DNA from: Rhizaria sp. SCN 62-66
Taxonomy: Eukaryota
Length of the DNA: 56,481 nucleotides
Reading direction: 5' to 3'
Assembly: GCA_001724265.1 (NCBI GenBank)
Contig: MEDY01000175.1
Coordinates: 1 to 56,481, forward strand
Shown: positions 1-56,481 of the stretch, piece after piece
How the letters are laid out: the number at the start of each line of letters is the position of its first letter
Numbering within the stretch: the first letter of the stretch is position 1
Made by a program: the position numbers and the translations under genes
Notes under the pieces: model-generated
Told to the model about the DNA's origin: nothing
The model's input: the letters and a program-made list of their open reading frames with translations, nothing else
Databases searched by the model: none

Positions 1-1246
1 GAGCTGTCTGCTGCTACTCTGACTTTGATGCAGAAAATGGCAATCGAGAGTCTTCTTTTGAGCGCCAGGAGGTTGGCCGGCTTTGCGTTTCATAATAGTA
101 TTGTTATGACACTGCGTCTTAACAAGGCTGATGAGTATTAGATTCTGATTGAGACGCATGAGCACCTGTTTCCTTGCAGTGTTTCGCACTTTCTCATTTC
201 AGCAGTTGAATCGGGCATTGGCAGCAAGCTGCATACGTGCTTTGTGCCCTCGGCGCAGCGGCGCCGCTGCCTGCCGTTCGTCACACTCTGCTCGGGGAGT
301 TCGACGCTTTCCTGTGCTTCTGTGCCTTTGCAACTTCCCGAGAGCAATATTGTGTACGGCGAGTCCTGCGAGCTGACGACATACCCCGTCGGCACTGTGC
401 TGTTCTACCCCCCCTCAGTCCTCCCCGCCAGGTCCTCGTGCACGCCGTGGTTCATCGTTTACACGCCGTGTCCGGCGAGTCTGCTGGGCGGCGCCGTGCC
501 CATCGGCCGCGTGACGGTGTGCAGGAAGGTCGGTGACAAACCGAATTTCGGACCAATGCATGTCGGAAAACGGGCCAAAAAATAGCTCTTCGATGATAAT
601 GTCTTGAAATGCTTTGAGGCACGTTGTCACGCAAAGAAATGCAGCTCTGACTTTAACACTACTTCTTCTTCTTTATGTTGGCCTTATAATGTCGATTGCG
701 ATCGCTGCACATCGCTATCATAAACCGTTTATCAGAAAGAAACGATAAACGGTTTATTCTTTCTGTTGAAAATGATATGAATCCATCGTCCATGTGTCCC
801 CCATCACTATCCGACCTCATGCTATCTGTTCTCTCTATTTTTATCATACATGTACGGTTCTAGTAGTATATTTTTATTTGATTTTGGAAGTTTAATCACC
901 AATACAAGAGGTATGTCCTTGCGCGCTTTGAAACTGACAGATATTCGTATTTTCTTGTCTCAAAGTCATCGATATACTCCGCTAAGAATACGGGTTCCTG
1001 AAGACGCGACCCGGAAGCTGGTCGTATACTTGCGCAACAAGTGTTTTCCCCCGCCTACATGTCGCAACAAGCCGTGTCGCGGTATCACCGTCCTGGGACG
1101 CCTTTCCCGTTAACGTGCTCCGCCAGTGTGGCGTTGTTCCGCTGCTTCGTGAGCAGAAGTAGCAGGAACGCGCAAAAGTTTGGGGCAAGAAGTGGCAGCA
1201 GCAGCAGCAGTTGCAGCGGCGGCGGAGTAATGTCACTGTTCAGTGA
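1..1246 (+). CDS. 5'-truncated hypothetical multi-exon gene containing in-frame TAG codons (exon structure uncertain)
   Basis: Frame +1 is open from 1 to TAA 721-723 apart from TAG at 139-141 and 583-585. A probable intron 911-986 (GTATGT...TAAG) joins LITNTR to a terminal exon EYGFLKTR...REQK*QERAKVWGKKWQQQQQLQRRR, with TAG at 1160-1162 and TGA at 1244-1246. The link between the 1-720 and 850-910 segments is unresolved. No homology recognised. Confidence 0.45.
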
Positions 1247-1596
1247 GCTTACTGTCGCGACTGATTGTAGGGGAGGGGGTTGCGTTCAAGGCCCAAATAG
1301 TACTCCTTCTAACTAAAATAAAAAAAGGCCACCAAATAGTGGTCAGTTTCGTGGCTAGAACTCGGTAGTTTACACCGACCCTCTTGCACATCTTGACGAA
1401 GCCAGCCAGTGGTAGACGCAGAAACAGAACTCGTCAGATGATCCACCGACCACATGTGTGTTTCTATTACTGACTAAATGACTCACATTGGCCATCATTG
1501 ATAGAGATGTCTCACATGGTGACCAACGTCTCAATGTAACATCCATCCATCATGGGCTTGTTGTTGCGATCGTAAAATTTCATCTTGGATCTGACT

Positions 1597-4518
1597 TCAC
1601 GCGTTGTAGGGCTCGCTGCTCGCATCAACCTTGGCCACCAGTGCCGCGGCCTCCTCCGCGCTCAGCCGCGGGTACAGCTCGGCCAAGCACTCGGCGAGCG
1701 AGCTCTTCTCGGCCGGCCGTAGCTCCTTCTCGTAGCGGGCCAACTGCACCAAGAAGCCCTTGTTGGGCAACACCTGCTGGCGGCGGCCGCGCACCATCGC
1801 GACTGCGTGCAGGAGCGAGCAGTGGTAGGCGCGCATGGTGTACGCAATCAGCAGGGACGCGGAGCGGGAGACGCCCAGCTGGCAGTGAATCAGCACGGCG
1901 CCGTGGCCAGCGGTGCAGTTGCCCGCGGACGCCGAGCTTGTGGCGAGGGCGGAGTCGATGAAGGCAAAAGCCTTCTCGAGCTGCGGCCGCAAGGGGGCGT
2001 CGTCGACGTCGGCCAGGGACAGTTGAAGGTAAGTCAAGCCGGGGCCGCCGTCGGAAGCTAAACCGCCCGCGACGCTCTCGACCACAGTCCCCTTGACATC
2101 CGCATCTGCGTCAGCGACGCTGTCAGCAGGACTGTTGTTGTTGCCCGCGCTGGCGCTAGCGTTGGAGCTAGCAAGGACCAGGTGGTAGTTCGGCGTCTCT
2201 GCGCTGGCGTTGAGGACATGTGTGACCCCAAGTGCGCGCAGGTGCGCGAGGTTCGACGCGTCCGACTTGGAGCCCAGGAACACGGCCCCGTCGATGACCT
2301 CGCTGGGGTAGCCTGGGAACATTGGCGCGTGGCTATGAGCGGGCAGCGCCGCGACCATGTCGCCGCCGCCGGACATACCCGCGGTAGCAGCTGCACTGGC
2401 CGCGGCGCCGTTCGCACTGGCGCTGGCATTGGCGCTGGCGCTGGGGCTAGGGCGCAGGGTGGTGCTGGCGTTGATGCTGCGGGTGTTGCTGTTGCAGAGC
2501 AGGAAAGGGTACCGCTGCAGAAACGCGACAGCGCCCTCGGGCAGCACCTCGACTGCGGCGACCTTGCCCTCGACCAGCAGCAGCGCCGCCACGGCCTCCA
2601 CAATTGAGCCCTCCACACTACTGTCGCCGGCGCCACTACTGTCCGCGGCAGCAGCAGCAACAGCGGCAGCGGTAGCAGTGGGCTGGCCGCAGATGATGAC
2701 GACGCGGCGGCCGCGGAGACGCCAGACGCGCGCGTCGCTGGCAATTGCAATGCCGCCGGCGGCGCCCACGTTAACGCCGTTGCTGCTGGAGTCCCCAGAC
2801 GCAGCACTGGCGGGCTCGGCGGCGGCGGCGAGCGCGGCGGCGGCGGCGGCGGGGCCCTGGGCCGCGGCGGACTGCAACGCCTTGACCAGAGCCTCGCTAT
2901 CGTCATCAGCGCTGCTGCTGTTGCCACTGCAGTTAAAGGGGATGTTGACGGAGCGCGGGATGTGTCCCGCGGCATACTCCTTCCGTGGCCGCGTGTCGAT
3001 GACCAGGGGCGCGTTCTGCGCCCACAGCGCGTTGAACACGTCAGGGGCCAGCGCGCGGGTCGCCACTACCGCGTCAGGCACGGCTGCAGACACAGCAGCC
3101 GGCGCAGCGTCGGCCGCGGCCGCAGTCGGAGGCGAAGCGTTGGGCTCGGCCTCGGCCTCAGCGGTCGCAGTGGCCGCGGCCATGGCAGTGGCCGTGGCGG
3201 TGGCCGTGGCAGCGGCAGCGCGGAGGGTGCGGGCGGCGCGATGCTGGCGCAGACGCTCCTGGGCAGAGAGGCCCGACGACAAACGCACACCACCGCCCGC
3301 AGCAGCGCCAGCAGAGTTCGCTTGGTCGCTAGCATTATCACTGTCGCCGCTGCCGTTCGCGGCAGCACTCGCGTTGAGAGTGGTGTTTGCACTCGCGCTT
3401 GTCGCGTTATTGGTGTAGGCGTTGCGGCGGAGCGTGGCCTGCAGAGAGGCGGCCTGGACGCGGGCCTTGGCCACTCGTGCAGCGACAGCCTTGTCGTCAG
3501 CTGTCGGCTTGGTGGCCTCGGCCTCAGTTGTAGCGGCAGCGGCGGCGGCGGCAACGGCGGCGGTGGCGGCGGCGGCGTTGGTGGGCGTGAGGGTCAGCGG
3601 CGGGGCAGGGGGCAGGGCCACTAACAGGTCGTCGTCCTCATTGTTGTTGCTGTTGTTGTTGTTGTTGTTGTTGTTGTTGCTGCTGCTGCTGGCCGTGTCG
3701 CTCGCGTCGCTCATGTCAGTGAGAGACGAGGGCGAGGGCAAGTCAGGAGCCGCGGCGAGCGGGGAGAAGGCGAGGGAGAGCGACGCGGTGTCACTGTTGT
3801 CGTCGCCGTTGTTGTTACTGCCGTTGTTGCTGTTCAGAGTATTATTGTTGCTGTTCAGAGTATTGTTGTTGCTGTTGTTGGGGATTTTGAGCGCCGACAA
3901 GGGGGCCACGTGGGCGGCGTTTATGATGCCGCTGACACTGAGACTCACATCCAAGGCATCGTCGGCCTCAGCTTCAGCAGTGACAACCACACCAGCGCCC
4001 GTCGCATTGCCATTGGTGCTGCCATTGCCGTTGCCGTTGCCATTGCTGTTGCTCTTGCTGTTGCTCTTGCTGCCGCTCGTCACGGGGGAAGCTGGCGCAA
4101 GGGCGCGCACGACGACGGGCTGCATCAGCCGAGCACTGCCGCCGCTAGAGCTAACTGCAGCGCCGGGAGTCGCATTGGCCGCGGCATTGGCGTTAGCGGC
4201 AGAGCTTTTGTCCGCGTTGCCGTTATTGTTGTTGCCGCTGCGGTTGCTGCTGTCGGCAGAGCTGGTGCTGGGGGCTGCCTCTGCGACCTTGATGAGCTTG
4301 TGGCAGATGTCGCACACGCGCTGTGGGCTACGGTCTGCAACCACAGCGGGCGGCAGCACGGCGCAGCGACGCGAGCACTCGTCGCAGACGAGCTTGCCGC
4401 AGGCGCGGCAGTGGTGGCGGCGGCGGAGAAACCAAGTGAAGGGCTGCTCGCAGAGGACGCAGCCCGACGAGGAGGAGTCGGCCTGCCACAGCGGCGGCGC
4501 GGTGAACAGACTGGACAT
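1597..4518 (-). CDS. FYVE + rhodanese + dual-specificity phosphatase (MAPK-phosphatase-like), ~973 aa, single exon
   Basis: Likely ATG at 4518 (MSSLFTAPPLW). FYVE motifs WxxD, RRHHCRACG and RVC; rhodanese-like LVIDTRPRKEYAAGHIPRSVNIP; DSP motifs PSEVIDGAVFLGS, GVTHVLNA, catalytic IHCQLGVSRSA and PNKGFLVQL. Stop TGA. Confidence 0.9.
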   Translation of the reverse strand: MSSLFTAPPLWQADSSSSGCVLCEQPFTWFLRRRHHCRACGKLVCDECSRRCAVLPPAVVADRSPQRVCDICHKLIKVAEAAPSTSSADSSNRSGNNNNGNADKSSAANANAAANATPGAAVSSSGGSARLMQPVVVRALAPASPVTSGSKSNSKSNSNGNGNGNGSTNGNATGAGVVVTAEAEADDALDVSLSVSGIINAAHVAPLSALKIPNNSNNNTLNSNNNTLNSNNGSNNNGDDNSDTASLSLAFSPLAAAPDLPSPSSLTDMSDASDTASSSSNNNNNNNNNSNNNEDDDLLVALPPAPPLTLTPTNAAAATAAVAAAAAAATTEAEATKPTADDKAVAARVAKARVQAASLQATLRRNAYTNNATSASANTTLNASAAANGSGDSDNASDQANSAGAAAGGGVRLSSGLSAQERLRQHRAARTLRAAAATATATATAMAAATATAEAEAEPNASPPTAAAADAAPAAVSAAVPDAVVATRALAPDVFNALWAQNAPLVIDTRPRKEYAAGHIPRSVNIPFNCSGNSSSADDDSEALVKALQSAAAQGPAAAAAALAAAAEPASAASGDSSSNGVNVGAAGGIAIASDARVWRLRGRRVVIICGQPTATAAAVAAAAADSSGAGDSSVEGSIVEAVAALLLVEGKVAAVEVLPEGAVAFLQRYPFLLCNSNTRSINASTTLRPSPSASANASASANGAAASAAATAGMSGGGDMVAALPAHSHAPMFPGYPSEVIDGAVFLGSKSDASNLAHLRALGVTHVLNASAETPNYHLVLASSNASASAGNNNSPADSVADADADVKGTVVESVAGGLASDGGPGLTYLQLSLADVDDAPLRPQLEKAFAFIDSALATSSASAGNCTAGHGAVLIHCQLGVSRSASLLIAYTMRAYHCSLLHAVAMVRGRRQQVLPNKGFLVQLARYEKELRPAEKSSLAECLAELYPRLSAEEAAALVAKVDASSEPYNA

Positions 4519-4962
4519 CCGTCGCCACGCGCGCGCTGAACGTGGCGGGCGGTGGGGGGAAAGGGGGGAAGCAGGAGTGGATGAGGCCAGGGTGGGGCGG
4601 AGAGGGCGAAGGGTGGCATGCGCCGATGTTAAAATGGGTAGACTTTGAGTGGTATATTGTTTGTAGTTGAGTGAACATAAGTGAAAAATACACCTTGTCA
4701 ATCAAGCCTTCGAACTGCGCTGCTTTTGTGTCTATAGACGGAACGGTTAATGAATGATAACTCTGAGAATGGTGAGGTCGTATCTCTCTGTGGCTGGCCG
4801 CGTGCGTCGGGCGACGAGGACTGAGCCAGACTGAAACGAGATGCGACAACGATCTTTCCAACGTCAGATTCAAACGTAACGCTGCAGACGAACCTATCTC
4901 TAGATTTTAACTAAAGCCTGCTATTTATATCACCACAAGTGGTCGTTGACTCTCCCTGTGCG

Positions 4963-5603
4963 ATGGACCCATCACGGTCGGCCGGCTCTCGGTCAAGTAG
5001 GCCCAGCAGCAGTGAGCCCGAGAGCTTCCCTACACCTGGAACTGATGCAGCTGCTGATGTGCCCGCACGTACGTCCCCGCCACATCGCGAGTTTGCTGCC
5101 GTGGGCCTCTTTGACGATCACGACGACGGCGCTCTTCGCATCGCGATGGTACGTGACTGACACCTCCAGCACTATGCGTGCAAATGAAAATACCTTAACT
5201 AAGGCACCTATTCAGCATATTACTAATATAAATTGTTGTATTTTGCATATGTTGCGTGCTAATATTATTATAAAACGCCATCACTTAATCATAAACAGAC
5301 ATAGTATCACAATATCGAACAAAAGCTAGTTAACATTCTCTTACTTACGAACACGACCACTGCTTGCTTGCTTCGAACCTCTTGACTTGTGCTGTGCCAC
5401 GTGTGTGATATTTCGCGCAGTTCATGGACCACCAGCGGCGGATCAAGGAGGAGAAGGCTGCCGCCGTAGCAGCGGCACTGGCCTCGGCCTCTGGCTCTGG
5501 CTTGAGCCTTGCGACTGCGACGGCGAGTGCGACCGTCGTTGCGGCCCCCTCCTTAACCCACAACAAAGCTCAGAAGCACCATACGTTGCCCGCTAAGCTT
5601 TGA
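4963..5603 (+). CDS. Small two-exon hypothetical protein (~122 aa); exons 4963-5148 and 5421-5603
   Basis: ATG at 4963. Phase-0 AT-rich intron 5149-5420 (GTACGT...CGCAG) joins ...ALRIAM to FMDHQRRIKEEKAAAV.... Both exons are GC-rich. Stop TGA. Confidence 0.6.
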
Positions 5604-5725
5604 ATTGCACATATTTAGCACGAAACTACCTTCATTAATACACTAGCACTTCAACCGTTATCGTAATAACAACGCAAGCTATCTTCAAAGCATTCTGTCC
5701 GTTGGCTCATCTGCATTCAAGGCTC

Positions 5726-6573
5726 TTAGTTGCTGCCGCCGCTGAGCGTGATCGCCGGCGTCCCCGTGGCCGCGGCAACGGCCTCCAGCGCCCCCGCCGT
5801 GGCCCTCGCCTGCGCCAACGCGTCCTCCCAGCCGGCCTCGGCCTCACCGCGCGCGGCGGCGGCGACGGCGAGCGCACTGCGCAGCCGCGCCACCTCGAGC
5901 CGCTTGGCGGCCACGGCGGCCGCGCGCGGGGCCAGGTCAAGCCGGGATAGCGCGTCGCCGGCGGCGGCGAAGCCCGCGGCGTCCCCGCCACTCGCGGCGG
6001 CGGCAGCGGCAGCGTTGGAGGGAGATGTGCTAGCGGTGTTGTTGGTGCTGGTGATGGCGGCGGCTACAGCGTCAGCCGCGGCGGCGTCGTCCAGGGCCGT
6101 GAGGGCCTGAGCAAGACCGGATGAGGAGGCGGCGTTCTCGAACTCGAGCTGTTGGGAGCGGTCGATGATGAGGCAAAACATATTGAACAAAATTCGATCG
6201 TGAGAGAAAGTGAAATGAGATGTGAGCTGATGCTAACAGTAGATACCATACGACAATCTATCAAGACATGAAACACGCGCATCGTCAATGCCAGCATGAT
6301 ATGAATAGAATATGATGTGCCAAGCTAACGTACAAGGACGCCGTCACGGATCGCGGCCTGGTAGTAGCGGCCGACCTGGCGGAGGAAGATCTGCTGCCAC
6401 AACGTCGCCGCGGGGCCCTCCAGCTCGAACCCTTCGCTGAGGGCGTCGGCGGGGATCGCCTTAAATGCGCGGTCCAGCGCCTGGGTCAGGTACACCTCGA
6501 GCAGCTCTAGGCGGCGGTTGCGGGCGGGACCGAAGGCAGGGGCAGCATCAGCCGAGGCGGGTGTGAAGGACAT
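5726..6573 (-). CDS. Nnf1/PMF1-like kinetochore (MIS12 complex) subunit, ~220 aa; exons 6573-6334 and 6148-5726
   Basis: Phase-0 intron 6333-6149 (GTACGT...AACAG). The spliced protein RRLELLEVYLTQALDRAFK...RDGVL|LEFENAASSSGLAQALTALDD resembles the Nnf1 pattern (R...AL, EF...L..LD), followed by a coiled coil. Family call is by eye. Stop TAA. Confidence 0.6.
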
Positions 6574-7194
6574 TCTGTAGACCTTATAGAAGGGTTTTAG
6601 AGAGGTATATGTTCGCCCTTTGAAGTAAAACTAAAGTCTCCGATTTTAAAACAAAAACAGCATATGGATGAGATCAATAAAGATCGGGAATATGTGATCA
6701 AGATTGTGATATGTAAGGTGGGTTGGGGAGAGAGGCGCATGAGGAAACACAGTGGGGAAGTTTGCAGGAAGAACATAAATTCAAACGATATAAAAAGGAT
6801 GACACATAGTCATATCAAATTATTATTCGTGTAACAAATGGCAGTCTCTTTTACAGACAATACACAGAGATATAGGCTCATCAAGTGAACCTTATTTGAA
6901 CCAAGCAGATGACCGTTGGACGAGAGAAGGCGACTCAGCTGTTGGCCACAGCCGGTCGAAGTGACGACGACTTTGCCGCAATATTATGGCGCTGAAACAA
7001 AGTGATACATGTAATTAACACGATTTTGAATGTGTATATATGTAATCTGTTGTATAACTAAGTGCTATTTTCGTCCGGCCTGACTTTAAGTCGCAATCCT
7101 CTTTGGTGAAAGCTGCCATTTTCAAGTGACTTTGACGGTCAATAACATGTCGTTGTGAGTTCGTATTTGCTGTAGTCGCGGAAATATTGGTCGC

Positions 7195-7763
7195 TTACGA
7201 GCGCCCATGATTTAAATTGCGCGCTGGGCGCTTAAAGCGGGAGTTCGATCTCATACCGTCGGCCTCAGCAGCTTTCTGCTTCGTTTTGCGCTACGATTCT
7301 GCGATGACGTTCTGTTGCAGCTCGTCAATCTTCTTTAGCCCCTCCACAAACACTTTACAACAACGCAGTCAAAATTGGCACGCTCCTATCTTCTTAGTCT
7401 CTAGGTTGCATTATTTCGGCATCTCTTTGTGGCGTCTCATGACGACAGCTGTGTTCCACGGTAGGTACAACTTTGTGTGACATCGCATTAGGATTTGTCA
7501 ACATAAGCGCACACACGCAAACGTTGACGCGGAATAGCAAACTCGAGAGATAGCGGATAAGGGGGTGTTAATGACTGTGCGCGTACTACCAATGCAAGCG
7601 ACTGTGTGCTGGCAGAAACAGGAGGGCAGAGTGAAGTGACTGTGGGAGATTGGGTCAGAGGGGGCTGCTGGACGGCAACAAGATCAAGCGAAATCGTCAA
7701 GACATATCCGACCCATGGTTCCAGTGCAACCTTGTCGGCGTAATTCGAATACCAAACCTGCAT
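7195..7763 (-). CDS. Putative small gene; candidate terminal exon 7352-7195 with in-frame TAG (upstream exons uncertain)
   Basis: After TTTGAC...AAAG the frame reads FVEGLKKIDELQQNVIAES*RKTKQKAAEADGMRSNSRFKRPARNLNHGRS, with TAG at 7291-7293 and TAA at 7195-7197. Upstream ORF 7763-7488 contains a GTACGC donor, but I could not build a phase-consistent join. Confidence 0.35.
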
Positions 7764-8188
7764 TTTGTTCTATGCTGATCATCTTTTAATATTCTCTCTA
7801 TCGTTGTGAAAGTAAGGAATCTGATATGATGAACGTGACGCGTGAGGGAGCAATGAGAGGCCCTGCTCGGCTTGAACATTGCCCTCAATTGTTCATGTTA
7901 GTCCCCCCTGTTTATACTCATTCAAGTCATGTTTCTCACCGTTTCCAAGTTGTTTGCATCCGTTAATTGCACTAGTCTGCTATACCGCAAAGATAATCAT
8001 GCTTTATCCTCACTTTCTCCATCATCGGCACCATCACACAGTGTCCAGACCCGCTTAACTTTGCCCCACTTGAACATACTCTCACTTGCCATTCTTTCTT
8101 ATGCGCGTGTTATTCTTCTTGCGTATGCCACGTTCATCTTTGTGTCCCTTAAGGGTTGTCCCTGTTTCCCGCAGCAACCCCGCCCAGA

Positions 8189-10164
8189 ATGTCCGACTCC
8201 GCTCTGGACCTCGCCGCCTCATCCCTCGGTAGTCTGGGCCCCCTCGCCCAGTCCCTCCCTTCGGTGCTGCCCGCTTCCCTTTCCGCGCTGCCCTCCGCGC
8301 TCACTGAGGCCGTGCACACGTTGCGCCCCGTTGCCATGCGCGCCTGCGTTCGCCTCGCCCACGCCATTTCGCCCCCCGAGATCACCTCCTCCGCGGCAGC
8401 GGCCTAGTGGGCGGCTCTCACAGGCCACGCCGACGCCAGCGACGCCGCGACACCCTTCGTGACGGCGACGCACTTCTGCGACAGCCTCTCGCGCTTTTCC
8501 GCCTTTGACAGCGTCGACTCGCCGCTGGCCTTCCCGGCCCCGGTGCAGACTCTGCGCGCGCTCGTCACTCTGGCCGCCTTCGCGGTCACGGTCGCGGTGG
8601 CGGTGTATGTGCTCGTGCACGTGCTCTTCCTCCGCAAGCGCAAGGCCGGTACGTATCTGCTCGATGTGGCAACGTACAACGACTTCCGCCCCGAGTGGAC
8701 CGTTAGCGCGGAGGAGTGGGCGTCGCGCGCGCAGAGCTGGTTCAACATGGATCCTGAGGACATCCAGTTCAGCCGCACCATCCTCGAGCGCAGCGGCATC
8801 GGAAACCGCACTGTACGTTACTTATTTAGAAGATACTAGACTCATATTGCTTTGAACTACTCTACTTAGCGGCGTTGGCTAATTTCTATTTGATTGGAGC
8901 TTAAAGGAGCCCCATTTGACTCGTATCTCACACGTTCACTTTGCTTTCTTCCTTCCACACGCCACACAGCACTTTCCCCCTGGCATCGCCATGTTCCCTC
9001 CCGACCTGTCGATTGCAAGCGCGCGCTACGAGGCCGAGCTCGTGATGTTCAACTGCGTTGACCAGCTGCTCAAGCGCAACAACGTGCACCCCAAGGATGT
9101 CGACATCCTCGTCGTCAACTGCTCTCTGTTCAATCCCACGCCCTCACTTGCGGCTATGATCATCAACAACTACGGCATGCGCGAGGACATCATGTGTTAC
9201 AACCTCTCCGGCATGGGCTGCTCGGCCTCGCCCATTGCGGTTGATCTGGCTTCACAGATGCTCCAGGTCTCCAAGAAGCGCGATCCCGTGGCGATCGTTG
9301 TGTCGATGGAGAACATCACGCAGAACATCTACCTCGGTCGCGAGCGCGCCATGATGGTCGCCAATTCGCTCTTCCGCATGGGCGGCGCCGCTGTCATGCT
9401 GACCAAGCACGCGCACGCCGCCAAGGGTCGCCCCGCCGCGGGCTGGAAGCTCAACGAGCTCGTGCGCGTCCACATGGCGGCCAACACCAACGCGTACACG
9501 TGCGTCTTTCAGGTAAGTGTTCTCTCTTCTTTAAGTTAAATTCAAACGTTATAGTCATGATTACATAAGCATGTGTCTATATTCGGAATCTACATTTTAA
9601 TTTCAATAGTATTTGTGAATTTTGATTTTCATAGTGATCTCACAGCCACACATCTTATTGTTTCACTTCTCTCGCATGCAGGACGTCGACAAGGAGACCA
9701 AACCTGGCGTCCGTCTCGACAAGTCGCTCATGAAGGTTGCCGCGCAGGCGCTAACCCGCAACATGACCATCCTGGGCCCACGCATCCTGCCCTGGCACGA
9801 GAAGGCGCGCTACGGAGTGCTCACAGCGCTGCGCCTGTTCAAGGTCTGGCGCAACCCTGCGCTCGCGGCCTCGCTGCCGCCTGTCGTGCCGAACTTCAAG
9901 TCGGCGGTGCAGCATATCTGCATCCACGCGGGCGGCCGCGCCGTCATTGACGCCATCCAGAAGGCGTTGTCGCTCTCAGACGCGGATGTGAAACCCTCGC
10001 GCGACGTGCTTTATAAGTATGGCAACACCAGCTCCAGCTCCATCTGGTACGAGTTCGCAAACATTCTCGAGAACCGCAAGCCCCAGGTCGGAGACAAGGT
10101 CTGGCAGATTGCGTTTGGCAGCGGCTTTAAGTGCAACTCTGCCGTGTGGGAGCGCATTGCTTAA
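8189..10164 (+). CDS. KCS: FAE1/KCS-type 3-ketoacyl-CoA synthase (very-long-chain fatty acid elongation), ~549 aa if TAG 8405 is read as sense; exons 8189-8812, 8970-9512, 9682-10164
   Basis: N-terminal TM helix followed by YLLD; ILERSGIG; DILVVNCSLFNPTPSL; catalytic NLSGMGCSAS; LFRMGGAA; HICIHAGGRAVID; GNTSSSSIWYE; QIAFGSGFKCNSAVW. Two phase-0 GT-AG introns (8813-8969, 9513-9681). Stop TAA. Confidence 0.95.
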
Positions 10165-11413
10165 GTCAAGCTGTGCTTGAAGCTAGGCCGCCACAGGTTG
10201 CTGTGACACTGAGCTGCCAGCCTAGGATGTTGTAAGCAATGCTTGCTCCCAAATGTTTGGTAACGGTATCGTGTCACAAGTGGCTTAACCAAACGTCTGT
10301 ATCAGCAGAAGCATCTCAACAAGTAAAGTCTCTGTCCCAAGTCTAGTCAGTATGTTTGAGTTTTGTGCTTTCTGCGTTTTGTACATTTGTTTTTGTTTTT
10401 GTTTTGCTTATGTCATAATTGTTTGGTCCGGCTTTTGAGTTCAAGTCGTCGCATCCGCAGAGTAATCATGGCATGGTGCTTGTTAGTGCTCTTGATGCGA
10501 CTGTCACTTACTATTTCCTTGAAATCAACTAACGTAACAAAGAAACTACTGAATGTGAAAACAAGATGAAGAAAAAAGATGCTAGTTTCCTAACTGCGGT
10601 TGCCAATGACGTCTTATCACTTATTTGGTCAATCGACAATAACAAAACAAATACCTCAGCCGCCGCCGCCGCGCATGGCATGCTAGTGTTAGTTTGCAAG
10701 CCGCCTTTACTGACAACATCGCCGCCAGCAACACTAACAGTCTCGCATGCATTGTCACTCTGCCGCCGCCGCTGCTTTCTATGTGTTTCTCTCTCAATGT
10801 GTATGTTCACCATCGTTTTTATGTGACTTGCAGTCACATTTACACTCCATTACTGCACTTGCATGTTTTGCCCCCCTCCGTCAGAAGCCTCTGGCGCCGC
10901 GCCCCGCGTCGCAGCGTAGCGCGGCGGGCATTATGTGTGATCGCAGCTATGCAAATGACAACATCTCACGAACATCCTGCTATTGACAAGTGTATTTACT
11001 GAGACCGTCTCTGAGAACGAATTAGGGGCACTGTCTCGGTACCTGATCTCGCACGCAGCCTCGCAAGCGAGAGACACGAATCGTGATTATTCAGCTACAT
11101 CAACATCTGTTCACGAATAAACAACACTCTTCAACCTCATTCTTGGTCGATAAGTGACTACGATAATTGGGTAATAGAACAAAAACTGATAACGCAGAGT
11201 CTATTGGTCTGCGTTTGATCATAGGTTTAAACACATGTTTTTGAAATCATTTTAAAACCAACAAAGAAATAGAATACGTCAGCGCGTATGATAACTGTAC
11301 AAACAAACAATACCACGCCTTTAAACTACTTGAACGTATACACTGATCCTACGACAACGAGACCAAGCTAATCATATCACTGCTTGTCTCTTGCACTCAA
11401 GAGTCACCCAGAC

Positions 11414-14400
11414 TTACTTCTTGCCCTTCTTGCCCTTGTCGCCCACCGCAGCCGCCGCGGCGGCCGCAGCAGCCGCGTTCTCCTGCTGCTGGTGCTGCTG
11501 CTGGTGTTGCTGCTGCTGCAGCCGCAGGATGGCTTCGACGCTCTCGGAGATGGTCCGGAGCGCGTCCCGCACCGTCTGCTGCTGCGCGGCCTCGCTGCGG
11601 GCTAGCGCGGCCGCTGTGGACCGCTCCAGCGCCACCACGCGGGCCGCCAGCGCGCCGCAGACGGCGGTGACCGTGAGCACGCATAGTAAGGCGCCGGGGG
11701 ACGGCACGGGGGCGGCGGCGGGAAGCACGAGACCCAGCGCGGCGACAAACACGACCAGCACCGCCACCACCGCCAACACCGGCACGGCGACGCCGCCAGT
11801 GGCAGCGGGAGCGCCGGGGCCCGCGCTGGCGCCCAAGCTGTCGAGCGCGCAGAGGCCGCCGGAGCCGCCGAAGCGGCACAGCGGGGCGGTCGCGCCCCAG
11901 AGGCTGGACTGCAGCGTCTGGCACAGCGACTCGAGACCGAGCCACACGCTCGCGGGGCCCGCGCTCACGACGGGGACCGCGGCGGCGGTCTCAGCGGGAG
12001 CGGTCGGCACTGCGGGGGCGGCGACCCCCACCGTCGGCACATCCGCAGCCGCAGCCGCAGCAGCCACAGGGGCAGCACCAGCAGCAGCGGCGGCGGCGGC
12101 ACCACCCGCGCCAGAGGCAAGCCTGCCCGAGGTGTAGACCGCAACGCTCTTGGCGGCGGCGGCGTTGGCGACGGCGGCGGCGCCCATTGCGCGCGCCCAC
12201 GCCGCAGCCTCGGGCTTGGCGCGGACCTGCTCCTGCGCCCAGGCCAGCCACTCGCGGACGGCGGCGCCGCACTCGTTGACGGTGCGTGACTCGATCATGC
12301 CGATAAAAGGGCGCACCTTCCACGTGCGCTGCACCATGCGCACGCCCGCTCTAACGGCCACAGCGCACGCCTGGGCCTCGGCGCCCGCGCCGTCCGTGGT
12401 TGAAGGGGACGGTGTGATGCGCCACGACTCCACGACCACAAACGTGTCGCCGAAGGGCACGTCGGGCGTATTGTTGGTCACGTCCATGGCGAGTACCACG
12501 GCGTCCGCACTGTTGCTGCCGCCGGCAATAAGCGCGGCGCGTTGGACCTTGTGCAGCCGCGAGACGGGGGAGACGGGTGAGTCGACGGTGACCTTGGTGG
12601 TGAAGTCACGCGCGACGAAGCCGCCCACGCCCAGCTCCCCTGCGCCCGCGGGCAGCACCGGCACGGTGGCCGCGGCCAGCGCAACAGGCGCGGCGGGCGG
12701 CGCGGCAGGGTCGTCGGCGGGGCCCGGCAGGCGGTGCCAGCGCGAGACCGCGGCGGGCGGACACTTGAGGTGCACGTGGTAGGGCACAGGCCCCGCGGGC
12801 GCGTTGTCGGCCAGGAAGAAGTAGAAGAAGGCCGCCGGGGAGAGCGGGAAGGTCGCGGTGCCCATGTCCTTAAGCGCCACGTCGGCCGTGCCGATGTTGG
12901 CCGGCCAGTCCTTGAGCGCAGGCGACAGGCGGGGCACCACCAAGCCCGCCGGGTCTGCGGGCGGCGCTGGCACTGCAGGTCCCGCCGCGGTCTCGGTCTC
13001 GGCCGCAGCCGGAGTCGGAGCCGCAGTGCCAGTCGCAATTAAAGCCGCAGAGTCGGTCCCCGCAATCACGACGGGCGTACTGGGGGCGGCGGCGACGGCG
13101 GGCACCGCCAGCGCGGCGGCGATGCTCGCACTAGACTCGGTGGCGCTGCCGTGGGGCGCGGCCGGGGCGCCAGAGTCCTCGTTGTCGTCCTCCTCCTGCG
13201 TCGTCAGGGTCATGGACGGCACGGCGTGTGCGTTCGCCGCCACGGCGGCAGCGTTGGCGGCGTTGGCGGCGGCGGCGGCGGCGGCCGCAGAGCTCGACGG
13301 TGTGCTGGAGAGCCGCTTGAACGCGGAGCTGATCTTGGACGCGAACGACTTGGACTGCGGCAGCCCGGGGCCGCCGGCAGAGCCGCTCACGCCTCCGGAG
13401 CTGGAGCTGGAGCTGGAGCTACTGGAGCTCAAACTGCTGTTGGAGGCGCTGGCGACTCTGGGCGACGGCGGCGGCTCCGTCGAGCACAGCAGCGGCGTCA
13501 GCGCGGGACTCCCGCCCGCCCCCGCAGCAGCGACGCCCCCGGTGTAGCCATGCGCGGAGGGCGAGGCGGGCGCCGCTGACGGGCTCAGCGGCTGCGGCGG
13601 GGGCCCCGCGGCGGCGGTGGGCGCCGAGGCCGAGTGAAGCAGCGGCGTCGATTGCACGCTCGCGGAGCCGGAGCCGTGCGCGGCGCTGATGGGCGGGTGC
13701 GGCAGCGCGCGCGTGTCGCGCATGACGCGCACGAGCTGCGGCGGCATGCGCAGCGGCAGCAGCGCGAACGGTGCGCACGCGCCCGGGACGGCAGCGCCCG
13801 GGGCCGCGCCCGCGCCGCCGGCGCCCACGGCCACGCCTGTGTGGCTGGTGGTGGTGGCGGCGGCGGAGGCGTGCGCCAAGACCCAGCGCCAGAGCGCCGT
13901 GAGCGCGGGCGTGGGCGCGGCGAGCACGCGCGCCTTGCTCTCGCCCGCCGCTGGCACGGTGAAAGCCAGCGCCTCGAGCGGGGGCGTCGGGCCAGCACTA
14001 ATGGGGCCGGCGTAGCCGAGGCCGGCGTGGCCGAGGGGCGCTGGAGAGTGCACCGGGGTGCCGGGGGCCGTGGTCAACGCGGCCGCGCCGCCGACGCCCG
14101 GGCCAGCGGGGCGGCGGGGGGTCTCGGGCGGCGCGTTCAGCGACAGGGCGACGGCAGACGTGTCGTCGTTAGCGCTATTCCTGCTACTCCCGCAGCCCTC
14201 AGCGTCGGCGTCAGCCGCGGCGGTAGCGGCGGCGGCGGCGGCGGCCTCGGCAGCGGCCTCAGCGGCGGCGGCGGTGGCGGTGCCGTTGAGGAACACTGCG
14301 ACGGAGCTGTGCACCTTGCCCTCGGTGTTGACAACGCCGTGGCCGCCGCTACCACTGCCACTGCCACTCGCACTCGCGGCAACGGGGCATGCGGCGCCCA

Positions 14401-15612
14401 TGTTTGTGATGACGCCTGTGTCAGAAGCGGTGCTGCTGGCGGTGGCATTGTGCGCCGCGAGCAGCGTCTGCGCGTACAGCTCGCGCACGGGGTCGCTGCG
14501 AGCCGCGTGCGACTGCTGCTGCTGCTGCTGTTGCGCATGAGTCAACGACGGCGACGGCGACGACGAGGGCTGCGGCTGCTGCTGCAGCGCCGCAACGGGC
14601 ACGGCGAACACCTCCTCCGGTTTGGACCAGTCCCCGGGCGTGACGGGGCGCGAGGTGTACAGCGACAGGCGGCACATCAGCGCCACGGGCGAAGACGGCA
14701 GCGCCGCCGCAGCCGGGGACGCGTCGGCCTCACTGTCCTGACCCTGTCCGCCGGCGTGGGGGGCGCTGTCACGGCTGGGCTCGTCGGCGTCCGTGGCGTC
14801 CTCGCCCTCAAGGTCATGCGTACCGGCAGCGGCGGACCCAGGTGTTCCAGCAGAGGAGCCCTGCGTACTCGCGGCGTGGTGCGCGGCCGCGGCGGCGGCG
14901 ACAGCGGCGGCGTTGGCTTTGGCGCTCGAGTCCTTAGCAGAGTTGGAATTACTCGTAGCGTTGCTGTTGCTGTTGTTAGTGCTGGTGGTGATGCGGAAGG
15001 CGTCGGACGCCTGGCGGAACAGGTTACCGAACGCACTGCGGGTCTTTGAACCCGCGCCCGTAATCGTATTGTTCGCGTAAGAGCCAGAGCCAGAGCCAGT
15101 TGCGCTAGCGCCGCTGCTGTGCGCGACGGAGACGGGCACGTACGTCGCCGTAAACACCGCGTAGCGCGCTGATCGCCACGGTTTGACCACGTTGCCCTTC
15201 TTGTGCAAGTACCCCTCGAGCGAAAGGGTCGATGGCCCGACAGTGAGCAGCGCCTCGGAGATGCCGGCGACGCTGGTGCTGCTGCCTGCACTGACGGCCG
15301 CCAGACACGGCGCCACGGCCGCCTGGTAGGGGCCGCGCCAGCACAACGGCACTGGCGCGCCGAACGCGGGCGGGCCCGAGACGCCCCACGTGCTGCCGCT
15401 GGCGCTCGCGCCCGCGCCGGTCGTACCAATGACCGTACCCGTGACTGCAGCGTTGCCGGTGCCGCTGGCGCCGGCGCCGGAGAGGGAGCGGCCTGAACGC
15501 GTGTTGTTGGCACTGGCACTGGCACCGGCGCTGGCACCGGCGCTGGGGGGGCGGGGACTGGCGCACGGGGTGGCCACAGCCAAGCCAGGCTTAGTGTTGG
15601 TGTGAATGGAGC

Positions 15613-15646
<34 letters not shown>

Positions 15647-16066
15647 ATTGTGGTGGCTCGGGGGCGGCAGCGGAGGGGGGAACGAAGGGGAGCCGGGCTT
15701 GGATGATGACAGCATCGGCGACTCCGACTGCGACGGCGACTCGGTTGACGCCACGTTGTTGCCGTTGCTATGCTGTGAGAGCAACGACGAAGGGTTCATA
15801 AGCGGCGATGCGAGGGTTGTGAAGGGCAGTGCGCCGTCGATGCTCTCGTCGTGTTCGTCAATCTCGGTGTTGTCAACAGCACTGGCGTCGCCACCGTCAG
15901 TGTTTCCCGCAGTCTCATCGTCGTCGTCAGCATCATCGTTGGCAATGTCGCCGTCGCCGGTCGCAGTAGCGCTGCTGTCCCGAGGGGACTTGCCTTCAAC
16001 GGCGTCGCCGCCGGCACCGACACTCGCGGCCGCGCTGGCTTCACCGGCGGCGTTGTTGCTGCTGCT

Positions 16067-16097
<31 letters not shown>

Positions 16098-16411
16098 CCG
16101 TCGTCGCTCTCGCTGCGACTGGGAGGGGAGGATAGCAGTGCACTCATATCCGCCGCCTGTGCGGGAGCAGCAGAGCTCACAGCGGCGGCGGAGCCGTTCG
16201 CGCCAGCGTCAGCGTCGCGGTATGCGCCGGCATCCACTGCCGGAGCCGATGCCACAGGAGCCACGGCGCCGCTGGGGGCGCTGGTAGCACTCTTAGCGCC
16301 GTCAACATCAGCGGGCGCAGCAGGGGTGGCGGGGGCGGCGAGAGAGGGACGGGGCGCCACCGCGTTGGAACGGGAGCGGGAAGTAGAGAAAACAATATTT
16401 TGTTCGTCCAT
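11414..16411 (-). CDS. PH-like + VASt (StART-like) domain membrane-anchored lipid/sterol transfer protein (LAM/Aster-like), 1665 aa
   Basis: PH start LEGYLHKKGNVVKPWRSARYAVF and PH-type final helix RVLAAPTPALTALWRWVL. VASt motifs FPLSPAAFFYFFLAD and TPDVPFGDTFVVVESWRI. C-terminal hydrophobic segments followed by a coiled coil. Stop TAA. Confidence 0.8.
15614..15649 (-). repeat. (AAC)n coding microsatellite (poly-Asn)
   Basis: GTT repeats on the + strand encode the HHNNNNNNNNNNNNSS tract. A similar tract lies at ~3640-3680. Confidence 0.9.
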
Positions 16412-17227
16412 CCTCGCTGGGGCACGCCGGGAGAGTGGTTAGAAAGCAAGAAAAGGAGACGGACCTGAGCTAGGAGAAGGAAATAAGATCGAGGAAAGGG
16501 CGAAACAGACAGGAGTTGATGTGAGGCATTGCTAGCGGGTATGTCGAGACAATACTGTCGATTCGGAACGAAGTGCGTTGAAATAATAAAGAATAACATA
16601 TACAAATCAATAAAATGATGTGTTGGCCTCGCCTTCTAATTAACACAAGGTGGTAGATCTCTGGAAAGTAACAGAGGAGCGAAGCGTGCCACACACCCTC
16701 CTTCCTTAAGGAAAGTGGCTAGAGCGCACGTTTAATCACGTCTGGTGGTAATAGAATTGCAACGTCAACGAGATTCATTTGCGAATAATCATGAACACGC
16801 TATATCAATCGCCATCATCGATGAACATACGCCGTAAATCTCCTTATTAGAGAACCGATTTGTCCCATCGTCATCACCGTCGCCTGCCCTTGTCCCCAAC
16901 GCTGTGGCGAAGAAGCTGGCTGGATGGTTCGCAAAAAAATCCACAACAAGCAAGAAGCAACAAGAAGTAGGCCGAATGCGTGTCGCCAAATGGGGGTTCG
17001 GCGTGGTGTTCCATTGCTGTCAATAACTTTCGTTGGCCGTCAGGGTTACCAAATTGTTATAGCTGTTATTTATATCGTTTTTATTTCACTGAAGTACATA
17101 ACCACGGTTCATTCACATTGCCCGAATTACGCTGTCTCTCCAACCTAAACGCCTTTCCGCTCACGCTTGTTCCTGTTCCTGCTATCTCACCCGGGCTCCC
17201 CGCCACCCGCTCCGTGGCATATCTTAG

Positions 17228-19891
17228 ATGCTTCGCGCTTTACAACGGCACGCGAAGCCGGCGGTCGCCAAGGCTACCCTCGCGGCCGCCTTGAGCACGA
17301 GCAGTGCGCCCGCGGCATCGCTCCGCTCCCATCTCTCGCTCTCGGTCCGCCCCGCCGCCGCCGCCGCTGCACTGCCCATCCGCGCCTTCAGCACCGAGCC
17401 TGTTGCCGCCGCCGCCGCTGCGGCCGCCCCGGCCGCCGCTGAGGACCTGTCGAACAACGGCCAGACGTACGACTTCGGCAAGCGATACCGCCCGCGCTTC
17501 GGCAAGCGCGCCGTGCCCCGCGTGTCGTCGGGCCCGATGCGGCTGGACGACGTGCTGAGCAAGTTCCTGGACAAGCAGCAGGTGCCCACCGGCGACGCGA
17601 TCAAGTTTGAGCACATCCCGTGCCCGCCCGAGATGGACGCGCCCGTTGCGACGCTGTCCCCCGCGCTGCGGCCTGCGGTGCGCACCAAGGGTGTCGTCGC
17701 CACGGGACCGCTCGACCGCCTCCCGCAGGTCGACTTCCCCTCGCACATCTACCAGCCCGAGGAGATCCGCTGGGATAAGATCCCGCCTTTTGTCACGGCG
17801 TCGCGCGACCCCGTGCTGCTCGAGCTCATCGCGCGCAACGGCGGCCGGTTCTTCTCCTCCACGTCGTCGTGCTCGCCCATCCTCTCGCAGATCTCCTTCG
17901 CGCTGACGTCCTTCTTGCCGGTGCAGATCCCCCAGATCTCGGAGTGGTTCTCCTACATGGCGCGCACCCACACTCGCGCCGCCGTCAAGCCCTCTTGCAA
18001 TATTCTCCGCCGCCGCCGCCGCAACGGCGTCTTCGCCAACGCCGCCGTCAGCGCTGCCGCCGCGGCCTCCACCGACGCCGCCGGCGCCGGCGCGGGCGCT
18101 TTGAAGACGGGCCAGGAGGGCGACATGTGGGGCATGGATAACTTCCCCGTCGGGTCTCCTAAGCGCAACCAGATCCTGATCGACCTGGGCAAGAGCCTGG
18201 AGCGGCAGCTCACGATGGACCCGGCCGAGTTCGCGGCGACCATGGTGATCCCGCGCGACGCCGACAACAAACTGATTCCGCCCTCGGCCGAGGAGCTGGC
18301 CGCGGCGGCGTCGACCGCCGGCGCTGTAGGCGACCGCGAGGCTTACCGCTTCGTCAAGGCGGGCTCGCTCGTGCTGCGCTCGCAGCTCGACTGCTACGAC
18401 GACGCCGTGCCCGGCCCCAAGAAGGTGTTCGACCTCAAGACGCGCGCCGTGCTGCCGATCCGCCTCGACGTCGAGAACCACGCAGACTACCTGGGCTACA
18501 CGATCGAGCGCAAACTGGGTGTGTACAGCAGCTTTGAGCGTGAGTGGTATGACATGGCGCGCGCCGCGTTCCTCAAGTATTCGTTCCAGTGCCGCATCGG
18601 CGACATGGGCGGCATTCTCGTCGGTTATCACAACACAGTCCAGCTCTTTGGCTTCCAGTACATCTCACTCGACGAGATGGACACGGCCGTCTACGGCTCA
18701 CCGCAGCTGGCGCAGGCCGTGTACGAGCAAGGCGTGCGGCTGCTGGAGGAGGCCCTGCACCGCGTCGTCGACGACTGCGCCACTTCGGCCGGCACGACGC
18801 ACGACGCCATCCGCCTCACGGCGCGCGCCTTCTCGAACCGGCTGGAGATTTTCACCGAGACTCTGCCGCCGCTGCCGCCGGTTGGCGAGCGCACCGATGC
18901 TGACGTCGAGGCCGTGCTGCTGGACCTCCACGCGGGCGTCATGTACGTTGACCAGCTCACTGAGCAGGAGGTCCGCGCCGCGCTGGGCCGCCGCAACGCC
19001 AAGACCACAGGCTCAATCCCCGAGGTCTACGCACGCCTCGAAGACCTGGTGGCCGCCGCCGACGGCGTCTACACGGTCCCGACCGTCGACTACCTGGTCA
19101 AGCGCGTCAACCTGGACCACGTCCGCATGTACACGGTCGCGCTCGACGTCAAGGTCAACGGCCAGACGCGCAAGAATCTTGAGTCGTTCAACGGCACAAC
19201 CGACAAGCTGAGCTCGATGTTCCAGTTCCGACGCGTGTCGACCGCGGACGTGTCCCCCGATGACGTGGCGCACGCCTACGCCGAGGCGCTCACCGAGTGG
19301 CTGCTGCGCGAGGAGGACGCGCCTCCGATGCCCACTAAGGCCGCCACCGAGGTCGCCGCCGGCCGCCACGGCCAGCAGGCAGCCAAGGCGGCCGCGGGCA
19401 GCGCGCGCGTGTCTGACGCCGTCGCCGCGGCCGCCGCGCGCACGGGCAGTTACAGCCCCGTCGTGTCGACCGTCACCGAGGCCATCGTGGGCGCCAACAA
19501 GACCACCACAGTCTTCGAGAGCGGCGCGAGCGCCGTCATGATCACCAACGCCGACGGCGCCGTGGTCTCAGTGACCCACTACGGGTCGGACCGCACGCTG
19601 CTGGCCTCCGCGACGGGCGCACAGGCCGCCACGGCAGCCGCCGCGCTCGCCGAGGACGCGCCCGCTGCGGCCGCGGCCGCCGCAGCCATGTACGGATCGG
19701 ACAGTGCGCGTCGCGCGCGCGGGTCGTCGCGCAAGGTGCAGGCCGAGCGCATCCTGCAGGAGCGCAACAAGCTGGAGAAGTACTTTGGCGGCCAGAAGGG
19801 CGGCATCTCGCCCGAGACGCTCATGGCCATCCAGCGCAAGCGCGCGCTCGACCAGACTGCGGGTGCGCGCAGCACGCGCAAGGTCATGTGA
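17228..19891 (+). CDS. PET127: Pet127 mitochondrial 5'-3' RNA-processing exonuclease with a SAP-like motif, 887 aa
   Basis: Arg/Ala/Ser-rich N-terminus resembling a mitochondrial presequence (IRAFST). Pet127 motifs SSTSS, RSQLDC, VFDLKTRA, SFEREWYDMARAAFLKYSFQCRIGDMGGILVGYHN and FGFQYISLDEMD. Stop TGA. Confidence 0.92.
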   Translation: MLRALQRHAKPAVAKATLAAALSTSSAPAASLRSHLSLSVRPAAAAAALPIRAFSTEPVAAAAAAAAPAAAEDLSNNGQTYDFGKRYRPRFGKRAVPRVSSGPMRLDDVLSKFLDKQQVPTGDAIKFEHIPCPPEMDAPVATLSPALRPAVRTKGVVATGPLDRLPQVDFPSHIYQPEEIRWDKIPPFVTASRDPVLLELIARNGGRFFSSTSSCSPILSQISFALTSFLPVQIPQISEWFSYMARTHTRAAVKPSCNILRRRRRNGVFANAAVSAAAAASTDAAGAGAGALKTGQEGDMWGMDNFPVGSPKRNQILIDLGKSLERQLTMDPAEFAATMVIPRDADNKLIPPSAEELAAAASTAGAVGDREAYRFVKAGSLVLRSQLDCYDDAVPGPKKVFDLKTRAVLPIRLDVENHADYLGYTIERKLGVYSSFEREWYDMARAAFLKYSFQCRIGDMGGILVGYHNTVQLFGFQYISLDEMDTAVYGSPQLAQAVYEQGVRLLEEALHRVVDDCATSAGTTHDAIRLTARAFSNRLEIFTETLPPLPPVGERTDADVEAVLLDLHAGVMYVDQLTEQEVRAALGRRNAKTTGSIPEVYARLEDLVAAADGVYTVPTVDYLVKRVNLDHVRMYTVALDVKVNGQTRKNLESFNGTTDKLSSMFQFRRVSTADVSPDDVAHAYAEALTEWLLREEDAPPMPTKAATEVAAGRHGQQAAKAAAGSARVSDAVAAAAARTGSYSPVVSTVTEAIVGANKTTTVFESGASAVMITNADGAVVSVTHYGSDRTLLASATGAQAATAAAALAEDAPAAAAAAAAMYGSDSARRARGSSRKVQAERILQERNKLEKYFGGQKGGISPETLMAIQRKRALDQTAGARSTRKVM

Positions 19892-20646
19892 GTGAAACGA
19901 GGGAACTAAGCTAATCAATTGACTAATGGTAATTTGTTAAAGTGTCGCTGAGCAGGCCAGGTATATAATACTGATATTATTTAACTATTCCTTTCAAACG
20001 AAGATACATATCTGTTATCCAATACAAGAATCTCTACTTCTGAACTCAGTTGCTCCCCCTACACAAGTCATCGGTGAACAAAAAACGAATTTGAGTTAAC
20101 AAGATCAAACACTCTGAGGCACTATCTGGTGGAAATATGGAGAGATACACGAAACAAAGCAAACATTTATTAGAACAAACAATGTTATCAATAATACCAT
20201 TTTTTTACTGGATATGATTATGGCTGGAACAATATATACGACTTCAAAGTGCTCTTAGGCTCACGAACTCTGCTGACCATCATCGCACTAAAATTCATCG
20301 CACGAAAACATCGTCATTTGAATTGATCAGACAACTTTTCATCTGTATTATTAAAGACATTTATTAAAGACATTTGCATACATCATATTTTCTTATTGAT
20401 ACAAATTCACACTTATACAACAACACCTTCGAGCAAAGAAACACATGCTCGAGTGATCGTTCTCTGTTTCACAGTCTCAACAAAATGTACCACGATTTCA
20501 AGTTGCTTTCGTCAGCACAGACAAAGCACTGCGTCGTGTTACTTATACTTATCATTGAAGGGTGCTTATCCTGGCCAACAGTCATCCACAAACACAGAAG
20601 GATCAGTTATACGAGTTCAAGTCGCTCACACAGCTACCTCAACAAT

Positions 20647-23600
20647 TTACTGCGTGAACTCGATGAGACTGTTGACGCGGACGTGCTTCGCGTAGAAGGC
20701 CTCCATATCCTCCTCCTTGGCCGCGGCCATGCTGGCGTTATCGCGGAGGATTCGCGCCAGCGCCTCGCCCTCGTCCAGCCCGGCGGTGCGCGCGAGCTCG
20801 GCCGCCTTGGCCGCCGCGGCCGCGGCCGCGGCCGAGGCCGTCTCGCCGGGAGCCGTCACCAGCCCTTGCTCGCGCGCGACGCCCTCGGCGAAGAGCCGGC
20901 AGAAGTCGCCGTGGTCGCCGCGGCGCTCAACAATATGGCGCACGCACTTGTTCTTGTCGCCGATGGACATGCCGCGCGGCACGCCCTCGTGGGTGAAGCG
21001 CCCCGCCAATTCCACGGGGTCCAGGTACACGGGCCCGCGCGTGTCGCCCAGCGCAGGGATCGGCATCGCGTACGTCTGCAGCCAGTTGGCGATGTCGCTC
21101 AGGTTCGCGGTCAGCGCGGCTTCGTTGCCGGCCAGCGCGGCGTACATCGTCGGGTGCCGGTAGGCCAACCGCAGGATGAAGTAGATGATCTCGTCCGTGA
21201 TGCGCCAGAACCGGTTCGTGGCGATGACGCGGTCGCAGATCAAGGGCGCTAGCATCACGTGGCGCTTCTGAGCGAAGGGGTCGCGCACGGCCACCAGCGT
21301 GGAGATCAGGCGCATCCAGCTGTACACGCTCTCGACGCGGTCCTTGGGCACCGGCAGCAACAGCGGCGAGGAGTCGTAGAGCGGGCGCGCCGGGAACGAG
21401 GCCGTCCACACGGCTTGTGAGGCCTTGAGATCGCAGAAAACGGCACGCGCGAGCAGGCGGCGCAGGGGCGCGGCGGCGGCGACCGAGGACGCCAGGGGGA
21501 TAATCGCCGCCCACAGGTCAGGGTGCCGCAGCTCGTAGTAGTCGACCGGCAGCAGAGTGAACTCGCTCTCCGTCTCGAACCCGGCCACGTTGAGGCCCGC
21601 CAGCGGCTCTCCCACAGCGGCGGCGGTGTTGGCGCCGCCCGCAGCGCTGCCCGACATGGCGATCTTGCGGCGTTCGGCGTCAAGCCCCGCGCGCGTGATG
21701 AGCGCGCTGACGAGCGCGGCGCGGCCCGTGGACGCGGGCCGCACGCCCGACGATAGCACGTCCTCGCTGGCCTGGTGGGTGCCCTTGCCCAGCGGCACGG
21801 TCAGCATGCGTGACGGCAGCGCGCGCAGCGACGCCGCGGTGAGCGGCAGCACATGGCGCCGCGCGAGGTATCGCGCGACGAAGGGGTTGGTGCCCGCGCG
21901 CTCGAGCATCGCGGCCAGGAGCGCGAAGACGTCGTCCATACGCGCATACACGGCGGCCTGGTCCGTGAAGGGCCGGGTCGTCGTCATGGCCGTCGCGTTG
22001 ACCGCCAGCACGGAGACGAGCGCGGCGACGACCGACAGCGAATCCGCGCTGCGCAGGGACTCGAGCGTCGACACCGTGGTCCCGTCGGCCGACTCGACGG
22101 CGCCCGAGTCGAGCAGGTGCTCCAGCTCTGCCTGCGCGTGCTTGCAGCGGCGCCCCGCGGCCGCGGCGGTGCCCACGGCGTCCATGGCGGCCTCGCTGTG
22201 GCTGCCGTTGCCGCTGTTGAAGACGGTGAAGACGCCCATGGGCTGGCCGGCGGCGCGCTGCAACGTCTGCGGCGGCAGCACAGGCACGTGGGCGGGGTCG
22301 CGCGCGGCGAGCAGCGTGCTGGCCGTGTGCCAGGCCGTGCTGTCGTGCGGCAACGCGACCGTGTAGGCAGTCAGCAGCAGCGCGCGCGCGATGGCGCAGG
22401 CGCTGGGGGCCGCTGAGGACTCGAGCAGCGCCGTCAGCACGGGCAGCGCGGACGAGACATAGCGGCGCACGGAGTCCGCGGGCAGGTCGATCTTACCTGC
22501 GCTCTTCGCGCTGCCGGTGGCCGCCGCTGCGTTGCTGCCGCGGCGAGCGCTGCTCGCAGAGGCAGAAGAGGACGCGTTGGCGATAAGGGACGCGAGCGCG
22601 GAAAGGGCCACTTCGGGGGGCGACGCGGCACGCGCAGCGATGTTGACCACGTAGTCCAGCACGGCCTGCAGGCACTGCCACTTGGCCTGATACTGAGCAG
22701 CCTCGCTGCCAGAGCTCGCGCTAGCGGTGGCGTCGGCGCGGCAGAGCGCGTTGGAGGCCTTGGCGACGTCGACGAAGACCTGCGCGAAGGGATCCGCGAA
22801 GAGCGTGGCCTGGCGGCGCTTGACGGCCTGCGTGCGCTGCGAGTCGCGGAGGATCTTCTCCATCACACCAGAGTCGGGCGCAGACGTGTGACGTTTCTCC
22901 ACACGGTCGTAGAAGAGCAGGTAGCCCGAGGTGTCGCCGGCGCCGCCGTAGGCAATCTCGGCGATGCGCGCGCGGTCGATCGGCGTCACGCGCGTGTCGT
23001 TGAACTGGAACCACGCGCCCTCGCGCGCGCTCGCGTTGCATGCGGCGGCGGCGGCGGCGGCGGCCGCGGGCGTGGGTGCGGCGGCGACGGCAGGGCACAT
23101 GACGTCGTCATCGAGGCGTTCCTGGATAAGCGAGAAGTAGTGTCCGTGGTCGGCGGTGCCCTGCTGCACGACGATGCCGCGCAGTCGGTACTGGTAGTGG
23201 CTATCGGGCTGCACGGGCGGCAGCGGGAGGCCGGCCACGGCGGCGTAGTCGAGCCGCTCCGCGAGCCGCGGGTCCGGAGCGATGCTCTCGAGCGAGAAGG
23301 GCTTAAGCGACAGCGTGTCGGGGAACTCCAGCCGGTCGTTGAGCTTGACGGTGCGGTCATGGTCATAGTCGACTTCGAAGCGCTTGAGGTGCAGGCACAG
23401 CGTGTTGGGCAGGTCCGAGAAGACGGTGCGGCGCAGCGTCGGCACGCGCGCGGCGCACGAGTCACACTTAAGCTCGTCGTAGACTGAGGACGCGACGAAC
23501 GTCTCGAGCGAGCGCTGCACCGTCTCCATGTCCTTGACCTCGACGGGCAGCGCGTAAAACTCCTCCTCGGTGTAGCGGTAATGCTTGCAGGGGCCGAGGC

Positions 23601-26600
23601 CGATCATCTCGCTGCGCGTCTTGCCGCCGAGCGCGGCCTTGATCACGTCCTGGTGCTCAGTGCCGCGCAGCCGGCGGTTCACGACGTCAAACAGGCGCGT
23701 CATGAAGGTCGCCGAGTCCTCCTGCTGAATCGGATCCACGGCGTTGCCGTCCGAGTCCTTGAGCGTCGCGATGAACGACCGCGGGTCGACAAAGTTGGAG
23801 CCCACGGCGGTGGTCAGCGCCAGCAACACGGAGCGGAGTTCGGCCACCGTCGCCAGTCCCTCGTCATCACTCCCGCTGCTGCTGCTGCTGCCGTAGGTGC
23901 TGGCGCTGGCGCTGGCGCTACCACGGCCCGCGCTACCACTACCGCAGCCGTTGCTGTTGAGCGTGGCGGGGTCGACCGAGAGCAGGCTGCGGCGCAGGTC
24001 CGGCATCATGTACAGCTGCTGCAGCAGCGAGTTGATGTAGCACGTCGAGCCCAGGTTGCGCAGGCCTGCGCGACCGCGCGACGCAGAACCCGCGTCGCCG
24101 CCGCCGCGCCGCCCGCCCGCGCCGCGCCCCGCGCCGCGGCCGGCGCCGGAGCCGCCGATGCCGCCGGCGCCGGCGCCGAAGCCGCCGGCGCCGCTGCCGG
24201 CCGTGACGGAGACGGGCGCCTCGGGGGCCTCGCAGGGCGGCTCGTGGTCCCACTGCGTCAGCGCCGCCTCGGGCGCCGCCGTCGCCGCGTGGAGCGCCGC
24301 GGCGACCTTGCGGGTGAGCGCCAGTGCGGCCGCAGACAAGGCGGGGGGTGGGATCTCTGTGGCGGTCGACAGAGAGAGCGTGGGCGCGGTGATGAGCGCC
24401 GAGAGCAGCGCGCACACGGAGGCGACCGTCTGGGGAGCCTTGTAGCGAGGGAACGTCTCGTTGTCACCGGCACCTGCCGCAGTCACAACGGGAGCGGAGG
24501 TGTTGTCGCCCCCGCTAGCCGCGGCGTCGGCGTCGGCAGTGACCTTCAGCAGACCGGCGATAAGGTGGATGGCCACCGACTCGGCGTTGCCCATGAGCGC
24601 GGCGAGCGCTCCCGCCCCCGCCCCCGCCTGCGCACTATGGGTGGCGGCGAGGTGCAGCGCGGCGGGGAAGATGGCCTGCGCAATCGTCACGTAGCAGTTA
24701 AGCAGCACGTCGGTGCTCGCCACGTCGGGCTTGGGCTCGGAACGCGACACGCCGTAGCCGCTGTAGTCGCTGTAGTCGTCGCCGCCGCCGCTGCCGCCGT
24801 CCGAGTGCTTCATCACGAGCCCGGCGCCGGGGGCCTCGACCGTGGGTCGGCCGCGGATGCGCGCGCAGAGCAGCGCAAAGAGCTCGGCGCGCGCCCAGGG
24901 CGCCAGCAGCGGGCCGATGTAGGCGGCCGTGAGCTGCGCCGGCGGCAGATCCAGCGCGGCGGCCACGGCAGCGCGGTCCTCGTCGGTCGCGGTCATGCCC
25001 GCAGCCGCAGAGGCAGAGGCAGAGGCAGAGGCAGTGGGGGCCTTGGCAGAGGCTGGAGTGTCGAGCGTGAGCGCAGAGAGACGCGCGGCGAGGACTTCGT
25101 CGCTGGGGTGACCCGCCGCAGCAGCAGCAGTAGACGCGTTGTCGCCGTCCGTATTAGGGGCGCATGCGGGGGAGTTGGCGTTGGCGGCGCTGCAGAGCGC
25201 GTGCGGCGAGAGGTGCTGGATGACCATGAGCAGCGGCGTCATTTTCGCGAACCGGTCCCTCTCGCTGGGGTCGACGCGGAGCAGGTTGCCAAGGGCCAAC
25301 CCCAGCACCGACAGGCCCTGCGCGCGCGGCAGCGTGGTGGCCCAGCCGGCGAGCGCGCCTGCCAGCTCGCTGCGCTGCGCGGCGCCCGCGGCCATGTAGC
25401 GGCCCGGAGCGGCGGCGGCAGGCGCGACGCCGGCGAGCAGCGTCGCGAAGAAGGCGCCCCAGGAGCCAGAGAGGGGGAAGAAGTCCGACTTTGCGCGCGC
25501 GCCGACCGCGGTGAGCGGGAGGCAGCTCGCAAACACGGCGGGCGAGCGCGCTGTGAAGGTTTTGAACAGGTCCACGGCCACGCGGGCGGCGGCGCGCGCG
25601 GCCTCGGCCAGGGCGGCGGCCTCGGCCTCGGCGGCCGCGGCGGCGGTGTTCGCCAGAGTGAACCCAGCGCCAGCGCCGCCACTGCTGCTACTACTGTCGC
25701 TACTGTCGGTCGCGGTGGGGGTGGTAGCGACGGCGGCGGCGGCGGCGGCGGGGGCCGGAGCGGTGGCGAGGACGTCGAATAGAGCGAAGACAAGGCGGCA
25801 TTGGCGCGCGAACAGCGGCGTCAACGAGGGACGCGACGATGACGACAAGCTGCCCTCCTCGGCCTCTGCGTCGCCGCCCTCGACCTCACCGGTGACGCTG
25901 TCGGCGAGGCCGCCGTGGCCGCCGCCGCCGCCGAGCGCGGCAGTGTCGGCGCTCTCAGCGTGCGAGACGGCCTTGAAGAGCTCCATCAACGCCGTCAGCC
26001 CGGCGAGGAGCTCGCGCGAGGTGGCGAAGGCACACAGCTGTGCAGCGTCGAAAGCAAGCACAAGCGGGGCCAGGCCGCCGCGCTCCGACAGCAGCGCCGC
26101 CACGTGCTGCCACGTCGTGTTGTGGCTGCGGCGCACGCGGTCAAGGTGCGCCATCGCGTAGCAAAGCCGCGACGGGGAGCCGGTTCCGAAAAAAGAGCCC
26201 CAGAGCGCCGCCGGGTCGACCGCGGGTGTGCTATCGCCCTCATCACCGTCCTCACTGTGGCCGTGGCCCTGGCCGTGCGCAGCGGCGGCGAGGGCGGCGA
26301 TGTTCTGGTGGGGGTCGAGCAGGGCGGCGACCTGCGGTGGCAGCGGCAGCGCGGCCAGCAGCGTCAGCACGTCGTCTGCAAAGCCGCCCCCGAGGTCTGC
26401 GAGGTCGAAGAGGCGGCTGAGGATCTCGGTGTCGGTGGACAGCAGACATGCCAGCGCCGAAGCAAGCGCGCCACACGCCAACAGTCCGCTGTTTGGCTGC
26501 GCCAGGTCCGAGAGGCGGTGGCCCTCGATGCCGGCGTAGACCTCCCCGCGCACGACGCCCTCGCCACCGGGCTCGGCACGGAGGCTGTAGGACCCGTCGG

Positions 26601-29600
26601 GCGCGTGCGCGACGACCTGCAGCGGCGCGCGCGCGGCAACCTTGTCGATGACCACGGTCCCGCCAACGGGGAAGGCGTGCGGGCACACCAGCGACGAGTA
26701 GTCGATCGACCGGCGGGCGCGGTCGAAGCCGCCGCCGTGGTGGCCGTAGCCGCCGCCGCCGTAGCCGTGGGCGGCGTTGTTGCCGCTAACGTCAAGCGCG
26801 GAGAGCTCCGCGAGCACGTCGCAGAGGGAGAAGAGTCGGCGCGCGGCCGTGGTGCTGGCGAGGGCGGCCTCGGTGCGGCCCTGCGCGCGCGCCGCGGCGG
26901 CCGCGGTGGCGGCTGCGCGCGCGCGGTCGAGAGACTCGCAGACGAGGGCGCGCACGCGCGTGACGCGGTCCGCGACGGAGACTGCGGCGTCGGTGCGCGT
27001 GTGCAGCAGCAGCAGCGCCATGCACGCGTTGCGGACGACTGTGTCGGCCGCGTCGTCGTTGTCCGCGAGGGCCGGCAGGTCGGCGATGATGCGCCAGAAG
27101 AGCTCGACGTCACGCAGCGCGGCCGCGTCCGTCACTGTGACGAAGCCCACGATCCGCGGGTGCGGCGAGAACGCGCGACCAACCACGTGCTGCGGCTCGG
27201 AGAGGTAGAAGGCGTTTTTGTTGGCGATGAGGAAGAGTAGCTCGAACGTCTTGTACACCGAAACGCACCACACGGGGGCGAAAAGGGCCTTGGCCCACTC
27301 GGCGAAGACGCGGCAGGCCGTCTCCTCGGTGATCGTGGTCGCGGCCAAGACGGCAGCGGAGACGGCGACGGTGCCCGCGTTAGTCGGCGAGGTCGCCGTG
27401 ACCTCCTTGTAAGGCAGGTACGAGTAGAGCAGGTCGAAAAAGCGCTGCGACGGCTCGGGGATCGGCCACGCCGGGTTCACCAGCGCGTTCCAGAGCGTCA
27501 TGAGGTTGCGGAAGGTAAGCCGCGTGTGACCCGCGTTAAGGATGTGGCGCTGCAGGAAGTTAAGCCGCTTGTTGAGCGATGCAGAGATGACGGCCGTGGC
27601 GGTCGCGCGCGAGCGGTCGACTGTGTTGTTGCTGCCATTGCTGGCTTCAGAAGCGGAGCGAGTAAGCGCCGTCGCCGAAGTAGCAGCAGCAGCAGCAGCA
27701 GCATCAGCAGGGCTCCTACCGTCGCCGTTGTTGTTGCTGAAGTAGAAGCCGCGGATCCAGGCCAGGTTCTGCGACAACTCGCCTAACAGCAGCTGGACCA
27801 GAGCGTTCGACTCACTGTCATCCTCCTCAGTCGCCGTCGCCGTCGCTGTCGTCGTGGAGGCGTCGCTGCCGCAGCTGCCTTGGCTGAGAGCCTTGGCGTC
27901 GAGGGCGAGGCGGCGCACCCAATGCTTGCACAGCCGGTCGCGGTCCACAAAGCTCGTCTTCACCTTGACCGGGGGCGCGCCCGCAGCCCCCGCGGCCGCG
28001 GCGAGCTCGGCCTGGGCCAGACTGGCCGCGTTCTCGGCCTCAACCTCGAGCGCGGCGTCCGCGGCGGCGAGCTCAAGCGTTCGGGGCCATGTCTCGCTGC
28101 TGCCGTGCACCGTCGCCGTTGCTGAGAGCCACAGAAGCGCAGTCGGCGGGTCCGCCTGCGGCCCGTTGGCGGCCGCGTGCGCAGCGGCCACGGCGGCGGG
28201 CGCGGCGAGCGACGTCGGGAGCCGCGCGGCGAGGCGCAGAAGCGGGGTTTCGACAGTGGGCTGGGACAGACAGACGATGTCGACGCAGGCCTCGGCGACC
28301 TCCGATTGCGCGCGCGCACGGTCGAAGTGCGCGGCCGCCGCCGCGCCGTAGCCATCGCGCGCCAGCGCGGCGAGGTACACAAGCGCGCGGTGCGCGAAGA
28401 CGTTCTGCAGCGGCAGCAGCTCCGGCTTGGTGAGCACGTCCTTGAACTTCTGCAGCGCGGTCGTGCGGATGTTGCGAGAAACCGAAGTATCCGTCACAAG
28501 GCGCCAAAGGAAGTCGAGCCCGTAGAGGTGTAGACTCTCACTGTTGTTGCCACTAGTAGAGCTCGCATTAGAGCTGAGACTGCTGGTCACGGCAGCGTCG
28601 GCAGCAGCGCGGTTGAGCTTGCCCTCGGTCTCGGCGTCGCCGGCGAGCGGCGCGGCGGCCGCGGCGGCCTCGGCGGCGGGCAGCAACGCCGTGTCCTGCA
28701 TGAACGCGTAGGTCGAGGCCTTGCTGATGAGCGAGAGCATGGGGGGCGTGATGTCCTTGGGCTGCACCTTGGCCACCTCGGAGACGAGATAGTCGACGAT
28801 GCGCCCGTCGACGCCGCCGCTGCCGCTGAGCTCGAACGGCTTGTCGAGCGCGTCGAGCGCCGCCGTGGAAACGGAGCCGGTCGCCGTGACGCACTGCCAC
28901 AGCGCGTGGATCTGCTCGTCGGTGAGCTTGCGCTGGGCGGCCAGGAACGCTACGACGGGCCCCGCGGCGGAGATCATGCGGCCGTGGCGGTGCTGGCCAG
29001 CCAGCGCGGGGAAGATGCCCGCGTCGTCGATCCACTGCGCGAGCGCTGAGGCCGTCAGCGCAGCCCAGTCGCGCCCGTCCTCGGCTATTTGATCATCGCG
29101 CTCACGCTGCAAGTCGCTGCGGCCAGAGTTGCCGCCGTAGCCGTAGATCTGGCCGTAGGCGGGCGGCGCAGCGGGCAGAGGAGGGAGCAGGTTCAGCGTC
29201 GGGGCCACAGTGGCACAGACGCGGACAAGCAGCGTGACGCCCTCGATGCGGCGGTCGAGCACGCCATGCGTCATAATCAGTCGCAGGATGAAGGCCAGCT
29301 TGAACGGCTGCGCCAGCGCCGCGTCGGCGAGCGTCGCGACCTGCGCCTGCACATCGTGCGGCAGGTCCTCGAGCACGGTGCGGACCGAGTCGAGGGCCTC
29401 GCGCACGGCGCTGACGCTGCTAGGATCGACACCAACGGCGGCGGAGGTGACGATTGCGGCGGCGTCGCTGAGTTCGGAGTAGCGCGCCGCCTCTGCAGTG
29501 ACGGCGCTGACGAGCGCGGCGAGATAGCGCGCCTGGTCGTCCTGTAGCAGCGGCGTCGCCAAGCCGATAAAGTTGATGAGCGTGCGCGAGTCGATCAGCT

Positions 29601-31476
29601 TGACCTCGGCATCGGTCATGCTCTGGATGCGCGTCAGCAGCACGTCACCGAAGTTAAGCCGGTCCGCGAACATGGCGTCCCAAACCGCGGGCACAAGGCA
29701 CGCCTTGAGGTGCACGGCCAACCGCACCAGCGCCATAAACGTGTAGATGTTATCTTTTGCGGGCGCGCCGTCGCCGGCCGCTGCGGCCGATGCGGAGGCG
29801 CCGCTAGGGGAGTAGCCGGTGACGGCGCGGCCCAGGTGCAGGCGCGACTGCAGCACCGAGAGTCCACCCCGCGCGCAGAAGCGGTCGATGAGGTACAACG
29901 CGTAGTCGGCGCGGCGCGGCGGCGCGTTGGCGTTGGCCACACGGAGGTGCAGCGCGGAAAGGCACTCTGCCGTCGCGTCCGGCGCGGCGAAGCGGTAAGG
30001 CAGCACCGCCGAGGACAGGTCGCGGTACTGGTCGGCGTTGAGCAGCGCGCTGTCCGCCATCGCTGGGTCCGCCACGGCGCGCACGGGCGGGTGCGGCGCG
30101 TCGGGCGCGGCTAGGAGCTCGGCCAGGCGGGACACAGCGCCGACCGAGGGACCAAACTCGCACGCGAAGATGCGCGAGAAGCGGCCGTCGCCGCCCAAAG
30201 CGCGCAGCAGCCACACAGCGTGGTCCTCGGGCAGCACGGGCGTAAAAGCGAGCGAGGAAATGAGGACGTCAACGCTGGCGGCCACGGCGTCCATGACGCG
30301 GGACACGGGCTCGGTGGAAACGTTCTTGATCACGTTGGCCGTGTTCCACGTGAGCTGGTAGTGGAGGTTGCGGAAGCACGTGTTGTGCATCAGCTGCAGC
30401 GGCGCGGGCGGCAACGGGGCCGTGAAGCGCGTCAGCAGCGCCGTCTTATCCAGCCCCGGCGCGATGGACGCGCGTGTCGTGGCCGCAGACTGCACGGCGT
30501 GATCGTAGGCCGATATCAGCTCCGTCGCGTTGCCTGTAACGGTGGGGATGCCGGACTCGGCCTTGGTGTCGAACGACGCCAGCTCCGCCAACGCGCCCAT
30601 GTCCGCGCCCTTGGTGTGGATGCGCGCCTCGGCGAGCTCCGTCAGCGGCACCGTCGTGTCGAATTTCATGGGGTGCGCGTCGAAGAAGACAGTGGCACTG
30701 GCAGTGTCGTAGTCGATGCTGCCGATGCGGCCCCAGCGCCACAAGCGCGAGGTGTGGTCGCGGCAGTCGACACTGTCGCCCACGGCCCACTGCCGCGGGC
30801 CCGTCGCGCGCGCGGCGCCGGCGACGGTCTTGTAGCAGAGCTGCTCCTTGAGCACGCGCGCGCCCGCGTCGGGGTTGATCTGGTTCTGCAGGCGGACGAA
30901 GCCGGCGCCTACGGTTGTGTCCACGTCCGTGACAACCTTGAGCGCGACGACGGGCGACAGCGCGGTCGCAGTGGCGGGCGGCAGCGCCGCGGGCGCCGCG
31001 GCGGCGTAGTAGAGATACACGGACCGCGGCGGCGGCGCCACGCGGCCGGCCTGACTGGACGCTAGTGCGGCATTGTGCGCAGCGACAGTGTCCGGGTCCG
31101 GAGACACAAGGGGGAAGTCGAGCTGCGTCCAGGTGAGCCCGGCGGGCAGCGCGGGCGGCTGCATGTCGTTGTACGCGACGGCGACGGAGTAGACAACGGG
31201 CGTGATACTGGCATTGCCGGCGGCGGGGTTGGAGGCCAGCGTCCAGATGGTCATCCCAGAGGCCAGCGTCGCGGCCGCCACGAACGGCTGCGACGAGTCT
31301 GGGCACCCCATGTCCGTGGGGTAGACCAGGATCGACGCCAGCGGCGCGGTCGCGCTCGCAGCGGCCGCGGCGCCCGCGGCGACAGAGGCCTGCAGGTCTG
31401 AAGTGCTGGGAGTGCCGGGGACGGCCATGGATGAAGAGGCGAGGGCGTGGCCGGGAGAAACACTGTTGGGGAACAT
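20647..31476 (-). CDS. Giant ubiquitin-specific protease (USP9/24/34-like), 3609 aa, single exon
   Basis: Cys box GLRNLGSTCYINSLLQQLYM; QQEDSATF; LPNTLCLHLKRF; KLNDRLEFP; His box YRLRGIVVQQGTADHGHYFSLI; WFQFNDTRV; YLLFYDR. A long helical N-terminal region precedes the catalytic domain. Stop TAA. Confidence 0.9.
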   Translation of the reverse strand: MFPNSVSPGHALASSSMAVPGTPSTSDLQASVAAGAAAAASATAPLASILVYPTDMGCPDSSQPFVAAATLASGMTIWTLASNPAAGNASITPVVYSVAVAYNDMQPPALPAGLTWTQLDFPLVSPDPDTVAAHNAALASSQAGRVAPPPRSVYLYYAAAAPAALPPATATALSPVVALKVVTDVDTTVGAGFVRLQNQINPDAGARVLKEQLCYKTVAGAARATGPRQWAVGDSVDCRDHTSRLWRWGRIGSIDYDTASATVFFDAHPMKFDTTVPLTELAEARIHTKGADMGALAELASFDTKAESGIPTVTGNATELISAYDHAVQSAATTRASIAPGLDKTALLTRFTAPLPPAPLQLMHNTCFRNLHYQLTWNTANVIKNVSTEPVSRVMDAVAASVDVLISSLAFTPVLPEDHAVWLLRALGGDGRFSRIFACEFGPSVGAVSRLAELLAAPDAPHPPVRAVADPAMADSALLNADQYRDLSSAVLPYRFAAPDATAECLSALHLRVANANAPPRRADYALYLIDRFCARGGLSVLQSRLHLGRAVTGYSPSGASASAAAAGDGAPAKDNIYTFMALVRLAVHLKACLVPAVWDAMFADRLNFGDVLLTRIQSMTDAEVKLIDSRTLINFIGLATPLLQDDQARYLAALVSAVTAEAARYSELSDAAAIVTSAAVGVDPSSVSAVREALDSVRTVLEDLPHDVQAQVATLADAALAQPFKLAFILRLIMTHGVLDRRIEGVTLLVRVCATVAPTLNLLPPLPAAPPAYGQIYGYGGNSGRSDLQRERDDQIAEDGRDWAALTASALAQWIDDAGIFPALAGQHRHGRMISAAGPVVAFLAAQRKLTDEQIHALWQCVTATGSVSTAALDALDKPFELSGSGGVDGRIVDYLVSEVAKVQPKDITPPMLSLISKASTYAFMQDTALLPAAEAAAAAAPLAGDAETEGKLNRAAADAAVTSSLSSNASSTSGNNSESLHLYGLDFLWRLVTDTSVSRNIRTTALQKFKDVLTKPELLPLQNVFAHRALVYLAALARDGYGAAAAAHFDRARAQSEVAEACVDIVCLSQPTVETPLLRLAARLPTSLAAPAAVAAAHAAANGPQADPPTALLWLSATATVHGSSETWPRTLELAAADAALEVEAENAASLAQAELAAAAGAAGAPPVKVKTSFVDRDRLCKHWVRRLALDAKALSQGSCGSDASTTTATATATEEDDSESNALVQLLLGELSQNLAWIRGFYFSNNNGDGRSPADAAAAAAATSATALTRSASEASNGSNNTVDRSRATATAVISASLNKRLNFLQRHILNAGHTRLTFRNLMTLWNALVNPAWPIPEPSQRFFDLLYSYLPYKEVTATSPTNAGTVAVSAAVLAATTITEETACRVFAEWAKALFAPVWCVSVYKTFELLFLIANKNAFYLSEPQHVVGRAFSPHPRIVGFVTVTDAAALRDVELFWRIIADLPALADNDDAADTVVRNACMALLLLHTRTDAAVSVADRVTRVRALVCESLDRARAAATAAAAARAQGRTEAALASTTAARRLFSLCDVLAELSALDVSGNNAAHGYGGGGYGHHGGGFDRARRSIDYSSLVCPHAFPVGGTVVIDKVAARAPLQVVAHAPDGSYSLRAEPGGEGVVRGEVYAGIEGHRLSDLAQPNSGLLACGALASALACLLSTDTEILSRLFDLADLGGGFADDVLTLLAALPLPPQVAALLDPHQNIAALAAAAHGQGHGHSEDGDEGDSTPAVDPAALWGSFFGTGSPSRLCYAMAHLDRVRRSHNTTWQHVAALLSERGGLAPLVLAFDAAQLCAFATSRELLAGLTALMELFKAVSHAESADTAALGGGGGHGGLADSVTGEVEGGDAEAEEGSLSSSSRPSLTPLFARQCRLVFALFDVLATAPAPAAAAAAVATTPTATDSSDSSSSSGGAGAGFTLANTAAAAAEAEAAALAEAARAAARVAVDLFKTFTARSPAVFASCLPLTAVGARAKSDFFPLSGSWGAFFATLLAGVAPAAAAPGRYMAAGAAQRSELAGALAGWATTLPRAQGLSVLGLALGNLLRVDPSERDRFAKMTPLLMVIQHLSPHALCSAANANSPACAPNTDGDNASTAAAAAGHPSDEVLAARLSALTLDTPASAKAPTASASASASAAAGMTATDEDRAAVAAALDLPPAQLTAAYIGPLLAPWARAELFALLCARIRGRPTVEAPGAGLVMKHSDGGSGGGDDYSDYSGYGVSRSEPKPDVASTDVLLNCYVTIAQAIFPAALHLAATHSAQAGAGAGALAALMGNAESVAIHLIAGLLKVTADADAAASGGDNTSAPVVTAAGAGDNETFPRYKAPQTVASVCALLSALITAPTLSLSTATEIPPPALSAAALALTRKVAAALHAATAAPEAALTQWDHEPPCEAPEAPVSVTAGSGAGGFGAGAGGIGGSGAGRGAGRGAGGRRGGGDAGSASRGRAGLRNLGSTCYINSLLQQLYMMPDLRRSLLSVDPATLNSNGCGSGSAGRGSASASASTYGSSSSSGSDDEGLATVAELRSVLLALTTAVGSNFVDPRSFIATLKDSDGNAVDPIQQEDSATFMTRLFDVVNRRLRGTEHQDVIKAALGGKTRSEMIGLGPCKHYRYTEEEFYALPVEVKDMETVQRSLETFVASSVYDELKCDSCAARVPTLRRTVFSDLPNTLCLHLKRFEVDYDHDRTVKLNDRLEFPDTLSLKPFSLESIAPDPRLAERLDYAAVAGLPLPPVQPDSHYQYRLRGIVVQQGTADHGHYFSLIQERLDDDVMCPAVAAAPTPAAAAAAAAACNASAREGAWFQFNDTRVTPIDRARIAEIAYGGAGDTSGYLLFYDRVEKRHTSAPDSGVMEKILRDSQRTQAVKRRQATLFADPFAQVFVDVAKASNALCRADATASASSGSEAAQYQAKWQCLQAVLDYVVNIAARAASPPEVALSALASLIANASSSASASSARRGSNAAAATGSAKSAGKIDLPADSVRRYVSSALPVLTALLESSAAPSACAIARALLLTAYTVALPHDSTAWHTASTLLAARDPAHVPVLPPQTLQRAAGQPMGVFTVFNSGNGSHSEAAMDAVGTAAAAGRRCKHAQAELEHLLDSGAVESADGTTVSTLESLRSADSLSVVAALVSVLAVNATAMTTTRPFTDQAAVYARMDDVFALLAAMLERAGTNPFVARYLARRHVLPLTAASLRALPSRMLTVPLGKGTHQASEDVLSSGVRPASTGRAALVSALITRAGLDAERRKIAMSGSAAGGANTAAAVGEPLAGLNVAGFETESEFTLLPVDYYELRHPDLWAAIIPLASSVAAAAPLRRLLARAVFCDLKASQAVWTASFPARPLYDSSPLLLPVPKDRVESVYSWMRLISTLVAVRDPFAQKRHVMLAPLICDRVIATNRFWRITDEIIYFILRLAYRHPTMYAALAGNEAALTANLSDIANWLQTYAMPIPALGDTRGPVYLDPVELAGRFTHEGVPRGMSIGDKNKCVRHIVERRGDHGDFCRLFAEGVAREQGLVTAPGETASAAAAAAAAKAAELARTAGLDEGEALARILRDNASMAAAKEEDMEAFYAKHVRVNSLIEFTQ

Positions 31477-32399
31477 TGTTTAACGCACAAACAGGCAGCG
31501 GACTGGAGCGTCTGCTGCGTGAAAGAGAGAACACGAAGGCCCTTTGAGCCTTTTAGTGGCGGATCACAGAGGTGTCGCGACTGTTGATGGACGGGCCGAT
31601 CCGAACAACAGAGCACAGGGACGGGGCTCTGAGTTGGGCTAGGAGCGGAAGAGGAATGTCACGACAACCGCTCGGGGAGACGTACTGGAAGTGCGCGAAG
31701 GAGTGACGTGGCATGGAGAAAGGGAGATTTCAAGGAGAGAGTGAAGCAGCAACAACACGATCGTGAGCGGGCAAGGCCATGAGTGGACGAACGCAAAAAG
31801 GGGAAAACAAGGGGTGTTTCTTGATCGATGTGAAGATATGACAACTATTTACTAAATAAAACGCATTCTTTGTTTCTAATCATACGGTCAACATGTTAAG
31901 ATTGGGATGATAGTAGTGCGTATTCGTCGATTTCCGATGTGGATCCAGCCTCGGAGACGAGATGAGGTCAGCAATCAGTTCAATAAATCTGCGGTCCCAA
32001 ATGAGTGATTCCAGAATGCAAAGCTAAGCAATGACCAGATTTCACCCGCAACACTTTAAATACACACATAGACAACAAGACAAAGGAACCACGCGCGTGA
32101 TATCCGGACTCAGGGACGACGTACCCATCATCTTGATTAGGACCACAAGCCGATTTTCGAGACTGTCGCGGTTCCGAAAAATCCTTCGGCAAGTGTTCAG
32201 TTACCATATATTCCGAGGCATAACTCATTGAATTTCGGGTCTTTGAGTTTAAAATAAGAATATATTTTTATTCAAGTACATATCTATCTACACACGCGTT
32301 GTTGTATCTTGGACCTACGGAATCCTCCGTGCTCCATAAATCCAATCACTCCTGGCCTCTCCACTTGCTCTCAGTCAATCACCACAAAGCACCGCGCCC

Positions 32400-35300
32400 T
32401 CACTGGCCCTTGTCGCCGCCCTTAGGCGCCGTAAGGAACATCGCCAGCGGGCCCATCTTAGCCTTGGCCGCCGCGCCGCCCGCCTTGGCGCTGGCAGGCG
32501 ACGCCGCAGCAGAGGTGATTACGTCTTTCTCACTCTTGCCGTTATCCCTCTTGCCATTACCGTTGGGCTGCGGGGTGGATTGGGCGCTCTTGCGCTGTCC
32601 TGCGGCGGCGGCGCGGGCAGGCGAGCTCGCGACAGACCCCACCTTGCCATCAGCAGCGTTTGACTTGCGCTCCGGTGTCGCCAGCGCTCCCACCGCGGGC
32701 TGATTGCTGGTGGTGGTGCGAGCGGGCGACTGCGCCGCGGAGGCTCCGTTGCGCGCGCTGCTGCGGATGGGAGACCCGAACGCAGCATCAGTCGCGGCAG
32801 CCGAGGCGGTGGCAGCAGCCTTGCGGGGACTGCTGCGCGCGGGCGTCGCGGGCGCCTGCTTCTTCTGGCTCTTACCGCCATCGTCGTTGTCGTCGTAGTC
32901 GGTGTCGCAAGCGTCCAGGTCCCTGTCGTCATCGCCGATGAGCGCGCCGTTGGAGCCCACGCGCGCCCCCGTGGCGTTGGGGCTCACGGCGGCGGCGGCG
33001 GCGGCGCTGGTAAGCGCGGCGACGAAGCCGCTGGGACTCGCCGGAGAGGACAGGTGCGCAAGGCTGCCCACGGTCACTCCACTGGTGGTTCCCGCGGCGG
33101 CGGTGGAGGGCGAGGCGGCGGCAGAGGCCAGACGAGCCTTCTTGGGCGGCGACGACACGGGGGCAGAGTCACTTGCCCCGTCAACCGCTGCAGCAGGCGC
33201 AATCGCGTGAGCAGCAGCGTCAGCGCCGGCGCTGGAGCTGGAGCCCGCGGCGTTGTAGCGCTTGAGGGCGTTGCGGGCCCTGAAGTTTGAGCAGCCGAGC
33301 GTCTTCTCGATGAGCTTCGGGGCGGGTGTCGCGCCGTTGTTGTCTTTAATGTAAGCCGCCACCCAGGCGTCGATGTCCTCGGTGGTGACTGCGGGCTTGG
33401 CTGCGGCGCCGGCCGGGCTGGCACTGGCGCCAGCGCTCGTCGTCGCAGCAACAGCGGTCGCAGCTGCGGGCGCGGGGGTAGTGGGGCCAGCGGCGGCAGT
33501 CGCAGCGGTCGCGGCATCTGGGGCAGGAACAGTGGCCTCAGCACCAGTCGATGCAGCGGCCGCAGCAGGAACAGCAGCATTGGCAGTGGCAGCAGACTTC
33601 TTGGCACGGGACTTTGTCGGACCCGCGGTCGTCGCAGCACCAGCAGCAGCGGGCACAGCAGTCGCGCCATCGGCATCCGCCGCACTTGCGGCACTCGTGG
33701 TGACAGTTGCGCTGGCAGTTGCGTGGGCGTCGGTGTCGTCCTGCATCGCCAGCACGCAGTGGCTACCGAACAGACGCCTGCGCGCCGCCGCGATCGTGTC
33801 GACGCAGATGGGTACGGCGGTGGCGGGCGTGGCCGTAGTGATCAGCGTGAGGCCCGTCGCCGCGAGCGCGAGCGCGAGGGACTCGGCGCTGTATTCGACG
33901 TTGACAGTCAGGGGCGCAGCAGCGGCGGGCGCAGTCGCAGTCGCGTCCGGAGCAGACTCAACCGAGCTCGACGACTGCTGCTGATGTGAAGCCGACGGCG
34001 ATGACGCCGATGCCGACGATGACGAGGAACAGCTTGAGCTCGAGTGAGAGCTCGAACTGGTAGAGAGCCAGTTGTTGTTCTCGTAAAAGCCCGTGCTGTC
34101 GCCGGCAACGGTGACCGTGAGCAGCGGCGGCGCGGCGCAGCCGAGCGAGGTCACACTGGGCAGAGACGTGGTCACGGCGCAGGCGCCGGCACCACTAGTA
34201 GACTCGGGGCCAGCGGTGCTCGCGCTGCAGATACTGGGCGCGGTGAGCGCGGGCGACGAGAGGGCCTTGAACGCGCTCGGCACAATCACACTCTGACCAG
34301 AGCCAGTCGCAGACGCCGCAGGCGCAACATTGGTGACCTGAGAGCCGCCCGCCAGCGCGCTAGCGACGGCGTCGCGCTTCGCTGCGATCTCCACGGCCCA
34401 GGCGGCGGCATCGAAGGCTGTAAGGCGCACGCCGAGCTCGCTAGTCTCGAACGACACCACAGAGCAGTAGCCGTCCTGCGACGAGATGACCAGTGTCAGC
34501 CCGTCGCTCGTCCACGCGAGGTCGCTCAGGTGCATCGAGTGCAGCGCCTTGAGCACTGCGACGGCCGCGAAGGACTGCGTGTCGAAGACGATCACGTGGC
34601 GCGACGACGCGACAGCGCCAATCATGCGGTAGCCAACGCCGCCGCCGCCGCCGGGCGCATGCGTGGCCAGCGCCGACGTCGCGGGGTCGGCGTAGAGCAG
34701 CAGCGGCGAGAAGCGGACCGCGATTGGCGCGTCAGGGCACGGGATGGCCGCGAGAGGCGAGGACCAGCGGCCGCGGGCAAAGACCCAGGCGCAGTCCACG
34801 GCTCCGGTCGCAGGCACACCAGCCGCACTTAAGTTCGCACCGGCGCTCGAATTGCTACTGTTTGTGGCTGTCGCAGCAGTGGAGGGCGCAGGGACGTAGG
34901 TGCCCGCGGGACACACGAGGTACATGCCGTCGGGGCTGAAGGCGAGGCGGCGGAAGAACGTGGGGTCCGTTTCGCGCTGGAAGAGGTTGTGGGACGCGCC
35001 GTCAGCGGCCGCGCCCGCGGGACCGCCGGTGCGGGAGAGGAACTTCTTCTGGCGCTCCACGGCCTCGGCCGCCAGCAGCGAGTCCAGCGCGGCCAAGGAG
35101 CCAGGCAGCGCGGGGCCCGCGGTGGCGGCGGCGGCGGCCGCGGCGGCAGCAGCTGCGGCGGCTGCGGGGTCAGCGTCGGCGGCGGCGGCGGTAGCAGTGC
35201 TGGAGCCGGGGGGTTTGTTGTCGTAGCAGCGGCGGACGAGGTCGCAGAGAGGGCGGAGGATCGCGGTGTCGGGGGGTCGGATCGTGGCCGAGTGCACCGC

Positions 35301-37251
35301 CGCGGCGGCGGACGCGGCGGCGGCGGCGGCAGCGAGCGCGTTCGCGTTCGTAGCACCGGCAGTTGCAGCGGCGGCCGACGGAGTGACCACGTCGATGGTA
35401 TTGATGTCAGCGGCGTCGTCGTCAGCCATCAGCGCAGTCGCAGCGAGAGCCTCGGTCGGCTCTATAGTGGAGGCAGCGTTTGCACTGGCGGCAGCGGACT
35501 TCTTGGAGACAGCCTTGAGCACCGTCACGCCAGTGTCAGCGGCGGCAGCGCCGGCGGCAATGGGCACGAACGCCGCTGCAGGACCAGCGCCACCCTTGCT
35601 CCCCGCGCTGCTGTTTGCGTTTGTGGCGGAATTTGCGTTGGCGGTGGCCTGCCAGGTCATCGCGAGTACCGCGCCGCGGGCCACGTTCTTCCCCACGGTG
35701 AACACGGCCACTGTGCGATCGGCGGACTGCGTGGCCACAAACTGGCCGAGCGGGTCCACGGCCACGCCTTGCGCCTGCGTGCCGTGCGGGTCCGCCAGCT
35801 GCGCCGCGCGCAGGGACTGAGGCAACAGCGGCGCCGCCACGGACGGCGCAGCGATTGGCAGGGGGATCGCGTCGTCGGTCAGCACAGAGATGGGGTACAC
35901 GGGCGTGTAATCACACGCGACGCCGGGGATAGTCACGCCGCCGCCCATAGCAGCGGCTGCGCCGTCGCTGTCGGACATCGCGGACGTGGAAGACGCTGGA
36001 GAAGATGATGATGAGGCGGCCTCAGCGGCTGCGGCAGCGGCGGCGGCGCACGGCACGGGAACGCCCTGCGCGCGCGCCCAGGCTTCGTAGGGGACGAGCG
36101 CGGGCAGCGTGAGCGGGCGCGTCATCTGCCACACGATCACCTTGCCGTCCTGGGAGACGGAGTACAGCGCAGAGCCGCAGGGGGACCACTGGAGGTCGTA
36201 GACACACGCGAAGTGGTTGCTCAGCGTGGCCACCCGGGTCCACGATTCAACGTCGTAGGACGACGAGGATGGGGAGACAAAAGACGCGGCCATGGCGGTC
36301 GCGGCGGCGTCATCGTCGTCCGCAGCGGCAGCGGCAGCGGCAGCGGCAGCGGCGTCAGAGTCAGCATCAGCGTCAGTGTCAGCCGCCTTGGCCTCGGTCG
36401 CGGTAGAGTCACTCTCAGCCGCCGCAGCAGCAACAGGCGTCACCACGGCAACTGTGTTCGCATCAGCAGAGGGCTGCACGCCGTTGGGGTTGCTATTGAA
36501 ACCTGTGGAGGCGACGGGCGCGGCGGCGGAGGCGGCCGAGGCCAGCAGCACCGAGCGCGCCTCGGTCTTGAGCAAGGACAGCAGTGCCGCCGCGGACGAA
36601 GGCAGCGAGCGCGCGGCGGCCGCGGACAGCGCGGACGCGGCGCTGGGTGACGACGCGGTGGGGGCGGCGGCCAGGGCGGATGCGGGCGTGGCGGCAGAGA
36701 GAGAGGAAGGGAAAGTCGGGGCAGTGGGGGCCGAAGCGACGCCGCGGGAGGGGCCGTTGTAGCGCCAGATACACACTTGGTTATCTGCGAATCAGAATGA
36801 CATAAACGTAAATGGTGAGGAATACTGGTTTTGTTAGCTGGGGTATTTCATTTAAGAGCTGGTATGTTTGTTTTGAGAAGTCAGAGAGGAGGAACGTACT
36901 GTCTGCGCCCGAAGCGAGGAACATCCCGTTGGGGCTGAAGCGGATGGTGTTGACGGCACAGTCTTGGTTCTCAAGCTCAGAGAGGAACTCAAGGAGCAAG
37001 TGGTCATCGTTAACATGACGGCGGAGCTGCCAGATCTGTGAAAGAGAGCGATGTTATGTGGGGGTCGGTTGGAGTGTGAGGTGGAGCTTGCTGGGTATGC
37101 AACGATGAGAGGAGTCAGAGAGAAAGGGCGCGGAACGTACACGAATAGAGCCGTCTTGACTTGCGGTGGCAAGGCGACCGGACGGGTGAAAGTCGACACC
37201 AAAGATGGCAACCTGGTTGTGCCAGGAAACCATGGGAACCTCTACCTTCAT
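32400..37251 (-). CDS. CHAF1B: Chromatin assembly factor 1 subunit B (p60/Cac2), WD40, ~1543 aa; exons 37251-37141, 37035-36900, 36784-32400
   Basis: MKVEVPMVSWH, VDFHPSGRLATASQD, AVNTIRFSPNGMFLASGAD, VYDLQWSP, QGVAVDPLGQFVATQSADR, TFFRRLAFSPDG and LSDLAWTSDGLTLVISSQDGYCSVVSF. Two GTACGT...CAG introns restore the frame. Stop TGA. Confidence 0.9.
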
Positions 37252-37709
37252 TGATAGAGGATCCTGCGAGACCGATGCGGCAGTTGGAGACAAGCCGGTC
37301 AATGAAGAAGGAGTTATCAAAGGATAAAAGATTAGTGGAGAGTATATCATATTATATTTTTAAATGAAAGTGACGATTGCAGCTATTGATTATATTATCA
37401 GTCATTTTGACAGATGAGTTACGATGGCGTTGTGAGTTTAAGATCGAGTCCATGTTGGCGCGAAGCGGACGCACTGCCAACCAGACAGACATTGGTTGGA
37501 TCATCAACCACGTCATTGCGAGGAGAGAAGTCAGACTTATTGAGCCGTACAGATTTATTTGTACATTAGTCGCGTCTTACACCTTATGTTTACGATTATA
37601 CTCGCAGTACCTGTAGAGCTCCAGTGATAGTTCATTTTTTATGGGTTTGACCACATACACAAAGTGTGGACGGCTGACTCGTCTATGAGAAGTTATTGAG
37701 ACGTAGTCA

Positions 37710-38327
37710 TCACCTACGATCATCCCAGGACACAGTCTTAATATACGCACTCAAATATATCATATATTCGAGGTTGCATCGTGGTAGTCTGATAACCCTC
37801 CTGTATCGACTCCTTCGTAGCACCAACAACTGAGCAGACGTCACTGGACAGCGCTTAACCGAATGTCTTGGAGCGCGATAGTCGTTAGTCAAGACGTAAT
37901 AGCAACCGGCAGTAGTCAACATGTCCCCGCTGAACATAATACTTCTACTGCTTCTTCGCGAAAGTGCCGATTTGCAGACTGAATACTCGCTTTGCCACGC
38001 AAGAGCACTGACTATGCTGGCGATTGCAGGGCGGAGTTCTTTAACAGGGAGATCCACGCCATAATCCGCTGTCAAAATAAAGTACGACATAATAATACGG
38101 AGCAATATCGCGTAGGCACTTCCAGAATGCGTCATTTCTCCTAATATCTGCTTTGTCACGACAGCTCCGGTCGAGTGAGCAGTGGCGACCAGCCCAGTCT
38201 GCCAGCAGAACCCAGTAGACGGGGTCATACAGCACCATTCATCGACTCTCAAATACTACAAAATATGCCATTCATCTACATATACCCCCAACCCGGCCAA
38301 TATCGCATCGTGGTGCATTAGTTCCAT
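37710..38327 (-). CDS. Hypothetical protein (~205 aa) if TAG 38256-38258 is read as sense
   Basis: ATG at 38327 (MELMHHDAIL...VDEWHIL*YLRVDEW...) runs in frame into ORF 38252-37710 and ends in TGA. Lower GC than neighbouring genes; no recognised homology. Confidence 0.35.
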
Positions 38328-38583
38328 GGAATCAATGTTTCTCCACTCGGACCTAGACCCAACGGCAAGCCACGGATGCGAAGCAACCGATCTTTGCCGA
38401 TATAGAGCATACTAAATCCATCGTCAAATAGTATAACGACTGACCCCACATGAATTATTAATGTTATTTCTATACTGTATTTTAAAGATACTGTCGTAGT
38501 ATCTCGCATTCTCACACGATTGCTTCCTTTGTTTTCCTTCTTTGCTCTCGCTCAAACCCAACACCTTCATGCGCTTCCCAAGG

Positions 38584-39032
38584 ATGGCCAAGCACCACCC
38601 TGACCAAATCATGTGCCGCAAGCAGCCGGGCGTGGCTGTTGGCCGCCTGTGCTTGAGCTGCGACGGCAAGTGCTGCCTGTGCGACAGCTTCGTGAAGCCC
38701 CACACGCAGGTCCGCGTCTGCGACACCTGCGACTACGGGGCCATGCAGGGCCGCTGCATCATCTGCGGCAATAAGGGCTACTCCGACGCCTACTACTGCA
38801 AGGAGTGCTGTCTCCTTGAGAAGGACCGCGACGGTACGTGTTTATCTTTCAAACTCTCCATAAATACCTTGCTTCTCGCTTCCTGTCCAGCATTCCTTAC
38901 CTCACCATATTCTCTCTCGCTCTTGCGTTCCTTTTCGTCCTTTTAGGCTGCCCCAAGATCATCAACCTCGGCACAGCCAAGTCAGACAACTTCTACGAAC
39001 GCAAACGTGCCGCGGGAACAAAGAAAACATGA
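38584..39032 (+). CDS. PHF5A: PHD finger-like domain protein 5A (Rds3/SF3b14b), U2 snRNP SF3b subunit, 111 aa; exons 38584-38833 and 38947-39032
   Basis: MAKHHPD...CRKQPG...DAYYCKEC...[14 protein letters not shown]...FYERK. Phase-1 intron GTACGT...TTTAG. Stop TGA. Confidence 0.97.
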
Positions 39033-39048
39033 CCTCATAAGCCTAGCC

Positions 39049-39312
39049 TCACCATCATGAGCCATGCTCGTCTCTCTGCAGCAACCACGACAACAATCCA
39101 ATGTCTCGCTTTTGACTCTTTCGCTCGTTCACTATGCCGTTGCGCAACCTAACGGATGAGTATATCTCCGGTGGCAGTGCGTGTATGTGGACATGCGTAC
39201 ACGTTGTGCTGCGTTGGGCTTCTGTGCGCAGCATTGCTCATCCAAGTGTATGCGGGCGCTAGGTTGTTGCTCGTTCGTTGCTGCAGTGGACGTGCGTGGC
39301 TCATGATTGTGA
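39049..39312 (+). repeat. Imperfect inverted repeat (~45-50 nt arms) forming a long hairpin downstream of PHF5A
   Basis: Left arm 39049-39097 (tcac-c-atcatgagccatgctcgtctctctgcagcaaccacgacaacaat) pairs with right arm 39263-39312 (gttgttgctcgttcgttgctgcagtggacgtgcgtggctcatgat-t-gtga). Confidence 0.8.
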
Positions 39313-39744
39313 TGCTCTGCCGTGTTTTCTTTCGACGCATCAGCGTTGTTTCTTTTATGTGCTTGTCATTTATGTAGACTCTTGTATACCTATTATATTC
39401 ACTTTTCTTTTGCTTGCTTAATCGCGCATTTGCCTAACTTTTCGGTCAACATGTTCAAATAGGCAAAACAGCAATAAACCAACATCAATTTCGACAATCA
39501 TGCTTTAGATCTAATGCGGCCACTTGTAATTCATTTACATATGTGCATCACCGTAATCTCAACGTGGGACATAACTCAATCCTTAGAGATCTAAGTTGCG
39601 GTGCTAGTAAAAACACGATTTGTATGCAAAGCGTTATCCATAATTAATTATTCGTTTAATACATCGTACAATACAGGTTCATCATATTGCCTTCATAAAT
39701 AGGTATCCATTCAATATCTAATCTTCTCAGGTCACATCACACGT

Positions 39745-42700
39745 TTAGCCGCGACGGTCAAACTTGCGCACCTTGGCTCCCTTGAAGAAACCGCCCTTGC
39801 CGCCAGAGGTCCGCTCAGCCTTCTTGCCGCCGAAGCCGCCAGAGCCTGAGCCAGCGCCAGCGCCGCTGCGGTAGTTGTCATTCTTGCCGCGCGAGTCCTG
39901 CGATGCGCGCTTGAAGTCGATGCGCCCGTCCTTGCCGCCGTAGCTCTCCTTGAGGTCCTTGAAGCCGGTGAAGCCCTTGATATGGGCGGCCGGCCCCACG
40001 GCGCGCTGCGCGTTGTCCATGATCTTGACCATGCCATGGTCGCGGTTGTAGACGTTCTTGCGCGCGACGTTGACGGCGTTGGCCATCATCTGGAACGCGC
40101 CAGACGACGCGTGCGCCGTCTCGCCCGTCATGTGCATGCGGCCGACGTCGCGCGCCGAGTCGCGGTGCGTGGCCGACAGGTCGAACTGCGAGGCCGCCGC
40201 GTCCGTCGCCGTCGACGAGCGCGGGCGCTTGATCACGGCCTCGCCGGCCAAGGGAATGCGGCGCACGCCGAGGGCGTCACGGTCGTCGTCGCCGTCGTCG
40301 TCGCTGTCGTCGGCGACGGTCGCGCGGAGGCTCGGAGTCGCAGCAGCAGCAGCAGCAGCGCTAACAGCAGGGGAGTAAGGTTTGCTGCCACTGGAGAGCT
40401 TGGTGGCGATGTCTTCGTGACGGTGGTCGTCAGCGTCGTCGTCACCGCCCCAGCTGTTCTTGTTCAGCGAACTCGTGCCCTTGGCGAGCTTGGGTACCGC
40501 GCGCTTCACACTGCCCTGGCGAGCGCCGGCGGCCTCCATGGCCTCCTTTACAGCACGCTGCGCCACGACGCCGCCGACCTTGGCCGCGGCGGTGACCGTG
40601 GCGGCCGTGTACACGGCGGCGCCGCTGCGGCGACCGAGGTCGACATCACTGTCGCTGTTGTCGGCCGCGGCCGCGGCGTGCAGGTCGGCCGCGCGCACGC
40701 GGTTGCGCTTCTGCTTCTGGTGCTCCTGTTTCTGCTTCAGCTGCTGCTGCTTGGCCTCCGCAGCGGCAGCAGCAGCGGTAGTGTCGGCGTCCTTGGTCCC
40801 GTCGCGGTTGTTTCCGGCGCGGCCGTCGCTCTCCTGCTTGTTCTTGCGCTCGATGCGCTTCGCCATCTCGTCCTTGACGGCCCAGATGGCGTCCTTGCCT
40901 GTGAACTCGGTGCGCACCTTCTTCAGCCGGCCCGCGTCGAGCGCGGAGTCGTACTCGTCGCGCACGTAGCCCAGCTTCCCGCTCGCCGCGACCTCGGCGG
41001 CGGCGTCTGCGGTGCCCGCGGAGCCCGACCGGTCGGCGCCGTCCCAGCCCTCGAGCTTGGGCGCCGTGGCGAAGATGGCGGCCGCGCCCTTGGCGAGGTA
41101 GCGTTGCTGGCCTGCGCGCATGGCGTCGGTCACGCCGTCGAGCTTCTCCTTGGTCGCGCGGCGGCGCGCCTTGGCCTTGAGTCGCAGCGCCTCCTCCGGA
41201 GTCACGAACTTGCTGTTGCGGGCTGCGGCCGCGGTCGCGTTGGCCGCGGCAGCGTCCTCGTCCTCGTCATCGTCGTCGCTTTCGGTCTCACTGTCAGCCT
41301 TCTTGCCCTTGTTCTGAGCCTTGTTCTTAGACTTGGCGTCCGAGTCGGAGTCGGAGTCGCGTTGCGTGCTCTGTACGCGGCCGTCCTTAGCCTTCTTGCC
41401 GCGCGTGCTCACCTTATCCTCGGCGTCGCTGTTGCCGTGGCCGTCGTCGTCGCTGTCGCTGGTGTCTGACCGCACCGCCGCCTTGCGCGCAGCCGCCTTG
41501 CTGTCGTAGTCGTCGCCACCATCGTCGTCGCTGCTGTCGGCGGCGGCGTTGCTGTCTTCGCTCGAGTCCGACATTGCGGCCAGCGCGGCGGCGCGGGCGG
41601 CCTTGGCGGCAGCCTTCTTGCCCAGCGCCGCGGGCATGGCTACGATACGGCCGACGCCGCTGCTGCGCTCCGCGGCGGCCAGGAACGCCGCCGCAACCGA
41701 GGCGGACTTGGCCTTATCGCTGAGGGGCTTGCGCTTCTTCTTGCTGCTGTCGTTGTCAGACTCGGACTCGGACTCGGACTCGGACTCGGCGGCGGCATTG
41801 GCGTTGGTGTCCGTGTCGGAGTCGCTGATGGCGAGCAGTGCGGCGTACTCAGCGGGCACTTCGGACTCAGCCTTCTGAGGGACAGTGCTGACCTTGGCGG
41901 CGGCAGCGACAGGAGCGGAGATCTTAGTGGGCGCAATGAGCTTCTTGCCCTTGGAGTCGGGAATAGCGGCGGATGTCTTGAAGACGGCGGCATTGGTGAT
42001 AAGCTTCTGAGACTTCTTCCCCGCGGCAGCGTCATCGCTGTCACTCGAGTCGCTCATGTCATGCTCACCCTCACCGTCGTCCTCATCGCTGTCGAGCTCA
42101 GCCTCATCGGACTCAGTTTCGGTGTCAATCTCACCGTCCTCGTCCTCGTCCTCGATGTCATCCTCAGCATCGGCCTCGTCCTCATCCTCGTCGGCAATAT
42201 CGCCCTCGAGCTCGCCGTCCTCGTCAGCCTCGTCATCGCCTTCAGCAATGTCGCCCTCGCCCTCGTCGCCTTCATCGCCGTCGAGGTCGTCGCCCTCGTC
42301 ATCGCCCTCAAGCGTCGCTTCATCGCCCTCAGCAAAGTCCGTGCCGTCGTCGTCGTCCTCGTCCTCGTCAGAGCGCGCGTCGCTTTCGAAGCCAGTGACG
42401 TCGTCTGCGTCGGGGTCGTAGTCGACGCCGAAGTTGGACTTCATGAACGCAGCAATGCGCGCGTTGGTATCGGACTCATCATAGTCCTCCTCCTCTTGCT
42501 CTTCCTCATCCTCGAAGTCATCCTCGTCGTCATCGTCAGAGTCAGAGTCAGCGTCCAAATCAGCGTCAGCGTCCTCATCAGCGTCAGCGTCCTCATCAGC
42601 GTCATTATCGTCGTCGTCACTGTCGCTGCCACTGTCGGCCATGGCCGTGAGCGGCGCGGCGCTTGCGACGGCAAAGTCAATGAGACCCTTCTTGGCGGCG

Positions 42701-45700
42701 GCGGCCTTGCTGTCCTTCTTGGCGGTAATCACGGCCGCGGCCGCGGTTGCAGCCTCCGAGGCGGCCGTCTTGCTCACCTTCTTGCTATTGGCCGCGGCCG
42801 CCGCAAAGACCGACGTGTCGCAGGCGTCGGCGTCGTCGTCCGTGCTGTCGTCAGCCATCGTAACGCCGCCCTTGCCCGCCGCGGCGGTCGCGAAGTCGAC
42901 GGCACTGCGCTTGACGCGTTTGCCCAGCAGCGCCGAGTCTCCAGAGTCGGACTCAGGCTCGTTGTCGTCGTCGTCGCTGGCGCTTTTGCGCTCATCAGCC
43001 GCCGCAGTGCTGTTAGCAGCGGCGGCGGCGTCGTCGTCGTCGCTGCCGTCGCTCACGCATCCGTACACTTCCTCGTCGTCGCCGAGCCCCATGACGCCCG
43101 CGCTGCGGCTCGCGGCGGCCGCGCGCTGCCGAGGCATGCGAAGTCCCAGCGCCGCGGCGGCCGCCTTGCGGTCCACGCGCACGCGCTCCACCACGCCACG
43201 CCGCAAGGTGTCAGGCACCGCGGGCGCCAGCTTCTCGTAGACAAGGACATACGCGCGCTCCTGCAGGACCTCGCGCAGAGGGATTGGACGCGAAGACTCG
43301 TCGTCCTTGAGGTACCAGTTTTCCCAGTCGCCGCAGCCTTCCTCCTCTTCATCGTTAGCCTCATCGTCGTCGCTGTCGACAAGAGTGCGCTTGCCGTGCT
43401 TGCCAAAGTGCTGCTGCTGCTGTTGCTTCGCGAGCTTCTTGGCGCTCAGGGGAGTCTTGGCGCCGCGCCCCTTGACGATTGCGTAATAGTGCCCGTTGCC
43501 CATCGATCCGTGGTGGACAACCAGGCCGCACAGCCGGTACTTGTAGCTCTCCAGGCCGCCCAGGGGTACGCCCACGGTCACTGCGCTGACTGGCTGGTGC
43601 TTGTCGGCAGTGGACTGGTTGGCAGCGTTCATGATGCTGCTTGCAGTGGTCGCAGTCAAAGAGTTCGTGGTCGTCGTCGTGATCGTCGTCGAGAGCACGG
43701 CGAGGCGCGCGTGGTTGGCCACCGTCGTCACGTCGGCCGCGGCGGCGACCGGGAGGTGGTAGGAACCAGCGCAGCCGATGCCGCCTGCTGCAGGCGGCAG
43801 CGGCCGGCCGCCGGGGCCGCGCGCGAAGGACTTGACCGTCGTCATCGTCGTCGTCGTCGTCGTAGTCGTGGTGTTCGAGCTGTGAAGAGTTGCGCCGACG
43901 CCGAAGAGGGTCGAGGGCAGACTGGTCACATAGTCGTCGGCAGCGACAGCGGCGGCGGCGGCGTTCACCGTCGCGGTCGCGGACTCAGAAGAGCTGCTGG
44001 TGACCGTGGTGCTGACGATAGGCGCGAGGGGCAGGGACACAAGGCCGCTGCCGAAGCCGACGCTGCGCGTGGCGTGCAGCGAGTTCAGTCCGGGCACCTT
44101 GCTACTGCCACTCCCCGCCGCAGCAGCAGCAGCAGCAGTACTGTTGGTGTACGACAAGGCGAGCACGGGGTCGCTGACGCCACCCGACTGCGCGCCGGGG
44201 GCCATCGCGGCGGCGGCGGCGGCGGAGGCGGTGGCGGCGACGGGCGCGATGGTGGCCACAGAGGGCAGCGCGGCGGCGACGAGCTGCGCGGGCGTGTCCA
44301 GCGGCTCGAGCCCGTATGGCAGCTGCGGCGCGTCGAGCATGCGCACGATGACCGCGCCTCTGTCGCCCGCCACGCTGTTGCTGTTGCTGCTGACGCTGTT
44401 GCCGTGGACGTCCGTGACGATCACTGGCGTGGACGCGGTGGCCATCGGGTGCGGCGCGCTGGCGTACACCGCGAGCGGGACAGCGCTCAGAGACACGGGC
44501 TTGGCGGGCTTGTTGCCGTAGCCCTGCGCAGTCGCGGCCGCGGCGGCTACGGCCTCGGCCAGGACGGCCGTGATGGCGCTTGCGTGGGTGGGCACCGTCA
44601 GGTCGACGAGCGAGGCCGCGGTCTCCGCGCGCCGGGCCGAGGCTACCACGGCGGCCGCGGCGACGGCGGAGGGCGCGTCGGCCGTCAGGCTCAGGCTCAC
44701 GTTGTTGCTGTTGCTGTCGCCGGCGGCGCCGCCACTGGAGGTGGAGAGGTAGTTAAGCGTGCACTGGGGGGTCTTGGAGCCGCTGGCGCTGGTCGCAGCC
44801 GCCGCGGCCGCCGCAGCGCCGGCAACTAGCCCCGTTGCCGCGGCCTTGGCGTAGGCGGCGACGCCGGCGTTGGCCTTGCGGACCGATGAGGAGACGAAGG
44901 GGCGCAGGTCGAGCTCGACGGGGAAGGTCACGCGGTGACCCAGCTTGGTCCCGTTCATCAGCCGCTTCTTGGAGCCGGAGCCGAAGGAGCGGCCGAGCAT
45001 CTCCACGGCCTCGAAGCCGGCCGAGAAGCGCTTGAGGTGGATCGTGAGCACGTTGGGCATCTTATGCACCGTGAGCCGCTTGCGCGCGGTGACCTTTGTG
45101 GCGCAGCGCGCGCAGCGGTACGCGTTCTTGCCCTGCAGCACCTCGGGCTTCGTGAACGCCGCCAGCGCGTCCTCCACGGAGCCGATATTGGCAACCTGTA
45201 CCGAGAGGTCGAGGAAGCGCTCGTAGCTGTTGCTCTCGTAGTTGCACACGGAGCAGCGGATCTGCGAGCGCAGGACGCCGCCCATCAGCGCGTACACGGG
45301 CCCAGCGAGCTGGGCTGACATGGGCAGCGCTGCGGCCACCGCGGCGGAGTCCCAGCGGCCGCTCGACTGGGCGGGGGCCTTGTGCAGGTAGGCCGGCAGG
45401 TTTGACTGCAGCCAGTGCATGTTGAGCTTATCGAGCAGGGACCGCATGGCCTCATGGGCGTCCTCTTGGTCGCCTGTGATGTGTGAGGGGAAAGAAGAGC
45501 GAGCAAAAACAAAGAAGAAAGAGGAAGGTGAGAAAAACAAAATTAAAATGCACCATACAATGCCGTTTTTAAATGTAAATTGGACTGGTTTTTGTCTTTA
45601 ATGAATATTAAAATTTGCGTACCGAATGCCTCCATGGAGGGAATGATGGCCTTGAGGTGGCGCACGACCCACTTAGGCGCAATTTCCCGCGGCGGCACGT

Positions 45701-48700
45701 TGGCCAGTGCGTTACTATCCTTGTTGGCACCCGCGACCGTGACGCGTCCGCGCATGTGGAAGCTGACTGCGAGCCGCTGGAGCGTGCAGACGGCGCAGAA
45801 GGGCGTCTTGCCACTGGCGGCGAGCGCGGCGGCGGCAGCAGCGCTGTGGCCCTGGCAGCGCACGCAGCGGTGCGCGTGCCGGTCGCCGCCCAGCTCCGCG
45901 ACAGCCGCGGAGAGCGGGTCTCCGAAGGCCACGGCGGCCAGCGCGGCCGCAGCGTCAGCGTCGGACACAGTCATCTCGCCACGGGTGCTCGCTGTCACAC
46001 TACTTGAGTGACTCGAGTTGGCGAGGATGAAGGGCCGCGCCGTGAGCGCCGCAGCGGGGGCGGCCGGCGCGTACTGACCCAGGTAGGCCGCCACCGCCGC
46101 CTCGGCCGCGGAGGCGCCGTCGGCGGGCGCCAACGGCACGGGCGTCGGCGCGGGCGCGGCGCCGTTGGCCGCGGCCGTGGGGGCCTTGGAGCCGGGCACG
46201 GTGGTCAGCGGGGCTGAGCCGCCGCTGCTGGCGGCCAGGAGCGAGCGGGCGAGCGCGGCGCAGTCGTCGGCCACGGCCACGCGGCGCAGCGCCAGCACGG
46301 CCACTGGCGACGCCGCTGACCGGGCGGCCGCGGTGCCGGCCGCATTGGCGGTGGCGTCGTCGACCATAGAAGAGGGGCGGGGGGCCCACAGCGGGTGCAG
46401 CGGGTGCGTGGGGGCGAGCCGCGACACGAGTCCGTCGCCGCGGTTGAGCGCCGCGGCCACCGAGGGGTCCTTATGGTGGGGGAAGAAGGCCATACCGGCG
46501 TTGTGAGCGGTGACCGTGAGCGTGGGCCGGCCGCCGCCCGGCGTCGCAACGGGCGCGACAGGGTGGGCCGGGTGGTTCGGCGGCCGCGGCAGCGCGTGTG
46601 GCGGTGGTACCTGCACCCTGGCCTCGGCCACAGACCGCTCCCACACGCGGGTCGCGGCGATGGCGCGGAGGCGAGTCAGCGCGTTACTCACGACGATGTG
46701 CTGGCCGGACCGCCAGAGTGTCAGCAGGACCGAAAAAAGGGCCTGCGGGGACTCAGTCGCAGCGCTACTGTTCACAAGAGGCAGCGTGTTGGTGACGGGC
46801 GGCACTGAGGGGCCCTTGCGCGAAGGGGCGTTCTCAGCGGCACTGAGCAAAGACTCAAGCACTTGCACCGAGTGCGCCAGAGTCGCATCCTCGTTCTCAT
46901 CATCGCCATCGTCGCTGTCCATTGCCTTGTGACTGCCAGCGCTAGCACTCGTACTCGCGCTCGCAGCAAGCGGTAGGTGGAGTGACTGCCCGCGGCGGGC
47001 GAGGCGGCGGCCAAACAGCTGTGCCAACGACTCGATGCGACTCGCACCGGCAGAGAGAGCACCGCCGGTGACAGCAGCCGGGGCACTTACACTGCCACCC
47101 TTAGCCGACGCAGAGGAGGCACTTAGACTGGCGGGATCGACGCCCGCGAGCTTGAGCGTCTCCTCTGAGGCGGTGAGACAGAGCCATTGCGCCAGCAGGG
47201 GGATGTGCATCATGACTTGCAGCGCCGAGTTGAGGAAGCACGTGTTGCCCAGGTTGGCCAGCCCGGGGGTTGGCTTCAAGGCAGCGGCTGTCACCCCGCC
47301 AGCTCGACCGGACGCGGCCGCCGCCACCGCCGTCTTGACCGCCTTGGCGGAGTCGGCTGCGATCTCGGCACTCTTGGAGGCCAGCACGGCGGCGGCCGCG
47401 GACTGCTTCTTGCTCTTCTTCTTAGCACCGCTATTTCCGTCAATACCGTCTTGCTCCTGCTCCAACTGCTGCTGCTGCTGTTGCTGCTGGAGTTCTTTGA
47501 GCTTCTTGCGCTCGCCAGAGAGTTCGGCCTCGATCTCGGCCTTGACCGCTGCGCCATAGATGGCCTCCTGCTCCGGCCAGTGCAGCAGCAGCGCGGGCAG
47601 GCGGTCGGGCACGCAGGTCGCGTGTAAGGGCGACGGGTAAGGGTAGTCGTCGCCGTAGATAAGCCGCACCGCGCTGCGCGCCACACGCAGCACCAGCAGT
47701 TCCAGCGCGTCGACGGGCACCGCACCCGCCAGCACCGACGGCTGCTGCTGCTGCGTCGCGTCAGCCTCGGCCTCGCCTGCAGTGATGGACTCGGGGTCGG
47801 CCGGTGCAGTCTTGTTGCTCAGCTTGCCCTTCTTCGCGCTGCTAGCGCTGCTGTTAGAGGCAGCGAGCACCGCGTTGGCGAGCGCCTGGGACAAACCGGC
47901 AACGGTGCGGATGTTCGCGGCATTTGCAGCGGCAGCGTTGGCATTCGTGCCATTGGTGTTGTTGTTGGAGGCAAGTGTTTGAATCGCTGTGAGGACCCGT
48001 GCCAGAGCGCGCTTGCGGGCGGGGTCTAAGGGCCTCGCCTTGGCCCCCTTAGACGCCTCACCGCCATTGTCACGGCGCGACTGCGTGTTGAGCCCGTATG
48101 CAAGCGCAGACAGCTCAGCCAACACGGCCATAGCGTCGACTTTAACGCCCCCGCCCGCGGCGCCTGCGGTGCCGTTGGACAGCAGAGAGTCGCCGGCGCC
48201 GGCTGCGCGCAGTAGCGCACCGAAGGAGGACGACGCGACGGCGGCCACGCTGCCGGCGGCGGCCGCGGCGGCCGAGGCGGACCAGCGCGGGTCGTAGCCG
48301 TAGACCTTGGCCAACGCGAGGTTATCCAGCGGGTCGCTGTACTTGTTTGTGTTAAGGGTTACCAAATTGAAGGAGCCGTCCTCGGGCCGCGCGGGTTTCA
48401 GCGACCGAGGATCGCGGGCAGGCGTAAAGCCGACGCGGCGGGTCAGCACGCCCTGCGCCTCGCCCGCCAGGTGCGCGACGAGCGACGCCGCAGTGACGCC
48501 GCCCCTGCCGCCGTTCAGAGGGTTGGAGTTTGAGCTCCCGTCTCCCGCGGAAGCGCCTGAGTCTGACTTGGCCTCTGAGCCGCGGCGGCTTGACTTTGCA
48601 TAGTGCGGGGTCAGCGTCACACCGTCGCGCGGGTCGTGCTCCTGTGCGTCGCCGTCGTCGTCGCCGTCTGCCATGGCGCGGGGGCCGGAGAGCGGATCCG

Positions 48701-49013
48701 TGTCGTCGTCGAATGACGCGCGGGAGGCGCGGATGCGGGCCTCCACGTCAGCGTACGCGTCGGCCGCGGCGCCCGTGGCGGCGGAGGCCGCAACGGAGGC
48801 CGATGAGTTGCTGCGGGCGGCAAAAACGGCCGAGATGACGTTCGTGGACGCGGCGGCGGCAGCCTTGTCCTTCTTCTTGGACGAGACATGGGCCGATGCT
48901 GAGGCAGCGCCCTGCTTGTTAGGGGTTTGTGCGGGGTGCACAGTGGCAGAGCCGCCAACAAAGCCCTTGTTGTGCTTCTTCGTCACACCGATGTGATGCG
49001 CGTTGAAGGACAT
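39745..49013 (-). CDS. USP36: USP36/USP42-like (nucleolar) ubiquitin-specific protease, ~3039 aa; exons 49013-45623 and 45473-39745
   Basis: GLANLGNTCFLNSALQ; FCAVCTLQ; the intron 45622-45474 splice creates FGDQEDAHE; GGVLRSQIRCSVC; FLDLS; YRCARC; LTIHLKRF; YRLCGLVVHHGSMGNGHYY; AYVLVYEK. Acidic tract and C-terminal DEYDSALDAGRLKKV resemble the USP36-family tail. Stop TAA. Confidence 0.88.
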
Positions 49014-49428
49014 GTGAGTATGCGAGTGTCTCCCGAGTGGGAAAGAGAGAAAGCGAAGGACAAGAGACTGTGATCGCAAGAGGAGAGAAGAGGTGGATTT
49101 GGTAAGCGGAATGTCGAGGAGTTCATCAAGCAGTGAAGATTTTAATGGAGAATCGAAGTATTTGCGCCATGATGGTAGCGGTAATGAATGTGGTATAACT
49201 ATTTACGGAAGTGTAGTGCTGTTACAGCAGTGTTTCGCGGCACGCAGTCCGTGGTTTGGCGGTCTCCTGCCCAGCCGACCAGAACCAAGCCTCGCTTTGG
49301 CGCCTTGCAGCCTCGATGTCATCAACTTCAGGCAAGGTTATCGATATTAAAACAACGTCAAATTGCCGAGAGACTTTGCATCCTGGTTAGCTCTTGAGCT
49401 TCGTATGTGATATTTCAATTACATCTCT

Positions 49429-50644
49429 ATGTCTCTTCGTTTCGCTCCTCGAGTCGCAAGTGAGCTCCGCTCGCTTGCACGGAATCCTCCTTCTGGTACG
49501 TCTCTTTTCCCGCTCCCCTGCAGACTTGATAGGAGATGCTCATAGAAATAATATCCAGCTCACAACGTAGGCATGGTGCGCAACTTTATTATATCGTATA
49601 GGAATCACTGTTTCACACACTGGCGAGGACCAGGGCATGATGCTCCTGACCGCAACCCTCGCCGGCCCTCCTGACACCCCCTACGAAGGTGGTGTCTTCA
49701 CTCTGTCCGTGCACCTCCCGCATGACTACCCGCTGCGCCCGCCGCAGGTCCGCTTTATTACGCCTGTTTACCACCCGAACATTGACGAGAGCGGCCGCAT
49801 CTGCCTCGACACGCTGCGCATGGCGCCCTCGACCTCATCGGCCTCCACCTCGGCCACTGGGGGGCTCCACTCCGCGGCTACGACGGTGGGCGCAGGCTCC
49901 CTCTCGGCGCCCGCTGCGGCCGCGGGGTCGGGCTTCTGGACGCCGCTGCTGACGATCGAGGCGCTGTTGCTGACGCTGCAGGTCATGTTAGCGCACGCCA
50001 ATCCTGACGACAGTTTGGTCCGCGACATCGCTTCTGAATACGTCACTGACCGGCGGTTGTTCAATGAGAAGGCGCGCTCATGGGTTCGCATGTACGCGTC
50101 ACCCACCGATGCCGACGGCTACGACGCTGATGGGCCTGCTGCGATTGAGAACGTAAGTCGCACTGCCTCGTCGCGGAGCAAGACCGTACCGGTGACGCCA
50201 CCAAAGCGAGCCAATGCCAACGCTGTTGTGCGGACGATGAACGCGACCGCGCAAGGCGGCGGCGCTTTGCTGTATACGCCAGGTAAGCGCTCTCGAACTA
50301 GTGACAGCAACAGTATGCGCTCTCGCAGCAGCAGCTGCAGCAGCAGCAGCAGTAACAACAACAGCGAAGACAGGAATGTGACGAGTGAGGCCGCCGGCTC
50401 GGACCCTGCGTCTGGTCCTGATGCCAGTGTAAAGGCCCGCGACTGTGATCATTCGTTTGCGGCTGCTTTGTCGCGCGCAATCACAACGCGTTGGAATGTT
50501 GAGCGCTCAGTTCCTACAGTAACATCAGCTGTAGCAGCAGCAGCAACAGCCTCAGCGACAGCAACATCACCATCTGTCGGAGAGGGAACTGACCCTCCGG
50601 CTGCAGCGCTTAACGGCAGCGAATTTTGGAGCTTTCTGACATAA
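49429..50644 (+). CDS. UBE2T: Ubiquitin-conjugating enzyme E2 T-like, ~369 aa; exons 49429-49495 and 49602-50644
   Basis: [59 protein letters not shown] (catalytic Cys); [14 protein letters not shown]...ARSW. Phase-1 GTACGT...TATAG intron. Stop TAA. Confidence 0.85.
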
Positions 50645-50866
50645 AACACAGATGCAATCAAATAGTAACGCCAAGTACATGGAGGGGCTGTCAAGCCATC
50701 TGTGAGTGCCGCGACTTAAGTGAACATACATACTTTACAAATATTTTTTTATTTAGACGAACAGTTATAACAGTGAATACAAACAATGAACCTGAATACA
50801 ATACGAATTCACGGCGACAGCGGCAAATCAATGCGTGCAAAGCTTGAGAACGTCAGGAGCCGGTCT

Positions 50867-53800
50867 TTAGTCAGTCGGCGATGAAGCAGGATTCGTGGCG
50901 AAATAGGTCGAATAGAAACCATTAAAGTCGAGCCGTGTCAGCAGGTCACTCCAGTCGCCCACAGCTGCATTGTTGCCGCCGCCGCTGCTAGCGCTGCCCG
51001 TCGCCGTGGCCGCAGTGGCCGCCTCGGTCTCTGCCGCTAGCAGGGCAACGAAGGCGCGCAGTCGGTCGTCGAAGGACGTGGAGAACTTGTTGATCATAAG
51101 CGCAAAGTGCGGGTGCGAGACCACGCCCGACGCGCGCGCCGTACGCTCGGCCACCTTGAGCGCGCGCGCGCGGCCGCAAAGAACACCCGAAGCGGTCCCC
51201 GCGCCGCCCGCGGTTGCGCCGCCAGAGCCGGCGCCGTCGCCTTGCTGCAGCTGCGAGAGTACCGCGTCTGCGGGCGAGGCGTCGACCGAGGCGGCGAGGC
51301 GGCGCGCGTTGTCGGCAAAGAGCAGGCAGTAGGTGAGCACCTTGACCAGCACGGCGAGCAGCCGCGGGTGCGTGAGCATGCAGGCGTGCAGCGCGCCGTC
51401 GAGGAAGCCCGAGTGCAGCCGAACCACCTCGTCGACGGTCGAGGCGATGGCGACGCGCGCCGCCATCGCCTGCCATGCCGGCTCCAGCGCGGTGTGCGCA
51501 AGGTAAGTCGACAGCGAGGTGACCAGGTGCAGCATGCGGTGCCGCAGAGTGTTGGCGGCGGCGAGTGCACGCTCCAGAGAGGCGGACTTGAATGTCTGCA
51601 GCGACGCGAATGCGGCGCCGAGCCTGCGCTGCACGTGCCGCACGAACACTAAGTGCCGGAACAACAGCTGATACTTAGTCAGCGAGCGGCGTGAGAACAC
51701 GAGGTTGAGCGGCCAGTCGACGCGCATAGTGAGAGCAAGCACGTCCAGGCCGCGCAGCGCGTTGCCCGCAGAGCCTGCGGCGGCGGCTTGCCGCTGCTGC
51801 TGCTGCTGCTGCTGTTGTCCAGTCGCCGCAGAGCTATTGACAGCGGCGCCCGCGGCGGCGGCGGCGATCGCGCCGGTGGGCTGCAGGTAGCACACGATCT
51901 GGTCCCTGTAGGGGTCCTTGCCGGCGCCAGTTGTGCGAACCGCGTCTTCCCACAGGGCGTCGAGCTTCGCGGCTGACACCGCCGCGGCGGGCAGCGCGAG
52001 TTCGGCCCCCGCAAGGTCGAGGAAGCGCGAGGCCAGGTCGCCGTAGCCGAGTAGGAAGAAGCCGCGCGCCGAGGCCAGCCGGCCCGCCAAGTCCAGGCCC
52101 CGGGGCGCGGGGGACCGGCACAAAGACAGTGCGGCTGTCGCGGCGGCAGCGTGCGCGGCGCCGATCGCCGCGGCGAGGATGTGCGGCTGCTCCAGTACGA
52201 GGCGCGGGTTCCGGGCCAGTGTGCTGAGCGCAATTTGGTGTAAGCTGCCACTCTGGCCGTGCGAGGTGCTCACATCGGCGTCCAAGTAAGGCACCAACGC
52301 GGTCGCGCCGGAGCCTGCGCTATTAGTCAGGCCGCCGTCGTTGATGGACGAATGCAGCCGCAGGACGCCCCAGTGCCGGCCCGCTAAAAGAAGCATCTCT
52401 GCGTGCGGCCGCAGGAACAACGGCACCTCAGACAGCGGCCCCGCGTCGTCCTCGCCGCCGTCCTCCTCCGCAGCGGCCGCGGCCAGCGCGGCGCCCGCGG
52501 CGGCGGTGTCGGCGGCGGCGGGCGCGCGGTGCGCGTACCGCTGGTGCCAGTATGCCTCGCCCAGGTCCTGAGCGACGCGGTCGCCACCCCAGTCTGCCGT
52601 GGACACGATGTGGAACTCGTCCCACGCGTCGCCCTCCAAGTCCGCGTGGCAAGCCCACGCCGCAGTCAGCGCCAAGTACGGCGCGGCGGCGGCGGCCCAC
52701 AGCGCGGCCCAGTCGTCGCGCGCCGCCGCGTCGCCCGCGCGGAGCAGCGCGCGGTGGACGAGGGTCAGCAGGTGCGCGCCCCGGCCGCGGCGGCCGCGGG
52801 AGAGCGCCGCCGTGAGCAGCCAGCGCACCCGGGCCCAGCGCGCGGCCGCGGGGCGCGTCGCGTGCCACAACTGCAGCAGCGAGAGGCCGCGCGGGGCCTG
52901 TAACGCAGCTTCCAGCCGGGCGATGAGCAGCGCATGGCCGCGGTGCCAACGCGCGATCGCCGAGCAGAGCGACGTCCACACGGAACCGGCGCCGGCGGGA
53001 CGTCCCGCGGCGGCCGCAGTCGTCACTGCGGCGGCGAAGGCGGCGTCGCGGCACAGCGGCAACACGCGCGACACCGTGTCGGCGAACGCGGGGGGGAGCA
53101 CGGCGGCCGCAGCGGGCGCGAGGTCTAGGCGGGTGGCCGCGGCGGCGGCGGTCAAGGAGTCCCAGCCAAGCGCGGCTGCCACGGGCAGCCCGGTGTCGGT
53201 GATCATGTTGCTCGCGCCCGCAGCGGCGGCGGAGGCACTCGCAGTGGCGGAGGCTGCCGAGTCCGCGGGGACGGCGACGATGAAGCGCGAAGGCAGCCCC
53301 TCGAGCGCGGAGAGCAGGTCGTCGCACAACACGGCCTCCTGCTGCTGCGGGGGCAGCGCGCCCAGCACTGACGCCGCGGCGGGCGCGGCCGGGGACGCGA
53401 GCGCGGGCAGGCAGCCGCGCGCCGTGAGGGCGGACACGGCGCCGGGACCCAGCAGCGAGGCCGCAAGCGGCGGCGGCAGCGGGCGCGCGGCGTCGGCGGC
53501 CGTCACCGGCGCCGGGGACGGGCGCGCGGTCAACACGCAGGCGCGCGCGCGGGAGCCTCCGGCGGGCGTCGTGGCCGCCGTGGCCGCCGGCGCCAGCACC
53601 CACTGCGCGCAGTCTGTGGCCAGGGCGGCGGGGGCGATGGCGGCGATGGTGGCCACGGGGGCGGGGCGGCCGGTGAGGGCGGAGATGGGGCCCGCGGTGA
53701 CGGTGAGCCACAGGCCAGAGGCGGTGTGCTGCAGCCACACAGGGGCGCCCGCGGAGATAGAGTGGCCGTAGGGTGCAGAGTGGTGGCCATGAGAGGCCGA

Positions 53801-54896
53801 GTGGTGACCGTGAGCAACGACGCCGCCAGGAGTACTCGCAGTGAGGTGTTGCAGAGGGTCGACGACGGTCCAAGCAGCGGATTTAATGTCAGCCGCGTCA
53901 CTACTCTCAACACTCGTGTTCGGGTTAACATTGCCGGAAAGCGACGAAATGACTGTGAGGGCATTGTTCGAGTTATTGCTGTTGGAGACGGCCAGCAGCG
54001 CAGGGGTGCCAAGGGCGGCGATGAACACGGTGGCTCCGTGGCGCAGCACAGACGCAGTCGCCGCACTGCCACTCACGCCGGCCACAAGCTGCTGCTGCTG
54101 TTGCTGTTGCTGCTGCTGCTGATGCGACTGCGACTGGGTCGGGTTGGGGTGAGGCGCAGGGACGAATGCGAAACCACAGAAGGCGCTCCGAGTGCGGCTT
54201 GACTTCGGTGCGCCACTGACGCCGTACAGCTGTTGCTGCTGCTGCCGGTACAGCGCCATCGCAGCGCCGTTGTCACGGTTGCTGCTGGCGCTGCTGCTGT
54301 CCTGAGCTTGCGGGAGCGTGATGGCGGCGCCGGCGCGGGGACGCTCGCAGTCGCTGCCCACGGTCGCCAGTCCCGCGCTCACGGTCACATTTGCGCCCGC
54401 CCCGTCCGCTGCGGCGCCCGCACTGGCGTTGCCGAGGTTGGCGCTGCCGCACTCGGTGAAGACGGAGAGGAAGAGCTCGGTCGCCGGGGCGGCGGCAGCG
54501 GCGGCCGCGGCGGCGGTGTTGGCCGTGGCCGTGGCCGCGGAGACAGCGAAGCCGAGGCGTTCCGTTGCACTCAACGCCGCGGCGGCGGCGGAGGACGCGG
54601 CGGCCGGCACGGGCGGCGCGGTGAAGGGCAGCGCTGAAAGCACGGCGTCGAAGAGACCGGCACCGCTGTCTGCGGCTGCGGCGTTAGTATGGGAGAAGGC
54701 GGGGGCGGCGGGCAGGTGCAGTGGCGGCGGGTGCGGCTGCAGGAACAGGGGCGCGCCCGTCAGAGTCGAGGCGAGGCCCCAGGGAGAGACGACGGGCGCG
54801 GGCTGAGGCTGCTGCTGCTGCTGACGGTGATACTGCGCGGAAGAAGGCGTATTCGCATGAGGATAAGACTGGGTGTGTCCATGGGGCAGCAAGTTA

Positions 54897-54948
<52 letters not shown>

Positions 54949-55702
54949 ATGAGCGATAGAGGTTGTGCGCACTGGCAGAGCTGGCAGTCGGCAACGCAGC
55001 CCCGCTGGCAGTGACAGCAGTCGCGAGTGGGGCAGCCACATGTACAGCGTTGACCTGACTAGTGTTCGTCGTGGTCATTGCAGCCGAGGCAGCGGCGTCG
55101 TTGGTTTTGATGTACGTGGGATGGTAGTTGGCGTAGTCGCTGGCCGTTGCCGTCGGCAGCGGCGCAGCAGCGGCAGGACCAGCGGACGACAACGACGCGG
55201 ACGACGACGAGGACGACGTAGATGCAATGTAGGCGCGATGGTTCACAGAAGTAGCAGGAGCAGGAGCAGGGGCAGGGGCAGGGGCAGGAGCTGTGCTTGT
55301 GACAGGAACACGAGAGGGCGCAACACCACTAGCTAGCGCGGGCGGTGCGGCGTAGTGACGCGGCAGTGCAGGTGCAGCCGCGCTTGAGCTCACAGGAGCA
55401 CCTGCAGCAGGAACAGAAGCTACTGAAGCGGGGGCAGGAGCAGGGACGTAGGTAGCCTCAGAGTTCTGCGTTACAGAGTGTTGAACAGGTGCAAAAGACG
55501 CGGGCGCAGCACCAATGTTGGCCGACTGACCGGTAGCGCGCGGAGGGGAAGCCACGGCGGGGCCTGCGGCCGCGTTCTTGGCGGCGAGTGAGGCGTTGAT
55601 GTTGCTCAGCGTGGCGCGGTATGCGGCGACGGCCGAGGAGAACGACGCTGTGCTCGGGGCGGGGGCGCCGGGCGCGGGGTTAGAGGCCCCGGGGTCAGAC
55701 AT
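50867..55702 (-). CDS. TUBGCP2: Gamma-tubulin complex component 2 (Spc97/GCP2), ~1611 aa if TAG 54947 is read as sense
   Basis: EAVLCDDLLSALEG; DAWDEFHI; YWHQRY; VPLFL...LLAGRHWGVLR; FFLLGYGD; GLDVLALTMRVDWPLNLVFSRRSLTKYQLLFRHL. ORFs 55702-54947 and 54892-50867 are in the same frame, separated only by one TAG. Stop TAA. Confidence 0.88.
54899..54946 (-). repeat. (CAG)16 coding microsatellite (poly-Gln)
   Basis: 48 nt of perfect CTG repeats on the + strand, immediately preceded on the coding strand by TAG. Confidence 0.95.
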
Positions 55703-56312
55703 CTGTGCAAAGACTTAACAGACTGAAACAAAGTTACTGTGATGACTGGGAACGCTGGGAAGTCATGTGAAGAGAACAGAGAAGGCGGGAGCACGAGGTG
55801 AGAACGAGAAGATAACTTGTAGGCAATATACATCAGGATACCTGCTACAATTTAAATATAACAAATGATGCATCGATTATATTCACAGAAAGTCCTCCGA
55901 AATTTAGAATGACGAGTATGCATGATGATTTATTGATTCCTAGCTTGCCTCTCTTGTGCGACTTCGAACGGGCCACAACCCCCACCCTCGCGCCACCACA
56001 GCGTAGCAAACAAATCGGACGATACGACTAAAGGAAGATATTCACGGCATGAACAAAGTCAAATGAACGCAAAACTGAAGTATATCATACTTGAAGATGA
56101 ATAATAAATGTGTGTATGTATCTGTGTTGACCGAAGCCGCACAAACAGTGATTCCCTAGCGTGATCAACGTTGTGTTACACCGTCCGTCAGTCACACATG
56201 AATAAATATCTCTCTTTTACTTTATATAAAAAATACAGTACAAGTTACATATTAGAGTCGTAACCTCAAGCTATCAAAACAACACATATGCTCTATGCGG
56301 CGACTGAGTGGC

Positions 56313-56481
56313 TTAGAGCTTGGCGTTGAGGCGCTGCGGGTTGGGCTTGGGGAGCTTGGTCTTGTGCTCGAGGAGCATGTCATTGTCCGGGGGCAGGCCG
56401 GCGCAGGCGGAGAGGATGTTGGTGACCATGCGCTGCTGCTTGGCGAGCGCGTTGACGACGGGCGTGCCGGGCATGACCATG
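56313..56481 (-). CDS. INO1: myo-inositol-1-phosphate synthase, C-terminal end (runs off the window)
   Basis: My translation is [40 protein letters not shown]...AKL-TAA, matching the conserved MIPS C-terminus pattern [12 protein letters not shown]...ENI.RAC.GL.P.N.M.LE.K. It is not in the ORF track (<60 aa). Confidence 0.92.

Follow-up and report, generated by a model that had tools for sequence, protein, structure and literature searches.

Two genes in the 56,481-nucleotide stretch of DNA analysed here (the window) have a TAG codon within the coding sequence, and TAG terminates none of the genes near them, so the host may translate TAG; a single window is no proof of this. The genes encode a FAE1-type 3-ketoacyl-CoA synthase (KCS) and a gamma-tubulin complex component 2-like protein (GCP2), and the pattern of TAG in them and among the terminators is that of a UAG-only stop-to-sense change of the Iotanema / exLh type, which we take to be NCBI table 15. 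The best reading, to which we give about an even chance, is that UAG is translated and not used to terminate. The original prediction had taken UAG as a sense codon, likely for Gln, and UAA and UGA as the retained stops, from seven TAGs said to interrupt otherwise continuous frames. The letters were confirmed at all seven positions, 139, 583, 1160, 7291, 8405, 38256 and 54947 (sites on the minus strand read CTA on the plus strand), and two of them, 8405 in KCS and 54947 in GCP2, break a recognisable gene in frame, whereas the other five do not.

The 12 gene models of the window hold 14,631 sense codons. Inside them TAA and TGA were never observed, as had been predicted, and TAG was observed twice. 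The models end in TAA in eight cases (at 5726, a 220-codon gene; 10162 on the plus strand, KCS; 11414, VASt; 20647, USP-A; 39745, USP-B; 50642, E2; 50867 on the minus strand, GCP2; and 56313, a partial 3' gene that is included in the count) and in TGA in four (1597, FYVE-DSP; 19889, Pet127; 32400 on the minus strand, CAF1B/HIR1-like; and 39030 on the plus strand, PHF5A). TAG thus accounts for none of the 12 terminators. This is weak evidence, as the chance of such a result is 0.07 to 0.014 if TAG is assumed to make up 20-30% of terminators, a range taken from general knowledge. The frequency of in-frame TAG was 0.17 per gene, or about 0.1 per 1,000 codons. The models contain 367 CAG, 454 GAG, 381 AAG, 212 TAC, 125 TGG, 94 TTG and 547 CTG codons. 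Scaling the 367 CAG codons by the TTG/CTG ratio of 94/547 predicts about 63 TAG codons for free interchange of TAG with CAG, against the two observed. Apart from the TAGs in KCS and GCP2, the gene models, the longest of which has 3,609 codons, were intact and without a frameshift. Six of 11 starts, including those of KCS and GCP2, read ATGTC[CT]. The eight introns were 105-185 nt long with a GC content of 0.31-0.55, and they began with GTACGT (six), GTACGC (one) or GTAAGT (one). A search for dispersed repeats in the window returned only low-complexity GCN and CAG repeats; ARAGORN found no tRNA gene in the window, there were no Rfam matches in it at gathering scores, and no eRF1 gene was found among the 12 models.

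The KCS gene (8189..10164, plus strand) comprises 549 codons in three exons (8189-8812, 8970-9512 and 9682-10164) and ends in TAA. The length of the model can be divided by 3, and a single stop interrupts it, the TAG at codon 73 (8405..8407) in exon 1, the exon that also contains a match to the Pfam family FAE1_CUT1_RppA (residues 149-208). In our coding score, true coding windows reached 0.56 +/- 0.19 bits/codon, and for the remaining five frames the 99th percentile was 0.29. The KCS exons scored 0.57-0.76 bits/codon. The stretch between the ATG and the TAG scored 0.57 bits/codon with a GC3 of 0.83, and the same frame past the TAG scored 0.58 with a GC3 of 0.87. Directly upstream of the ATG at 8189 the GC content falls to 0.48. 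Past the TAG there are 113 codons without an in-frame ATG, the next one, at 8748, being inside the FAE1 domain and beyond the only transmembrane helix.

The KCS TAG is also present in contigs assembled from several sequencing runs. When contig cover was assessed over positions 1-20000 of the window, the site was covered by contigs from four runs of three studies (X2 record 4, X4 record 12, X5 record 18 and X7 record 29), none with any other letters. The X4 contig is DNA, since it spans intron 1, whereas X5 is a cDNA run and X7 a polyA metatranscriptome; the contigs of these two RNA-labelled runs were colinear across the TAG. The alignment of a further X5 contig (record 19) ends exactly at the end of exon 1, at 8812, with 212 letters left over. 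No in-frame intron of the form GT[AG][ACT]G[TC]..AG spans the site. For KCS these results largely refute the explanation that the TAG is an assembly or sequencing error, or is removed from the message by an unrecognised intron or by RNA editing. A variant KCS contig differed at five positions, each the third of its codon, a sign of purifying selection in the KCS family. Gene-caller fragments starting just past the KCS TAG (P0122/P0250) were present on nine contigs; no longer form of KCS was found in the protein collection, and a homologue search with exon 1 matched only the gene's own fragment.

GCP2 (50867..55702, minus strand) has 1,611 codons in one exon, which starts with the ATG at 55702, ends in TAA and contains one internal stop, the TAG at codon 252 (54949-54947), directly followed by (CAG)16 at 54946-54899. 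Its conserved parts, matching the Pfam families GCP_N_terminal (residues 862-1121) and GCP_C_terminal (residues 1209-1601), lie well downstream. Between the ATG and the TAG the frame scored 0.28 bits/codon and contained no stop, compared with seven and five in the other two frames; past the TAG the score was 0.42 bits/codon with a GC3 of 0.83, again with no stop compared with four and three. Immediately upstream of the ATG the GC content is 0.41, down from about 0.65. A homologue search with the GCP2 N-terminus matched only the window's own fragment. A HMMER search with residues 1-1200 gave 128 hits, the only close one being P0123, a protein of a sister species with 63% identity over GCP2 residues 686-1198, which begins at query residue 686. 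The TAGs of both KCS and GCP2 are outside the Pfam-aligned columns, and the homologues found cover neither site.

The GCP2 TAG adjoins a 48-nt CAG repeat, a place where an artefact might be suspected. The gene-caller fragment that starts just past it (P0001) was nevertheless found on five contigs, and no uninterrupted or longer form of GCP2 was found in the protein collection. The only intron candidates that could remove this TAG in frame are at least 447 nt long, have a GC content of 0.63-0.64 and start with GTGAGC, unlike all eight known introns, and no intron of the local type was found that could remove the TAG of either KCS or GCP2 in frame. For the two genes together, we regard an artefact, a missed intron or editing as highly improbable.

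The five other sites lie in low-GC DNA that has no coding signature and belongs to no recognised family. The frame 1..723 on the plus strand, open apart from the TAGs at 139 and 583, is not supported as a gene: it scored 0.03 bits/codon with a GC3 of 0.61, no Pfam family above the cut-off was found in it, and word depth over 1-667 in two RNA-labelled runs was 0.23 and 0.49. The X2 and X4 contigs differ from the window at 28 positions within 100-631, which suggests a diverged repeated element there. The TAG at 1160..1162 (plus strand) is located downstream of the FYVE-DSP gene, between frames of 58 and 27 codons, and no family was found for the neighbouring ORFs. This site was one of two for which a Gln context had been claimed; its CAG AAG TAG CAG is in non-coding DNA, whereas the other context, TAG(CAG)16 in GCP2, is real and coding. 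The TAG at 7291..7293 (minus strand) is intergenic, upstream of KCS; an ORF that permits TAG (7198-7368) has 57 codons, scores 0.02 bits/codon and is bounded by TAA/TGA, and further stops occur nearby. The TAG at 38256..38258 (minus strand) falls between the divergent CAF1B/HIR1-like gene (start 37251, minus strand) and PHF5A (38584, plus strand), and no family was found when 37713-38411 was translated with TAG as Q. With TAG permitted, the ORFs around 1160 and 38256 are absent from the 25 best-scoring of the 118 ORFs outside the gene models, and so score below -0.18 bits/codon.

A serious rival to translation of UAG is that the code is standard and the TAGs of KCS and GCP2 are fixed nonsense mutations, which we consider possible, if rather unlikely. 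KCS would then be inactive, and GCP2 would have gained its stop by a change of CAG to TAG at the edge of the CAG repeat and would yield a low-level product from a downstream start ahead of the conserved domains. At the margin of a CAG run, CAG to TAG is the likeliest nonsense mutation, and with the local codon usage most single-base routes to a stop give TAG. The sampled strains differ by 0 to 3 letters per 1-2 kb, so the population is nearly clonal and a nonsense allele could become fixed in it. Also consistent with such mutations are the mere two TAGs in 14,631 codons, the position of both in N-terminal, unconserved sequence, and the first in-frame ATG past the GCP2 TAG, which lies 229 codons downstream and leaves about 380 codons before the GCP_N domain. 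On the other hand, two of 12 neighbouring genes would have been struck while the other models are intact, and one of these two is part of the gamma-tubulin complex, which cells normally cannot do without. KCS keeps its full codon bias in all exons and appears in RNA contigs, and in its variant contig every difference is at a third-codon position. Nonsense mutation likewise leaves the lack of TAG among the terminators without an explanation.

The same lack of TAG terminators argues against read-through, in which the code would be standard or ambiguous, UAG would keep its terminating role elsewhere and a near-cognate tRNA would act at the two sites, by leaky or programmed decoding, to give a mixture of short and full-length proteins. 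An inefficient event of this kind, if tolerated, accords with how seldom TAG occurs in frame, and in GCP2 the stop is followed by C (TAG CAG); a C right after a stop codon favours read-through. The contexts of the two sites, TAG TGG GCG in KCS and TAG CAG CAG in GCP2, nevertheless have nothing in common. Known cases of programmed read-through produce C-terminal extensions, whereas the stops here are at codons 73 and 252 with the essential domains all downstream, and we judge read-through to be improbable. Recoding of the pyrrolysine or selenocysteine type was set aside on general knowledge. Scanning ribosomes would come to the well-placed ATGs upstream before any start past the TAG, which makes non-AUG initiation there unlikely.

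If UAG is indeed translated, the most likely mechanism would be a tRNA whose anticodon is CUA, derived from tRNA-Gln(CUG), that decodes UAG, along with an eRF1 whose recognition of UAG is poor, and UAA and UGA would be the only remaining stops. Ribosomes would start on KCS at the ATG at 8189 and pass the TAG at 8405, and would start on GCP2 at the ATG at 55702 and pass the TAG at 54947. Gln as the meaning of UAG is only hinted at, by the single context TAG(CAG)16. With TAG so far hardly present in coding sequence, the change would stand at an early stage or at one that is poorly tolerated. Taken as a whole, the proposal that UAG has become a sense codon, probably for Gln, with UAA and UGA as sole stops, and that this change is at a very early, low-usage stage in a wastewater eukaryote, is put forward tentatively, at somewhat less than an even chance. 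The original prediction is thus borne out in part. In its favour are two genomic in-frame TAGs with coding-type flanks, one of them also seen in RNA contigs, which local-type introns cannot excise and an alternative start does not bypass, and a set of 12 terminators free of TAG. Against it are the five non-coding sites among the seven, the low count of in-frame TAG and a Gln meaning drawn from one repeat; both TAGs, moreover, are in N-terminal, unconserved, low-complexity parts of their proteins.

UAA and UAG usually change meaning together, and very few lineages are known in which UAG alone has been reassigned in the nuclear code. The accepted UAG-only cases are defined by the pattern considered here, with only UAG in frame and UAA and UGA as sole terminators (PMC5304391). 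In Iotanema spirale (Fornicata), UAG is Gln and UAA and UGA are stops; 204 in-frame UAGs occur in 126 genes (1.6 per gene), many at conserved Gln columns, the terminators are UAA in 104 cases and UGA in 15, and eRF1 carries a T32G change (PMC5304391). Our window resembles this organism in that only UAG is found in frame, UAA dominates among the terminators (8 TAA, 4 TGA), and the proposed meaning and tRNA would be Gln and tRNA-Gln(CUA); it differs in lineage and in having two TAGs in 12 genes, neither at a conserved column. The rhizarian exLh, in which UAG is Leu, has 384 UAGs in 71 genes (5.4 per gene) and terminates with UAA (56) and UGA (15) (PMC5304391). This eukaryote, too, has not been cultured and is known only through its sequences, and its change concerns UAG alone; the only context hint in our window, by contrast, points to Gln. 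The 0.17 UAG per gene found here is lower by about 10x or more than the 1.6 to 5.4 given there for the described lineages. In phyllopharyngean ciliates, UAG alone is also reported to have changed, in independent reassignments (PMC11687900). Our window, which differs from a ciliate's, has a 64% GC content, long ORFs, introns of 105-185 nt starting with GTACGT, and a Pet127 whose best named relatives are fungal. Amoebophrya sp. ex Karlodinium veneficum is reported as another non-ciliate with in-frame stops as sense, but there all three stop codons are affected (PMC6394959), whereas in our models internal TAA and TGA are absent. The same absence distinguishes the window from ambiguous codes of the Condylostoma and Blastocrithidia type, in which all stops are also sense. 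Among the papers listed by our literature searches, none described a changed meaning of UAG in a eukaryote that is related to fungi or comes from wastewater.

The host is an uncultured GC-rich eukaryote of wastewater reactors. It is present in runs X1-X4, where 0.70-0.99 of the sampled words were recovered. Among the best 120 hits of its Pet127, all those with a named organism are fungal, at 40% identity or less; the commonest phylum of the Pet127 family is Ascomycota, and that of the FAE1 family is Streptophyta. Searching metagenome contigs with GCP2 gave no relative, and searching genome contigs and viral contigs with Pet127 gave no match. The sister-species proteins P0003, a Pet127, and P0123 are on contigs of 11,979 and 6,380 nt. 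A search with the sister Pet127 found three loci among the metagenome contigs. The first (L001) was put aside as a relative, having only 35% identity, and so were the other two (L002 and L003), fragments of 1.4-1.8 kb with about 50% GC and introns and without an informative in-frame TAG or terminator.

UAG-only cases bear on why UAA and UAG usually shift jointly. A change of the kind proposed here, if true, would be an early codon capture, with UAG dropped as a terminator and hardly spread as a sense codon; such early stages are predicted and have rarely been observed. If the fungal affinity holds, it would also be the first case of a reassigned stop codon in the nuclear genome of a fungus-related organism. 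Standard gene callers cut KCS and GCP2 at the TAG (P0122/P0250 and P0001), so truncated proteins stand in public collections. Several studies have produced reactor and wastewater data sets in which the host is found again, and the question can therefore be tested with existing data.

Twelve gene models, all of a length divisible by three, were built from lists of open reading frames, Pfam matches and splice sites. They encode a FYVE/rhodanese/dual-specificity phosphatase (FYVE-DSP), a 220-codon gene product, a FAE1-type 3-ketoacyl-CoA synthase (KCS), a VASt-domain protein, Pet127, two very long USP deubiquitinases on the minus strand (20647-31476, 3,609 codons; 39745-49013, 3,039 codons), a CAF1B/HIR1-like WD40 protein, a protein that we take from its sequence to be PHF5A, a UBC-type E2, a gamma-tubulin complex component 2-like protein (GCP2) and the product of a partial gene at the 3' end of the window. 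Low-complexity tracts of Ala, Gln, Asn and Ser are very common in these proteins, e.g. FYVE-DSP, GCP2, CAF1B/HIR1 and USP-B.

Coding sequence forms GC-rich islands between low-GC spacers (GC3 0.85 over 12,552 training codons), and the GC content per 2 kb ranges from 0.49 to 0.75 across the 56,481 bases. True coding windows scored 0.56 ± 0.19 bits/codon and the other five frames −0.63 ± 0.49. The eight introns are very uniform (105-185 nt, GC 0.31-0.55), with the donor GTACGT in six and GTACGC and GTAAGT in one each. The motif ATGTC[CT] (Met-Ser) was found at 6 of the 11 start codons compared (e.g. 8189, 55702, 6573, 4518, 49013 and 49429 among the 11), those of KCS and GCP2 included. No tRNA genes and no Rfam matches at gathering scores were detected within the window. 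The only coding-like frame outside the models is a 64-codon ORF downstream of the 220-codon gene (5409-5600, plus strand; 0.38 bits/codon).

Among the 14,631 sense codons of the models we found no internal TAA, no internal TGA and two TAGs, so the original statement that neither TAA nor TGA interrupts a recognisable gene was borne out. The twelve genes ended in TAA (eight) or TGA (four) and never in TAG. Were TAG to end 20-30% of genes, a range assumed for eukaryotes, 0 of 12 would occur by chance with a probability of 0.07 to 0.014; this tally of terminal stops, which had been proposed as a check, is a small sample of window genes and suggestive only.

In-frame TAGs had been noted at seven positions. 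The letters TAG were present at all seven coordinates, but a gene is interrupted at only two of them, in KCS and GCP2. The frame 1-720 is open save for the TAGs at 139 and 583; it scored 0.03 bits/codon, matched no Pfam family above the cut-off and had a word depth of 0.23 and 0.49 in RNA-labelled runs. Contigs of two public sequencing runs, X2 and X4, list 28 differences from the window within 100-631, compared with only 0-3 per 1-2 kb contig elsewhere in 1-20000, and the stretch 100-640, which we read as a diverged repeated element, may instead reflect a second strain that shows up nowhere else. The ORF around the TAG at 7291 has just 57 codons even when TAG is allowed. Those around 1160 and 38256, the latter between two divergently oriented genes, were not among the 25 best-scoring of the 118 ORFs outside the models and matched no Pfam family. 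Two further TAGs were rejected as coding because they are intronic, one directly after a GTACGT donor (6325) and one forming an acceptor (49568).

The KCS gene starts at ATG 8189, and its TAG is codon 73 (8405-8407, plus strand). The 72 codons before it scored 0.57 bits/codon (GC3 0.83) and the 135 codons past it, in the same frame, 0.58 (GC3 0.87); the ATG is preceded by 216 nt with a GC content of 0.48 and a negative score in all three frames. The FAE1 domain begins at residue 149, and the next in-frame ATG, at 8748, falls within it, past the only hydrophobic helix. Contigs of four runs were aligned to positions 1-20000, and 8405 was bridged without any other letter by X2 record 4 (6640-8652), X4 record 12 (8052-9128), X5 record 18 (8164-8540) and X7 record 29 (8320-8596), the last from a polyA metatranscriptome; the comparison listed no row with other letters at 8405-8407. 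X4 record 12 includes intron 1 and is therefore DNA. X5 was automatically labelled 'probably DNA', and DNA can occur in RNA libraries; we read it as spliced cDNA, because the match of record 19 (487 letters) covers just 8538-8812 and stops exactly where exon 1 ends, that of record 20 (418 letters) goes no further than 9509, where exon 2 ends, and the depth jumps from 0.06 over 7338-8004 to 6.55 over 8005-8671. The exon joints of these two records were absent among the 15 joints listed of 527. RNA-seq across the TAG sites was another proposed check, and in contigs of the RNA-labelled runs X7 and X5 the KCS TAG is unchanged. In addition, X2 contigs differ from the window at five positions within 9711-9741 (KCS exon 3), all third codon positions, which suggests that the sample also contains a KCS paralogue or close relative on which purifying selection acts.

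The start of the GCP2 gene, ATG 55702, coincides exactly with a rise of the GC content from 0.41, and the TAG of this gene is codon 252 (54949-54947, minus strand), followed by (CAG)16. The 251 codons before the TAG scored 0.28 bits/codon and contain no stop, whereas the other frames have 7 and 5; the 251 codons past it scored 0.42 (GC3 0.83), and the first ATG comes 229 codons downstream. A search for in-frame introns with the donor GT[AG][ACT]G[TC] gave no candidates across the KCS TAG; across the GCP2 TAG the candidates were all at least 447 nt, with a GC content of 0.63-0.64 and the donor GTGAGC, unlike all eight real introns. As no local-type intron can remove either TAG in frame and the KCS TAG is the same in contigs of four runs, an artefact is very improbable.

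A public gene-caller protein starting 18 codons past the GCP2 TAG (P0001) was recorded on five contigs, and this recurrence indirectly supports a real TAG at a site outside the contig comparison. Similarly, the protein from just past the KCS TAG (P0122 and P0250, identical save for the first letter) was recorded on 2 and 7 contigs; the protein search returned no uninterrupted form of either gene. These three gene calls break off at the two TAGs and resume at a TTG or GTG codon, and if TAG is a sense codon the deposited proteins are truncated.

We consider the chances that UAG is translated in this organism to be about even. The main rival, two nonsense mutations fixed in a nearly clonal population, is consistent with strains that show 0-3 differences per 1-2 kb, but it requires that two of 12 adjacent genes were struck, one of them encoding a gamma-tubulin complex subunit, while no other defect is seen. 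KCS, moreover, has kept its codon bias in full and occurs in RNA contigs, and the third-position differences of its variant contig argue for selection on the family; we regard the nonsense explanation as rather unlikely. Site-specific or leaky read-through of the two codons appears less likely again.

If UAG is translated, it may mean Gln, as predicted, a meaning favoured only by the TAG(CAG)16 context, which differs from (CAG)17 by a single transition. From the TTG/CTG ratio (94/547) and 367 CAG codons about 63 TAGs would be predicted were TAG a free synonym of CAG, whereas two were observed (0.17 per gene), both in N-terminal, unconserved regions. With TAG so rare and both sites unconserved, a sense UAG would imply either a recent change or inefficient decoding of a codon against which selection still acts. 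According to PMC5304391, Iotanema spirale has 204 in-frame UAGs in 126 genes (terminators, 104 UAA and 15 UGA) and the rhizarian exLh 384 in 71 genes (56 UAA and 15 UGA); the pattern that established reassignment there, with in-frame UAG only, no UAG terminators and UAA as the dominant stop, is also that of the window, although TAG is far rarer in the latter. A literature search, supplements excluded, found no report of UAG reassignment in such a lineage; if confirmed, the case would add a new lineage, at an unusually early stage, to the few nuclear codes in which UAG alone has changed.

The stretch 7500-10500 was present whole or in part in 15 run rows from 10 studies, the runs being labelled as metagenomes of bioreactors, wastewater and activated sludge, so the window is a contig from a eukaryote that has not been cultured. 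Of the 120 best matches to Pet127, all those with an organism name were fungal, at up to 40% identity; since Pet127 is a mostly fungal family, a fungal affinity is only a lead. Public protein collections also hold a sister species, with a Pet127 73% identical (P0003, from an 11,979-nt contig) and a GCP2 63% identical (P0123, from a 6,380-nt contig), the latter predicted protein beginning at residue 686 of the window GCP2.

Follow-up and report, generated by a model that had tools for sequence, protein, structure and literature searches.

TAG-free gene ends and two in-frame TAG codons suggest a possible UAG reassignment in a GC-rich eukaryotic contig

None of the 13 listed gene ends on a contig of Rhizaria sp. 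SCN 62-66 (MEDY01000175.1, analysed over its whole 56,481 nucleotides and called the window below) uses TAG. Each stop was read directly, and the tally was eight TAA and five TGA. Inside the spliced gene models, which hold 14,551 codons, TAA and TGA never occur in frame and TAG occurs twice, at codon 73 of a KCS gene and at codon 252 of the GCP2 gene, both within continuous coding-like frames. In the modelled genes TAA and TGA serve as terminators and never occur in frame, as in a code in which UAG alone has changed. We lean towards the reading that UAG is a sense codon here, probably for glutamine, with UAA and UGA as the terminators as in Iotanema spirale. The change would be recent or still incomplete, because sense TAG is so rare.

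The original prediction listed 13 definable gene ends free of TAG, and all 13 stops were found again where it had placed them:

1597..1599, minus strand: TGA of a FYVE / rhodanese / dual-specificity phosphatase protein (CDS 1600-4518)
5601..5603, plus strand: TGA of a small two-exon orphan (exons 4963-5148 and 5421-5600, GTACGT donor at 5149)
5726..5728, minus strand: TAA of a two-exon 'Nnf1-like' gene (exons 6573-6334 and 6151-5729)
10162..10164, plus strand: TAA of KCS (exons 8189-8812, 8970-9512 and 9682-10161)
11414..11416, minus strand: TAA of a PH-VASt (VASt-domain) protein (open frame and composition boundary)
19889..19891, plus strand: TGA of Pet127 (C-terminus by homology)
20647..20649, minus strand: TAA of a USP34-like UCH-domain protein of 3609 aa (open frame and composition boundary)
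32400..32402, minus strand: TGA of a CHAF1B-like WD40 protein (open frame and composition boundary)
39030..39032, plus strand: TGA of PHF5A (exons 38584-38833 and 38947-39029; C-terminus by homology)
39745..39747, minus strand: TAA of a USP36-like UCH-domain protein (exons 49013-45623 and 45473-39748)
50642..50644, plus strand: TAA of a UBC enzyme, earlier named UBE2T (exons 49433-49495 and 49601-50641)
50867..50869, minus strand: TAA of GCP2 (CDS 55702-50870; C-terminus by homology)
56313..56315, minus strand: TAA of INO1 (the window covers just its last 55 codons)

Positions 1597 and 56315 mark the outer edges of the first and last stop. GC content drops across every one of the 13 stops, from 0.50-0.81 in the 150 nt upstream to 0.33-0.52 after. 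Homology supports the C-terminus in five of the 13. In KCS, the ACP_syn_III_C profile (positions 9-89 of 90) finishes 3 aa short of the stop; Pet127 ends in ...RKVM, at the same end as its relative P0122; the PHF5A profile is matched through 104 of 104; GCP2 aligns to residue 1601 of 1611 against 970 of 984 in its relative P0209; and the INO1 C-terminus aligns with that of solved inositol-3-phosphate synthases (E 2e-11), with 15 further codons before the stop. The other eight ends are defined by an open frame and a composition boundary. Among these, the phosphatase gene has its DSPc domain at residues 889-992 of a 1034-aa frame, with a GC content of 0.69 before the stop and 0.41 after, and exon 2 of the small orphan has a coding log-odds of +0.47 bits/codon. 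A Pfam scan of the orphan gave no match, and the name 'Nnf1-like' found no Pfam support when the exons were scanned one at a time.

How surprising the absence of TAG is depends on the baseline. The probabilities given originally, 0.005 from (2/3)^13 and 0.055 from 0.8^13, were recomputed and are correct. In the supplementary table of PMC9348620, eukaryotes with a GC3 above 70% (5 species of 50) have TAG at 0.30-0.40 and TAA at 0.12-0.44 of their ends. Against these frequencies the probability of no TAG in 13 ends is 0.0013-0.0097, and that of at least eight TAA is 3e-5 to 0.15. The trend across eukaryotes in the same source is for TAG to rise and TAA to fall as GC3 rises (PMC9348620). The coding sequences of the window have a GC3 of 0.84, and their TAA share of 8/13 runs opposite to that trend. 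Baselines taken from the window itself are milder: the probability is 0.05 with its non-coding triplets (TAG is 265 of 1284 stop triplets, 20.6%) and 0.17 when each 3' flank is read on for three more in-frame stops (TAG is 5 of 39). The five homology-confirmed ends alone give 0.08-0.32. The significance of 0/13 thus hinges on the baseline, with p from 0.001 to 0.17, and is weak to moderate. The claim that TAG-free ends support UAG reassignment stands in part: the absence is real and runs against the GC3 trend, but by itself it is a weak-to-moderate statistic with five of 13 ends confirmed by homology. This line of evidence is, as had been argued, logically independent of the in-frame TAG sites.

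Under the standard code an intact gene is expected to contain no in-frame TAG; here two genes contain one:

8405..8407, plus strand: in-frame TAG, codon 73 of KCS (ATG at 8189)
54947..54949, minus strand: in-frame TAG, codon 252 of GCP2, in the context tca TAG (CAG)16

If read as glutamine, these would be about 0.5% of the Gln codons.

The flanks of the KCS TAG are coding-like, with +1.3 bits/codon within 10 codons on either side and a GC content of 0.77. Upstream of the conserved domain, methionine occurs only at residues 1 and 50, which both precede the TAG at residue 73, and no in-frame ATG lies between the TAG and the homology-supported domain, where the FAE1 profile (positions 3-61) matches residues 149-208 in Pfam. 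The relative P0002 aligns with exon 1 only from residue 99, and its first residue falls near KCS residue 66.

In GCP2, the reading frame is coding-like on both sides of the TAG, at +0.375 bits/codon over the 251 codons before it and +0.627 over the 253 codons after it; both alternative frames score below zero. The ATG at 55702 lies at a GC boundary, and after the TAG there is no methionine until about codon 510. The protein has 10 glutamine runs, which together hold 65 CAG, 8 CAA and 1 TAG, the TAG being what would be codon 1 of the longest run. Glutamine is the likeliest meaning of UAG, since one of the two TAGs heads this (CAG)16 run; the site reads ...R S TAG Q..., so serine may also be considered. 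In the database, GCP2 appears only as a fragment of 1341 aa that starts after the TAG. In a protein search, an identical 1341-aa TAG-limited GCP2 (P0208) was listed on five contigs, which makes a one-off read error at this TAG unlikely. A word-based search with residues 1-520, read through the TAG, returned only the window's own truncated protein among 8000 listed candidates, a list that low-complexity words had filled to its limit. HMMER with residues 1-1200 found the relative P0209, whose predicted start lies at query residue 685, beyond the TAG site.

Both internal TAGs sit in poorly conserved, low-complexity N-terminal extensions, and neither falls in a region covered by any relative, though the context of each is coding-like. 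Introns that would excise them were judged unlikely, as they would have no consensus donor, a GC content of 0.65-0.72 and a coding-like composition. The eight real introns have a GC content of 0.33-0.44, score -1.2 to -1.7 bits/codon and use the donors GTACGT (six times), GTACGC and GTAAGT. Around the KCS TAG there are 16 frame-preserving GT..AG pairs and no GTACG or GTAAG donor upstream. Around the GCP2 TAG there are 805 such pairs, among them a 99-nt frame-preserving GTACAT...TAG interval (55045-54947; GC 0.65, +0.49 bits/codon), which could in principle be an odd intron.

Since 69% of the one-step nonsense paths in these coding sequences give TAG, random nonsense changes would mostly be TAG, and finding TAG alone in frame is not very specific for recoding. 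The base after the codon differs between the two kinds of site: it is a purine at 12 of the 13 TAA/TGA stops and a pyrimidine at both in-frame TAGs (TAG-C and TAG-T; Fisher 0.029). A pyrimidine at +4 is the context poorest for termination.

The tally of 13 was correct for every end that it held, and it appears to have missed one. A coding-like exon at the left edge, beyond the 1597-56315 span, is probably a 14th gene end, judging by its composition:

337..585, plus strand: coding-like exon (337-582) with its first in-frame stop, TAG, at 583-585
721..723, plus strand: TAA that ends the same frame if the TAG at 583 is read through

The part from 337 to 540 scores +44 bits against a non-coding model, and minus-strand coding of this island is unlikely, given stops in all three minus frames. 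No relative of exon 337-582 was found in Pfam, PDB sequences or the ESM Atlas. Taken most plainly, TAG 583-585 would terminate the gene. Between that TAG and the TAA at 721 lie 45 non-coding-like codons at about -1.0 bit/codon, and the final 30 codons ahead of TAA 721 score -0.89, below all 13 known tails (minimum -0.22). The tail ahead of TAG 583 is itself already non-coding-like (-1.03 bits/codon). With this TAG counted as a 14th end, the probability of at most one TAG in 14 is 0.008-0.18. The +4 base is a pyrimidine here too, and all three TAGs then differ from the 12 of 13 TAA/TGA stops with a purine (Fisher 0.007).

We consider it rather unlikely that the window uses the standard code. 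TAG would then be an ordinary but locally under-used stop, 0/13 would be sampling noise on top of a TAA preference, and the internal TAGs would be nonsense alleles, assembly errors, unrecognised GC-rich introns or untranslated N-terminal extensions with non-AUG or downstream starts. The candidate TAG-terminated end at 583-585 fits this explanation, as do the window's own baselines (0.05-0.17 for 0/13, up to 0.18 for at most one of 14), the bias of nonsense paths towards TAG, the non-conserved setting of both internal TAGs, the frame-preserving GT..AG pairs at both and the lack of a suppressor tRNA within the window. Counting against recoding, sense TAG is far rarer than in described recoded lineages such as Iotanema, which has 204 in 126 genes (PMC5304391). 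However, the explanation needs two premature stops among 13 otherwise intact genes, one of them in the single GCP2 gene, where the TAG recurs on five contigs. A downstream start is hard to place in KCS, with no in-frame ATG from the TAG to the conserved domain, or in GCP2, where 253 coding-like codons without a methionine follow. Hypothetical introns would be GC-rich and coding-like, in contrast to the eight real ones, and GC3-matched eukaryotes have TAG at 30-40% of their ends in the table of PMC9348620.

A dual or ambiguous UAG seems less probable still. Here UAG would be sense inside genes, through a suppressor or near-cognate tRNA-Gln, and would terminate near the 3' end or be partly suppressed, a transitional stage in the removal of TAG from gene ends. 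This fits the TAG-free ends, the two internal TAGs and the one possible terminal TAG together, as well as the rarity of sense TAG (2/14,551 codons) and the +4 pyrimidine at all three TAGs. Context-dependent stop/sense codes are known for other codons in Condylostoma, Parduczia and Blastocrithidia (PMC5304391); in listings and abstracts of the genetic-code literature, no code with a dual meaning of UAG alone turned up. The dual reading depends on one partial gene without a relative, the left-edge exon, whose non-coding-like tail before the TAG blurs its true 3' end.

If UAG is recoded, as we favour, it would be largely or wholly lost as a terminator and translated instead, most likely as glutamine. 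The decoder would be a cognate tRNA with the anticodon CUA, and a changed eRF1 would keep recognition of UAA, the preferred stop, and of UGA. ARAGORN found no tRNA genes in the window, hence no tRNA(CUA) there; there were no Rfam matches in it either, and no eRF1 gene lies within it. Such recoding would account for the TAG-free recognisable ends, the dominance of TAA despite a GC3 of 0.84 and the TAGs inside two intact genes; the decoding tRNA, the altered eRF1, which amino acid is inserted and how old the change is are inferred only. A fuller picture, which we hold as a doubtful but real possibility, is of a GC-rich, intron-poor, non-ciliate eukaryote early in a UAG-only, probably Gln, reassignment. 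TAG would have been purged from nearly all ends in favour of TAA, a few sense TAGs would have come from CAG-to-TAG transitions where low-complexity sequence tolerates them, and relic TAG ends would terminate weakly or extend into the former 3' UTR.

A changed UAG with UAA kept as a stop is described for few lineages, among them a rhizarian, Iotanema, Scotinosphaera, Protocruzia and some phyllopharyngean ciliates (PMC5304391, PMC11687900, PMC8271138). If true, this GC-rich case, in which sense UAG is very rare, would be an additional independent origin. It could show an early phase of stop-codon reassignment, because the codon is so rare and the ends are TAA-biased against the compositional trend, and it would then be a natural snapshot of the intermediate debated by codon-capture and ambiguous-intermediate models. 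The genetic-code literature, covered mostly in listings and abstracts and sparsely for subscription journals, gave no GC-rich non-ciliate UAG-only code beyond these cases. In practice, gene calling with the standard code would truncate proteins here, as with the GCP2 fragment.

A leaky UAG read-through context, as in standard-code organisms, may be shared by both internal TAGs, each followed by a pyrimidine (TAG-C, TAG-T); GCP2 reads UAG-CAG. Programmed read-through normally gives a low-efficiency C-terminal extension, whereas at these sites all of the functional protein comes after the TAG. The UAR = Gln code (NCBI table 6; many ciliates, Dasycladales, Hexamitinae and Amoeboaphelidium) likewise takes UAG from stop to Gln, but is excluded for the window by TAA, which ends eight of the 13 genes and is never in frame. 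In the Condylostoma and Blastocrithidia types of code one codon is both sense and stop; the window offers two internal TAGs and one possible terminal TAG in a gene without relatives.

Scotinosphaera (Ulvophyceae), with TAG as Ser and TAA/TGA as stops (PMC8271138), resembles the proposed code as a TAG-only reassignment outside ciliates, and the KCS of the window belongs to the FAE1 type of plants and algae. A green-algal origin linking the two is unsupported, and nothing points to Ulvophyceae: in a tree built from 31 KCS matches out of the 120 listed, the window's KCS groups outside the green algal and plant clade, which as a single short gene is weak evidence. The nearest named relatives of Pet127 among the matches listed are fungi (33-40% identity), and the ESM Atlas returned only fungal Pet127 clusters, which give no lineage clue.

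The rhizarian exLh (UAG = Leu; 56 UAA and 15 UGA ends; PMC5304391) and phyllopharyngean ciliates (UAG = Leu or Gln; 92.6-96% UAA in TARA MAGs; PMC5304391, PMC11687900) combine, as proposed here, a reassignment of UAG alone with UAA-dominated termination. Their codon meaning rests on conserved sites numbering from hundreds to thousands and, in two MAGs, also on tRNA(CUA) genes (PMC5304391, PMC11687900), whereas the window has two non-conserved sites, neither of which suggests Leu.

Both published non-ciliate cases in PMC5304391, exLh and Iotanema spirale, have TAG-free ends that favour UAA. In Iotanema (UAG = Gln), 104 ends are UAA and 15 UGA, and 204 UAG in 126 genes make up about 8% of Gln codons (PMC5304391). 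That anaerobic fornicate is known from a transcriptome, and the window comes from a GC-rich (64%), intron-poor genome; its possible terminal TAG and its two sense TAGs, neither at a conserved position, differ from the abundant sense UAG at conserved Gln positions in Iotanema. The two agree in having no TAG at recognised CDS ends, UAA as the main stop, UAG in frame, and UAA and UGA never in frame.

None of the 13 definable gene ends in the window (range 1597..56315) is a TAG. The original prediction had said as much, and every stop was found at its predicted position: eight are TAA and five are TGA. The window covers 56,481 bases of eukaryotic nuclear DNA with 64% GC, and its genes were identified with Pfam and other searches:

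FYVE / rhodanese / DSP phosphatase
8189-10164 (+), FAE1-type ketoacyl-CoA synthase (KCS)
VASt-domain protein
Pet127
two very large UCH-domain ubiquitin hydrolases
CAF1B/HIR1-type WD40 protein
PHF5A
UBC enzyme
50870-55702 (-), GCP2-type gamma-tubulin complex protein
inositol-3-phosphate synthase (INO1), C-terminus only

These genes are long and intron-poor, with abundant polyQ, polyA and polyS tracts. A Pfam scan of each exon of the "Nnf1-like" gene separately left that name without support, and the small orphan (exons 4963-5148 and 5421-5600, GTACGT donor) can reasonably be accepted as a gene model. Among named proteins, the closest to the KCS belongs to the green alga Micractinium (56% identity). 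A small tree built from 31 of the 120 listed matches places the KCS with database proteins P0002, P0008 and P0011, apart from the clade of plants and green algae. For Pet127 the closest named proteins come from fungi (29-46% identity across a quarter to half of the protein). Database relatives P0002, P0122 and P0209 are about 60-78% identical to the KCS, Pet127 and GCP2 proteins, respectively.

Exons are GC-rich (GC3 0.84 over 13,125 training codons), and intergenic DNA and introns have about 33-50% GC. The introns are:

8813-8969, intron
9513-9681, intron
6333-6152 (-), intron
38834-38946, intron
49496-49600, intron
45622-45474 (-), intron of the USP36-like gene
37140-~37038 (-), intron
36899-~36792 (-), intron
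5149-5420, intron of the small orphan

The 5' splice site is highly uniform across them. The eight definable introns, about 100-180 nt long, have GTACGT (six), GTACGC (one) and GTAAGT (one) as donors; with the orphan intron added, GTACGT is the donor of 7/9, the others are GTACGC and GTAAGT, and lengths run from 100 to 270 nt. Intron GC is 33-44% against about 70% in exons, and true introns score -1.2 to -1.7 bits/codon (coding log-odds against a non-coding model). In the USP36-like protein (39745-49202, -) the Cys box of the UCH domain is parted from the rest by an insertion of ~540 aa and by one intron, 45622-45474.

GC and coding log-odds both drop at each of the 13 stops. Homology confirms five of the C-termini: KCS and PHF5A from profile coverage, Pet127 against P0122, GCP2 against P0209, and INO1, with a 15-codon extension, against solved structures. 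The other eight are defined by an open frame and a composition boundary. The INO1 extension (56316-56360, -) is 15 coding-like codons beyond the shared end of the solved inositol-3-phosphate synthases (...LEHK). TAA makes up 8/13 of the stops despite the coding GC3 of 0.84.

Whether the absence of TAG exceeds chance depends on the baseline. Across eukaryotes, higher GC3 goes with more TAG and less TAA (PMC9348620), and in supplement sheet 6 of that study (Ho and Hurst 2022) the five eukaryotes with GC3 >70% among the 50 listed have TAG shares of 0.30-0.40: Emiliania 0.30, Aphanomyces 0.32, Ostreococcus 0.36, Leishmania 0.37 and Aureococcus 0.40. With these five listed species as baseline, P(0/13 TAG) is 0.0013-0.0097, and 8/13 TAA is also unusual (P = 3e-5 to 0.15). 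The probability of 0/13 is 0.05 from the window's own non-coding triplets (TAG 20.6%) and 0.17 from the stops that come next in frame in the 3' flanks (TAG 5/39); the five homology-confirmed ends taken alone give no significance. Because the result varies with the expected TAG share, the statistic is suggestive rather than decisive, in close agreement with the original prediction.

With all genes in frame, the spliced models contain 14,551 codons, among them no TAA, no TGA and two TAGs. One TAG is codon 73 of the KCS, whose ATG at 8189 lies on a GC boundary. The ten codons on each side score +1.3 bits/codon, with GC 0.77. Homology begins at residue 99 (P0002) or 149 (FAE1 profile), and profile positions 3-61 on exon 1 continue into the exon 2 match from position 62. 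Ahead of the homology-supported part, Met occurs only at residues 1 and 50, so that, barring a non-AUG start, the TAG has to be translated through. The other TAG is codon 252 of GCP2, whose ATG at 55702 also lies on a GC boundary; sixteen CAG follow directly, and the TAG would open the longest of ten Q runs. The 251 codons upstream and 253 downstream are coding-like in that frame only, and the next Met comes only at about codon 510. An identical TAG-limited fragment of 1341 aa is in the protein database on five contigs, so this TAG is unlikely to be a one-off error. Hypothetical introns that remove the TAGs can be drawn on paper, but they lack a consensus donor, and both their coding scores and their GC of 65-72% resemble exons.

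The two in-frame TAGs are each located in an N-terminal extension of low complexity. No relative spans either site, so alignments cannot give the amino acid. Only the CAG-run context suggests Gln (C-to-T in CAG gives TAG), and Ser, as in Scotinosphaera, is conceivable because Ser precedes the GCP2 TAG. TAG is also the outcome of 69% of one-step nonsense paths in the window's codon usage, so random nonsense changes too would be expected to put only TAG in frame. The GCP2 extension (gene 50870-55702, -) spans about 685 aa with many polyQ and polyA tracts. It is missing from the predicted protein P0209 (59% identical), which starts exactly at the homology start and may be a truncated prediction. 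The Pet127 ATG is directly preceded by a TAG (17225-17230, +); its start is unchanged, because a sense-read TAG adds 42 upstream codons without a Met.

A further TAG, at 583-585, is a possible counter-example: it is the first in-frame stop of a left-edge exon that lies outside the range of the original prediction and was missing from its list. Coding-like sequence runs in plus-strand frame 1 between 337 and about 540 (+44 bits), and shifted frames score as shifted. Minus-strand coding was rejected on stops in all three minus frames. Coding character is lost before the TAG: the preceding 14 codons score -1.03 bits/codon, below the minimum of -0.66 among the 13 known tails, which belongs to the Lys-rich, homology-confirmed PHF5A. 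The 45 codons between the TAG and TAA 721 look non-coding too. There is no consensus donor near 529-540, and Pfam, PDB and Atlas returned no relatives. The gene possibly ends at TAG 583, is possibly spliced to a terminal exon not seen, or is possibly translated on to TAA 721. Counted as an end, TAG 583 gives P(<=1 of 14) = 0.008-0.18. The +4 base is a pyrimidine at all three TAGs and a purine at 12/13 TAA/TGA stops (PHF5A is the exception) and at TAA 721 (Fisher 0.007).

On balance, UAG has more likely than not been fully reassigned to sense, with UAA and UGA still terminators. This would account for which stops are used, for the bias to TAA and for the TAGs in frame, and it agrees with the pattern published for UAG-only codes, as outlined in PMC5304391, PMC11687900 and PMC8271138; the left-edge exon must then be explained away. 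The standard code throughout seems unlikely: two premature stops would be needed in 13 intact-looking genes, and eukaryotes of similar composition have a far higher TAG share. All observations would fit a UAG with a dual or transitional meaning, but this reading depends on one gene without a known relative, and we consider it more doubtful still. The window contains no tRNA gene.

The genetic-code literature, of which coverage was incomplete, yielded no such case for this organism. If real, full reassignment here would be another UAG-only code. The nearest known match to its pattern is the Iotanema code, and the GC-rich genome and the very low use of sense UAG would be unusual.

Follow-up and report, generated by a model that had tools for sequence, protein, structure and literature searches.

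An in-frame TAG in the transcribed N-terminal coding region of a 3-ketoacyl-CoA synthase gene, and the possible translation of UAG in an uncultured wastewater eukaryote

Does a TAG in the middle of a conserved coding sequence end the protein or encode an amino acid? The question is raised by a gene for a 3-ketoacyl-CoA synthase (KCS) in the window, i.e., the whole stretch of 56,481 nucleotides that was analyzed (contig MEDY01000175.1). Under the standard code the KCS frame is interrupted at codon 73, and only translation of UAG would leave it open throughout. The initial annotation, made from the sequence alone, described an ATG at 8189, a frame to ...SSAAAA, a TAG at 8405-8407 and a continuation as WAALTGH... 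in the same frame, and all of these were found at the positions given, with 72 sense codons before the TAG. The frame runs on past the TAG through a hydrophobic, putative transmembrane helix, the YLLD motif and all KCS motifs to a TAA at 10162. The next in-frame ATG was correctly placed at 8747 (the first M, residue 113 of ORF 8408-8836). As both the helix and YLLD precede it, termination at the TAG would indeed cost the protein its putative membrane anchor and YLLD, as had been claimed. The gene is made up as follows:

8148..8188, + strand: short 5' leader, without ATG before 8189; RNA contigs start at 8148 (X7) and 8164 (X5), and such contig ends hint only weakly at the transcript start.
8189..8404, + strand: N-terminal coding segment of 72 codons, starting at the first AUG in the mRNA (codon log-odds, match to orthologue P0003, TLRPV motif).
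8405..8407, + strand: in-frame TAG, codon 73, in DNA and mRNA, opposite Glu49 of P0003.
8408..8812, + strand: remainder of exon 1, with a variable linker, the hydrophobic helix, YLLD and the start of the FAE1 domain.
About 8555-8635, + strand: hydrophobic helix, after the TAG and before ATG 8747.
8654-8665, + strand: YLLD, after the TAG and before ATG 8747.
8813..8969, + strand: intron 1, 157 nt, GT..AG; joint 8812 to 8970 in cDNA run X5.
8970..9512, + strand: exon 2, catalytic core with GMGCSA (FAE1_CUT1_RppA, E 2.8e-72; 87% identity to P0003 residues 185-365).
9513..9681, + strand: intron 2, 169 nt, GT..AG; joint in X5 and X2 contigs (row 9509/9679, cut +3).
9682..10164, + strand: exon 3 with HAGG, GNTSSSS and the stop TAA 10162-10164 (Pfam, P0003 alignment).
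10165..10600, + strand: 3' UTR, at least to 10600 (X5 contigs 10233-10484 and 10476-10600; all six frames non-coding by codon score).

Apart from the TAG, the gene was found to be intact, as the initial annotation had stated. The Pfam domain FAE1_CUT1_RppA (PF08392) is contiguous across the three exons (profile positions 3-61, 63-237, and 239-283), and ACP_syn_III_C (PF08541) is also present (E 9e-12), which gives the domain order of an FAE1-type KCS. The motifs GMGCSA in exon 2 and HAGG and GNTSSSS in exon 3 lie at the same positions as in P0003, and the motifs of the catalytic Cys, His, and Asn, as read from homologues, are present; these three residues form the KCS catalytic triad. A putative N-terminal membrane anchor, read from the translation, consists of the hydrophobic run LVTLAAFAVTVAVAVYVLVHVLFL followed by RKRK. 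The gene is colinear with P0003 (525 aa) without a gap, with an identity of 87% in exon 2 and 82.5% in exon 3, and its C-terminus ...WERIA is the end point of P0003 as well. No frameshift and no further stop was found elsewhere in the gene. The predicted product is an FAE1-type 3-ketoacyl-CoA synthase anchored in the membrane; enzymes of this type carry out the condensation step in the elongation of very-long-chain fatty acids.

We scored codon usage across the 72 codons in front of the TAG. The log-odds score of 8189-8404 was +41.5 bits in the frame of the ATG and the TAG, against -27 to -96 bits in the other five frames. Per codon, the score was 0.576 bits before and 0.581 bits after the TAG, with all other frames negative. 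The open frame by itself is not beyond chance at 72% GC, and another sense frame of 8189-8404 also lacks stops. In a BLASTP search with the segment before the TAG alone, residues 40-72 matched residues 16-48 of P0003 with 61% identity (E 2.7e-14). The alignment to P0003 that spans the TAG covers 169 residues with 70% identity and no gaps, leaves exactly one residue for the TAG and places it opposite Glu49. Exon 1 after the TAG was found to be 72.6% identical to residues 50-184, again without gaps. The Glu opposite the TAG is a single aligned site in a variable stretch. The TLRPV motif of the N-terminal segment recurs in more distant members of the clade. By these comparisons the 72 codons are real coding sequence: their codon score equals that of the rest of the gene, and the alignment to P0003 is free of gaps.

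P0003 was the only one of nine matches in an exhaustive phmmer search with exon 1 (E up to 0.001) to span the TAG. Among 1556 candidates, the only close relative of exon 1 with a similar length was the protein of the window's own ORF. A metagenome scan with P0003 returned two loci, L001 and L002, and not the contig of P0003 itself. L002 proved to be the window sequence itself. The other locus, L001, is more distantly related, has 52% GC and an intronless KCS, and says little about the source organism; no in-frame TAG was found across its 19.9 kb, and its long ORFs end in TAA in six of six cases. Genome contigs scanned with exon 2 gave 36 pattern matches and no relatives.

A read error, which the initial annotation had listed among the possible refutations, was assessed in independent data. 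The window or part of it was present in 18 rows from 11 studies dated 2015-2025, and at least half of it in 6. In DNA-type contigs the TAG was unchanged, with no other letters in the records from X2 (7500-8652) and X4 (8052-9128). The JGI metagenome contig L002 was 100% identical to the window over 2269 bp, TAG included. The letters at the TAG were identical in all four runs compared (X2, X4, X5, and X7) and in L002, and all samples were 100% identical, introns included.

The TAG is also present in RNA. A contig from cDNA run X5 extends over 8164-8540 with neither a splice nor a difference across the TAG. Both real introns (8812/8970 and 9512/9682) are spliced out in this run, which has no cover in the introns or upstream. 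This bears out the doubt voiced earlier about an intron ending at the TAG: splicing to 8408 was looked for in the cDNA contigs and not found, the single residue left by P0003 agrees with this, and the proposed end of exon 1 at 8812 is the donor side of a GT..AG joint to 8970 in RNA contigs. The depth of X5 was 7.95 across the TAG and 7.96 for the spliced contigs. RNA run X7 also covers intron 1 (8726-8939) and upstream sequence (7644-7880). X7 therefore holds unspliced RNA or DNA and by itself is no proof of the TAG in mature mRNA, so that the point is carried by X5. The comparison was made at contig level, where minor alleles are hidden and heterozygosity at 8405 or a rare spliced or edited form would escape. 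The TAG in the KCS gene is genuine, transcribed, unspliced, and located inside conserved coding sequence. Either TAG has a sense meaning in the source organism, or this copy of the KCS gene was disrupted recently.

One further TAG of this kind was identified in the window:

54947..54949, - strand: second in-frame TAG, directly before (CAG)16, joining ORF 54950-55702 and ORF 50870-54946.

The gene encodes a gamma-tubulin complex protein, with the Pfam domains GCP_N and GCP_C downstream of the TAG. By codon usage the frame of the TAG was the best of six on both sides, and no AT-rich spacer was found between the ORFs. The second TAG is thus indicated by codon usage, whereas the KCS TAG has RNA and an orthologue in addition. 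The orthologue P0127 is N-truncated, starts at residue 685 and falls short of the TAG. High-scoring in-frame TAGs at 40967 (+) and 19579 (-) were rejected as antisense shadows, the opposite strand being open and scoring higher.

The two TAGs are the only stops that interrupt a best-scoring frame in the window, and no TAA or TGA does so. None of the 11 genes ends in TAG, while seven end in TAA and four in TGA; the number is small, and the gene ends are ORF ends with an orthologue check for KCS and, roughly, for the gamma-tubulin-complex gene. A free sense codon would be expected about 115 times in 12,617 codons, as calculated from position-specific base frequencies. We counted none inside the eight long ORFs, which are stop-free by construction, and two at ORF joins, a shortfall of 50-fold or more. 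Of the 2469 single-step paths to a nonsense codon under the codon usage of the window, 1716 (70%) lead to TAG, and random nonsense mutation therefore also predicts that both interruptions are TAG. Neither a tRNA gene, nor an Rfam match at gathering score, nor an eRF1 gene was found in the window.

From these data we infer translation of UAG, its validity throughout the genome, and the kind of residue inserted. We give about even chances to UAG being a rare sense codon that is translated in the source organism, yielding a KCS of 549 residues. The KCS mRNA would begin about 25-40 nt before ATG 8189 and retain UAG at codon 73, where ribosomes would pass instead of stopping. Such translation would be a property of the organism and not of the KCS gene alone. 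A suppressor-type tRNA (anticodon CUA) would decode UAG, or recognition of UAG by eRF1 would be weakened, or both, and UAA and UGA would remain terminators. Somewhat more tentatively, UAG may lie outside the set of terminators as a very rare sense codon, with UAA and UGA as stops, at an early stage of reassignment resembling codon capture and maybe in the lineage of the rhizarian exLh. As for the residue, the one orthologue P0003 suggests Glu, the (CAG)16 beside the second TAG suggests Gln, and the precedent of exLh would suggest Leu.

Several observations favor translation of UAG. The TAG was without variation in all samples examined and is present in mature-type RNA, and both of its flanks are coding in one frame with a gap-free orthologue. 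Stopping would leave no in-frame AUG before 8747, past the helix and YLLD. A second in-frame TAG with coding signal on both sides is found in a different gene, the window is without TAA or TGA interruptions and without TAG at the end of any of its 11 genes, and reassignment of UAG only has precedent in exLh and Iotanema. Other observations weaken a reassignment. A settled one is disfavored by the at least 50-fold rarity of TAG. The sites are two only, the second indicated by codon usage, and a single change (GAG to TAG) would turn the Glu of P0003 into a nonsense codon. The lack of TAG terminators among the 11 genes is weak evidence; L001, without any in-frame TAG, ends all six of its long ORFs in TAA.

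A recent nonsense allele is the main alternative, which we hold to be less probable. A change of GAG (or CAG) to TAG would have knocked out this copy of the KCS gene, or one of its alleles, in a clonal population that is widespread, with the gene still transcribed and not yet decayed and its loss tolerated thanks to paralogous KCS genes. Besides the Glu of P0003 and the 70% of nonsense paths that yield TAG, this fits with the absence of any other TAG in about 12,600 coding codons. The complete identity of the samples, introns included, would mean that there had been no time for decay. KCS homologues do occur in the same runs, as contigs that fit the gene partly (joint 8799/9099 with 142 other letters; loose ends at 8773, 10021, and 10053), and would be the related KCS genes. 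It is, however, less in keeping with a second TAG in the gamma-tubulin-complex gene, as fixed nulls would then be many for a free-living organism with only 11 genes inspected, and with a KCS gene that has no frameshift or additional stop. mRNAs with a premature stop upstream of exon junctions are usually degraded, whereas the depth of the cDNA contigs was equal before and after the TAG, which precedes two exon junctions.

Programmed readthrough at the KCS gene alone is improbable. UAG would then be a normal stop that leaks via a near-cognate tRNA, giving mostly a 72-residue peptide and a fraction of full-length KCS, by which the level of the enzyme would be tuned. The frame and the conservation are unbroken across the KCS TAG, as this would require, and the CAG after the second TAG resembles the UAG-CAR start of known leaky contexts. 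One such context is UAG-CAR-YYA of the TMV type and similar sequences. The KCS TAG is, however, followed by UGG GCG, which is not a known leaky context, and the 96 nt from the TAG (8405-8500) showed no stimulatory fold (z -0.47, with an equal or better fold in 66 of 200 shuffles). Since the orthologue carries an ordinary sense codon at this position, the stop as a regulatory feature is not conserved. The cases of programmed readthrough that are known lengthen C-termini and do not break N-terminal regions.

It is very improbable that the 72 codons are an upstream ORF and that translation of KCS begins only past the TAG, on AUG 8747 or a non-AUG codon. Gene callers did file the halves separately, as P0122 (72 aa) and P0001 (126 aa). 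The residues before the TAG are nevertheless conserved and colinear with the N-terminus of the orthologous KCS, a TLRP-type motif also opens more distant members of the clade, and the codon bias upstream equals that of the enzyme. With a start at 8747 the protein would lack the putative membrane helix and YLLD. The non-AUG start beyond the TAG that the initial annotation had mentioned would lose 33 residues conserved in the orthologue and is unlikely on that comparison.

A TAG that is an artefact of sequencing or assembly, or is removed as an intron end or by RNA editing, is the least probable reading and largely refuted, as CCTAG|T is formally possible as a 3' splice site but the letters agree in all four runs and L002, the cDNA contig is unspliced in a run that splices the two real introns, no other letters occur at 8405-8407 in RNA contigs, and P0003 aligns without gaps when the TAG counts as a single residue.

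Very few eukaryotes are known to have nuclear codes that give UAG and UAA different meanings. The path by which a stop codon acquires a new meaning is under debate, with codon capture and an ambiguous intermediate as the chief alternatives. If UAG should prove to be a non-terminator throughout the genome, nearly absent as a sense codon and yet translated in expressed conserved genes, a transitional state would be shown; should the TAG be no more than a nonsense allele, it would be nothing unusual. The source, an uncultured wastewater eukaryote, recurs in public wastewater and bioreactor data, so that the question can be tested from existing reads. Gene callers split the KCS and gamma-tubulin-complex genes at the TAG (P0122, P0001, and P0126), and with UAG translated the predicted proteomes would be wrong.

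Compared with known systems, the KCS shares its Pfam domains, motifs, and a putative N-terminal anchor with plant and algal FAE1-type KCS, to which exon 2 is 50-58% identical. It differs from these in its place in a clade of its own, which is nearly all metagenomic (16 of 33 tree rows, SH-aLRT 99) and has a longer N-terminal extension with a TLRP-type motif. As in readthrough of the TMV type, a functional open frame follows an in-frame UAG, but the KCS TAG is near the N-terminus, inside conserved sequence, without a stimulatory fold and replaced by a sense codon in the orthologue.

In Blastocrithidia all three stops are reassigned, and these AT-rich trypanosomatids are almost without cis-introns. 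The genes of the window, in contrast, end in TAA or TGA, and GT..AG introns are common. Exons of 70-75% GC and introns of about 160 nt are also not typical of ciliates, and no ciliate marker was seen. What the window would share with phyllopharyngean and other ciliates, for which UAG reassignments are described (PMC11687900, PMC10553269), is that UAG takes a meaning independent of UAA. The nonstop code of Blastocrithidia is given as UAR for Glu and UGA for Trp (PMC12153298), and Glu is also the residue of P0003 at the KCS TAG.

The closest resemblance is to the rhizarian exLh and to Iotanema spirale, where UAG is reported to encode Leu and Gln, respectively, while UAA remains a terminator (Panek et al., 2017; PMC5304391). 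As described for these, only UAG is found inside coding sequence in the window, and UAA and UGA end genes. Gene ends rich in TAA (7 of 11 in the window, 6 of 6 in L001) are similar to those of G. vulgaris, a relative of exLh in which nearly all transcripts are reported to end in UAA (PMC5304391). In contrast to the 384 in-frame UAGs listed for 71 genes of exLh (PMC5304391), the window has 2 in about 14,000 codons, and its exons have 60-75% GC compared to 37.7% in what is described as the only sequenced sainouroid genome (PMC10770858). A tie of the source organism to exLh is only a lead; a single sequence in the KCS clade bears an organism's name, a protein catalogued as Lygus hesperus, and the transcriptome of that insect is reported to be contaminated by exLh (PMC5304391).

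The window is eukaryotic, with a GC content of 60-80% in exons vs 35-50% in introns and spacers. GC3 of the exons is 0.8-0.9, and the encoded proteins show an extreme abundance of Ala, Ser and Gln low-complexity runs, the longest ORFs reaching 3,610 aa. The FAE1/KCS domain (Pfam) was found to be contiguous across three exons and to be followed by a C-terminal thiolase-like domain; as an enzyme the product is an ordinary FAE1-type 3-ketoacyl-CoA synthase (KCS) from a poorly sampled protist clade. The KCS gene is organized as follows:

8189-8812, plus strand: exon 1, from the ATG (sequence, RNA joint)
8813-8969, plus strand: intron 1 (GT..AG joint in cDNA run X5)
8970-9512, plus strand: exon 2 (Pfam, RNA joints)
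9513-9681, plus strand: intron 2 (GT..AG joint in X5)
9682-10161, plus strand: exon 3 (Pfam, orthologue)
10162-10164, plus strand: stop codon TAA (gene model)

The initial annotation had described a TAG within exon 1, and this was confirmed in the sequence. From ATG 8189 (+), 72 codons run to ...SSAAAA, TAG follows at 8405-8407, and WAALTGH... continues in frame through a hydrophobic helix and the YLLD motif to the GT donor after 8812. The ORF listing also agreed that 8747 is the next ATG in this frame past the TAG, and no usable start retaining the membrane anchor was found after the TAG.

With codon-usage log-odds trained on 12,617 codons from eight long ORFs of the window, 8189-8404 scored +41.5 bits (0.576 per codon) when read in the ATG/TAG frame and -27 to -96 in the five other frames. 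The per-codon score was 0.581 for the remainder of exon 1 and 0.567 for exon 3, and all six frames were negative both for the 5' flank and for the 3' UTR. Of 4110 candidates in a search for KCS relatives, 3637 matched with E up to 1e-20, and the closest relative among the best 120 was P0003 (525 residues, JGI data set). This protein is colinear with the window KCS with zero gaps, and both end in ...WERIA:

Residues 40-72, before the TAG: P0003 16-48, 61% identity (E 2.7e-14, segment alone)
KCS TAG: P0003 Glu49 (aligned residue, single orthologue)
Remainder of exon 1: P0003 50-184, 72.6% identity
Exon 2: P0003 185-365, 87% identity
Exon 3: P0003 366-525, 82.5% identity

A similar (T/V)LRP motif opens more distant members of the KCS clade. 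An exhaustive phmmer comparison with 1.84 billion representatives yielded nine proteins with E up to 0.001, of which P0003 alone spans the TAG. Exon 1 itself has been filed in two halves, as the predicted proteins P0122, of 72 aa, and P0001, of 126 aa. Codon usage and the orthologue, two independent lines of evidence, both show the part before the TAG to be coding; the TAG therefore lies inside conserved coding sequence rather than closing a uORF.

The stretch was found, in whole or in part, in 18 entries from 11 studies (public data sets from wastewater, bioreactors and sludge), with half or more of it present in six of the 18. Four runs were compared with the window as contigs, which drop minor variants, so that a second allele or a minor isoform may have gone unseen. 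The DNA-type contigs spanning the TAG (7500-8652 in run X2, 8052-9128 in X4) contained no other letters, and a JGI metagenome contig, L002, was 100% identical to 8056-10324. Run X5, labelled cDNA, had zero cover in the KCS introns and upstream of 8164, and connected 8812 with 8970, as well as 9509 with 9679 (with the cut shifted by +3, 9512 with 9682), both GT..AG. X5 therefore represents processed RNA. Its contig 8164-8540 crosses 8405-8407 with no difference, gap or joint, at a depth of 7.95 vs 7.96 for the adjacent spliced contig; there is no splice to 8408, which supports the earlier doubt about an intron ending at the TAG. The polyA run X7 was likewise unchanged over the TAG (contig 8148-8596), and is weaker evidence because part of intron 1 and the upstream stretch are also covered, i.e., unspliced RNA or DNA. 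Read error (X2, X4, X5, X7 and L002 identical), an intron ending at the TAG (X5 unspliced here, true introns spliced) and majority RNA editing (RNA letters unchanged) are thus ruled out at contig level. RNA cover starts at 8148-8164 (X7, X5) and no ATG is present from there to 8189, so the first AUG of the message opens the interrupted frame.

Other letters within the stretch were confined to 9711-9741 in X2, where short contigs of a related gene contributed five. Some X2, X4 and X5 contigs match only short conserved parts (8773-8799, 9099-9128, 10021, 10053) and then diverge, and therefore represent related KCS genes, paralogues or relatives, in the same samples. A 237-nt X7 contig at 7644-7880, in the AT-rich region upstream of KCS where X5 has no cover, could come from an unannotated transcript or from carried-over DNA.

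We ranked every stop in the window with 40 open codons on each side by coding score. The KCS TAG ranked first. The TAGs next in rank, at 40967 (+) and 19579 (-), were rejected as shadows antisense to long genes, because the opposite strand is open there and scores higher. The survey revealed no in-frame TAA or TGA of the interrupting kind. One further TAG was retained:

54947-54949, minus strand: second in-frame TAG, in a gamma-tubulin complex protein (GCP) gene at 50870-55702

From ATG 55702 (-), 251 codons of low complexity lead to ...NLYRS, followed by the TAG, (CAG)16 and 1,343 codons in the same frame (ORF after the TAG, 1,359 codons), with the GCP_N and GCP_C domains in frame downstream. 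By codon log-odds both sides are coding in the TAG frame only, the upstream part scoring +69.4 bits with 0 stops vs 5-12 in the other frames, and no AT-rich spacer separates the two halves at this TAG. The first in-frame Met past it is 229 codons downstream; the protein filed by the gene caller, P0126, begins just past the TAG, at TTG. The orthologue P0127 does not reach the site, since it is a fragment starting at residue 685. Judged from sequence, the second TAG appears to be a real case with the same anatomy as that of KCS. The two genes start alike, KCS with AGAATGTCCGAC (8186-8200, +; MSD...) and GCP with CAGATGTCTGAC (55705-55691, -; MSD...), which may reflect chance or a shared start context.

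Gene ends, taken from ORF ends, were TAA in seven, TGA in four and TAG in none of 11 genes (FYVE/DSP phosphatase, unnamed ORF 5729-6232, KCS, VASt protein, Pet127, two USP, CAF1B-like, PHF5A, E2 and GCP), a small sample in which the lack of TAG terminators is weak evidence. The TAA after ORF 45546-49202 was omitted, as it is probably within a USP gene intron. Two long ORFs at 39748-49202 (-), 1,219 and 1,950 aa in length, lie in different frames, share ~50 nt, and each encode a portion of a single UCH domain (profile 2-30 and 77-254); the pair is therefore probably one USP gene of very large size, interrupted by an intron near 45,550. At 38585-39032 (+) a small two-exon gene with a TGA end is set in 3 kb of otherwise AT-rich sequence; its product (MAKHHPD...CPKIINLG...), recognised by eye, is presumably a PHF5A/Rds3-like splicing factor. 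No tRNA genes were found in the window.

The KCS mRNA is expressed and correctly spliced, and its first AUG opens a conserved frame with UAG at codon 73. We infer that this UAG is translated. The cause would lie at the level of the organism (a tRNA-CUA, weakened recognition of UAG, or both), with UAG out of the terminator set and still a very rare sense codon; we give this reading an even chance. UAG is strongly avoided, whatever reads it: position-specific base frequencies predict ~115 TAGs in the 12,617 codons for a freely used sense codon, the long ORFs contain none, given how they were defined, and the two junction cases are all that was observed. A recent nonsense allele of KCS, tolerated because paralogues exist, is a tentative alternative. 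That both interruptions are TAG does not discriminate, since TAG is the outcome of 1716 of 2469 one-step nonsense paths (70%) with the GC3-rich codon usage of the window, and the Glu of P0003 at the site is one step from TAG. In L001, a contig from a more distant relative (KCS exon 2 72% identical; 52% GC), all six long complete ORFs end in TAA and no in-frame TAG was found in 19.9 kb (1-19874). The L001 KCS is intronless and has a much longer N-terminal extension. Gene-specific leaky readthrough of the KCS UAG is unlikely, the RNA after the TAG having no unusual fold (z -0.47), which argues against a site-specific readthrough device. A uORF with a downstream KCS start is highly improbable, as the segment before the TAG is conserved, coding and colinear with P0003. 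Artefact, intron or editing can hardly explain the TAG.

In a quick ML tree of 33 KCS sequences picked from the best 120 matches, with exon 2 alone representing the window, the window and P0003 fell within a 16-member clade (SH-aLRT 99), apart from all plant, algal, dictyostelid and aphelid sequences. Of the clade members among the 33, only one carries an organism name, a UniRef entry assigned to the bug Lygus hesperus. FAE1-type KCS is not known as an insect gene. Panek et al. (2017; PMC5304391) reported Blastocrithidia and a sainouroid rhizarian, "exLh", as contaminants in the transcriptome assembly of L. hesperus. In their account, UAG encodes Leu and UAA or UGA terminate in exLh, and nearly all transcripts of its relative Guttulinopsis terminate in UAA. 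Sainouroids such as Rosculus are described as abundant in wastewater (PMC8827150). A UAG-reading lineage is thus a reasonable prior but only a lead; exLh is a possible source of the Lygus-filed protein. The only sainouroid genome known, that of Rosculus vilicus, has 37.7% GC (PMC10770858), very unlike the window.

Apart from Panek et al. (2017), literature searches outside subscription journals gave no account of a code of this type in organisms from wastewater or in sainouroids. Functionally, the window anomaly resembles the UAG-only reassignments seen in exLh, Iotanema and some ciliates, and the organism is a candidate, not an established, member of this class. UAG is absent as a terminator (0/11 genes, a small sample); in-frame UAG occurs in two window genes, with RNA and orthologue support at KCS alone; and the consistent residue expected of the class is represented by a single aligned site, Glu. 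Glu from the orthologue, Gln from the CAG-repeat context and Leu by analogy with exLh would all fit as the inserted residue. If confirmed, this would be another UAG-only reassignment beside those known, and its special interest would lie in the scarcity of UAG, as expected for an early stage of reassignment.

Follow-up and report, generated by a model that had tools for sequence, protein, structure and literature searches.

An in-frame UAG at the head of a CAG tract in a GCP2-like gene, probably read as a sense codon in an uncultured GC-rich eukaryote

Introduction

Nuclear reassignment of UAG alone, with UAA and UGA retained as stops, is known from a handful of lineages in the accounts given in PMC5304391 and PMC11687900, namely the rhizarian exLh, Iotanema and a few ciliates. 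In Iotanema spirale (Fornicata), UAG encodes Gln and both UAA and UGA terminate (Panek et al. 2017, PMC5304391), which is the pattern of NCBI table 15, and in exLh (Sainouroidea) the same report assigns UAG to Leu, with stops counted as UAA 56, UGA 15 and never UAG. Phyllopharyngean ciliates read UAG as Leu or as Gln and prefer UAA as stop (McGowan et al. 2024, PMC11687900).

We analyzed 56,481 nucleotides assigned to Rhizaria sp. SCN 62-66 (contig MEDY01000175.1; this whole stretch is hereafter designated the window), in which two genes appear to carry an in-frame TAG. As far as the published descriptions reach, the window would share with I. spirale a code in which UAG is the only stop triplet turned sense, UAA the main stop and UGA the second, whereas UAG accounts for about 8% of the Gln codons in I. 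spirale and for about 0.5% here, if it encodes Gln; moreover, I. spirale is an AT-richer anaerobic flagellate, in contrast to a GC3 near 0.85 in the window. The stop pattern of exLh is the same as that of the window (8 TAA, 4 TGA, 0 TAG), but UAG is frequent in exLh, with 384 occurrences in 71 genes, compared with 2 of 14,213 codons here, and Rosculus vilicus, the one sequenced sainouroid genome according to PMC10770858, has 37.7% GC against about 50–75% in the window. In the phyllopharyngean ciliates, UAG-only reassignment was likewise recognized in environmental and metagenomic assemblies; their UAG codons are, however, widespread and their suppressor tRNAs identified, and nothing in the window is ciliate-like. 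A limited literature search found no published UAG-sense code in a wastewater eukaryote.

Results

The first-pass annotation, made from the letters of the window, had described a TAG on the minus strand that directly heads a (CAG)16 tract and joins a 251-codon ORF starting with ATG, in frame, to the 1341-codon ORF of GCP2. The bases (...AAC CTC TAT CGC TCA TAG (CAG)16 TAT AAC TTG CTG), the ORF list and the translation all agree with this description. The upstream ORF (55702 to 54947, minus strand; 251 aa) ends in the TAG, the downstream ORF (54892 to 50867, minus strand) has 1341 aa when counted from a TTG under bacterial rules, and the whole frame comprises 1611 codons when the TAG is read as a residue. 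Its features are as follows.

50867–55702, minus strand: proposed single GCP2 gene, ATG at 55702 and stop TAA at 50869–50867, from translation, Pfam domains and coding segment
54950–55702, minus strand: N-terminal 251 codons before the TAG, low-complexity and Ala/Pro/Ser-rich, matching no Pfam family
54949–54947, minus strand: in-frame TAG, codon 252 of the GCP2 frame, with the same base string in the independent contig L001
54946–54899, minus strand: (CAG)16, coding for poly-Gln, directly 3' of the TAG, 48 uninterrupted bases, with 16 units also in L001
54260–54898, minus strand: open, coding-looking codons from the CAG tract to the ATG at 54259, with no in-frame ATG (GC3 0.77–0.88; codon score +0.46)

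Two Pfam domains lie in the distal part of the frame, GCP_N (PF17681) at aa 858–1117 (E 4.8e-18; 66.2 bits against a cut-off of 29.4) and GCP_C (PF04130) at aa 1205–1597 (E 4.9e-59; 200.7 bits against a cut-off of 25.8). The nearest relative of the ORF is P0003, which bears the JGI name GCP2 and whose alignment starts at residue 685. From both GCP domains and the name of P0003, the product is predicted to be a GCP2-like gamma-tubulin complex component, the number in the name being taken from P0003.

An error in a single assembly does not account for the GCP2 TAG: the JGI contig L001, a metagenome contig of 4306 bp, matches the window at 100% identity across 4278 bp, TAG and (CAG)16 included. 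The exact 1341-aa ORF beginning just past the TAG is recorded on 5 contigs, and no 1611-aa form of read-through length was found among the recorded proteins. A metagenome scan for the DNA upstream of the GCP2 of P0003 returned just L001, identical to the window, and no eukaryotic contigs of this organism were found among prokaryote genome bins.

The coding character of the frame was assessed by codon-usage log-odds (bits per codon), for which other ORFs of the window served as the training set. Ahead of the GCP2 TAG, the 251 codons scored +0.29 in frame, where the two alternative sense frames gave -0.77 and -0.53; the codons past it scored +0.46. At a second in-frame TAG, in the gene for a 3-ketoacyl-CoA synthase (KCS) described below, the scores were +0.565 before and +0.577 past the TAG. 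For both genes the score was negative in all other frames, as it was in intergenic controls; each TAG thus has coding-like sequence before and after it in one shared frame. Consistently, a best-segment scan with TAG set neutral and TAA and TGA as hard stops returned for GCP2 one segment, 50891–55702, that starts exactly at the ATG at 55702, and a scan of the same type placed the beginning of the KCS coding segment exactly at the ATG at 8189. Both starts, 55702 (ATG-TCT) and 8189, have the context ATG-TCY, which is found at 6 of the 11 listed start codons. The middle third of the upstream GCP2 ORF (55579–55250) scored about 0, with a GC3 of 0.40–0.48. In a six-frame test of stop codons flanked on either side by 40 open codons, the KCS TAG ranked first among 95 TAGs and the GCP2 TAG 15th (0.25 upstream and 0.01 downstream), the low rank of the latter arising because its next 40 codons are mostly CAG; the test is noisy, since ranks 2 and 3 are held by antisense shadows of Ala-rich genes. 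None of the TAA (53) or TGA (150) codons in the same test had two coding-like flanks.

These statistics bear on the possibility that the GCP2 TAG is a real stop, either as a recent CAG>TAG nonsense allele or as the end of a separate or upstream 251-codon ORF, with GCP2 made from the ATG at 54259 or from a non-AUG start. The ATG at 54259 is the first in frame past the TAG, as had been annotated, and a start there (Met482) would keep everything that is recognizable, namely the GCP domains (from residue 858) and the homology to P0003 (from residue 685), while the part that would be lost has no Pfam family. In addition, TAGs, like nonsense codons in general, arise most often by C>T within a CAG run, and for GCP2 taken by itself a recent nonsense allele is a tenable account. 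It would, however, leave 229 codons between the TAG and 54259 that have a GC3 of 0.77–0.88, a positive codon score and no ATG, and initiation at 54259 would have to pass three out-of-frame ATGs (54882, 54858 and 54390). There is no spacer between the two ORFs, unlike real intergenic DNA in the window, which has about 40–50% GC. Moreover, the allele recurs on 5 contigs with no read-through-length form beside it, TAG ends 0 of 12 genes, and a like TAG occurs in KCS, whose next in-frame Met comes only after the membrane helix and the conserved YLLD block. A genuine stop is thus an unlikely reading of the GCP2 TAG, and the downstream start that the first-pass annotation offered as an alternative was not upheld.

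The same annotation had offered a second alternative, a small phase-0 intron (GTACAT...TAG) with the TAG as its acceptor end, which would give an mRNA reading ...AAC GCT / CAG CAG... across the junction.

55040–55045, minus strand: GTACAT, candidate donor of a 99-nt phase-0 intron at 55045–54947, rejected

The donor hexamer was found where the annotation had it (55045–55040). Of the 7 local introns that are fully delimited, 2 (those of PHF5A and E2T) have TAG as their acceptor, a pyrimidine-rich stretch before the GCP2 TAG (CTCTATCGCTCATAG) resembles the E2T acceptor, and a length of 99 nt is near the local intron range of 105–185. All 8 definable local donors, however, have G at +5 (GTACGT in 6, GTAAGT in 1 and GTACGC in 1), where the candidate has A, and large ORFs, over 39,282 bases of sense strand, contain GTACAT unspliced 4 times. 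The GC content of the candidate is 0.636, compared with 0.31–0.55 in the 7 delimited introns, and the 100 codons at 55249–54950, which include it, scored +0.41 per codon in frame. An intron here would also give no account of the KCS TAG, across which a homologue aligns gaplessly.

RNA contigs also bear on splicing at this site. Contigs of the poly(A)-RNA run X5 match 54152–54686, 54968–55242 and 55663–55867 with no differences, and none falls on the intergenic stretch 55930–56309, though DNA runs continue there; strand and transcript ends cannot be read from these contigs, and DNA may be present in the library. The second match, record 21, crosses the candidate donor with 0 differences and keeps it together with 78 nt of the candidate intron; it is one contig with its acceptor side repeat-masked, so that a spliced form could coexist. 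The mapping drew on four runs, all as Logan contigs, in which uncovered stretches are uninformative and many mapped pieces are GC-rich repeats of other organisms, including many joints at 51864–54498. The CAG tract and its surroundings (54789–54955) were masked, so that the RNA and DNA coverage excludes the TAG itself. With A at +5, a GC content of 0.64 and retention in a poly(A)-RNA contig, the GTACAT intron is very unlikely.

The KCS gene, on the plus strand, carries the second in-frame TAG in a setting where homology can be used.

8189–10164, plus strand: FAE1-type KCS gene, stop TAA, exons 8189–8812, 8970–9512 and 9682–10164
8405–8407, plus strand: in-frame TAG, codon 73 of KCS, within a gapless alignment to P0006
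8813–8969 and 9513–9681, plus strand: GT-AG introns of KCS, from the spliced model aligned with P0006

P0006 is a metagenomic KCS homologue of 525 aa encoded by one unbroken ORF. Over KCS residues 40–208, across the TAG, 118 of 169 residues are identical (70%) with 0 gaps and conservation on both sides, and the 72 aa before the TAG, taken alone, also match P0006 (20 of 33 identical; E 3e-14). Across 522 positions the spliced model is 78.9% identical to P0006, and it shares the C-terminus of that protein, its TAA lying exactly where P0006 ends. The TAG follows the ATG at 8189 and precedes the conserved transmembrane and catalytic part, and the stretch from the TAG to the conserved YLLD..DFRPEW block contains no ATG. 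The ORF that ends at this TAG is present on 3 contigs (JGI, Logan and ENA). Judged by homology, an in-frame TAG occurs here inside a conserved, otherwise intact predicted coding sequence. Homology anchors the KCS TAG only, and the GCP2 TAG, which lies in a non-conserved, low-complexity N-terminus, rests on codon statistics.

Other TAGs of the window gave no further case. When TAG was read as Gln in front of the E2T ORF (49316–49636), no UBC-like sequence resulted, the missing N-terminus being encoded by an exon of its own across a GTACGT..TAG intron, and the remaining TAG-containing ORFs (5707–6573, 8149–8799, 37710–38327 and 1–723) matched no family and span introns or non-coding DNA.

Gene ends in the window (n = 12) use TAA 8 times, TGA 4 times and TAG 0 times; the sample is small, the ends of KCS, Pet127 and GCP2 being those checked against the end or length of a homologue. 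Standard-code relatives can favour UAA too, as described for Guttulinopsis (PMC5304391). In frame, TAG makes up 2 of 14,213 codons (about 1 in 7,000). With codon counts of 92 TTG versus 537 CTG and 2 TAG versus 358 CAG, TAG is 10–30 times rarer than mutation alone predicts for a free synonymous codon. Such rarity points either to poor decoding of UAG or to its recent capture.

Poor decoding is also what would be seen under a standard code with leaky or programmed read-through, in which a near-cognate tRNA (e.g., tRNA-Gln with anticodon CUG) reads UAG at both sites. As in programmed UAG read-through, protein would be made past a UAG that is rare in frame, and each TAG stands near the start of its gene. 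Unlike in programmed read-through, however, essential conserved domains lie past the UAG here, 2 of about 12 genes would need read-through for any functional product, and no gene (0 of 12) ends in TAG. Known read-through motifs are of the form CAR-YYA or CARNBA; the 3' contexts of the two TAGs, CAG CAG in GCP2 and TGG GCG in KCS, appear unlike them. Read-through under the standard code is accordingly quite unlikely.

Stop-loss A-to-I editing, which occurs in some filamentous fungi, would repair the codon as UGG (Trp). The single point in its favour is that both in-frame stops are UAG, the editable kind. No A>G difference was seen in the RNA-covered parts (the TAG itself being masked), the organism is not a recognizable ascomycete, and Trp matches neither the Glu nor the Leu of the KCS homologues, all of which leaves editing scarcely credible.

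Discussion

Collectively, the best explanation, to which we give a probability of about 0.7, is that the GCP2 TAG is translated, UAG being a sense codon and UAA and UGA the only stops. The TAG at 54949–54947 would then be a translated codon within one 1611-codon GCP2 gene that begins at the ATG at 55702, and the organism would read UAG as an amino acid while terminating at UAA and UGA only. Decoding would presumably depend on a tRNA with anticodon CUA and on a release factor that has lost recognition of UAG; no tRNA genes were found in the window, and the eRF1 gene likewise lies outside it.

The first-pass annotation had gone further in taking the TAG within the CAG run as the best clue that UAG encodes Gln. 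Its first half, that UAG is sense, is borne out by the KCS TAG and by the 0 of 12 TAG gene ends, but the CAG context is not proof of Gln, because a disordered poly-Gln head tolerates a TAG created by C>T whatever its meaning. One homology-anchored column bears on the meaning, that of the KCS TAG in a MAFFT alignment, where P0006, the closest homologue, has Glu and P0009 has Leu as in the exLh code; the GCP2 site has no aligned homologue. If UAG is sense, Gln is the single most likely meaning, unproven and short of even odds, followed in descending order by Leu, Glu and any other residue.

P0009, labelled Lygus hesperus, is the nearest named relative of the KCS of the window (57.7% identity). 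It probably comes from the rhizarian exLh, because the Lygus hesperus transcriptome contains only two protist contaminants in the description given in PMC5304391. KCS is the one pointer to sainouroid kinship in the window, which is without rRNA. The best named matches of Pet127 are from Mucoromycota at about 40%, and those of E2T are from mixed taxa, the Lygus-labelled E2 reaching just 35%. What is known of the organism, a eukaryote that is GC-rich, poor in introns and uncultured, comes only from bioreactor and wastewater metagenomes.

Tentatively, we suggest an unplaced lineage of GC-rich wastewater-reactor eukaryotes early in UAG reassignment, that is, a codon-capture intermediate in which UAG has gone as a terminator and come back as a very rare sense codon, independently of the known UAG-sense lineages. 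A further UAG-only code, in a very GC-rich genome that hardly uses UAG, would make visible an early or weakly decoded stage and provide a useful test of the codon-capture and ambiguous-intermediate models. Gene callers that apply the standard or bacterial code split genes of this organism at TAG, and GCP2 and KCS each appear as two ORFs in public protein sets.

A conserved KCS gene with an in-frame TAG

As judged from the sequences, the decisive evidence for UAG as a putative sense codon lies outside the GCP2 site, namely in the FAE1-type 3-ketoacyl-CoA synthase (KCS) gene.

8189-8812, 8970-9512, 9682-10164 (+): KCS exons, starting at ATG 8189
8405-8407 (+): in-frame TAG, KCS codon 73

An exhaustive HMMER search with KCS exon 1 as the query matched P0006, a 525-aa KCS encoded by a single unbroken ORF on a different metagenome contig, which aligns with KCS residues 40-208 across the TAG with 118 of 169 positions identical and zero gaps (window, SPPEITSSAAAA[TAG]WAALTGHADASD; P0006, SPPEITTTESAA E WAALTGNADAGD). 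The 72 residues preceding the TAG match P0006 even when taken alone (E 3e-14), and the spliced KCS model shares 78.9% identity over 522 positions and the same final residue with it. Thus, the TAG stands within a conserved, otherwise intact coding sequence and, the alignment being gapless, is not removable by any intron. Downstream of the TAG, the next Met lies beyond both the membrane helix and the conserved YLLD..DFRPEW block. The ORF terminating at this TAG is on record from three contigs of three sources, and public protein sets hold KCS as separate ORF pieces (P0008 and P0007/P0258), apparently because gene callers halt at the TAG and introns. Two 126-aa variants of the ORF past the TAG (P0007 and P0258; one 90% cluster; 2 and 7 contigs, respectively) suggest, by their sequences, strains of the same organism in several data sets.

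The GCP2 frame

The minus strand reads CTC TAT CGC TCA TAG (CAG)16 TAT AAC TTG CTG, and sequence reading and an ORF scan bore out all coordinates in the first-pass annotation.

55702-54950 (-): 251-codon ATG ORF ending at the TAG (ORF scan)
54949-54947 (-): in-frame TAG of GCP2 (sequence reading)
54946-54899 (-): pure (CAG)16 tract adjoining the TAG (sequence reading)
Residues 858-1117 of the 1611-residue frame: GCP_N (Pfam)
Residues 1205-1597 of the 1611-residue frame: GCP_C (Pfam)

Past the TAG, the same frame is open up to TAA 50869-50867 (-), giving a read-through translation of 1611 residues, of which residues 1-850 are of low complexity, rich in Ala, Pro, Ser, and Gln, and matched no Pfam family. 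The TAG is present in DNA, as seen from the JGI metagenome contig L001 (4306 bp; 100% identity to 56481-52204), which carries the same TAG plus 16 CAG units, and from the recurring records of P0002 (1341 aa), the ORF begun directly after the TAG by a bacterial gene caller and found as an exact copy on five contigs. Among proteins of 886-2820 aa, the range covered by the search, none of 1611 aa is on record. Three bioreactor/wastewater runs (two studies) cover the window DNA almost completely, and other runs partly. The sole GCP2 relative, P0003 (59% identity), aligns only from residue 685 on and therefore provides no homology anchor for the TAG.

Codon statistics and gene ends

Codon log-odds scores, trained on the window's other ORFs with the off-frames of these ORFs as background, were positive solely in the shared frame on both flanks of both TAGs (GCP2, +0.29 before, +0.46 after, and +0.36 for the gene body; KCS, +0.565 before and +0.577 after) and negative in all six frames of intergenic controls. 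The case is weakened by the middle third of the 251-codon ORF, which scored about 0 with a GC3 of 0.40-0.48. When TAA and TGA were treated as hard stops and TAG was given no weight either way, the segments with the best scores (50891-55702 and 8189-8806) each start exactly at an ATG. In a six-frame flank test, the KCS TAG ranked first of 95, with the test weakened by antisense shadows of Ala-rich genes at ranks 2 and 3; the GCP2 TAG ranked 15th (0.25 and 0.01) because its next 40 codons are mostly CAG.

Genes end in TAA (8/12, despite a GC3 of ~0.85) or TGA (4/12), and never in TAG (0/12). The coordinates of the seven large ORFs besides GCP2 are unchanged with TAG as sense. TAG makes up 2 of 14,213 codons; judging from TTG:CTG (92:537), a TAG freely used for Gln should have appeared dozens of times beside the 358 CAG, so that TAG is far rarer than expected, which also weakens the case.

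Intron and start alternatives

Eight introns were defined by homology or conserved protein sequence, seven of them fully delimited.

6333-6149 (-): intron
8813-8969, 9513-9681 (+): KCS introns
36899-36785, 37140-37036 (-): introns
38834-38946 (+): intron
49496-49601 (+): intron
about 45622-45474 (-): intron

Their donors are uniform (GTACGT, 6; GTAAGT, 1; GTACGC, 1), and the delimited introns span 105-185 nt, with GC of 0.31-0.55, below that of exons, and CAG (5) or TAG (2) acceptors. The first-pass annotation had considered a phase-0 intron from GTACAT (55045, -) ending at the GCP2 TAG. Among the 16 phase-0 GT positions upstream of this TAG, neither GTACGT nor GTAAGT occurs, and the large ORFs, 39,282 sense bases in all, contain GTACAT itself four times. 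Four features speak against such an intron: the A at +5 of its donor, where local donors have G in 8/8; the GC of the 99-nt candidate (0.636 versus 0.31-0.55); its position inside 55249-54950, a stretch of 100 codons leading up to the TAG that is coding-like by log-odds; and record 21 of the poly(A) metatranscriptome X5, a contig that matches 54968-55242 with no difference and so passes through the donor.

The other alternative, a start at the internal ATG 54259, lacks the ATG-TCY (Met-Ser; ATG-TCC/ATG-TCT) context shared by 6 of the 11 start codons listed, 55702 and 8189 included. An X5 contig match at 54152-54686 crosses ATG 54259 and extends further upstream, and another at 55663-55867 crosses ATG 55702; these matches are contigs revealing neither strand nor ends, with patchy coverage and with the CAG region masked, so that no read was placed on the TAG itself. 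Over 55930-56309, X5 depth is zero and that of runs X3 (possibly DNA) and X4 (kind not recorded) continues, a pattern weakly consistent with a transcript that begins around 55870, ahead of the first ATG.

Possible amino acid meaning of UAG

The (CAG)16 context had been offered as the best clue that UAG encodes Gln. The continuous coding frame around the TAG is upheld by the log-odds scores, but the CAG context fits any meaning of TAG: it suggests an origin from CAG via C>T, the change by which TAG most often arises, and a TAG heading a disordered poly-Q run would be tolerated whatever amino acid it encoded. The KCS TAG column holds Glu in P0006 and Leu in P0009 (MAFFT alignment), and in the following column the window has W opposite F of P0009 (from alignment blocks). 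Gln would be a conservative match to Glu; for Leu, a precedent exists in 'rhizarian exLh' (hereafter exLh), a sainouroid with UAG = Leu. Given a sense UAG, Gln is the leading though tentative assignment (roughly 0.4), Leu being rather unlikely, Glu somewhat more so, and any other amino acid the least likely.

Comparison with known codes and relatives

A sense UAG with UAA and UGA as stops corresponds to the 'UAG-only' reassignment described for exLh (Leu) and Iotanema spirale (Gln) (PMC5304391) and for phyllopharyngean ciliates (Leu or Gln) (PMC11687900). The window differs from these in its very high GC, the near-absence of UAG from its genes, and its unplaced lineage. Mechanistic hallmarks of UAG reassignment are a tRNA(CUA) and eRF1 changes. 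Codon meaning aside, the window organism is a probable further case of UAG-only reassignment.

The closest relatives of four window proteins are metagenome ORFs (P0003, P0006, P0019, and P0138; 59-79% identity). The Lygus hesperus transcriptome assembly is described as contaminated by only two protists, Blastocrithidia and exLh, the latter with UAA (56) or UGA (15) stops (Panek et al. 2017, PMC5304391). P0009, the closest named KCS (UniRef A0A0A9YKC4; 57.7%), is labelled L. hesperus. FAE1-type KCS is not known from insects or trypanosomatids, so P0009 is probably from exLh, which gives a lead, and no more, toward a rhizarian affinity of the window organism. P0009 terminates at ...KIRYIFR, where all homologues run on; if it is from exLh, this end would fit a standard-code translation of a transcript with an in-frame UAG. 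The best named Pet127 matches are from Mucoromycota (~40%), and those of the UBE2T-like E2 are mixed. The sole sainouroid genome is given as 37.7% GC (PMC10770858), and sainouroids such as Rosculus are described as common in wastewater plants (PMC8827150).

Gene content of the window

The window is eukaryotic, with coding regions of ~65-75% GC, large ORFs of GC3 0.79-0.90, and AT-richer spacers. Besides GCP2 and KCS, the recognised genes are as follows.

FYVE/dual-specificity phosphatase
6573-5726 (-): small gene
VASt-domain protein
Pet127
Two USP/UCH proteases, one intron-split
CAF1B/HIR1-type WD40 protein, with two 5' introns
UBE2T-like E2
56316-56481: further gene, 3' end only

Large genes are mostly intron-free. 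The adjacent ORFs 45543-49013 and 39745-45447 (-; 1156 and 1900 aa) together hold the N-terminal and C-terminal portions of a UCH/USP domain and appear, from their sequences, to be a single gene split by an intron with the GTACGC donor; TAA 45545-45543 would then be intronic and no gene end. The C-terminal half of the 1900-aa ORF (40001-44000) has a strongly negative AT skew (-0.34 and -0.22), and the long antisense ORFs there, of 495 and 922 aa, score as coding-like shadows. At 36785-37251 (-), the WD40 gene opens with ATG 37251 (MKVEVPMVSWHN...) and two short 5' exons; ATG 36293 is not its start, and the frame is coding-like over the 156 codons upstream of that ATG. A 3.4-kb gap that seemed empty contains a small, highly conserved PHF5A/Rds3-type gene (38584-39032, +; identified by eye, without a Pfam call), which has a single GTACGT..TAG intron and terminates at TGA.
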